This document shows, one piece after another, positions 1 to 24,000 of a stretch of 24,000 bases of DNA. A program made the position numbers and the translations under genes. The DNA is taken from NCBI GenBank assembly GCA_963851425.1, contig CAWKPC010000001.1, forward strand, positions 1,896,023 to 1,920,022. Reading direction: 5' to 3'. The notes under the pieces are model-generated. The model was not told where the DNA came from. It made no database searches and was given only the letters and a program-made list of their open reading frames with translations. Position 1 is the stretch's first letter. Each line of letters begins with the position of its first letter. The DNA is from an uncultured Solirubrobacteraceae bacterium. GTDB lineage: Bacteria; Actinomycetota; Thermoleophilia; Solirubrobacterales; Solirubrobacteraceae.

Positions 1-345
1 GCCGATGTTTCTCAGTAGATCTCGCGACTCCTTCGGCAGATAGTTGCCGATCGGCAAGGGCGGGTTAGGGTTGGCGAGTTCGTCCTCCGTCAGCTCACTA
101 CGCAGCTGCTCGTTCGCTCGATCAACAGCCGCGTCGAGATCGTCTAGATCGATTCGTGCCCAGATGCTGCTAGGGATGGGTTCCGCGCTGTCTGGAGCAA
201 TGAGATAGGGGCCACCGCCACGTCTTCGTAGCCTCTCCTCGTGTGGTGGTCGCGGTACGTCATAGAGTCGGCTTTGCAGCCTCGCGATCTCTTGCTGGTG
301 ACGTGCCTGATCGGCGTCCGATTGTTTGCGGTTACGTTCTGCCAT
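1..345 (-). CDS. hypothetical protein, truncated by left window edge (N-terminal 115 aa visible: MAERNRKQSDADQARHQQEIARLQSRLYDVPRPP...)
   Basis: My own minus-strand translation: ATG at 345-343, open to position 1. Absent from the ORF track because no stop lies in the window. It sits 33 nt downstream of the 379..1986 gene on the same strand, so it is probably co-transcribed. No motif recognised. Confidence 0.5.
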   Translation of the reverse strand, partial: MAERNRKQSDADQARHQQEIARLQSRLYDVPRPPHEERLRRRGGGPYLIAPDSAEPIPSSIWARIDLDDLDAAVDRANEQLRSELTEDELANPNPPLPIGNYLPKESRDLLRNIG

Positions 346-378
346 CGATATCAGCCTACCATAGTTTGATACATGTGA

Positions 379-1986
379 CTAGCTCGTGAACCAGGGACGT
401 AGGGCATTCCACATATTTGTCGGGAAATGCTTAGAAAAGACGCTTTCATGGTGTATCTGGAAGACGTAGATGATGCGGCCATATGCAACGACAACAGCGA
501 TCCAAAGCACAGAAAAGAGCAAAGCCGTCCACATTTGGCGGTGGCGACATTGTGCCGGCGTGAGCTTTCTGGTTTTGCGAGGTTTTCTACTACGTATGCT
601 CTTGCGCCATCTGGGTCCGAGTAGGACATACCCAAAGATACCGAACACGAACAAAGCATAGACGGACAGGGCATATGAAAGATTTTCGAGGAAGTGATGA
701 CTGTTTCCCGTCTTGAGTCCGAGCACGATCGCTAGCACTGAGGCTAGGAGCGACAAAACGGTGAGTAGTAGACGAGGACCACGACTAGCACGACGAATGA
801 ACGTCGGCCCGCGATAAGCAAGCACTCCGGCCAAGGTAGCGGGGACACCGGCAAGTGCGGTAGCGATGCCGGCTAGTAGCTCTCGCTCTCCTTGGCCGGG
901 AGGTACTCGCTGATAGATATAGACCGAAACAAACCACAGCAGGAAGGCCAGAGCCATAGCCGCGAAAATCGATGAAGAAGGAGAGATTTGAAAGTCCAAC
1001 TGGAGACTGTCGGGCTCGTCTGTAGCGTTCCTGGCGTCTGTACGTCTACAGACCACGGCGCGATCACTTTCGGTTGACTCCACGGGTGGGTGACCATCGA
1101 TATCACGTTCCCAGAAAAAGCGTAGAGGCTCGAGACCATCGGGCACTGAGTGCAACACCCAAAGCGAACGCGCCTGCCCAAAATTGGCAGTGGCGCGGGA
1201 CACTGGAATGCTGTCGAGGCCGAGCCATCCGAGGGCATAGCGAATAGCTGCTATTGGGATGCGCCAGAAAGGCTCAGAGAGAGGGCTGTAATGGAATCGC
1301 TCTGTGTAGGTCGTTGTAAGAATGTATGTCTTGCCAGGAGTACCACGGAATTCAGCGATGCGCGGCGTTGTCTCCGCTAGAAGCTTAAGCTCGTCCCAAA
1401 AGGCGTCAAGTCCGAGTAGCCGCTCGATGAATGCGTTGGCCTCGTCGGAGGTGCTGCTGAGACCCTTCGCTTGTAGAAGGATGAGTTTCAGCTGGTTGCG
1501 TGTAACATGAGCTTCTCGTCGTGACCGCTTGGCTATGTGTTCTACGTGATACTGAACAAGAGCCCATATCGCAGAAATCGAGCGAATGGCCTCCTCGTCG
1601 GAGTCTTGCTCCTCAAATAGTTTCTCCTGCCAGCTCGTTATAAAGAGCACTGCGACGGCTTTCGCCCGTTGATCGTGGTGCAAAATCGGAAGAATGACGC
1701 CGGTAGGATCGGTGGTGCGCATGTCCGGACGGCGCGCCTTTGAAAACTGTCCCAGGGAGATGAGCAGATCGCGCTCTAGAGCAGGTTCCTTTGGTCGGTG
1801 GAACGGCACGGTCAGCTGCTGCGATACCGTGACGGCGTAGTGCCTGTCGTCGAGTAGATCGAGCGATTCGACGCGGCGGGTCACGTAGTTCCACGGAGCG
1901 CGCTGGAAGACTGCCAGTCGTCCCAGCTCGACCTTGTTTAGTTCTCGCGGACGAACAGCGGCGTTGTCAACGATGTCGGTAGACAT
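379..1986 (-). CDS. hypothetical multi-pass membrane protein (about 330-aa soluble N-domain plus about 5 C-terminal TM helices)
   Basis: ORF track 535 aa with ATG at 1986 and G/C-rich third positions. Hydrophobic helices include SSIFAAMALAFLLWFVSVYIY, LLLTVLSLLASVLAIVLGL, LSYALSVYALFVFGIFGYVLLG and MWTALLFSVLWIAVVVAYGRIIYVF. No catalytic motif recognised and no obvious SD. Confidence 0.75.
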   Translation of the reverse strand: MSTDIVDNAAVRPRELNKVELGRLAVFQRAPWNYVTRRVESLDLLDDRHYAVTVSQQLTVPFHRPKEPALERDLLISLGQFSKARRPDMRTTDPTGVILPILHHDQRAKAVAVLFITSWQEKLFEEQDSDEEAIRSISAIWALVQYHVEHIAKRSRREAHVTRNQLKLILLQAKGLSSTSDEANAFIERLLGLDAFWDELKLLAETTPRIAEFRGTPGKTYILTTTYTERFHYSPLSEPFWRIPIAAIRYALGWLGLDSIPVSRATANFGQARSLWVLHSVPDGLEPLRFFWERDIDGHPPVESTESDRAVVCRRTDARNATDEPDSLQLDFQISPSSSIFAAMALAFLLWFVSVYIYQRVPPGQGERELLAGIATALAGVPATLAGVLAYRGPTFIRRASRGPRLLLTVLSLLASVLAIVLGLKTGNSHHFLENLSYALSVYALFVFGIFGYVLLGPRWRKSIRSRKPRKTRKLTPAQCRHRQMWTALLFSVLWIAVVVAYGRIIYVFQIHHESVFSKHFPTNMWNALRPWFTS

Positions 1987-2063
1987 TCAGCAGGAGTGCG
2001 AGGAAAGGACGGATTGCAGCAGCGGGAACTTCTATCAGAGCGGGCCACGGAATGTCCGGTTGT

Positions 2064-2085
2064 GTCGCACAAGTGCCATTGCGCG
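2064..2085. repeat. dispersed intergenic motif, copy A: GTCGCACAAGTGCCATTGCGCG
   Basis: 21/22 identical to copy B (20904..20925). Shares the exact 9-mer GTCGCACAA with copies at 15505, 17194 and 18538. Lies 117 nt downstream of the XRE gene stop (2202) and 78 nt upstream of the 535-aa gene start (1986). Confidence 0.7.
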
Positions 2086-2201
2086 CACCAGAGCCCGGCA
2101 TGTTCGCTCCCCCTCAGTGCCTGAGTCGGGGCCTCCCCGAGAGGGGAGCGTGACCGTTGATCGATCCGCACACTTGGCCCGACTCGACGTATGCAGCGGA
2201 A

Positions 2202-2576
2202 CTACCGCTCTTTGATCGCCTTGGCCAGCGCCGCCACGGCCGCGTCCAGGCGGTCGAAACCGGCGCGCATATCACGGCGCAGGCGGTGTAGCTCGCTGAG
2301 CACCTGCTGCTCGAAGGATGTACCGCCGACATCTCGGCCAGCGAGCTTGAACAGCTCGCCCACGTCTATGTCGAGGATGATGGCCAGCTTGGCGATGACC
2401 TCATCGGCTGGTGGGCCATGCTCGCCATTCTCCAGGCGAGACAGGTTGCCAGGACTCATGGGGATGCGCTCGGCCACTTGACGCTGGGTCAGCTTCTTGG
2501 CTCGGCGCAGGGAGCGGACGCGGGCTCCGAAAGCATGGGCACGCTCGGCTTGGGATTCAGGGCGACGAATGGGCAT
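2202..2576 (-). CDS. XRE-family helix-turn-helix transcriptional regulator (124 aa)
   Basis: Classic XRE HTH: FGARVRSLRRAKKLTQRQVAERIPMSPGNLSRLENGEHGPP. The ORF track extends to 2831, but the upstream 85 codons are Cys/Arg/Ser-rich and not protein-like. ATG 2576 (MPIRRPESQ) has GAGGGG immediately upstream, with short spacing. Confidence 0.8.
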   Translation of the reverse strand: MPIRRPESQAERAHAFGARVRSLRRAKKLTQRQVAERIPMSPGNLSRLENGEHGPPADEVIAKLAIILDIDVGELFKLAGRDVGGTSFEQQVLSELHRLRRDMRAGFDRLDAAVAALAKAIKER

Positions 2577-2672
2577 ACCCCTCGGTCTACACCCGCTGCA
2601 TGGCTGATCCCTTGATACAGTTGCGCATTGTGCGCCATGCTCGCTAATGTACACGCTGCCGTATCCCCACAC

Positions 2673-2716
2673 GCTTGAGGGCGGTGCAGTCCCCACAGAT
2701 GGCATCGCCCTCAAGC
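2673..2716. promoter_or_regulatory. 11-bp perfect inverted repeat GCTTGAGGGCG-N22-CGCCCTCAAGC in the divergent XRE / secreted-protein intergenic region
   Basis: Read directly: arms at 2673-2683 and 2706-2716, 30 nt upstream of ATG 2746. Could be an operator or a 5'-UTR hairpin. Function is inferred only. Confidence 0.4.
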
Positions 2717-2745
2717 ACTCGAAGCGATAAGGAGACCTCCTGCTG

Positions 2746-3645
2746 ATGTTGTCGTCCCGACCACACCACTGCTTCGCCCGACTCTGCCCCCTTATCGCGC
2801 TGGTGGCGCTGCTGGTGGTAGGCGTCGCCATCGGGTCGCGGCCAGCCCGAGCACTCGGTCCGACGGTCTATCTGAACCAGCCGAGGCTGGAACATCCGGT
2901 GCAGCCGAGCTCCTTGCAGATCGCCGAATACACCTCGCCGTCTATTGGCGGAAGTTCGTCGGTGTCGGGCGTAAGCTGGTCGAGCTGGGGCGAACCGACC
3001 GCAACGGGCACTGGTGAGGCGATTGTCGAGTGGGGTACGGCGGCAACCGGCTTCCATCAAGAACGAGCGATCATTCCAGTCCAGGTGAGCGCCACCGGAC
3101 GCCAGCTATGTGACGGCATTCTGATTTACACGGCGGTCGACCTCAAGCCTGCGCCAGGCATTATGACACCCCCGCACTTCGCCCTTTTCCAGCATGACAA
3201 CATCGTGCTGCCGTGCAAAGTTCACGGTGGTAACTATGTGGCAGGAAAGGACGAGCGGACTGATCCGGGTGGCTGCTTCTTCTCAGGTTTGTCGAAGCGG
3301 TTGCTGTTTCGCTCCCTGCCGACACATCGGTTCGGGGTTGGCTACTGCGCGATGCGCTGGACGAGCTGGGGCAGCGATAGGGCCGTCGGTGTTGGTGTCG
3401 GCCGGAAAATGGAACAGCAATATGGCCTCAGAGTGATCCTGAGCCGACCCAAGTGGTGTCCAGCTTGGACGGTCTCCTACACCCAGGAGACTGCTGAACT
3501 GTGGGGCACCGGCGAACCACTCACAGGCAACGGGAATGTCTCTCGCAGTGCCGCAACGCGACTGAAGTCCCTGATTGGTCGGCGCGGGCAGCCGCATTGG
3601 ACGGCGCATGATTCGGTGTCTACGGCTGCACACTGTCTCGGGTGA
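2746..3645 (+). CDS. hypothetical secreted or membrane-anchored protein (299 aa)
   Basis: ORF track. AAGGAG SD at 2729-2734. N-terminal signal/anchor CFARLCPLIALVALLVVGVAIGSRPARA. G/C-rich third positions. No family recognised. Confidence 0.7.
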   Translation: MLSSRPHHCFARLCPLIALVALLVVGVAIGSRPARALGPTVYLNQPRLEHPVQPSSLQIAEYTSPSIGGSSSVSGVSWSSWGEPTATGTGEAIVEWGTAATGFHQERAIIPVQVSATGRQLCDGILIYTAVDLKPAPGIMTPPHFALFQHDNIVLPCKVHGGNYVAGKDERTDPGGCFFSGLSKRLLFRSLPTHRFGVGYCAMRWTSWGSDRAVGVGVGRKMEQQYGLRVILSRPKWCPAWTVSYTQETAELWGTGEPLTGNGNVSRSAATRLKSLIGRRGQPHWTAHDSVSTAAHCLG

Positions 3646-3747
3646 GGCTGGCAGTGTTTGCATCGACTTCCTGGACCGTTTGCGCCAGATGGAAAGGACC
3701 GACAGGGGATTTGTGCCACACGAATAAAGAGTGGTATGGGCCTAGCG

Positions 3748-4059
3748 TTACTGTTGCTCGTCTTCGAGCGCTTGTTCTTGCGCTAGAAGCTGCGCTCGCC
3801 GTTCATGCCAATCATCAGGCAGTTCCATGACGATGAATAAGAAATCTGAAGGCTCGCGTAAAGGCGGGTCGCCCTCGGACAGGCCCTCATGTGGTTCGCA
3901 TCGCATGGTGTAGCCGGCTATCACTTTGCCGCCCCAGGCGTGGGCCGCCTCATATTTGGCCTGGATTACGGTCTCGACAAACCCCACAGTCATCGGCATG
4001 TTGGCTCCGTCGTGAGGATGGTCGGTGGTAGCCTGAATTGCGTGTACTTCATACTGCAT
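3748..4059 (-). CDS. hypothetical protein (103 aa)
   Basis: ORF track. ATG 4059 is preceded by GGGAGAAGGA and an AT-rich promoter-like island. Acidic C-terminus. No family recognised. Confidence 0.65.
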   Translation of the reverse strand: MQYEVHAIQATTDHPHDGANMPMTVGFVETVIQAKYEAAHAWGGKVIAGYTMRCEPHEGLSEGDPPLREPSDFLFIVMELPDDWHERRAQLLAQEQALEDEQQ

Positions 4060-4082
4060 AGAAAACGTCCTTCTCCCACCAA

Positions 4083-4122
4083 ATTATACTCATATTATAT
4101 ACTAGTAGGTAAATAGACGCAA
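4083..4122 (-). promoter_or_regulatory. sigma70-like promoter candidates for the 103-aa gene
   Basis: The minus strand reads TTGCGT (4122-4117), a 17-nt spacer, then TATAAT (4099-4094). A second perfect TATAAT sits at 4088-4083. This is an AT-rich island within GC-rich DNA. Confidence 0.4.
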
Positions 4123-4133
4123 GATTACCTACT
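4104..4133 (-). terminator. hairpin AGTAGGTAA-N12-TTACCTACT overlapping the stop codon of the upstream gene
   Basis: 9-bp perfect stem (4104-4112 / 4125-4133), followed on the minus strand by AT-rich sequence with no clean U-tract. Possible terminator of the 4129..5433 gene. Confidence 0.35.
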
Positions 4134-5433
4134 GGTAAAACGCAAACACCATCGCCCACCGATTAGCCCAGCAGCTCCCGAGTAGTCCCTTGGAGCTGAG
4201 TGCCATGCCGCCAGCGTCGAAAAAATCCTGGTTCGGGAGCGGTGCCTCTTTTGCGAACTCGCTAGGCGTTATGGAGTATTGCCAACTGTCGCCCGAATCG
4301 AACGACAGCGGCGATGGCCTCGAGGTGATTACTGCCGCAGCATCGGTAATCCATTTTGGGTAGGAGTTATTGGCAGCTATCCAACCGCGTATTACATGCA
4401 GGTGGTTATTCGGGGAGTTCCATACCGTGAGCCGGATTCGTGCGTTGGTAGCAATCGTCGGGCCAACGAGGTCGGCACAGTTGGACTCCTGTGGTGCATC
4501 GTTGGCAACGTAAAGCCACACAAATATGAGATCGCCTGATTGTGCGATCGCAGCCGGTTTTGTCCAGTGAGGCCGGTGCGCATACCACCGCGAGCCTGTC
4601 TCGACCCGCAGAAACCTGCGCTCGTCGCCTACATGCTCCGGGGAGTCGATGAAGGAGTCCAAGATCGGATAGTCCGGCACGGGCGTGCTGTTGACATATT
4701 GGTAGGTACGTCGACCGCCCACTTCATCGCCGAAGCCGAGCACAGGGCTTGTTTCCCCAGGCAGCGGAGTTTGGTGCGGGCTGAGCGGTCGTTCGGCTTC
4801 GGCTGTCAGGCGGGCCAACTCAACATGGGTCGTCGCTCCGGCTTCATCCCACGGCTGGGTGGTCAGCAGCGTTACGGTGATCGCTAGGAGCAACATGAGA
4901 CCGGCGAGCGCCGACTTACGCCTCAATGGTTGCCAGGAGGTGCGCTCCAGTCCCGTCGCCAGACCAGCGGACACCGGCTCGTCTGACGTCTGCTCGGGCT
5001 CGTCGTAGCCCCCTGGCGGCAGAGAGTTGGGAGGAAGGCGCTTGAGTAGATCGTCGGCAATCAAAATGCACATGCGACGCTCGACGTCTTCTTTGAGCGC
5101 GGATTCCGCGACTTTCAACGTGATCGCTGCCTTGGTACGTCGATCGGTGACCGTCCGCATGTCGGCCGTGTCTGGATCGAGGCCAAAGACCTGCGCCGTG
5201 GCCGTGGCGAACGATCCTGGCGCCAGGCGGCCAATCGAGACAGTGACCGCATCCGCGACTTGGCGAAGTGACGTCAGCGTGGGATCGTCCGACAACCGGG
5301 CCGCGACCGCATTCAGTGCCTCGATCGTGGCTTTGCCCCGTAGCGGATACCCCACCCGGACCGTCAGAACCTTCGCCAGGTCATCGGCAAGTTCCGCCTC
5401 CTTCGGAGGCCACGGACGGTGAGCGGACGCCAT
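4129..5433 (-). CDS. hypothetical single-pass membrane protein (cytoplasmic helical N-domain, one TM, about 240-aa extracytoplasmic C-domain)
   Basis: The ORF track gives 4129..5628, starting at a TTG. The first 65 codons are Cys/Trp/Arg-rich, so I prefer ATG 5433 (MASAHRPWPP). TTG 5628 has AAGGGG 3 nt upstream and remains possible. The TM helix ALAGLMLLLAITVTLLTT lies about 175 aa after ATG 5433. This topology resembles anti-sigma/sensor proteins, but no motif was recognised. Confidence 0.7.
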   Translation of the reverse strand: MASAHRPWPPKEAELADDLAKVLTVRVGYPLRGKATIEALNAVAARLSDDPTLTSLRQVADAVTVSIGRLAPGSFATATAQVFGLDPDTADMRTVTDRRTKAAITLKVAESALKEDVERRMCILIADDLLKRLPPNSLPPGGYDEPEQTSDEPVSAGLATGLERTSWQPLRRKSALAGLMLLLAITVTLLTTQPWDEAGATTHVELARLTAEAERPLSPHQTPLPGETSPVLGFGDEVGGRRTYQYVNSTPVPDYPILDSFIDSPEHVGDERRFLRVETGSRWYAHRPHWTKPAAIAQSGDLIFVWLYVANDAPQESNCADLVGPTIATNARIRLTVWNSPNNHLHVIRGWIAANNSYPKWITDAAAVITSRPSPLSFDSGDSWQYSITPSEFAKEAPLPNQDFFDAGGMALSSKGLLGSCWANRWAMVFAFYQ

Positions 5434-5595
5434 GTCCCGAATGATCGCAAACAGAAGCGGCCGGATGGCAGGCAGATAGGCCGCTTTCGCAAGTTTTCCG
5501 ACGTTCTCCCCCAATTCCCTGTCGTTTGCCTCTCGATACTCGCTGCCTACGGAGCCAGAGTGTCGCCACAACCAAACGACAGAAAGGCGGCAGCG

Positions 5596-5775
5596 ATGGA
5601 TTCGTACAAAAATGCAGGACCGAGGCAAGGGCCCCTTGGGATACTCGCCGAGCCCGACGTTTGGTGGGGCGAGTCAGGCATCGACGCCTTGCTTTGGGCC
5701 GATCCTGCGCCCTACGGACCTCCAGCTACAGAAGTGCCGGTCCGATCAGCACTGGCACGGGCAGGTGATGCCTAA
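5596..5775 (+). CDS. possible small ORF (59 aa, MDSYKNAGPRQGPLGILAEP...), first gene of the + strand block
   Basis: ATG 5596 has GAAAGGCGG 5 nt upstream, and its TAA stop overlaps the next ATG (TAATG at 5773-5777). Third-position bias is only moderate. It is incompatible with the long (5628) version of the divergent gene. Confidence 0.3.
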   Translation: MDSYKNAGPRQGPLGILAEPDVWWGESGIDALLWADPAPYGPPATEVPVRSALARAGDA

Positions 5776-6110
5776 TGACCCTACCTCTCAGCCCCACCCA
5801 TCCCTGCGAGGGCTGCTTCCTTCAGGAGCAACGAAGCGGCCGGGTCTGCCCGTCGGCTCGGGATGCCTACGCCTTGGCGGACCTTGAGGCCCAGCGCCAC
5901 GGCGAGGCCCTGCACGCCGCCATCCTCGCTGACGCGGGGCGTGTCCCCGGATTCGCCGAGCTGGTACGCCGCGACGCCATGAGCCGCACCGGAGCCTTGC
6001 CAGCGTCGATCAGTCTCGGCCTGCTGGCAGCTCCCTCGCCTCATCCTCTGTTCACCGACTCTGCCAAGGAGGTCATCCGTGTCGCTCTTCCATCCCGCAC
6101 CCCGCGATAG
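5775..6110 (+). CDS. hypothetical protein (111 aa)
   Basis: ORF track. Very strong G/C third-position bias when read codon by codon. Contains CEGC...C near the N-terminus. Overlaps the next gene by 32 nt. Confidence 0.55.
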   Translation: MTLPLSPTHPCEGCFLQEQRSGRVCPSARDAYALADLEAQRHGEALHAAILADAGRVPGFAELVRRDAMSRTGALPASISLGLLAAPSPHPLFTDSAKEVIRVALPSRTPR

Positions 6111-6408
6111 CCAAGCAGGCGGCCTGACCCGTCGTCAGCTCGAACAGGCTCGGCGAGTCGAAGCCGAGACGGCTCTCGAACTACATCGCTACAAGCATGG
6201 CTCTCACTTCAAGGCGCAGATCGACATCTACGACAGCGAAGCCGTGGCGGACGCCAACCAGGCCGCCGCTTGCACCGAAATGGACTTGCTGGACTGGTGC
6301 CTGAGCCGGGCGGGTTCGTCTGCCGTAAAGATTGAGATCACGGCGCGAGCAGCACAGCGCGTGGCGCTCATCAATGATCGTCGCATCATGCGGAAATTTG
6401 GAGGCTAA
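6079..6408 (+). CDS. hypothetical protein (109 aa)
   Basis: GTG 6079 lies 6 nt after AAGGAGG (6066-6072). Good codon bias. Confidence 0.65.
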   Translation: MSLFHPAPRDSQAGGLTRRQLEQARRVEAETALELHRYKHGSHFKAQIDIYDSEAVADANQAAACTEMDLLDWCLSRAGSSAVKIEITARAAQRVALINDRRIMRKFGG

Positions 6409-6410
6409 CC

Positions 6411-6605
6411 GTGCTGCTGCCTGATGCGAATGACAATCAGTTGGCGGGCGATACTGAGCAGGTGTTGGTGAAGCTGTACCGGCTCCGGTGCCAGATACGT
6501 GTCAGTGAGTTCAAGGAAGAACAACGACGTGATGCGGCCACCGTGCGAGGGGCGCTGGACGAGGTCTTTCGGGAGATAGACAGACAGGAAGGCGGTCAGC
6601 GATGA
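6411..6605 (+). CDS. hypothetical protein (64 aa)
   Basis: GTG 6411 lies 6 nt after GGAGG (6400-6404), 2 nt after the previous stop. Its stop overlaps the next start (ATGA at 6602-6605). Confidence 0.55.
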   Translation: MLLPDANDNQLAGDTEQVLVKLYRLRCQIRVSEFKEEQRRDAATVRGALDEVFREIDRQEGGQR

Positions 6606-6796
6606 CTGTACCTCCATCACGGTGGCGCGACGCGGCTCTGAATGTGGCGGGGACTGTCTTGGCGGTGGCGCTGATGCTGTATGTCGCCGCTCGCCTCATT
6701 ATGGCCGTCTTGCCGGTTCTCATTGGCATTGGCATTTTGGGTTTGGTGGGCTTTACTGGCTGGTCTATTTACCAATTTCGGAAGTCGCGGTGGTGA
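6602..6796 (+). CDS. small two-TM membrane protein (64 aa)
   Basis: ATGA overlap with the upstream ORF. Two hydrophobic helices: AALNVAGTVLAVALMLYVAARLI and VLPVLIGIGILGLVGFTGWSIY. Confidence 0.65.
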   Translation: MTVPPSRWRDAALNVAGTVLAVALMLYVAARLIMAVLPVLIGIGILGLVGFTGWSIYQFRKSRW

Positions 6797-6852
6797 ACAT
6801 ATTTCCTGCGACGAAGATAGTCGTATCGGTGTTGTGAAATATGACAAAGATA

Positions 6853-6881
6853 TTGACTATATTATGGTTTCATTTTTTAAT
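6853..6881 (+). promoter_or_regulatory. sigma70-like promoter candidate for the transfer operon
   Basis: TTGACT (6853-6858), a 17-nt spacer, then TTTAAT (6876-6881), inside a 230-bp AT-rich island (6797-7029) upstream of the 7030 gene. Confidence 0.4.
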
Positions 6882-7029
6882 AGTCATTCTCCCGATATTG
6901 CCATAAGCAGTATGCGGTTTTAGTTGAGGCACGGGTTTATCCGCTTGCAGACGGTCGTCCTGAGATAGGGACGTGGTGAGTCTGCGTGCCCAAGCTAAAC
7001 CGTTTGGCGGAGAGAAAGGAGGTACATCC

Positions 7030-7245
7030 ATGTCAAGAACGTACCACCATGGAGAACCAAAAATTAGGGTCAGAGGTGTACGCCGACCCACTGACTTGCG
7101 CCGCTTGGCGCGGACCTTGATTGAGCTGGAGTATCAACAGGCCCAGGCCGAAGCTGAGGCCGAGACCACACATAGCAAACAGCGAAAAACCAAACAGGGT
7201 AAGAGTCAGCGACGTAACGACGCGAACGGGGAGGCCGCATCGTGA
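7030..7245 (+). CDS. small basic protein (71 aa, MSRTYHHGEPKIRVRGVRRPTDLRRLARTLIELEYQQ...)
   Basis: The ORF track starts at 6973. I prefer ATG 7030, which follows GAAAGGAGG by 7 nt. Its stop overlaps the GTG of the next gene (GTGA at 7242-7245). Lys/Arg-rich, so possibly DNA-binding (inference). Confidence 0.6.
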   Translation: MSRTYHHGEPKIRVRGVRRPTDLRRLARTLIELEYQQAQAEAEAETTHSKQRKTKQGKSQRRNDANGEAAS

Positions 7246-9398
7246 CGTCGGCTGCTCCGATTTGGTACCGCCTGCGTTGGCCGCGCGAAGTCAAGCCCGA
7301 GCAAGTCGCCCAAGTGTTTCGCTTGCTGGCGACGGCTGCTGGAACGCCAGTCGTGATCGAGGCCGTTGGTTCGCCTGGCGCGGTCGAACATCGGTTGGCG
7401 TTGCCTGCCAGCCGAGCCGAAAGCGTGGTTGACCAGCTTCGAGCCGCGATACCCGGTCTGAGCGTCGAGGAAGTATCGGAGCGCCCCCCTCTGGCTGCGA
7501 GCCATGCTGTCGAGCTGCGTTTGTCGACCAAGCGCCGACCGCTGCGGAGCGATGACGTGGCCGGTATTAGCCGCGCCATATTGACGGCGCTGGCACATCT
7601 GCACCGTGGCGAGCATCTAAGTATTCAATGGGTACTTGGCCGATCGTTGGCCGCGGTGGCTGTACCGAATCAACTGGAGGGGTTGGGCCGAGAGTCATGG
7701 ATCGGTGCCCTGCTGCTGGCACCGTTTGGCACCCCGCCGCAGGCCGATATCGAGGTGCGCAATGCTGTGCGTGCCAAGCAAGCAGAGCCGGGTTGGCGGG
7801 CCGTTGGTCGCGTTAGCGTGAAGGCCAAGACGGTGAGCCGTGAACGGCAGTTGATCCGACAGGTGGTTGGCGCCATCGGGAGTGCCGAAGATCCCGGCGT
7901 CCGGTTTTGGGTTCGCAGAGCGAGCGTGAAGCGCGTGATCGCTGCGACGGCTGGCTGGCGTCTGCCGCTACGACTGAACGCCACTGAGCTTGCCACCGTT
8001 TCGTCCTGGCCGATTGGGTTGATCGGCGAGCTGCCGGTGTCGATGATCGGCAGTCGCCTAATCCCTCCATCCGGGGCGATCTCCCACAAGGGGCGAGTCG
8101 TTGGCACGGCGTCATTTCCGGGACGGGAGCGTCCCGTGACACTGTCACCTGTCGATTCGCTGCGACATCTGCACCTGCTTGGGCCAACCGGCGTCGGCAA
8201 GTCCACGCTACTGCTCAACCTCATAACCCAGGACATACAGGCTGGCCGGGCGGTAGTGGTGATCGAGCCGAAGTCCGACCTCATCGCGTCGGTGCTAGAG
8301 CGCATCCCACAGGAGCGCGTGAATGATGTGGTGCTCGTCAGCCCGGGAGATAGCCGCCCGGTTGGCTTGAATCCAATGGCTTTGCATGGTCGTTCGCCGG
8401 AGCTGGTCGCCGATCAGTTGCTCGGCCTCTTTCACTCGCTCTACGCAGCGCATTGGGGACCACGGACACACGACATTCTTGGGGCGTCGCTGCTGACATT
8501 GGCGCGAGCACCCGGCATGACGCTGGCGGCGCTGCCGCTGCTCCTAACGGATGCGAACTTCCGGCGACGGGCTCTGGCTCACATTGATGATCCGATCGGC
8601 CTAGAGCCGTTTTGGAGCGGCTATGAAGCCTGGAGTGAGCAGGAGCGCGCCACGGCCATAGCCCCAACTTTGAACAAGCTACGCCCGCTGTTGCTGCGGC
8701 CGGAAATGCGAGCCATCATCGGACAAACTTGTGGCTTTGATCTGCGTCAAGTTTTCACAGGGCGCAAGATCCTGCTGGTTGATCTCAGCAAGGGACTACT
8801 CGGGCCGGAGACATCGGCACTGCTCGGGAGCCTGGTTATCTCGCAGTTGTGGCAGACAATTCTCGGTCGAACTGGCATTGCGCCTGAGCAGCGCCATCCC
8901 GTGACAATTGTCGTAGACGAGTTTCAAGACTACCTACGCTTGCCTATGGATTTCGCAGATGCCCTAGCTCAGGCTCGTGGCTTGGGTGCTTCGTTCCATC
9001 TCGCGCATCAGTACCTCCACCAGCTCGATCCGGCGATGCGCTCGGCAGTGCTGGCCAACGCGCAGTCACGCATCGCTTGGCGGTTGTCGGCTGAGGATGC
9101 CCGGGTGCTAGCGGCCGGCACTTCGCTTTCGCCCGAGGACTTCCAAAGTCTCGGTGCCTTCCAGTGCTACGCCCAGCTCGTCGCGCAAGGTGCAATTCAG
9201 CCGTGGTGCAGTGTCGCCACCCTACCGCCAAGCCAGCCAATCAGCGACCCGGCGTTGGTCCGTGCCGCCTCACGGGGCAGCTACGGAGCCGATCGCGCTG
9301 TGGTTGAGGCCGAGCTGCACCAGCTCTTGTTCAATCGCCGGGCAACTGACGGTAATGACCTCGCGCCACGGCGTCGAGCTAACAGGAGCGCCAAATGA
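7242..9398 (+). CDS. TraD/TraG/VirD4-like type IV coupling protein-family P-loop ATPase, apparently soluble (718 aa)
   Basis: Walker A GPTGVGKST (aa 314-322, nt 8181-8207). Walker B IVVDEFQD (aa 556-563, nt 8907-8930). AHQYLHQL...SRIAWRL region typical of conjugative coupling ATPases. GGGGAGG SD 7 nt upstream of the GTG. No hydrophobic N-terminal helices. Confidence 0.85.
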   Translation: MTSAAPIWYRLRWPREVKPEQVAQVFRLLATAAGTPVVIEAVGSPGAVEHRLALPASRAESVVDQLRAAIPGLSVEEVSERPPLAASHAVELRLSTKRRPLRSDDVAGISRAILTALAHLHRGEHLSIQWVLGRSLAAVAVPNQLEGLGRESWIGALLLAPFGTPPQADIEVRNAVRAKQAEPGWRAVGRVSVKAKTVSRERQLIRQVVGAIGSAEDPGVRFWVRRASVKRVIAATAGWRLPLRLNATELATVSSWPIGLIGELPVSMIGSRLIPPSGAISHKGRVVGTASFPGRERPVTLSPVDSLRHLHLLGPTGVGKSTLLLNLITQDIQAGRAVVVIEPKSDLIASVLERIPQERVNDVVLVSPGDSRPVGLNPMALHGRSPELVADQLLGLFHSLYAAHWGPRTHDILGASLLTLARAPGMTLAALPLLLTDANFRRRALAHIDDPIGLEPFWSGYEAWSEQERATAIAPTLNKLRPLLLRPEMRAIIGQTCGFDLRQVFTGRKILLVDLSKGLLGPETSALLGSLVISQLWQTILGRTGIAPEQRHPVTIVVDEFQDYLRLPMDFADALAQARGLGASFHLAHQYLHQLDPAMRSAVLANAQSRIAWRLSAEDARVLAAGTSLSPEDFQSLGAFQCYAQLVAQGAIQPWCSVATLPPSQPISDPALVRAASRGSYGADRAVVEAELHQLLFNRRATDGNDLAPRRRANRSAK

Positions 9399-9727
9399 GA
9401 GCGCGACGTATCGCCCGTCGCATCGCGTCGATGGGTGCGCTTGAAAACCCCCGTACTGACGTAGGAGGCAGCCGAACTTTGGTAACGAAAGTCTTTCATC
9501 AGTTGTTTCAGTCTTTCTTGGTGTGCGTTGGCGCGGGCCAGTGGCGGACGGCTGAGCGAGGGATGGCCGATGCGCAAGGTCAGCGTCAGCGGAGTTCAGC
9601 GGGGGTGTGGCCCTCTCCACGGCCCTGGCATACCCGTCGGCTCGCGTCGTCAGCAGCGCCCGTCTCAACACCTTTCGCTACGTCTACATTGGTAACGAAA
9701 GAGGGTAAGAATGAGGTTGTGTCGTGA
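9395..9727 (+). CDS. possible bridging ORF (110 aa) between the coupling ATPase and the replication-relaxation gene
   Basis: ATG 9395 overlaps the upstream stop (ATGA), and its TGA overlaps the downstream GTG (GTGA at 9724-9727). An internal AGGAGG (9463-9468) precedes an in-frame TTG at 9479. The composition is odd (W/R/S-rich) and third-position bias is only about 60 percent G/C, so it may be non-coding. Confidence 0.35.
   Translation: MRARRIARRIASMGALENPRTDVGGSRTLVTKVFHQLFQSFLVCVGAGQWRTAERGMADAQGQRQRSSAGVWPSPRPWHTRRLASSAAPVSTPFATSTLVTKEGKNEVVS
9479..9701. repeat. 13-bp perfect direct repeat TTGGTAACGAAAG at 9479-9491 and 9689-9701
   Basis: Read directly. The copies are 210 bp apart and bracket most of the 325-bp gap upstream of the replication-relaxation gene. 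TCAGCG x3 (about 9579-9603) and GTCTTTC x2 lie in between. Confidence 0.6.
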
Positions 9728-10542
9728 GCTGTGCTCCTACGCGCTCGTACATCTCGGCGAGGGGGGTCGCGCGACTGCGAGAACGGCTGTCGGTGCGAGA
9801 CATGGCGATCATCGCCCAGGTAGCCGAGCTGCGACTGATGAGCGGCCGCCAGATTCAGGCGATCCACTTCCCCGGCAGCGAGCACGACAACGAGCAGGCC
9901 GCCATCCGCGCCCGCCAGCGAGTGCTAGAACGCCTCTGCCGCGAGCGACTACTGATCCATCTGGAGCGTCGCATCGGCGGCGTCCGGGCTGGCTCGGCTG
10001 GTCTGGTGCTGGCACTCGGGCCAGTCGGTCAACGGGTGCTTGCGCTCTATCGGCCTCGTCGTCGATCATACGAGCCGACGCTGCGGTTTGTCGATCACAC
10101 GCTCGCCCTGTCCCAACTCGTCGTAGACGTGACGGTGGCCGCTCGACAAGGGTCGCTCGACGTGCTGGACGCTCAGGCTGAGCCGCGAAGCTGGCGGGAG
10201 TTCTCCGGGCCAGGTGGACGACGCTTGCTCCGACCCGATGCGTTCTTGGCGCTTGGGATTGGCGCGTTCGAGCTGCGCTGGTTCATCGAGGTAGACCGCG
10301 CAAGCGAGAGCCTGCCAGTCGTCGTGCGCAAGTGTCGGCTGTATGCCGACTACTACCAATCCGGCAAGGAGCAGGCCAACAATGGCGGGGTCTTTCCCCG
10401 TGTCTGCTGGATCGTGCCAGACGAGGCGCGAGCTGCGCGGTTGCAGAACGCCATCGCTCGGGACCGTGCGTTGCCCGAACGACTGTTTGTGGTAGTCACG
10501 ACGGCTTCCGCCCTTGATATTCTCCGCGAGGTATCCACGTGA
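9724..10542 (+). CDS. replication-relaxation (Replic_Relax, PF13814-like) family protein (272 aa)
   Basis: N-terminal winged-helix-like LSVRDMAIIAQVAELRLMSGRQIQAIHF...RARQRVLERLCRERLLIHLERRIGGVRAGS, then FVDHTLALSQLVVDV...RPDAFLAL...WFIEVDRASES. This pattern and its position next to a TraD-like ATPase match the family as I remember it. Not verified by search. Confidence 0.7.
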   Translation: MSCAPTRSYISARGVARLRERLSVRDMAIIAQVAELRLMSGRQIQAIHFPGSEHDNEQAAIRARQRVLERLCRERLLIHLERRIGGVRAGSAGLVLALGPVGQRVLALYRPRRRSYEPTLRFVDHTLALSQLVVDVTVAARQGSLDVLDAQAEPRSWREFSGPGGRRLLRPDAFLALGIGAFELRWFIEVDRASESLPVVVRKCRLYADYYQSGKEQANNGGVFPRVCWIVPDEARAARLQNAIARDRALPERLFVVVTTASALDILREVST

Positions 10543-10545
10543 TTT

Positions 10546-10582
10546 CACACTTAACCTTTAATACTAGTGTGGTACACTTAAC
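10546..10582 (+). promoter_or_regulatory. AT-rich control region with direct repeat ACACTTAAC x2 upstream of the recombinase gene
   Basis: ACACTTAAC at 10547-10555 and 10574-10582, 27 bp apart, flanking AATACTAGTGT. Possible TTAACC (10551-10556), 16-nt spacer, TACACT (10573-10578) promoter, which would put the TSS at or near ATG 10589. Confidence 0.35.
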
Positions 10583-10588
10583 AACATT

Positions 10589-12442
10589 ATGGAGTTGGTG
10601 TTGCGTGAACGTAGTAAGGGTGACTGGTCGATGAGTCGAGCTGTTGAGCGTGGTCTTGAGGGCGATCCGGCGGTGATCTACTTGCGGGTGTCCAGCAAGG
10701 AGCAAGCCGAGAAGGGCGGCGAGGCTGAGGGCTACTCCATCCCTGCCCAGCGCGAAGGCTGCAAGCGCAAGGCCATCAGCCTCGATGCGGTTGTGGTCGA
10801 GGAGTTCGTGGAGCGCGGCGAGTCAGCCAAGACCGCTGATCGGCCGGAGCTACAACGGATGCTGGCCTACGTTGCCGAGAACCGCGTCAAATACGTCATC
10901 GTCCACAAGGTCGATCGGCTGGCGCGCAACCGCGCTGATGACGTGGCGATCAATATGGCGATCCGGCAGGCCGGAGCCGAGCTGGTCAGCGTCAGCGAGA
11001 ACATCGACCAAACGCCATCCGGGCTGCTGCTGCACGGCATCATGTCCTCGATCGCGGAGTTCTACAGCCGCAACCTCGCCAATGAGGTCATCAAGGGCAC
11101 CGTCCAGAAGGCCAAGAACGGTGGCACGCCAGGCCGGGCTCCGACTGGCTACCTGAACGTGCGGTGCATGGTCGAGGGCCGCGAAGCCCGCACCATCGAG
11201 ATCGACCCGGTGCGTGGGCCGCTAATGCGGTGGGCATTTGAGACGTATGCGACGGGAGAGTGGACGATCCGTCGTCTGCTGGCCGAGTTGACGGCGCGTG
11301 GCCTGACGACAGCGCCTGGACGGCAGAAGACTGGCCGAGCGCTGGGTGTTTCGCATCTGCATACGCTGCTACGCAATCCCTACTACATGGGGATGGTGCG
11401 CTACCGGGGCGCAATCTATGCGGGTAGACATGAGCCGTTGGTGACGCCGGAGGTTTGGAACGAGGTTCAGAAGGTCTTGAGCGCGAAGTACCTGACGGGC
11501 GAGAAGGACCGCGAGCACCCGCACTACCTCAAGGGGAGCATCTACTGCGGCCAGTGCGGCGCTCGCATGATCGTCAACCACGCCAAGGGCAACGGTGGCG
11601 TCTATCCGTACTTCATCTGCGGTGGACGCCAGCGCGATCCGCTGAGCTGCAAACAGCGGGCGGTACGGATTGAGCAGGTCGAGGCCGCGATCATCGCCCA
11701 CTACGGCACCGTGCAGATCCCTGCGGAGGAGGTCGAACGACTCCGCAAGTTCTTGAGTGATGAGCTGGCAAAGCTCCGTAGCGAATCCGATCACGAACGG
11801 GGAGTGCAGGAGCGCCGGTTGAGCAAGTTCCAAGGCGAACGCGAGAAGCTGCTGCAAGCCCACTACGCCGACGCGATCCCGCTGGAACTGCTCAAGAGCG
11901 AGCAAGATCGCCTCACGACGGCGATTGCCGGGGCGGAAGGCCGGTTGGCTGCCATCGCCGCCGACTTCAAGACGGCCGAGACGAACCTCGAAAGAGCCCT
12001 GGCCCGCGCAAAGGACTGCCAAGCGGCCTACCGCGAGGCAACAGACCGGATGCGGCGACAGTTCAATCTGGCGTTCTTCAAGCGGCTCATCATCAGCGAC
12101 GAGGGCATCGTTTCCGGGGAACTGGCCGAGCCGTGGGACGTGATCTTGGGAGAGGAGCTGCGTAGAGCAGTTGCCGTTCGAGAAGCCGAAAGCTTGAGGG
12201 ACGCGATCGAGCAAGCCGAGCGCAACACAACGTGGCACCCACGCGAGCCTGAGTTGGCTCTTGTGGGTGCCACGGCCGCCGCCCCTGATAAGGGCGACGG
12301 TTGGAGTCCGAACATTTTGGTGCGGACCCGGGTACAACGTCGGAACCCCGATCGCTTCCTTGAGGATCTCATGGAGCCGGTCGCTCGGCAAGCCCGAAAG
12401 CGGGCCGTGAAGGCGATTCGTAGCGCAGGCAGAGCGGTTTGA
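10589..12442 (+). CDS. large serine recombinase / integrase (617 aa)
   Basis: Resolvase-type catalytic domain (VIYLRVSSKEQ with nucleophile Ser, DRPELQRML, VIVHKVDRLARN). Recombinase domain (GYLNVR...WTIRRLLAELTARG). Zinc ribbon CGQCGARM...FICGGRQ...SC. Long C-terminal coiled coil. An alternative start is ATG 10631 (MSRAVERG), which has AAGGG upstream. Confidence 0.9.
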   Translation: MELVLRERSKGDWSMSRAVERGLEGDPAVIYLRVSSKEQAEKGGEAEGYSIPAQREGCKRKAISLDAVVVEEFVERGESAKTADRPELQRMLAYVAENRVKYVIVHKVDRLARNRADDVAINMAIRQAGAELVSVSENIDQTPSGLLLHGIMSSIAEFYSRNLANEVIKGTVQKAKNGGTPGRAPTGYLNVRCMVEGREARTIEIDPVRGPLMRWAFETYATGEWTIRRLLAELTARGLTTAPGRQKTGRALGVSHLHTLLRNPYYMGMVRYRGAIYAGRHEPLVTPEVWNEVQKVLSAKYLTGEKDREHPHYLKGSIYCGQCGARMIVNHAKGNGGVYPYFICGGRQRDPLSCKQRAVRIEQVEAAIIAHYGTVQIPAEEVERLRKFLSDELAKLRSESDHERGVQERRLSKFQGEREKLLQAHYADAIPLELLKSEQDRLTTAIAGAEGRLAAIAADFKTAETNLERALARAKDCQAAYREATDRMRRQFNLAFFKRLIISDEGIVSGELAEPWDVILGEELRRAVAVREAESLRDAIEQAERNTTWHPREPELALVGATAAAPDKGDGWSPNILVRTRVQRRNPDRFLEDLMEPVARQARKRAVKAIRSAGRAV

Positions 12443-12557
12443 GCCAGATTGCCTGGACCACCCGGCTAAGACGTAACCGTCGAGCCCAGGGGGATAGCCG
12501 CTGACGTAGTGCTTGAAGCCCTAGAGTTCACGGCTTACAGGGGGACGATTCGAGGAA

Positions 12558-12797
12558 TCAGCCGAGGGGGACCGGCACGAGCTCGTCGCCGGTTCCGGGC
12601 GAATGGTCATTCATTAGCCGCTGGAGCGTTGCAAACCCTGTCCCGATCGCCACCGCTGACGACGAGAACACGACCTCGTGGATGCCAGAGTTCACGCCTA
12701 GCTCCATGCTGCGGATCGCATCATCGGCATAGATGACATCCACGAAGGCTTTCCACGCCTCGTCGGACGTCGTGGTCACGCGGACAATCGCACCCAT
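12558..12797 (-). CDS. small hypothetical protein (79 aa, MGAIVRVTTTSDEAWKAFVDVIYADDAIRSMELGVNSG...)
   Basis: About 80 percent G/C at third positions from ATG 12797 to the stop. The track's longer version (to 12986) is Arg/Trp-rich and would overlap the divergent ATPase start. Weak SD. Could be an independent gene or the remnant of an insertion target. Confidence 0.5.
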   Translation of the reverse strand: MGAIVRVTTTSDEAWKAFVDVIYADDAIRSMELGVNSGIHEVVFSSSAVAIGTGFATLQRLMNDHSPGTGDELVPVPLG

Positions 12798-12902
12798 GAC
12801 CCGAAGTGTACTCGGAAGGTACCCCCAGCGGCGCCAACAAGTCGCCGTTCGCAGGATTCTGCGAATCTGGACGACCGTAACATTCGGGCGGATACTTGAG
12901 AT

Positions 12903-15485
12903 ATGCCTGAAAGCAAGATGGACGATCAAGCTAATCCCCCAACGCCAACCGCGCGCCAACTCCTGACTGAGTGGGCGAACCAGCAAGACGGTTGGCTTCG
13001 TCAGCTTGTCTTCGAGGTACTCGCGTCAGGCCAGCCCGCTTCAGACAAAGCTCTCGGCGGGATCTACGACCTCTTCCTCCTCGAAAAGGGCTTGGCGGAG
13101 GGCACCCACGAGCCGGTTGCGTCGTTGGCGTACAACGAGTCATCCGATGAAGCATCAGGCGGGTTTGTGTTCCGCAAGCTTGAGAAGGTGCGTGGCGTAA
13201 ACGCGCTGACCGAGGGACAAGCCATCGAGTTCAACCCTGGCTTGACAATCCTGTTCGGCGAGAACGGCACCGGAAAGACTGGCTATGCCCGTGTCCTCAA
13301 GACACTCGCGGGTGTTCGCACGGCCGAGGAGATCCTTCCCAACGTCCATGAGCCAAGCGTCGCCGTACCACGGGAGGCCACCGTTGCGTATGCAATCGGA
13401 GACCACGAGCGCGTACTCGAATGGAAAGGCGAGTTGGGCGTACCGCCAATCACTCAAGCCAGCGTCTTCGACTCGCCAGCCGTGCGGCTTCACGTTGATG
13501 ATGATCTGGCGTACGTCTATACGCCTCGGGATCTCGCCCTGTTCCACGTCGTATCTGAAGGCATTGACGCGATCCAGGCTCGAGCGGAGAAGGATGCCGC
13601 AGACCATCTACCGGGCGGGAATCCCTATTTGCAGTTCTTTGAGCGAGGCACGGTCGTCTATCCGCACGTCGAGACCTTGGGTCCAGCTACGGACGTTCCG
13701 GCACTTGAGACACTAGCGGCCGTTACCGAAGATGAAGAAAAGACCGTCGTCTCTCTCAAAACAACGGTTGCCGCGCTCGAATCCGACTCGATCCCGGCCC
13801 AGCTCACCGCTGCACGCAGCCGAGCGCAGCTGTACAGAGAGCTGGCGAAAGGCGCCGACACTGCTTCAACGTTCGACAGCGACGCATACAAGCAGTCGGT
13901 GAAGGCCGCAAACGATGGAGCCGACGCATATGCGAGCTTGCGGTCAGAGTTGCTCGCGAGCGCGGGCATCGCGGACCAGTCGGAAGATGCCTGGCAGACA
14001 TTCATCTTGGATGGGGACGCCTATCGAGCGCACATCGGTGCAGATGACTATCCACATGACGACGATTCGTGCCTCTACTGCCGCCAGCCACTCGCGCCAG
14101 AGGCCCTTGCGCTCTTGAAGCGATATCGCGAATTCGCGGCTGACGCCGCTCGCGGTCGCATTGATGCTGCGCGGGCGCAGACGACCAGTCTGTCGCGCCA
14201 CCTCACGGGTCTAAGTCTCTCGTCCCTGCACTCGGCGGTGAAGCAACTCCAGGAGGATAACCTCGAGGATCAGTATCTTGCCGGAGTAGAGGCGTTTCTC
14301 GTCAGGCTGGATGCCCAAGAGCCGCATTGGCAAGCTGGAGCCGCAGTCGACTGGACTGGCATCGGCGATACAGCACGCGTGGTTGAGAAGGAAGCCGCCA
14401 CCCGCCGCGATGCTGCCGAGTCCCTCGTTACCGACCTCACAACACGCTCGGCTGACAGAGCCGAGCTGCTCAAGACTGAATCCGCGAAGCTCGCTGAGCT
14501 CAATGGTCGGCTTGAGCTGAAGAAGCGCCTTGCTGAGATCAAGGCCACCGTAGACGATGCAAAGTGGGCTCAGCGGGCCAAGCAGCTCATCAAAGCATTC
14601 CCGACCCTCAAGCGTTCTTTGACCGAAGTCTCCAAGACCGCCAGCGAGCAACTCCTCAATGCCGATTTCGGACGCCGGTTTGCGGATGAGTGCAAAGCAC
14701 TGAGAGCTCCAGTCGTCCGACTGGAGTTTCCGGGGAGACGCGGCCAACCCGCCAGACGGAAGGTGGTCTCAGCCGACCACAAGCCATCACAAATTCTATC
14801 CGAGGGTGAGCAGAAGGTCATCGCGTTGGCAGATTTTTTGGCGGAGGCCGCGTTGCGCCTCATCCCCGCACCGATTATCTTCGACGATCCGGTCAACAGC
14901 CTGGATTACCGGCGGATACATGAGGTCGCCGGCCGCATTGCACAACTTGCTGATGCCCGTCAGGTAGTCGTATTCACCCATAGCATCTGGCTCGCGACCG
15001 AGCTCCTCGACCGCTTTGAAAAGGATAAGTCACGGTGCAAGTACTACTCGGTGACCGATGATGGCGGTAAGGGCATTGTGGTCGCTGGCACACACCCCCG
15101 ATGGGACAGTGTCGCGAACACGACTAAGAAGGTCAATGAGGTGATTGCATCGGCAAAAACAGCCGAGGGAGAGACACGTCAAGCACTAATCGAGAGTGCG
15201 TATTCGAAGATCCGCTCGTGGTGCGAGATCGTAGTCGAGATGGAGCTGCTCCAAGGTGTGACTCAACGATACCAAGCGAACGTCATGATGACGAGGCTTG
15301 CCGACATTAAGGCCGACCGCCTCGCTGCCGCTACTGACATAATCAATCCCGTCTTCCTGAGAGCCTGTCGCGTCATGGATGGTCATTCACAGCCCCTTGA
15401 GACTCTTTCAGTGCGCCCCACGCTGGCCGAGCTTGAGCAAGACTGGGCAGACATCGGGGCAGCGCGCGCCGCATATATTGCTTAA
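12903..15485 (+). CDS. PrrC/RloC-like (AAA_13-type) ABC ATPase with coiled-coil insert and CxxC zinc hook (860 aa)
   Basis: Walker A GENGTGKT (aa 119-126). ABC signature LSEGEQ (aa 632-637). Walker B IIFDDP (aa 658-663). His-switch region VVFTHS. An A/E/L/R-rich helical insert of about 500 aa lies between them, with C390-L-Y-C393 (nt 14070-14081) at its midpoint. The C-terminal domain has R771-x3-E775...H828. Confidence 0.85.
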   Translation: MPESKMDDQANPPTPTARQLLTEWANQQDGWLRQLVFEVLASGQPASDKALGGIYDLFLLEKGLAEGTHEPVASLAYNESSDEASGGFVFRKLEKVRGVNALTEGQAIEFNPGLTILFGENGTGKTGYARVLKTLAGVRTAEEILPNVHEPSVAVPREATVAYAIGDHERVLEWKGELGVPPITQASVFDSPAVRLHVDDDLAYVYTPRDLALFHVVSEGIDAIQARAEKDAADHLPGGNPYLQFFERGTVVYPHVETLGPATDVPALETLAAVTEDEEKTVVSLKTTVAALESDSIPAQLTAARSRAQLYRELAKGADTASTFDSDAYKQSVKAANDGADAYASLRSELLASAGIADQSEDAWQTFILDGDAYRAHIGADDYPHDDDSCLYCRQPLAPEALALLKRYREFAADAARGRIDAARAQTTSLSRHLTGLSLSSLHSAVKQLQEDNLEDQYLAGVEAFLVRLDAQEPHWQAGAAVDWTGIGDTARVVEKEAATRRDAAESLVTDLTTRSADRAELLKTESAKLAELNGRLELKKRLAEIKATVDDAKWAQRAKQLIKAFPTLKRSLTEVSKTASEQLLNADFGRRFADECKALRAPVVRLEFPGRRGQPARRKVVSADHKPSQILSEGEQKVIALADFLAEAALRLIPAPIIFDDPVNSLDYRRIHEVAGRIAQLADARQVVVFTHSIWLATELLDRFEKDKSRCKYYSVTDDGGKGIVVAGTHPRWDSVANTTKKVNEVIASAKTAEGETRQALIESAYSKIRSWCEIVVEMELLQGVTQRYQANVMMTRLADIKADRLAAATDIINPVFLRACRVMDGHSQPLETLSVRPTLAELEQDWADIGAARAAYIA

Positions 15486-15504
15486 GCAGCCATGCGTGCT
15501 GCGC

Positions 15505-15520
15505 GTCGCACAAGCGGCAT
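15505..15520. repeat. dispersed intergenic motif, copy D: GTCGCACAAGCGGCAT
   Basis: Exact 10-mer GTCGCACAAG shared with copies A and B. Lies in the 46-bp gap between the convergent ATPase (stop 15485) and peptidase (stop 15532) genes. Confidence 0.55.
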
Positions 15521-15531
15521 ATTACACTCGC

Positions 15532-16617
15532 TTAGCGCACCGAGCACTTCTGCTTAGCCAACGTGATCAGCCTTTCGTGGAGGATGATAACGCCAATCAA
15601 AGAGCTGATATACGCGAATATGTCATCAAGCTCATTAGATAGATCGTCTCGCTCCACTACGCATGTGTTCGCCTTGATTCGTTCCCACCGTGCATGTCCG
15701 GACGGATGCGAACTCATCATCGCTAGATAAGTGTCTGTCTCGCTCGATGAGCCGAAAACTAGCGCCAAGATCTCGCATAGCCCAAAGAAATGCATCAAGC
15801 TGCCACACGCGACCGCCGCTCTCTCTTGTGGATAGCGAGACAACAGGCAAGCGACCGCGTATGCGTCAGCTTCGAACTCAGCGTTGTGGGCCTGAGAGGG
15901 TTCGGTCGCACGATCCTGCGCTAGAGTGGGCTTTATCGAGTCAAGATGACCGAGCCGAAAATGCCCATACTCATGTAGAAGAATAAACTCCTCAATCGTG
16001 ATGGCTAGATCCGTAAAATTGTCATCCGGCACAGCAAGTGCAGTGAGAATGTCACGGTGACTAGGCTTCATTGACGCTATTATGTCGCCTGTAGTCGCTA
16101 CTCGTGCAAGCCCGATCAGGACGTCGACATAAGACGGCGCCGACTTGGGATCTATGGCCTGACAGGTCGCGATAGCAAAAATGCAACGCAGTATAAGACC
16201 GAGCACGTTGACCACGGCTTCGTTGAGGACGATGATTGCCCCACCATGCGGCGTCGCAGAGATCCTGCCGTTAAGCGTCTCCAGCGGAAGCATTCCGACC
16301 GGTATCGATTCAAGCGTTTCTCTATCGGCCCCGGTCATTGAGAGGGCGGATTCTCGCAGCCTGCCGATCAGTGTGCCTCGGAAACTTCTCTCATATGACA
16401 TCATCTCGTCGTTGTACTCCACGTACTTGACCCACTGGCGTGGCTCTGCGGCTCCCGTCGCTACCCACGCATCAAAATGTTCGCGGAGCTGATCCAGCGG
16501 AATATACCTCGGTGGAAGATCCTCCGCGTAATGCGTTGAGAGGACCGATTCGAAGAGCAGCTTGAGATGGCGGTCGTCGTTAGATTCAGGAGGCAAAACG
16601 GCCGCTCGTTCCTTCAC
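15532..16617 (-). CDS. M48-like HExxH zinc metallopeptidase domain protein with unknown about 200-aa N-domain (361 aa)
   Basis: HEYGH (aa 215-219, nt 15961-15975), EFEADAYA (aa 247-254) and SSHPSGHARWERI (aa 302-314). This is the HExxH / E-x-x-A-D / (S/T)HP...R(I/L) motif set of peptidase M48 (HtpX/Ste24/BepA-type). An ImmA/IrrE-like (M78) relationship is not excluded. GTG start, no clear SD. Confidence 0.75.
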   Translation of the reverse strand: MKERAAVLPPESNDDRHLKLLFESVLSTHYAEDLPPRYIPLDQLREHFDAWVATGAAEPRQWVKYVEYNDEMMSYERSFRGTLIGRLRESALSMTGADRETLESIPVGMLPLETLNGRISATPHGGAIIVLNEAVVNVLGLILRCIFAIATCQAIDPKSAPSYVDVLIGLARVATTGDIIASMKPSHRDILTALAVPDDNFTDLAITIEEFILLHEYGHFRLGHLDSIKPTLAQDRATEPSQAHNAEFEADAYAVACLLSRYPQERAAVACGSLMHFFGLCEILALVFGSSSETDTYLAMMSSHPSGHARWERIKANTCVVERDDLSNELDDIFAYISSLIGVIILHERLITLAKQKCSVR

Positions 16618-16687
16618 AATGCGCTTGAGTAGTGTTCCTCGAAATCACTTGCGGTGCATCTCTGTGCAGGCACTCTGCGATGCGCAG

Positions 16688-17098
16688 CTAGACCCGCAAT
16701 GCCGTAATAACGGCATTAAGGTCTAGCCCATCGGCACACACATCGTATGTTGTATGGTTCCCGTCGGCCGTGAAAGCAATAACGGTGCCCCCTGGCAAAT
16801 CGGGTACCTCAACGATAGAGAGGGAGTCGCCTCGTGCGTCGATGACGAGCCCCCGCTTGCGTCCGCGACAGACCACGTTCTGGATCTGTGAGGCAAGATA
16901 CCCTGCACTAGCTGTACCTGAGATGATCAACGTGGCTGTCTCCGCGAACACGGCCTTGCCGGTGTCGAGAAGGGCTGCGGAACTCCGCGGATCTTCGTCG
17001 ATCTCAAGGACGATCTTACGAGCATCTGCCAAGGACGCGCCTTGTCGCAGCCGCCACGAAAAAGCTATCGCATCGCTCACGGACGCGATTCTACACAT
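16688..17098 (-). CDS. hypothetical protein (136 aa), first gene of the peptidase operon
   Basis: ORF track. Same strand, 70 nt upstream of the peptidase gene. Good codon bias. No HTH or other motif recognised. Start codon has no clear SD. Confidence 0.6.
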   Translation of the reverse strand: MCRIASVSDAIAFSWRLRQGASLADARKIVLEIDEDPRSSAALLDTGKAVFAETATLIISGTASAGYLASQIQNVVCRGRKRGLVIDARGDSLSIVEVPDLPGGTVIAFTADGNHTTYDVCADGLDLNAVITALRV

Positions 17099-17193
17099 TC
17101 GGCCGGAGTCAAGAGCAGTGACTCATTCTGCTTCGGATTGAAGGAGAGTAACGTCTGGTGTCTGCTGACTTGCCTCGGCAAAGGCCCACCCCT

Positions 17194-17213
17194 GTCGCAC
17201 AATCGGCGTTGGG
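17194..17213. repeat. dispersed intergenic motif, copy C: GTCGCACAATCGGCGTTGGG
   Basis: Exact 9-mer core. 16/20 match to copy B. Lies 75 nt downstream of the secreted-protein stop (17288) and 96 nt upstream of the 136-aa gene start. Confidence 0.6.
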
Positions 17214-17217
17214 TGAA

Positions 17218-17242
17218 CGTCGGCATCCGCGATCCGCCGACG
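17218..17242 (-). terminator. hairpin CGTCGGC-N11-GCCGACG downstream of the secreted-protein gene
   Basis: 7-bp perfect stem (17218-17224 / 17236-17242), 46 nt after the stop. Followed on the minus strand by TTCACCC, a poor U-tract, and then motif copy C. Confidence 0.35.
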
Positions 17243-17287
17243 GTTCGGCTACTCCAAGCGAAACAGTGGTGCAAGTGATCCCGACTG

Positions 17288-18376
17288 TCAAGGAACAGTA
17301 AGCGTGTTTGAGCTGATACCGTTAATAGTCACCCACACCTGATCGCCTGCTTCGTAGTCGTAGCATGTGTGGCCATTGTCCCATGTCTCTGGGCTGACGG
17401 TCTCGTACAGCGTAAAGGTCGCGTCGCCCCCGCTGGCGAAGTCGCAAGAGTAGCTATACGAACCAGGCGCGAACCCTTCCATGTTGAGCCATATCCAGCC
17501 AGGGTGTGCGCCACTCCATCCGATATGTAGTGCCTGCGACGGAGGCGTCGGTGTGGGTGTGGGTGTGGGTGTGGGTGTAAGTGTAGGTGTAGGTGTGGAT
17601 GTGCCGCCGCCTTGGGGATTGACGGTCGGCCCTTGTATGCCAGAACTATTGACAGACGTGCTTGACACCGGCAGCGACGAACCACCGCTCGGTGCTCCCG
17701 TTGAGGACGCGTGCGACGAGCACGCCGACCCGTCGATGACACCTTTGAGCAAAGATAGCGACACTGCTTTACCACCAGAAGCCGTGATGCCGTCAGCGAA
17801 CAGCGAGGCGGCGCATGAGGGGTTGATCTTCGAGATGACCCAGCTAATGGCCTTAGAACTGACCCAGACGACGCCCTTCTCCGCGAGACACTCGACAAAG
17901 CCTGGTACGTCGCCGTCAAGAATGCTGAGACACAGCGCGTCCTGGACTTTCGTTAGCAGACCGGAGATCGAGAAAAGCGATAGCTGGCTTACCCAGACGG
18001 TTCGCTGACCGGGCTGGTTGCTCTCGGGAACCCAGAGCCCGCCGAGGTCGTGAGCGACAACTTCGGTGCCGTTGCGCAGCGGCGCCGTGACCTCAACGGA
18101 GCCATGCCACGGCACGTTGATCTTGATGGCGATGCGGCCACCGGAGAGCCGGGTGATCGAGGCGGAGCCATTTCGCTTGACTACGTGCGGAGGCACGTAG
18201 AGATTCCAGCCATCCCCGGCGTTGACGTCGCCTCCGCCACGAACGGTCAGATGCTGCCTGGCAAGTAGGCGAGCCGCCTTGGAGTGGGCAGCCGCGGGCT
18301 GCGCAACCACTCCTAGAACAAGCGCAACGGCAGCAGCCATCGGAATGGTCCAGCGCAATCCAACCCATACCCGCAT
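17288..18376 (-). CDS. secreted protein with Thr-Pro repeat linker and about 85-aa C-terminal domain (362 aa)
   Basis: GAGGGAG SD 6 nt upstream of ATG 18376. Signal peptide MRVWVGLRWTIPMAAAVALVLGVVAQPAAAHS. Linker TSTPTPTLTPTPTPTPTPTPP. C-terminal module SQALHIGWSG...VWVTINGISSNTLTVP. No family recognised. Confidence 0.75.
   Translation of the reverse strand: MRVWVGLRWTIPMAAAVALVLGVVAQPAAAHSKAARLLARQHLTVRGGGDVNAGDGWNLYVPPHVVKRNGSASITRLSGGRIAIKINVPWHGSVEVTAPLRNGTEVVAHDLGGLWVPESNQPGQRTVWVSQLSLFSISGLLTKVQDALCLSILDGDVPGFVECLAEKGVVWVSSKAISWVISKINPSCAASLFADGITASGGKAVSLSLLKGVIDGSACSSHASSTGAPSGGSSLPVSSTSVNSSGIQGPTVNPQGGGTSTPTPTLTPTPTPTPTPTPPSQALHIGWSGAHPGWIWLNMEGFAPGSYSYSCDFASGGDATFTLYETVSPETWDNGHTCYDYEAGDQVWVTINGISSNTLTVP
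17549..17602 (-). repeat. imperfect hexanucleotide tandem repeat (GGTGTG/GGTGTA)n encoding the TP linker
   Basis: Read directly: ggtgtgggtgtgggtgtgggtgtgggtgtaagtgtaggtgtaggtgtgg. Lies inside the CDS above. Confidence 0.8.
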
Positions 18377-18537
18377 CTCTTGCTCCCTCGTCTAGCGGTG
18401 CAGTAGCGTGGCCCGGAAGCATATCATTCCGCTTAGCTGAAAGATCGCGCAACGTGGCATCCCGATCTCAGGGGTTGGAAGGGTAAGCGGCGCTCTGCGT
18501 GCAGTGGCACAGGGTTGTGAGCGCCTCCCTGTTCTAT

Positions 18538-18561
18538 GTCGCACAAACCCGGTAGTGCGCG
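18538..18561. repeat. dispersed intergenic motif, copy E: GTCGCACAAACCCGGTAGTGCGCG
   Basis: Exact 9-mer core plus the terminal TGCGCG shared with copies A and B, but with a 9-nt rather than 7-nt spacer. Lies 31 nt downstream of the murA stop (18592). Confidence 0.6.
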
Positions 18562-18591
18562 ATGCTGCCTCATCTGGAGCCGCTCACGCAT

Positions 18592-19941
18592 CTACTCGGC
18601 TATGTCTGCACCGAGGTCTCGTATGCGCATGATCAGGTTGTCGTATCCACGGACGAGATGCTCGCTTCCGTGCAGGGTGGTATGTCCGTCGGCTACGAGA
18701 CCGGCAATAAGGAGGGCGGCGCTCGCGCGCAGGTTGTCGCCGGTGACCGCCGTACCGTGCAGGCGCGTCGGCCCTTCAATTTGTACGACCTGTCCGTCTG
18801 GCGACGCCTCGGTGAATCCATAGGCGGCGGTACTACGCGTGTCATCGAGGCGGACCACCGCACCCATGTGCGCCAGCTCCGCAACCTGGGAGAACCGCGC
18901 GGAGTACACGGTCTCATGGAATGTACTCCTGCCCGAAAGGCGGGTCATAAATACCTGAACCAAGGGGCCCCAATCCGTGAGGAAGTCTGGATAAGGGCCG
19001 CTTGTGAGGTGGAGAGCCCCGCCACCATGCCACGCATTCCCATGCACCACTAGAGAACTCGTGGTGCTGTCGATCGGGACGCCAGCATGCTCCAATGCGG
19101 CGAGGAGTGGGCCGATTGGCTCTCGCCCAATACCGACGATTTCGACCTCGCCCCCGCAGAGCGCCCCAGCAATAGCTAGTGTCGCTGCATCGTTACGGTC
19201 AGGTGGAACCGCGTAGCGCGTCGCGGGAACCGTCGTCTCGCGGCCAACGATGTGAAGAGAGCCGGGAGACGTTGTTTCGATCAAGACACCGGCACGTCGG
19301 AGAAAATCGATCAGCGTGAGAACGTCAGGATCGATGGAGGCTCCTTCTATGGTCGTGCTGCCCTGCGCTCCGACGGCCGCCAAGATGGCGTTGGCCGTAC
19401 CGTTCACGGTGTCGCGCTCAAAGCGGATCACCCCTCCCGTCAACGGCTCGGCGAGCAAGCGATAACCCGACCCCTTTTGCTCGATCGTTGCGCCAAGGCT
19501 TTGGAATGCATCCAGATGACGATCGACTGGCCTTGAGCCGATCTCGTCCCCGCCGGGGTCACCCACCTCAGCCAATCCAAATCTTCCAAGTAGCGCCCCA
19601 GCGAAAAGGAAGGAGCCGGTAGAGCGCCGCGTCAGGTTTGATGCGAGTGGTTCGGGACGCACTCGGGTCGAGTCAAGCGTCAAGATCGACCGATACGTGT
19701 CGAGCGTCACCTCTGCCCCGAGCGCCTGCGTGATGGCGACTAGCGATTTAGCATCTTCCGTCTGTGGAACACCACGGAGGTGATGAACTGCGGGAAGAGC
19801 GATACAGGCCGCGATGAGCTTGTGAAACGCATTCTTTGAGCCTGCGACGGGCACCACGCCAGAGAGGTGAGCGCCTCCGGCGATGGTGATTTGGCTCGAC
19901 TGCTGAGAGCTCGGTACGCTGCTTGGAGTCATTTCTTTCAC
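18592..19941 (-). CDS. murA: UDP-N-acetylglucosamine 1-carboxyvinyltransferase (MurA), Asp variant at the Cys115-equivalent position
   Basis: ITIAGGAHLSGVVPVAGSKNAFHKLIAA, PGGDEIGSRPVDRHLDAFQSLGATIE and C-terminal HLVRGYDNLIMRIRDLGADI match the conserved MurA blocks (GxKN, GGC-x-IGxRPVDxH, RGY...LGA). The track start is GTG 19941; ATG 19932 is an alternative. Confidence 0.9.
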   Translation of the reverse strand: MKEMTPSSVPSSQQSSQITIAGGAHLSGVVPVAGSKNAFHKLIAACIALPAVHHLRGVPQTEDAKSLVAITQALGAEVTLDTYRSILTLDSTRVRPEPLASNLTRRSTGSFLFAGALLGRFGLAEVGDPGGDEIGSRPVDRHLDAFQSLGATIEQKGSGYRLLAEPLTGGVIRFERDTVNGTANAILAAVGAQGSTTIEGASIDPDVLTLIDFLRRAGVLIETTSPGSLHIVGRETTVPATRYAVPPDRNDAATLAIAGALCGGEVEIVGIGREPIGPLLAALEHAGVPIDSTTSSLVVHGNAWHGGGALHLTSGPYPDFLTDWGPLVQVFMTRLSGRSTFHETVYSARFSQVAELAHMGAVVRLDDTRSTAAYGFTEASPDGQVVQIEGPTRLHGTAVTGDNLRASAALLIAGLVADGHTTLHGSEHLVRGYDNLIMRIRDLGADIAE

Positions 19942-19955
19942 ATACCAGTTTATGA

Positions 19956-19985
19956 ATTATATGCCTTTATGCAAAGCACTGTCCG
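19956..19985 (-). promoter_or_regulatory. possible murA promoter
   Basis: The minus strand reads CGGACA (19985-19980), an 18-nt spacer, then perfect TATAAT (19961-19956), in an AT-rich patch. This implies a very short leader. Weak -35. Confidence 0.3.
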
Positions 19986-20002
19986 TCGAAATGTCATCGC
20001 TG

Positions 20003-20674
20003 TCAAGGTGTGTGTGCTGGTGGGACGGAGCGCGTAACCGGTCTGCTCTGCTTTGTGGGATGGTGAGCCGACGCCTTTCCTGGCTGAAAGGCTGTGATGA
20101 TCGCAACAGTCAGAGCCAGCCCCCACAAGAGTCCAATTAGCATCGGAATCCACGTCGAAAAGAGCGTGTTCGGGTCAGGCACAAGACGATGCAGACGCAT
20201 GATGATCTTCGGTGGCCTCCCAAGACGGATTACCGCCTGAGCTTGTCGCGTCGGCACGTCACGCCAAAATCTCGCTCGGGCAGAGGTGAAATCAAGGTCG
20301 GCGTCACGTGCGGTTTTGCCTGGATACCAATAGTCTGGGTCGGTCTCGATGAGTCCAGCGGTGCTGCGCCAGAACTCTAGCGCGCTAATGGTGCGAGCGA
20401 TCAAGAAAGGATGCACAACACTCAGCGCCAGCCCGACGACGGGAATCGCGACACTCATGGGGTTGTGCGCTTGAAGGCTGACGCCAAACGCCGCAAACAA
20501 GAACGATGTCGTCAGCAGAAACGTATTCGTGCGGGCAAGCACAAAGCGGCTCTCGTGCAGGACCAGTTCGAGCACCTTCCCATGAAGCGCGACAAGCCGC
20601 AGATGCCGGTCTCGCTGAGCGTCCGTGGTCCACCGACCCGGTGTTGTGCCGGTCGACGTAGCTGGACTAGACAT
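20003..20674 (-). CDS. hypothetical 3-TM membrane protein (223 aa)
   Basis: The ORF track extends to GTG 20893. ATG 20674 (MSSPATSTG) has GGAGG 5 nt upstream, and the extension is Arg-rich and not protein-like. TM helices: FLLTTSFLFAAFGVSL, MSVAIPVVGLALSVVHPFLIA and TWIPMLIGLLWGLALTVAIITAF. Confidence 0.65.
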   Translation of the reverse strand: MSSPATSTGTTPGRWTTDAQRDRHLRLVALHGKVLELVLHESRFVLARTNTFLLTTSFLFAAFGVSLQAHNPMSVAIPVVGLALSVVHPFLIARTISALEFWRSTAGLIETDPDYWYPGKTARDADLDFTSARARFWRDVPTRQAQAVIRLGRPPKIIMRLHRLVPDPNTLFSTWIPMLIGLLWGLALTVAIITAFQPGKASAHHPTKQSRPVTRSVPPAHTP

Positions 20675-20903
20675 ACCCGCCTCCGAATCGCTTGCTGTAG
20701 TGGATTCGGGTAGAACGTAGTGTTGCGTATGCGTGGCGTTCGCGGTCCCCCATGAGCGTATGATGACGCCTGCCGTCGGGACGCGGAAGGCAAGACTTAG
20801 AGTTGATCCCCTGGGGGAAAGAAGCTGTGCGAGCTTCCTCCGTCTCCCGCGTTGCCTCCGCCGGTTTGCGGGGTCTAGTGGACCATGTGTCACACGGGAT
20901 CAC

Positions 20904-20925
20904 GTCGCACAAGTGCCGTTGCGCG
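20904..20925. repeat. dispersed intergenic motif, copy B: GTCGCACAAGTGCCGTTGCGCG
   Basis: 21/22 identical to copy A. Lies 7 nt downstream of the XRE gene stop (20932) and 230 nt upstream of the membrane-protein ATG 20674. Confidence 0.7.
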
Positions 20926-20931
20926 ATTCCT

Positions 20932-21255
20932 TCAGCGTCCTGACGGCTGTTCGTGGCTGACCGCTCCGCAGACCGGGCAGGCGTCATGTTCTGCCTCCGC
21001 CGCAATGATCGATGCCGGAACGCCGAGAGTGTCTGCCAAAGCGCAGAGCTTGCTCCAGGTTGGGTTGCGGATGCCGCGCTCGATCCCGGAGAGGTAGGTC
21101 GGGTGCAGACCGGCGTCGAGGGCTAGCGTTTCGATGGTGAGCTCCCGGCTCTTCCGCAGCCGGCGGATCGCGCGGCCGAGGGCTGGGTTGGTGGGCGCTC
21201 GAGCGGGCATGGCCGCGCCTGCCTGCTCGGGGGGCGGGACGGCGTGGAGGGGCAT
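20932..21255 (-). CDS. XRE-family helix-turn-helix transcriptional regulator with C-terminal CxxC tail (107 aa)
   Basis: HTH LGRAIRRLRKSRELTIETLALDAGLHPTYLSGIERGIRNPTWSKLCALADTLG. C-terminal ACPVCG. The ATG abuts the TAA of the upstream gene with zero gap. Confidence 0.8.
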   Translation of the reverse strand: MPLHAVPPPEQAGAAMPARAPTNPALGRAIRRLRKSRELTIETLALDAGLHPTYLSGIERGIRNPTWSKLCALADTLGVPASIIAAEAEHDACPVCGAVSHEQPSGR

Positions 21256-21510
21256 TTAGGTGGCGATCTTGTCGGCGCGTATGGCGGCGCGGGTGGCCCA
21301 TACGAAGTCGTCGCTGGTGCGGTGGATGAGCCCGGCGCCGTGAAGTCGGATGAGGGCGTCGGTGGCCTTGTGGCGGTCGCCTAGTTCACGGATGACCTCC
21401 TCGACCGACCACGGTCGTTGCTCCTCGGGCAACCGGAGTAGGAGCATGATGGTTCCGTCGGTGTTGTCGAACTCCTCAGCAGGCGTGAGCGTAGGATTCT
21501 CATTAGGCAT
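21256..21510 (-). CDS. small hypothetical protein, possibly winged-helix (84 aa)
   Basis: GAGAGAGG SD about 10 nt upstream of ATG 21510. The pattern WSVEEVIRELGDRHKATDALIRLHGAGLIHRTSDDFVWATRAA resembles a wHTH recognition helix plus wing (inference). Directly coupled to the XRE gene downstream. Confidence 0.7.
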   Translation of the reverse strand: MPNENPTLTPAEEFDNTDGTIMLLLRLPEEQRPWSVEEVIRELGDRHKATDALIRLHGAGLIHRTSDDFVWATRAAIRADKIAT

Positions 21511-21535
21511 GGGAGACGTACCTCTCTCGTGTCCA

Positions 21536-21570
21536 GGCTCCGGTGCGGGCTTACCTCCCGTGCCGGAGCC
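21536..21570. promoter_or_regulatory. 14-bp inverted repeat GGCTCCGGTGCGGG-N7-CCCGTGCCGGAGCC upstream of the 84-aa/XRE operon
   Basis: 12/14 palindromic as DNA. The two non-Watson-Crick positions are G-U wobbles only in a + strand transcript. Lies 26 nt upstream of ATG 21510. Confidence 0.4.
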
Positions 21571-21719
21571 GTTTAGGTTCTGGGGGCGCCGAGGCTACGG
21601 GCGCTCTCCGCGAGCGGTCAAGCTGTGGCAGGACCACTCGGCTTATCCAGGCCGCCGGAGGGTAGGGGTGCTCTTCCTCATCGGTCAAGGTATGGAGCGG
21701 GTGCGCTGAAGAGGCTGGC

Positions 21720-22001
21720 TCAGCGCGGCGAGGAGGCACCGGCAGGCGGGTTGGCCGCGCTGCTACCGGCCTCCATCTGCTCGGCGCGGACCAGTAGCTC
21801 GGAGGCGCTGAGGTCGAGTCCGGCGGCCAGCCGTCTGAGGCTGGCGTAGCTGGGGTTGCGCTTGCCGGTCTCGACGTTACTGATCCAGCGCTGGTGCAGG
21901 TCGGTCTCGTTGGCGAGCTGCTCTTGGGTGAGTTCGAGTTCCTGGCGGCGGGCTTTGACGGCCAGGCCCAGGGCGTGTTGGAAGGCCGGGGATGCGGACA
22001 T
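21720..22001 (-). CDS. XRE-family helix-turn-helix transcriptional regulator (93 aa)
   Basis: HTH LGLAVKARRQELELTQEQLANETDLHQRWISNVETGKRNPSYASLRRLAAGLD. GGGAGG SD 8 nt upstream of ATG 22001. Confidence 0.85.
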   Translation of the reverse strand: MSASPAFQHALGLAVKARRQELELTQEQLANETDLHQRWISNVETGKRNPSYASLRRLAAGLDLSASELLVRAEQMEAGSSAANPPAGASSPR

Positions 22002-22028
22002 GGGGCCAGCCTCCCGGTGTCCGCTCTA

Positions 22029-22111
22029 CCGCACAATGACATTGGGGTAGACCTATCCTTGACATTCCGGTAGGGTCGCCCCATGACATTCTAGTAGAGA
22101 GGATTGTGCGG
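22029..22111. promoter_or_regulatory. operator array: 9-bp inverted repeat CCGCACAAT/ATTGTGCGG bracketing three direct repeats TGACATT-N3-GTAG
   Basis: Inverted-repeat arms at 22029-22037 and 22103-22111. Direct repeats at 22037-22050, 22060-22073 and 22084-22097, spaced 23 and 24 bp. Repeat 2 contains a perfect TTGACA. The array fills the divergent region between the XRE gene (ATG 22001) and the secreted-protein gene (ATG 22177). Confidence 0.65.
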
Positions 22112-22176
22112 GCATGGCGGCGCCTCCCCACGCGTCGCCATGCCCGCATGGCTCCTCCAGACCAGAGGGAGGGTGC

Positions 22177-22839
22177 ATGGGAGTAAGGCAGGGCAGCAAT
22201 GGCACCAAGCGGATGAGGAGTCGGCCCAGGACGGCGGCGTTCCTAGTGCTTGCCGCTGGGCTCGTAGGAAGCATAGGGACGGCAGGCGCTACCGCTCAAC
22301 CGGCCTCCACCCCCAAGACCACCTTCCAGTGCCAGAAGAAGTTCAAGCCAGGGAAGGCACGGATTCGCTGCATCAAGCAAGTAAAGAGCCGAAAGCCCGG
22401 CTCAAGCTGTGCCCATCCGGTCTACAGTTCGCAGACATTGGGTGGCCCAGCCGGGGACACTAAAGACTTTAGAGTTAAATTCAAGGTCTTGGGTGAACCC
22501 AATCTCGGGTCAAGTGAACCGGAGACGGAGGAGGTCGAAGTCACTATCTACAACCCTCACGTCGTGATCTGTAGCGCGATAGCGACGGATTTGGGCTACA
22601 ACTACGACACGCATCGGTATGAAGCCTCGCGACGACATGTCTTCCACCTAACCATAGGGTCGCATGGTGGACTGTCCTCGTCTATTACTGTGCCGGCGAA
22701 TGCGAATGTAGTGGCGCAGGTGTTTGCGCGGATCAGCGATACCAACCCAACCCCCGCCACCGTTCAGATGGTCTCGATTCCCCAAGTCTATCTCCGCCGT
22801 CGAAGTCACCCTCCACAACCCCAAGGTGGAAATCTATAG
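22177..22839 (+). CDS. hypothetical secreted protein (220 aa) ending inside a decayed internal duplication
   Basis: The track ORF is 22114..22839. I prefer ATG 22177, which has AGAGGGAGGG upstream. Signal peptide RSRPRTAAFLVLAAGLVGSIGTAGATAQP. The stop TAG at 22837 lies within a degenerate second copy of the C-terminal domain. Confidence 0.65.
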   Translation: MGVRQGSNGTKRMRSRPRTAAFLVLAAGLVGSIGTAGATAQPASTPKTTFQCQKKFKPGKARIRCIKQVKSRKPGSSCAHPVYSSQTLGGPAGDTKDFRVKFKVLGEPNLGSSEPETEEVEVTIYNPHVVICSAIATDLGYNYDTHRYEASRRHVFHLTIGSHGGLSSSITVPANANVVAQVFARISDTNPTPATVQMVSIPQVYLRRRSHPPQPQGGNL

Positions 22840-22935
22840 TTCCACCGTCAAGTGCAGGGCGGCGTGTCGTCTCGCGTGTCGCTGCTTGCGAGCGCAGATG
22901 GAGTGGCGGCAAAGGTGCTCGGGCGCTTGAAGTAA
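22799..22935 (+). pseudogene. degenerate, frame-disrupted second copy of the domain encoded at about 22534-22740
   Basis: Nucleotide-level homology. gtcgaagtcacCctcCacaaccc at 22799 matches gtcgaagtcacTatcTacaaccc at 22534, and is read in the +1 frame. ttccacc at 22840 matches 22642, back in frame but behind the TAG stop. The second copy lacks 67 nt. Confidence 0.5.
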
Positions 22936-22947
22936 TGATTGCGGGGT

Positions 22948-23005
22948 GTCCCCGATGAGCCCGCGCGGGGTTCATCGGGGACGCTAAAGGTGCAGCACCT
23001 TTAGC
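22948..23005. terminator. two adjacent perfect inverted repeats between convergent genes (putative bidirectional terminator)
   Basis: GTCCCCGATGA-N13-TCATCGGGGAC (22948-22982), with the loop able to add a CCC/GGG stem, is immediately followed by the 23-bp palindrome GCTAAAGGTGC-A-GCACCTTTAGC (22983-23005). No U-tract on either side. Confidence 0.45.
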
Positions 23006-23030
23006 AGGGTGCATATGTGCTGCTTTGCGT

Positions 23031-23435
23031 TCATCCCCAAACACTGAGCTGGGCCCTAGTCTGGGGACGATGTGCGAGCATCTGACTTGGTAGCTCACCG
23101 AGCCGTTTGAGCTTCCCCCGAGCGATCAGCATGGCAACTGCTTGGTGATCCTCAAACACTCCGAGAAGCTCGTCTTCGAGCTTCTCCGGCGCTTGACTGG
23201 ACTTCACTTCGTCGCCGTGCACCCAATAATGGCCGGTAAAGGTGAGGCCCCAGATACCCCCCGCCGACCATTCATGAAAGAGCAGCACCAGCGGTTCGTG
23301 ATGGGAGCCCTTCTCCATTGGGCCGTTTGGATACATCCATAGCGAGAGACTGCCGGGAACGTGCCATAGAGGTACTCGGTCAAGCTGCGCTCCAGTCAAG
23401 CGCCGCCACGTCGCTATTAGGACTTTCCGTAGCAT
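23031..23435 (-). CDS. hypothetical protein (134 aa)
   Basis: The track starts at GTG 23456. ATG 23435 (MLRKVLIATW) follows GGAAGG by 5 nt. No family recognised. Confidence 0.6.
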   Translation of the reverse strand: MLRKVLIATWRRLTGAQLDRVPLWHVPGSLSLWMYPNGPMEKGSHHEPLVLLFHEWSAGGIWGLTFTGHYWVHGDEVKSSQAPEKLEDELLGVFEDHQAVAMLIARGKLKRLGELPSQMLAHRPQTRAQLSVWG

Positions 23436-23450
23436 ATGTGCCTTCCGTTT

Positions 23451-23509
23451 GTTCACCTGATGTCACGCATCGCCCACTTATCTGTGAGCAACACGTGGAT
23501 CAGGTGAAC
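23451..23509 (-). promoter_or_regulatory. 11-bp perfect inverted repeat GTTCACCTGAT-N37-ATCAGGTGAAC in the 5' leader
   Basis: Arms at 23451-23461 and 23499-23509. The proximal arm ends 15 nt upstream of ATG 23435, next to the SD. Confidence 0.4.
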
Positions 23510-23527
23510 AGTCAGGCACGTAGCATA

Positions 23528-23556
23528 TTCATACGCTTATTTACGGTAATTGTCAA
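23528..23556 (-). promoter_or_regulatory. sigma70-like promoter candidate
   Basis: The minus strand reads perfect TTGACA (23556-23551), a 17-nt spacer, then TATGAA (23533-23528), in an AT-rich island. Confidence 0.45.
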
Positions 23557-23570
23557 GAATTAGACGCGAT

Positions 23571-24000
23571 TCAGTACAGCTGAGTTCCAGGGAAAAAGAG
23601 CCCATACTCGTGCCCTGCGCGCAAATCTGAATCAAAATGCTGATGTACCCATCCGTCGGAGTCTATCTTCGGGTGGGTCCGCTTATAGGGCATCTTCATT
23701 GGCGGTTCGGCAACGCGCGCTTCTGGTTCAGCCGAGGCTCTAAGGTCTCGTGGAAGTCGGACGGCTAGGTGGATGAACTCCATCGCTGGGGAGGCTGCAT
23801 TGGCAACCAGATGCACTCCGTAGACTGGAAATTCGTCGTGAAGCCGCCGATCCTTATCGTAATACTTCTCGCGGGTAGCAATAGTCAGAGTCTCCCCAGC
23901 GTCATGGGGTCGCCCGAGGTGAATGACGTGCGCCCACCATCGACTCTCGCTACCTTGCGGGTCAGGAACGCTGCCAACGTAGCGATGACCTTCGGTGAGT
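23571..24000 (-). CDS. hypothetical protein, N-terminus beyond right window edge
   Basis: My own translation shows the frame of track ORF 23571..23816 stays open through 23999 (...LTEGHRYVGSVPDPQGSESRWWAHVIHLGRPHDAGETLTIATREKYYDKDRRLHDEFPVYG-VHLVANAAS...). The track start is only an internal GTG. Confidence 0.55.
   Translation of the reverse strand, partial: LTEGHRYVGSVPDPQGSESRWWAHVIHLGRPHDAGETLTIATREKYYDKDRRLHDEFPVYGVHLVANAASPAMEFIHLAVRLPRDLRASAEPEARVAEPPMKMPYKRTHPKIDSDGWVHQHFDSDLRAGHEYGLFFPGTQLY

Follow-up and report, generated by a model that had tools for sequence, protein, structure and literature searches.

What are the short repeats that stand, all in one orientation, between the minus-strand genes of this locus: operators of one of its XRE regulators, RNA elements at the 3' ends of transcripts, or recombination sites at cassette boundaries? 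An earlier note on the same DNA had named all three. We addressed the question in the window, the whole stretch of 24,000 nucleotides analysed from an uncultured Solirubrobacteraceae bacterium, in the rest of its genome, and in related genomes.

Five co-oriented sites share a 24-bp anatomy and are confined to mobile islands

The window contains five copies of the 9-mer GTCGCACAA on its + strand (starts at 2064, 15505, 17194, 18538 and 20904) and none on its - strand. Dinucleotide shuffles give a mean expectation of 0.27 copies in the window and reach five or more in 0/100 cases, so that the earlier claim of five co-oriented copies far beyond chance holds, together with its coordinates and strand. 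A sixth co-oriented copy (X) lies at C1:1895837, 186 nt left of window position 1. The earlier note had written the copies as 22-nt units; its + strand letters stand as written, but the unit is a 24-bp imperfect palindrome, GTCGCACAA-N6-KTGNGCGAC (9-6-9), with GTCGCACAA as an invariant left arm and the inverted right arm KTGNGCGAC weaker. Across 117 sites, 24-26 bp are conserved per site and the flanks hold no information, the left arm and spacer classes being partly imposed by the patterns used in searching. The spacers form four classes, ordered GCGGCA (1), TCGGCG (2), CCGGTA (3) and GTGCCR (4), and the sites of the window are as follows.

20904..20927, + strand: site B, class 4, GTCGCACAA GTGCCG TTGCGCGAT; 32.4 bits
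18538..18563, + strand: site E, class 3, GTCGCACAA-AC-CCGGTA GTGCGCGAT
17194..17217, + strand: site C, class 2, GTCGCACAA TCGGCG TTGGGTGAA; 29.5 bits
15505..15528, + strand: site D, class 1, GTCGCACAA GCGGCA TATTACACT; 12.8 bits
2064..2087, + strand: site A, class 4, GTCGCACAA GTGCCA TTGCGCGCA

Site B, the first of its array, begins 7 nt past the XRE2 stop codon; site E, which has a 2-nt insertion in its spacer, begins 31 nt past that of murA, and site C 75 nt past that of the gene for a 362-aa protein. Site D, the last of the array (12 nt), lies between convergent genes and owes its low score to a degenerate right arm. Site A (117 nt past the XRE1 stop codon) belongs to the first, left-hand element, and its partner is the class-1 site X outside the window (34.0 and 31.3 bits for A and X, respectively). 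These five distances past minus-strand stop codons had been given before and agree with the ORF table.

The earlier note had proposed a genome-wide search, and there the 9-mer proved rare, with only 18 occurrences in 2.87 Mb. A PWM scan found 7 strong full sites in the genome (29-34 bits, against noise below 20 bits), and 7/7 of these lie in three low-GC islands. The genome total is ~11 site copies, every one within mobile islands, and sites were found only in low-GC mobile islands of one Solirubrobacteraceae genus.

A palindrome soon after a stop codon could also act in RNA, as a terminator, 3'-end stabiliser or REP-like processing hairpin on the minus-strand transcript. The intergenic sites do follow stop codons closely (median ~32 nt by a crude gene call), and a 7-8 bp stem is possible in copies A and B. 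However, the central pair (positions 6/19), in which the earlier note had seen a G-U wobble hinting at a strand-specific hairpin, is random across the 117 sites (T27/C34/G37/A19). Compensatory changes in the stem, which the same note had proposed looking for, did not appear: 10% of sites form 5/9 pairs or fewer while left arm and spacer are still perfect, and every loss of pairing is one-sided, the left arm being constant. On the gene-sense strand, the 12 nt that follow each of the 117 sites on the 3' side never contain four or more consecutive U; folding energy averages -11.5 kcal/mol, versus -10.4 kcal/mol after shuffling, the five copies in the window have fold z-scores from -0.96 to +0.97, and we found neither a terminator-like match at any window copy nor an Rfam match. 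REPs, moreover, are hundreds of dispersed copies, whereas the present sites are few and island-bound. An RNA role of this kind is thus extremely improbable.

The sites divide the cargo end of two tandem elements

The window contains two tandem elements of one layout: (site 1-cargo-site 2-cargo-site 3-cargo-site 4), (XRE/wHTH/XRE), (TraG-like, Replic_Relax), (serine recombinase). Their annotated genes and cassettes are listed from left to right.

379..1986, - strand: cassette A-X, 535-aa membrane protein (family 45), homologue in G011 (L041)
7242..12442, + strand: transfer/integration module of element 1, with TraG/VirD4-like ATPase, Replic_Relax protein and large serine recombinase (Pfam)
10589-12442, + strand: large serine recombinase of element 1 (Pfam)
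12903..15485, + strand: PDC-S06-type candidate defence ATPase (PADLOC PDC-S06 5.8e-128; Pfam AAA_13)
15532..17098, - strand: cassette C-D, 136-aa protein and 361-aa putative metallopeptidase (weak PADLOC peptidase_U41 match)
17288..18376, - strand: cassette E-C, 362-aa protein without family match
18592..20893, - strand: cassette B-E, 296-aa membrane protein and MurA (Pfam EPSP_synthase 5e-52; weak 8xMP)
20932..22001, - strand: conserved regulator module XRE2/wHTH-like/XRE3 (Pfam HTH_3/HTH_31)
20932-21255, - strand: XRE2, part of the regulator module
21256-21510, - strand: 84-aa protein, winged-helix-like by eye, without family match
21720-22001, - strand: XRE3, part of the regulator module

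Among the genes that precede the sites, the names given earlier stand for XRE (HTH_3/HTH_31) and MurA (EPSP_synthase fold) by Pfam, while the remainder have no Pfam match. The array hangs off the 3' end of the regulator module, and in other genomes too the GTGCCR (class-4) site is always directly 3' of the XRE/wHTH/XRE module, with protein family 0 lying to its right in 24 cases and family 2 in 17. The PDC-S06-type ATPase gene is convergent on site D and separates recombinase 1 from the array that belongs to element 2. A second, diverged transfer/integration set lies right of the window at C1:1922145-1928360 (paralogues 31-37% identical by tblastn) and ends at tRNA-Leu(GAG)/lexA. Between sites the cargo is variable and includes HicAB, the PDC-S06 defence ATPase and MurA, among others. 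The HicAB cassette has its own promoter (TTGCCG-N18-TATAAT) and a promoter-like site precedes murA (CGGACA-N18-TATAAT at 19985-19956); the site is therefore not the promoter of these cassettes.

The neighbouring regulators suggest another role, as operator or insulator, in which an HTH dimer of XRE2, XRE3 or the 84-aa wHTH-like protein would bind the palindrome between cassettes and repress, activate or block read-through, cargo turnover being incidental. The palindrome has the size bound by HTH dimers, and its inner core ACAA-N6-TTGN shares the form of the phage 434 operator, ACAA-N6-TTGT, which is bound by founding members of the XRE HTH family and whose uncontacted central bases tune affinity. 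The constant place of class-4 sites 3' of XRE modules also fits, the corresponding position beside more distant metagenomic XRE homologues holds diverged forms of the site, and in the window the XRE3 promoter region lies between the two halves of a 9-bp inverted repeat (CCGCACAAT/ATTGTGCGG). Yet half-sites are not enriched within 3 kb of the 82 XRE-adjacent class-4 sites (0.12 per kb, versus 0.15 per kb background), so the expected autoregulatory sites are missing, and the site of the HicAB cassette ends 26 bp upstream of the -35 box and so does not overlap the promoter. A symmetric operator would leave unexplained the co-orientation, the invariant arm facing a degenerate one, the ordered spacer classes and the homology breakpoints at site edges described below. 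Operators of the phage 434/P22 type (for Cro/C1-type XRE dimers) resemble the sites in palindromic core, variable central 6 bp and adjacent XRE genes, but the sites differ in being 24 bp long, asymmetric, located between cargo genes and at homology breakpoints rather than over promoters, and without enrichment at the regulators' own promoters. The operator proposal of the earlier note gained no support here, and we consider it unlikely.

The sole recombinase found in cis is the large serine recombinase. Arrays lie 8-21 kb upstream of its co-oriented gene in most cases examined, and several loci have the class-1 end directly next to the 3' end of such a gene. The sites might accordingly be secondary attachment sites of this enzyme, and the array a stack of small recombinase-less units that were inserted successively, as in SCC/SCCmec composite islands. 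The conserved stretch of the site, however, is only 24-26 bp, and serine-integrase att sites need ~40-50 bp. The right ends of both elements (tRNA-Leu; inter-element junction) have CAACGTCGG in common, a sequence that does not resemble the motif, and lack any GTCGCACAA site. Furthermore, the serine recombinases of the two elements are only 37% identical, yet their arrays use identical sites, and the central dinucleotide is GG in three of the four classes and hence cannot encode the class distinction. SCC/SCCmec, with their Ccr large serine recombinases, are alike in that short direct repeats separate stacked cargo, the element has a large serine recombinase and many modules have none; they are unlike in that here the recombinase's own element ends lack the site, a serine-integrase att would have to be longer than the site, and the arrays sit within the element, at the far end from the recombinase gene. 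Secondary attachment appears quite unlikely as an explanation.

Homology between elements begins and ends at the sites

The sites are the points where homology between elements begins and ends. Blastn between different genomes gave 2912 HSPs of 150 bp or longer, and only 3 of them extend across a site by 50 bp in both directions, the genomes being related and HSP and array counts therefore not independent events; two of the 3 are a reciprocal pair in which at least one member is non-Solirubrobacter DNA with a chance-match 'site'. HSP left ends number 243 at -5..+2 of the site start, versus 0 at -100..-51, and among the 2912 HSPs no right end falls beyond +25 of a site. Site E of the window is a case in point: G194 (L047) has a homologous murA fragment and a CCGGTA site, and the homology begins at -1 of the site.

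Individual cassettes recur in many contexts. The HicAB cassette was found in 29/401 genomes of the genus, in 26 distinct left and 26 distinct right contexts, and copies at least 90% identical begin at their own site, keeping the right arm TT[T/C]TCGGAC. Where an upstream site lies directly beside HicAB, homology ends just past the GTCGCACAA of that site, and the spacer beyond varies between genomes. A 152-aa cassette is 92% identical in two genomes, in each between a class-1 and a class-2 site, and the DNA outside both sites is unrelated. A toxin-antitoxin-like cassette (~83% identical) is shared by two genomes, one of which has it in slot 2|3 and the other in slot 1|2, so that the site classes differ at both ends. 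For one 91%-identical gene the homology borders lie 135 bp from the site, and no filled/empty pair with both flanks shared was found among the genomes compared. Each cassette keeps the spacer and right arm that adjoin its 3' end, so that the joint falls within the invariant arm or at its inner border.

Because homology breaks at site edges and cassettes recur elsewhere joined at sites, recombination or cassette-boundary sites are the favoured one of the three explanations offered earlier. Judged from sequence, we see about an even chance that the five copies and the sixth are core-type recombination sites at cassette boundaries. Such sites would split the cargo end of integrative mobilisable elements with a large serine recombinase into cassettes, which would be exchanged, inserted and deleted by recombination at the sites.

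Spacer classes follow a fixed order

With N6 left open, the first 41 genomes gave 18 exact matches, of which 16 belong to the four spacer classes. The classes hold 117/148 sites of a wider census drawn partly from class-restricted searches, most of the others being single-base variants. Adjacent pairs in 80 de-duplicated arrays were ascending in 122 cases, descending in 6 and equal in 8; 69/80 arrays ascend strictly, an order reached in 0/10,000 within-array shuffles. Sites were direct repeats throughout in 42/43 arrays read site by site (exception, L051).

Recombination at the proposed sites may take place mostly between sites of the same spacer, which would preserve the order and explain 1-1 and 1-2-1-2-3 as same-class circle insertions; the type strings that break the order (11, 114, 112234 and 12123) are what same-class insertion predicts. 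Unlike-class events also happen, given that HicAB adjoins upstream sites of three classes.

The same order might arise without any dedicated protein, if the sites were passive linkers, short conserved stretches that persist by descent and provide microhomology through which co-resident elements undergo general recombination. The opportunity exists where related elements lie in tandem, as they do in the window, and sites of one class share 15-16 identical bases versus 9-10 for unlike classes, a difference that would by itself favour exchange within a class and maintain the order. Against this, the 15-24 bp of site identity are at or below the length for efficient RecA-dependent exchange, and a functionless linker is hard to square with an invariant 9-bp arm and four discrete spacers across hundreds of species whose flanks have wholly diverged. 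We regard passive linkage as highly improbable.

Returning to recombination at dedicated sites, we tentatively suggest, as a possibility with the balance tilted against it, a natural slot system in which one shared arm and four mutually incompatible 6-bp spacers in fixed order would allow slot-for-slot exchange of cargo, largely defence and toxin-antitoxin genes, without array collapse, by a recombinase encoded outside the array.

A recombinase may be encoded elsewhere in the host

The 9-6-9 anatomy, the asymmetry of strong and weak arm and the discrete spacer classes would point to a tyrosine-recombinase mechanism (Xer/dif-module-like), and the predicted enzyme is probably encoded elsewhere in the host. 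No PF00589 tyrosine recombinase was found in the three site-bearing islands, all 10 matches of the genome lying outside these three, and in five other genomes none was a consistent neighbour of the arrays. Near the GC-skew maximum, ATAA-N6-TTATG has a single match, ACGCTCGATAA-TACATG-TTATGTAAACC at C1:1434637; this candidate for the host dif is unlike the site (arms match 6/11 and ~4-5/11 by eye).

Comparison with known cassette systems

Acinetobacter plasmids carry dif modules flanked by pdif (XerC/XerD) sites (PMC13141974, PMC6449649), and, if the sites do recombine, these modules would come nearest to them in behaviour. In both, short core-type sites with a 6-bp spacer bound accessory modules, often toxin-antitoxin, in many contexts, one arm is better conserved, and no dedicated recombinase gene lies beside the modules. 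The differences are that dif modules have 11-bp arms, whereas the present arms are 9 bp, with a sequence unlike the genome's candidate dif; that pdif sites alternate C/D and D/C, whereas the present sites are direct repeats; that dif modules were described on a Rep_3 plasmid, whereas the present carrier is a chromosomal integrative element in an actinobacterial host; and that four spacer classes in fixed order set the present system apart. With recombination between identical spacers, a feature of dif modules, the class order and the duplications 11 and 12123 agree, but HicAB beside three classes does not.

Integrons are likewise co-oriented arrays of mostly one- or two-gene cassettes, with an imperfect palindrome at the cassette 3' end in which the outer core is an inverted version of the inner core, the better conserved of the two, a joint in the conserved core, and cassettes that recur in different arrays. 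The present arrays, however, have no IntI-type tyrosine recombinase nearby, their site is 24 bp versus 57-141 bp for attC, and the arms GTCGCACAA / TTGNGCGAC do not fit the R''-L''/L'-R' boxes of attC (RYYYAAC...GTTRRRY), save by chance in some right arms. Also unlike integrons, they give no sign of a folded single-strand substrate or extrahelical bases, their cassettes have promoters of their own, and their sites fall into four ordered classes. Complete integrons have not been found in Actinobacteria (PMC4889954).

Engineered cassette exchange between heterospecific lox or FRT sites offers a further parallel, since identical arms and incompatible, ordered spacers define slots and permit swaps without deletion of the array. 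That, however, is a laboratory design; a natural counterpart is only proposed here, and unlike-class events evidently also occur at the present sites. In the literature searched, no natural cassette system is described as having four spacer variants in a fixed order. Short sites with orthogonal spacers, and their enzyme, could serve as genome-engineering parts for high-GC bacteria.

The carrier genus comprises hundreds of species-level genomes, so far only metagenome-assembled genomes (MAGs). The arrays provide a ready catalogue of mobile defence genes, since toxin-antitoxin pairs and candidate anti-phage genes (PDC-S06, OLD-family ATPases) are among their cargo. If the proposed system is real, it would be distinct from integrons and from Acinetobacter dif modules and would show how a direct-repeat array stays stable while its contents turn over, and one genus of abundant soil actinobacteria would possess a standardised means of shuffling accessory genes between mobile elements.

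A nine-nucleotide motif recurs in the low-GC islands of the genome

We recounted the 9-mer GTCGCACAA in the window and found five copies, all on the + strand (sites A, D, C, E and B, at 2064, 15505, 17194, 18538 and 20904), against a mean of 0.27 copies in dinucleotide-preserving shuffles, none of which reached five (0/100). The earlier note had held that five co-oriented copies exceed chance, and this was borne out: the recurrence of the motif is real and far beyond chance. The extended sequences written down for these copies, and their distances to the preceding minus-strand stop codons, were also correct on re-reading.

The window (C1:1896023–1920022; C1, contig CAWKPC010000001.1) has a G+C content of only ~60% and belongs to a low-GC island of a 2.87-Mb host genome with 68.3% G+C. 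Across that genome the 9-mer was not common and randomly placed; it occurs 18 times, and a position-weight scan set seven strong full-length sites (29–34 bits) apart from a background below 20 bits, with 7/7 strong sites confined to three low-GC islands (~1.72, ~1.84 and 1.90–1.93 Mb). One strong full-length site, termed X, lies 186 nt left of the window at C1:1895837 in the same orientation as the window copies.

A 24-bp site with four spacer classes

To describe the full site we used 43 loci of the same genus, comprising the three islands of this genome and 40 loci from relatives. The repeated unit is 24 bp long, GTCGCACAA-N6-KTGNGCGAC, and among 117 distinct sites the information content was zero beyond 24 (at most 26) positions, the left arm was practically invariant and the right arm was a weaker inverted copy of it. 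A search of the first 41 genomes with the N6 spacer unspecified gave 18 exact matches, of which 16 carried GTGCCR, GCGGCA, TCGGCG or CCGGTA. These four classes accounted for 117 of the 148 sites of a wider census that drew partly on class-restricted searches, the remainder being mostly single-base variants.

Spacers and classes of the sites in and beside the window
A, 2064, + strand: GTGCCR, class 4
B, 20904, + strand: GTGCCR, class 4
E, 18538, + strand: CCGGTA, class 3, with a 2-nt insertion
C, 17194, + strand: TCGGCG, class 2
D, 15505, + strand: GCGGCA, class 1, right arm lost
X, C1:1895837: GCGGCA, class 1

The inverted arms could be read as an RNA hairpin or terminator, and a strand-specific structure with a G-U wobble had been suggested for them; our data did not support this. 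The central, wobble pair proved to be random, position 19 opposite the invariant A6 being T in 27, C in 34, G in 37 and A in 19 sites, as expected from base composition. Departures from pairing were all one-sided, the left arm never varying, and a tenth of the sites had at most 5/9 pairs with arm and spacer still perfect. The five window copies folded no better than shuffles (z −0.96 to +0.97), no site had a run of at least four U within 12 nt on its 3′ side, and terminator-like matches coincided with none of the copies. At gathering score Rfam matched nothing in the window, nor did it match anything in 12200–13000 at E ≤ 1.

Metagenome relatives of XRE2 (minus-strand regulator gene, 20932–21255) on three soil contigs (L209, L212 and L213; homologues 75–82% identical) have diverged class-4 versions of the site downstream, reading GTCGCCTAC-TGGCAC-TTGGGCGAC, TCGCAA-TGGCAC-TTGTACGAA and TCACAA-TGGCGC-TTAGGCGAC, respectively, on the gene-sense strand, and related lineages may be using shifted versions of the arm. 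The metagenome scan yielded no filled/empty pair among these nearest relatives, whose contigs are short, and exact-protein look-up returned no protein on record identical to XRE2.

Homology between loci breaks at the sites

An all-against-all blastn comparison of the loci, same-genome duplicates being left out, returned 2912 HSPs with a length of 150 bp or more. Only three of these crossed a site and reached 50 bp past it in either direction, and two of the three were the reciprocal HSPs of one pair, in which at least one member was non-Solirubrobacter and the ‘site’ a chance match. Left ends of HSPs gathered at the site start (243 at −5 to +2, 12 at −50 to −6 and 0 at −100 to −51), no right ends lay beyond +25, and the first 43 loci alone gave a like picture.

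Of 401 genomes of the genus, 29 carried the HicAB cassette, and its 30 copies stood in 26 distinct left and 26 distinct right contexts. Among copies 90–96% identical, the shared DNA starts with the GTCGCACAA of the site that follows hicA, the degenerate right arm of which, TT[T/C]TCGGAC, is kept in eight genomes; where a site stands directly ahead of hicB, the shared DNA stops right after the GTCGCACAA of that site. Spacer and right arm of this upstream site differ by genome (GCGGCA-TTAGGAGTC, CCGGTA-TTGAGCGAC, CCGGTA-TTCGCTGAC and GCGGCA-TTGTCCGCC). Because they vary while the HicAB copies stay alike, spacer and weak arm move with the cassette that has its 3′ end next to them, and the joint falls inside the invariant arm or at its inner edge. 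The upstream sites beside HicAB belong to three classes; events between sites of unlike class therefore do happen.

Other cassettes were compared likewise. A 152-aa cassette running from a class-1 to a class-2 site is 92% identical in two genomes, with unrelated DNA beyond both sites, and homology between the murA end of the window and a truncated murA in another genome begins at −1 of site E. Two cases fit less well: a toxin-antitoxin-like cassette (~83% identical) occupies the interval between class-2 and class-3 sites in one genome but that between class-1 and class-2 sites in another, and for a gene 91% identical in two genomes, the homology borders lie 135 bp from the site. With homology breaking at site edges, and cassettes recurring in different contexts joined at sites, the recombination or cassette-boundary reading was the one favoured among those offered in the earlier note. 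The comparisons show that the sites are where cassettes are joined, and we infer that a site-specific recombinase may act there.

The spacer classes follow a fixed order

Along the orientation of the motif, the classes are arranged in the order GCGGCA (1), TCGGCG (2), CCGGTA (3) and GTGCCR (4), and the site directly 3′ of the XRE module is always class 4. Among 80 de-duplicated arrays with at least two sites, which come from related genomes and are not independent events, 122 adjacent pairs were ascending, 6 descending and 8 equal, and 69 of the 80 arrays were strictly ascending; shuffling classes within arrays gave a mean of 64 and a maximum of 83 ascending pairs (0/10,000 near the observed 122). 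The commonest arrays were 14, 12, 124, 1234 and 123, and those of the window read 1-4 (X, A) and 1-2-3-4 (D, C, E, B).

Because the cargo between sites differs from genome to genome, the class order has outlasted many cargo replacements. Simple linkage of class to cassette does not account for the origin of the order. We propose that exchange between sites of the same class predominates, which would keep an ancestral scaffold of classes in place; deletions between unlike classes would keep the order too, and the exceptions (11, 114, 112234 and 12123) could be explained by same-class insertion of one- or two-cassette circles.

Cargo genes have their own promoters

Genes between sites are variable and of the accessory-cargo kind. 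A crude GC3-based gene caller was unreliable in the 60%-GC islands, and its strand and distance statistics are rough.

Cargo and promoter features
Among the arrays: HicA/HicB; OLD-family and AAA ATPases; a response regulator; a MurA paralogue; a putative metallopeptidase; membrane proteins
12903–15485, + strand: PDC-S06 candidate defence protein, an 860-aa AAA_13 ATPase (full-length PADLOC match, E = 5.8e-128)
19985–19956, − strand: promoter-like site CGGACA-N18-TATAAT, just upstream of the murA paralogue
22029–22111: perfect 9-bp inverted repeat CCGCACAAT / ATTGTGCGG, flanking the divergent promoter region of XRE3 and the gene for a 241-aa protein and including the motif half-site

The PDC-S06-type ATPase is the only plus-strand cargo gene beside the array. 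A near-consensus HicAB promoter, TTGCCG-N18-(TG)TATAAT, lies between the site and the start codon (loci L041, L042 and L055; genomes G011 and G002), only 6 nt before the hicB ATG, which suggests a transcript that is leaderless or has a very short leader. From the promoter-like site ahead of murA, the two genes of the B–E cassette may therefore be separate transcription units. The site as a promoter was ruled out, because the HicAB promoter and the promoter-like site of murA stand elsewhere; in ten copies inspected by eye on the gene-sense strand, there was also no −10 box at a fixed distance from TTGTGC.

XRE genes are constantly adjacent to the sites, as would suit an operator bound by XRE regulators, and we take the inner ACAA-N6-TTGN to resemble the operator of phage 434. 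However, half-sites were no denser around the modules (0.12 per kb, from 29 in ~246 kb) than elsewhere (0.15 per kb), and an operator leaves the co-orientation, asymmetry and breakpoints unexplained, so that this reading is alive but unsupported. The half-site inverted repeat reported earlier at the XRE3 promoter does exist, but enrichment at such positions in other genomes was absent; because of this, the repeat may be local or due to chance.

The arrays are carried by tandem integrative elements

Using Pfam, PADLOC and tblastn, we resolved two tandem, diverged elements of like build, the counterpart proteins of which share 31–37% identity. Each has a minus-strand cargo array with an XRE regulator module on the same strand (in element 2 an XRE, an 84-aa winged-helix-like protein and a second XRE) and, on the plus strand, genes for a TraG/VirD4-like ATPase, a Replic_Relax protein and a large serine recombinase.

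Carrier elements and chromosomal landmarks
7242–12442 and C1:1921965–1928615 (right of the window): tandem integrative mobilisable elements (TraG-like ATPase, Replic_Relax, large serine recombinase)
C1:1928509–1928598, − strand: tRNA-Leu(GAG), at the right end of the island and of the second element, just upstream of lexA
C1:1434637–1434664: candidate chromosomal dif, ACGCTCGATAA-TACATG-TTATGTAAACC, with no other such match near the peak of cumulative GC skew (~1.46 Mb)

The second serine recombinase ORF crosses the tRNA-Leu(GAG) gene, and the lexA gene beside the island end has an SOS box, CGAACACATGTTCG. There were no tRNA direct repeats at the junction of the two elements and no tRNA genes in the window, and the left end could not be placed by comparison, the synteny of relatives being rearranged. 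For most arrays examined in other genomes there was likewise a large serine recombinase gene in the same orientation, with the array 8–21 kb upstream of it.

As an attachment site of the serine recombinase, the cassette site found no support: the right ends of both elements have CAACGTCGG in common without a cassette site, the conserved stretch is too short for a serine-integrase att site, and identical sites occur in arrays beside two recombinases only 37% identical. A ~139-bp block (12321–12459) at the 3′ end of the gene for the first serine recombinase is also present in other genomes (90% identical in locus L057) and twice in another island of the same genome (about C1:1816642–1816822); this block or the CAACGTCGG region may be the attachment region of the recombinase. 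No tyrosine recombinase was found in cis in the site-bearing islands, nor consistently near arrays elsewhere. PHROGs and Pfam gave nothing for the backbone proteins without annotation (299, 499, 241 and 84 aa, and others), so a hidden recombinase or excisionase did not emerge. Near-identical IS3-family transposase pairs (orfA/orfB) are present at C1:1717–1721 kb (island B) and C1:1829–1831 kb (island C); in island B the IS adjoins the class-2 site, and a truncated serine recombinase then follows.

Relation to known systems and distribution

In behaviour, the closest published system is that of the dif modules of Acinetobacter plasmids, in which short sites with a 6-bp spacer likewise bound accessory modules, many of them toxin-antitoxin pairs. 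The site system described here falls outside that family: in arms and sequence the cassette site is unlike the host dif candidate, the sole one near the GC-skew maximum, all the sites are direct repeats, and a chromosomal integrative element is the carrier. The array logic and the conserved core at the joint are integron-like, but there is no IntI and there are no attC-type sites, and the cassettes have their own promoters; complete integrons were not found in Actinobacteria (PMC4889954). In the literature the 9-mer occurred only as an unrelated primer sequence, and we found no paper that deals with the site, or with cassette arrays of this lineage, whether built on a serine recombinase or otherwise.

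Relatives with matching contigs were uncultured Solirubrobacteraceae/Solirubrobacterales MAGs from soil, and window positions 15400–22900 had no DNA match in plasmid and phage collections. Of 24 further genomes of the genus, 7 had the exact motif. It was missing from all 16 genomes that came from other families of the order, and from all 194 that represented 50 further genera of the family, a reversed-pattern control giving zero matches in both distribution searches. Because the exact motif is absent from the sampled other genera and families, the site is a genus-restricted standard, within the limits of sampling and of incomplete MAGs. The sequence comparisons identify the motif as the conserved arm of a genus-wide family of 24-bp sites that mark cassette borders in mobile elements.

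Follow-up and report, generated by a model that had tools for sequence, protein, structure and literature searches.

The window, a stretch of 24,000 nucleotides from an uncultured Solirubrobacteraceae bacterium, carries an ATG-initiated ORF encoding a protein of 860 aa, whose domains and motifs are listed together with the adjacent ORFs in Table 1. A large serine recombinase lies 460 bp upstream and belongs to a block that also encodes a TraG/VirD4-like ATPase and a Replic_Relax protein. The neighbouring ORFs scanned comprised this recombinase, the Replic_Relax protein, the TraG-like ATPase, a HExxH protein and an EPSP synthase. The window ORFs scanned included no hsd genes, and no candidate partner of the SbcD/Mre11, kleisin or LmuA/LmuC type. 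Scanning this region for promoters, terminators, tRNAs and Rfam families gave nothing above background.

Table 1 Features of the 860-aa protein gene and its surroundings (positions in the window).
Feature	Position (nt)	Strand	Residues and remarks
Small divergent ORF	12558-12986		
Conserved leader, 48 bp	12855-12902	+	left limit of DNA common with copy L062
Whole ORF	12903-15485	+	860 aa + stop; RloC-like / PADLOC PDC-S06 protein
N-terminal three-helix domain	12951-13085	+	aa 17-61; motif LLxxWANxQDxWxRxLV
ABC head, N-terminal half	13164-13517	+	aa 88-205; Walker A, K125
Walker A GENGTGKT	13257-13280	+	aa 119-126
Ascending helical arm of insert	13527-14033	+	aa 209-377; AF2/DSSP and Foldseek
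Zinc-hook motif DDDSCLYCRQPL	14058-14093	+	aa 386-397; invariant Cys, AF2 loop
CLYC	14070-14081	+	aa 390-393
Descending helical arm	14097-14699	+	aa 399-599; AF2/DSSP and Foldseek SMC/Rad50-type matches
ABC head, C-terminal half	14700-15092	+	aa 600-730; signature, Walker B/D-loop, H-loop
Signature LSEGEQ	14796-14813	+	aa 632-637
Walker B IIFDDP	14874-14891	+	aa 658-663
Walker B/D-loop IIFDDPVNSLD	from 14874	+	from aa 658
H-loop (linchpin His)	14979-14981	+	H693
C-terminal all-helical domain	15093-15482	+	aa 731-860; presumed anticodon-nuclease/HEPN-like effector
Triad Arg	15213-15215	+	R771
Triad Glu	15225-15227	+	E775
Triad His	15384-15386	+	H828
HExxH metallopeptidase-like ORF	15532-16617	-	convergent with the 860-aa protein gene

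The product of this ORF is probably a Rad50-style zinc-hook ATPase joined to an RNA-cutting domain. It matched the PADLOC PDC-S06 model PDLC04888 from aa 21 to 858 (model positions 15-849 of 851, E = 5.8e-128), and the sister PDC-S06 models PDLC04893, PDLC04891 and PDLC04892 (843-862 positions) as well; the same four models were also matched by distant relatives. PrrC is a member of Pfam AAA_13, and the 860-aa protein passed the cutoff of that family too (54.4 bits against 36). In distant family members, AAA_13 was matched from Walker A or the hook on through the C-terminal domain, covering model positions 252-711 of 713 in one relative (P0225) and 20-688 in another (L037). With a threshold of E ≤ 1e-30, a profile search recovered approximately 2,800 sequence clusters. 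The family is large and already catalogued, and represents no new kind of system.

Motifs and predicted structure alike revealed a Rad50-like ABC head whose two halves are separated by a long helical insert, and the invariant Cys-x-x-Cys at the centre of this insert is predicted to bind zinc. G119, N121, G124 and K125 in the N-terminal half of the head, and S633, E634, D661, D662, D668 and H693 in its C-terminal half, were invariant across homologues with as little as 22% identity. In the full-length AF2 model (pLDDT 85), the N-terminal half was built on strands 88-97, 114-118, 158-174 and 187-190. Foldseek matched this model to Rad50, SMC, cohesin, Lamassu LmuB and JetC (E = 4e-8 to 1e-5), and the alignments to Rad50, SMC, LmuB and JetC extended over approximately 700-850 columns (for the Rad50 entry 7zr1, 835 columns at E = 2e-7). 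The insert spans approximately 400-500 aa and is helical in the AF2 model, its ascending arm comprising helices 209-235, 276-292, 296-322, 326-353 and 361-377, and its descending arm including one helix of 77 residues (487-563) and another of 34 (566-599). The two arms differ in their number of helical residues, with approximately 129 in the former and 181 in the latter. Enrichment of the insert in Ala, Glu, Leu and Arg is real, yet mild (43% versus 36% outside it).

The CxxC region, which contains two of the six Cys of the whole protein, was modelled as a non-helical loop with a helical arm on either side, close to aa 379, which is halfway from Walker A to the signature. Its motif, C-x-[FY]-C-x-Q-P-L, is similar to the hook rows of a published alignment of RloC orthologues (PMC2610378, Fig. 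S1). Conservation was assessed in a close set of 42 homologues (41-83% identity) and in a wide set of 31 sequences (the query and 30 relatives) with identities as low as 22%. C390, Y392 and C393 of the hook, together with R771, E775, R789 and H828 of the C-terminal domain, were invariant in both sets, and the hook cysteines and the Arg/Glu/His residues are therefore not chance features. A sequence-only reading of this DNA had proposed an RloC design and, as checks of it, conservation of R771, E775 and H828, an AAA_13 match and a Rad50-like fold. These were borne out, the split ABC head, helical insert, central CxxC and R-x3-E...H being found together, and a script reproduced every motif position it had given (Walker A, signature, Walker B, CLYC, the insert midpoint and R771/E775/H828).

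The C-terminal domain was modelled as a helical bundle (aa 731-860, pLDDT 87.6). Alongside the triad, its key residues include R789 and R823-x4-H828, and E779 was likewise invariant; E779 and R789 lie outside the published RloC triad. The HEPN-like R823-x4-H828 motif was absent from distant relatives. When this domain was searched alone, Foldseek returned nothing significant (best E = 0.33), with HEPN proteins among the weak matches only, and a comparison with a viral structure library was equally unproductive. Neither a member-by-member search of Pfam nor a profile search of PDB sequences gave a match for it. Four polar or charged C-terminal residues have nevertheless stayed invariant despite wide divergence, a pattern characteristic of active sites. 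Published RloC proteins carry the motif Arg-X3-Glu-X36-52-His, in which mutation of each triad residue abolishes tRNA cleavage (PMC2610378). The spacing found here, R771-X3-E775-X52-H828, is at the upper limit of that range, so the Glu-His distance that had been taken for a departure from known examples falls within it.

At the other end of the protein, three helices (17-25, 30-42 and 48-61, pLDDT approximately 90) form a domain that lies outside the AAA_13 model and had no Pfam or PDB match. An EAD1 identity was considered for it and rejected (E = 0.06, seen in 1 of 31 members, without a PDB match). W24 and W31 are near-invariant in relatives, which are equal in length, N-terminal extension included, and the domain probably contributes a contact for regulation or sensing. 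The extension was thus rightly noticed at first reading; as a novelty it did not hold up, since it is common to a large subfamily, the form of approximately 860 aa with this domain being represented by four PDC-S06 models and thousands of sequence clusters. This clade ranges from Actinomycetota to Bacteroidota. We suggest, tentatively and as a possibility we rate below even odds by a wide margin, that its Trp-rich three-helix N-terminus could mark a functionally distinct RloC subclass with a new trigger input (for example, contact with a phage protein or a nucleic acid), and that its divergent C-terminal domain, with R771, E775, R789 and H828 invariant and no HEPN match detected, might cleave another RNA than RloC does.

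The borders of the genetic unit were resolved by comparison with a second, independent copy of the gene (L062). This copy shares 88.4% identity with the window (blastn) over 12855-15487 only, its flanks being unrelated, so that DNA homology begins 48 bp before the start codon and ends 2 bp past the stop codon. No recombinase lies alongside it. Because the two copies share only the gene and 48 bp upstream, the presence of the recombinase and the HExxH gene next to the 860-aa protein gene is incidental. No conserved neighbour was found across nine loci (L001-L008 and L062), whereas the neighbourhood had earlier been presented as a new genetic context. Relatives adjoin MmeI-type R-M, OLD, HicAB and PIN genes, and a distant one (L054) sits directly after hsdM-hsdS. 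The gene moves by itself as a one-gene unit among variable islands in which mobile elements and defence genes abound. Separate comparisons of neighbouring genes between loci found no counterparts: the small divergent ORF was unrelated to the ORF upstream of the L007 gene, the HExxH gene and a 362-aa gene were unrelated to similar-sized genes beside a 74%-identical homologue, and the element's 499-aa ORF was unrelated to a 499-aa Rep-like neighbour in M. spongiae.

Given this context, we weighed three other explanations for the locus. The 860-aa protein could belong to a multi-gene system with the convergent HExxH gene, the small divergent ORF or both. The genes are physically close, and the HExxH protein weakly resembles CapP/IrrE-type regulators, which control some defence systems. 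However, the "metallopeptidase operon" of the sequence-only reading dissolved on inspection, as the HExxH gene lies on the minus strand, convergent and not co-transcribed with the 860-aa protein gene, and the evidence that it encodes a peptidase is weak (Pfam E = 0.004-0.017; PADLOC E = 4.6e-5). No counterpart of it was seen next to the 74%-identical homologue or at the other loci examined, the small divergent ORF had no match, and homology with L062 is confined to the gene and its immediate borders, making a multi-gene arrangement highly improbable. A Rad50/SbcC/SMC-like ATPase without a nuclease of its own, acting in DNA repair or in the maintenance or exclusion of a conjugative element, would fit the best structural matches (cohesin, SMC, Rad50 and JetC) and the position of the gene beyond the serine recombinase block, with the C-terminus serving as a protein- or DNA-binding module. 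We regard this explanation as unlikely, as it sits poorly with the active-site pattern of the four invariant C-terminal residues, with the lack of an SbcD/Mre11, kleisin or LmuA/LmuC-like partner in the ORFs scanned and of any conserved neighbour, and with a copy at 88% DNA identity that adjoins no recombinase.

Somewhat better placed, though still improbable in our view, is an abortive-infection effector with the RloC architecture whose C-terminal domain targets something other than tRNA anticodon loops, possibly mRNA, rRNA or DNA, and which is not an anticodon nuclease. Such a target would be consistent with the absence of significant similarity between this domain and any characterised nuclease, with the invariant R789 and E779 beyond the published triad, and with the wide variation in substrate among HEPN-type RNases (PMC3710099). 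Against this, R-x3-E-x(36-52)-H following a zinc-hook ABC head is exactly the RloC arrangement, in which the triad is needed for tRNA cleavage.

We therefore favour, with a probability of roughly two in three, a self-contained, stand-alone RloC-type defence protein, its function being assigned by analogy with the RloC proteins of Geobacillus and Acinetobacter; on the same analogy we infer that it is a tRNA nuclease. In RloC, activation of the nuclease by the ATPase depends on DNA, a switch that mutations in the zinc hook bypass (PMC3458546), and the RloC of Acinetobacter baylyi is activated by a DNA-break inducer (PMC3874168). By extension, the zinc hook and coiled coil of the 860-aa protein would hold its C-terminal RNase silent until DNA ends or breaks arising from phage infection or genotoxic stress stimulated the ATPase. 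The stimulated ATPase would then switch on the RNase, which would cut tRNA anticodon loops and halt translation, leading to abortive infection or growth arrest. The gene opens no new category and is a further example of PDC-S06, a widespread candidate family of single-gene defence proteins of RloC type. Together with its 48-bp leader, it constitutes a well-delimited, self-contained cassette offering clear mutational targets (K125, C390/C393, R771/E775/H828 and the N-terminal domain), and is suited to probing whether members of the subclass of approximately 860 aa act as anticodon nucleases and which signal their N-terminal domain senses.

Among known systems, E. coli PrrC likewise pairs an ABC ATPase with a C-terminal Arg-x3-Glu...His domain and shares AAA_13. 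In contrast, PrrC (approximately 400 aa) lacks the coiled-coil/zinc-hook insert and resides within the hsd (EcoprrI) locus, by which it is silenced; the compact ABC without an insert, inside a type I R-M locus, that typifies PrrC was not what we found, and the PADLOC PrrC model covered only aa 659-714, within the ABC part (E = 1.3e-4). Rad50/SbcC, LmuB and JetC share the head and coiled-coil fold, and Rad50 also the CxxC hook, whereas they act with separate partners (Mre11/SbcD, LmuA/LmuC and JetA/B/D, respectively) and have no fused R-E-H domain. The 860-aa protein has a conserved 130-aa C-terminal domain and, among the ORFs scanned, no Mre11/SbcD neighbour and no LmuA/LmuC operon; matches to the LmuB models were partial and weak (E = 1.7e-13). 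PDC-S06, a computational single-gene phage-defence candidate for which we found no published test, matches end to end, with no difference at the level of sequence family.

The closest characterised counterpart is RloC, whose ABC motifs, CxxC-centred helical insert and Arg-X3-Glu-X36-52-His were all found in the 860-aa protein. An approximate query for the Geobacillus protein GkaRloC (residues 121-519, rebuilt from garbled text of the 2008 supplement) gave no match. GkaRloC is shorter (804 aa, hook C288/C291) and lacks the three-helix domain, the protein described here having approximately 85-100 extra N-terminal residues; in addition, a Ser follows the catalytic His here and precedes it in RloC. 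In both, the ABC head is interrupted by a helical stretch that carries the CxxC motif at its centre, and the Arg-X3-Glu-X36-52-His motif is C-terminal, with X52 in the 860-aa protein. Both are also stand-alone, usually without an R-M link and near mobile-element genes, and occasionally inside a type I R-M locus, as in L054. RloC is rarely R-M linked, and integrase, resolvase or conjugation genes frequently lie next to its orthologues (PMC2610378), so the missing R-M genes, read earlier as a departure, are typical of it. As mobile-element neighbours and absent R-M are usual for RloC and the N-terminal extension is common to a subfamily, none of the supposed departures is new; the 2008 list of RloC orthologues already has actinobacterial proteins of 855-887 aa next to integrases (PMC2610378).

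The RloC-like gene is a single 860-codon ORF, and every coordinate that the sequence-only reading had assigned to it was verified by script (see table). Halfway from Walker A to the ABC signature lies residue 379, and the whole protein contains only six cysteines. The Ala/Glu/Leu/Arg enrichment noted for the intervening insert is present but mild (43% versus 36% elsewhere). A word-indexed search recovered 343 homologues (E <= 1e-5), predominantly in Actinomycetota (Solirubrobacterales, Mycobacterium, Propionibacteriaceae and Microbacterium among others), whilst an exhaustive profile search matched 7,790 clusters at E <= 1e-3, of which 2,803 reached E <= 1e-30. The majority of the best 150 of these clusters were full-length (about 850-880 aa), the remainder being shorter fragments. 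Among 42 sequences sharing 41-83% identity, C390, Y392, C393, Q395, R771, W773, E775, E779, R789, H828, Q830 and P831 were invariant; in a broader set of 31 sequences, made up of the query and 30 relatives with identities as low as 22%, the ABC motifs, C390, Y392, C393, R771, E775, R789 and H828 still were. The proposed R771/E775/H828 triad is thus conserved throughout, and the motifs originally singled out correspond to the residues under strongest selection.

Features of the RloC-like protein and its genomic surroundings (nt, window positions; aa, residues of the RloC-like protein)
Feature	Position	Strand	Basis or remark
HTH regulator	2202-2831	-	within block 2202-12442
TraG/VirD4-like coupling ATPase	7242-9398	+	upstream of RloC-like ORF
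Replic_Relax protein	9724-10542	+	upstream of RloC-like ORF
Large serine recombinase	10589-12442	+	PHROG integrase, E 2.4e-90
RloC-like ORF, 860 codons	12903-15485	+	ORF call
HExxH protein, 361 aa, HEYGH motif	15532-16617	-	downstream, convergent with RloC-like ORF
N-terminal three-helix domain	aa 17-61		AF2 model
β-rich head half	aa 88-205		AF2 model
Walker A GENGTGKT	aa 119-126	+	script
Helices before hook loop	aa 209-377		AF2 model
Non-helical loop holding CxxC	aa 378-398		AF2 model
C390-L-Y-C393	nt 14070-14081	+	script
Helices after hook loop (one of 77 residues)	aa 399-599		AF2 model
Second head half	aa 600-730		AF2 model
ABC signature LSEGEQ	aa 632-637	+	script
Walker B IIFDDP	aa 658-663	+	script
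C-terminal helical domain	aa 737-753, 756-782, 796-801, 804-824, 841-859		AF2 model
R771, E775, H828	C-terminal domain	+	script

Pfam AAA_13 is the family containing PrrC, and the anticipated match to it was obtained (54.4 bits, cutoff 36), with the aligned part confined to aa 626-721. Distant members of the family cover far more of this model (P0225, positions 252-711 of 713; the Nitrosomonas protein of L037, 20-688; P0253, 19-630), demonstrating that Walker A, hook and C-terminal architecture all fall inside AAA_13; only the first ~85-100 residues lie outside it. The PADLOC model PDLC04888 of PDC-S06, a candidate single-gene defence system, matched end to end (aa 21-858, E 5.8e-128) and three sister models of 843-862 positions matched as well, whilst the PADLOC PrrC model matched the ABC part only (E 1.3e-4). 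NCBIfam returned generic ABC/RecF/RecN matches only, and PHROGs generic ABC/SbcC-like matches plus one family of unknown function.

Structure prediction was in keeping with the Rad50-like design suggested from the sequence. In the PDB, Foldseek aligned the full-length AF2 model (mean pLDDT 85.3) to Rad50 over 835 columns (7zr1, E 2e-7) and also retrieved cohesin and SMC heads with coiled coil, Lamassu LmuB (9hqu) and Wadjet JetC, in support of a Rad50/SMC-like organisation. The two arms, unequal in modelled helical residues (about 129 versus 181), would presumably pair antiparallel, with the hook presumably at the apex. In the N-terminal domain, W24 and W31 are near-invariant within the motif LLxxWANxQDxWxRxLV, and the three-helix domain (residues ~17-61) is kept across the ~860-aa clade, including relatives from Bacteroidota, Nitrosomonas, Campylobacteraceae and Clostridia. 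It had no match in Pfam or the PDB, and an EAD1 identity (E 0.06, found in 1/31 members) was rejected.

The block at 2202-12442 resembles an element of the integrative conjugative or mobilisable type, confirming that the gene sits beside the recombinase end of a mobile element; the block also contains two unassigned ORFs, of 299 and 499 aa. Downstream, the HExxH protein has weak similarity to M48, M78/IrrE, CapP and PADLOC peptidase_U41. Its gene is preceded on the same strand by a 136-aa ORF without match (together 15532-17098, -), and the two could form a small regulatory or toxin-like pair. A further 362-aa ORF (17288-18376, -), whose N-terminus is signal-peptide-like and which also contains a (Thr-Pro)n linker (TPTPTLTPTPTPTPTPTP), had no match in Pfam or PADLOC; its product is probably secreted or located at the cell surface.

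Although such adjacency might suggest a multi-gene system built with these neighbours, no conserved neighbour of the gene was found across nine homologous loci (L001-L008, L062) and the HExxH gene was not conserved beside homologues. Neither it nor the recombinase is therefore part of the unit, and we regard a multi-gene system as very improbable. The nine contexts, which include MmeI-type R-M, an OLD-family nuclease, HicAB and PIN toxins, are typical of defence islands. On an independent metagenome contig (L062, same 90% protein cluster), positions 2666-5298 share 88.4% DNA identity with window 12855-15487; this homology runs from 48 bp 5' of the ATG to 2 bp 3' of the stop and no further, and the sequences on either side are unrelated, encoding PIN/VapC-like pairs and HicA but no recombinase. 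Confined to its own borders in this way, the gene behaves as a single-gene cassette.

Other loci showed local features of their own. A 409-bp match (79% DNA identity) links window 21754-22154 to 16010-16414 of L001, the locus of a 74%-identical homologue; it comprises a small HTH (Cro/CI-like) gene and divergent promoter region, is situated some 5-6 kb 3' of the RloC-like gene in either locus, and may be what is left of a mobile element or prophage common to both. In [Pseudopropionibacterium] massiliense (L003, 10628-13843), a 1071-aa ORF without Pfam match starts 57 bp past the homologue on the same strand and may be a lineage-specific partner. The 859-aa relative in a Nitrosomonas MAG (L037, 718-12943) has two HerA/TrwB-like ATPases and a large serine recombinase in its flanks, a mobile-element context that again resembles the one in the window.

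Modelled alone, the C-terminal domain reached pLDDT 87.6; in the full-length model H828 sits in a low-confidence loop. Foldseek found no significant match to the domain in the PDB or BFVD (best PDB E 0.33), its weak matches including several HEPN proteins (4nqf, 1ylm, 2hsb, HepT 7bxo and 6m6w, Las1 7y16) intermixed with generic four-helix bundles, and the domain profile found nothing among PDB sequences or Pfam. A HEPN-like R823-x4-H828 occurs in closer relatives and is lost from distant ones. Consequently, the predicted nuclease rests on the invariant triad, the fit to the published RloC motif and the architecture. A nuclease-free Rad50/SMC-like DNA-handling protein, a reading compatible with the Foldseek heads but facing that invariant triad, is unlikely; action on a different nucleic-acid substrate, which would accommodate the triad but sits less easily with the RloC motif, is slightly less so.

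We favour an RloC-type ATPase-RNase, with a probability of roughly two in three, and hold less confidence in its exact substrate. Domain order, conserved residues and gene autonomy were established here; the mechanism is proposed from RloC biochemistry (PMC2610378, PMC3458546, PMC3874168). By this analogy, the zinc hook and coiled coil would hold the C-terminal RNase silent until DNA ends stimulate the ATPase and switch it on, whereupon it would cut tRNA anticodon loops and stop translation during phage attack or DNA damage.

RloC was defined as an ABC ATPase of PrrC type whose insert forms a Rad50-like coiled coil with zinc hook and whose C-terminal part bears an Arg-X3-Glu-X36-52His triad (PMC2610378), and architecture, hook motif and triad pattern all support the RloC-like interpretation. 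R771-X3-E775-X52-H828 has the longest Glu-His spacing that this published range includes. Less the ~100-residue N-terminal extension, the hook would lie at about residue 290, comparable to C288/C291 of Geobacillus kaustophilus RloC (triad R692, E696, H737), and C-L-Y-C-R-Q-P-L followed by L...Y-x-x-F resembles rows of Fig. S1 such as C-R-F-C-Q-Q-P-L...L..HF (PMC2610378). The Glu-His spacing, the missing R-M genes and the mobile-element setting had been considered departures or a new context, yet all are already on record: rloC is seldom R-M linked, as stressed in PMC2610378 and PMC3458546, and many orthologues in Table S1, which include actinobacterial proteins of 855-887 aa (Mycobacterium sp. 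MCS and KMS, Brevibacterium linens), adjoin integrases, resolvases, transposases or conjugation genes (PMC2610378). In a Flavobacteriales MAG (L054, 60-5027), an 868-aa relative (23% identity, same N-terminal W motif) lies directly 3' of hsdM (NPPF motif) and hsdS (PDB 1yf2, E 2.3e-10). This is the restriction-linked context behind the name RloC, taken from 'restriction-linked orf'. Only the unassigned N-terminal domain and the function of the ~860-aa subclass are points worth following; the protein is best read as an RloC sensu Davidov & Kaufmann, corresponds to the PADLOC candidate PDC-S06 and is of a kind already known.
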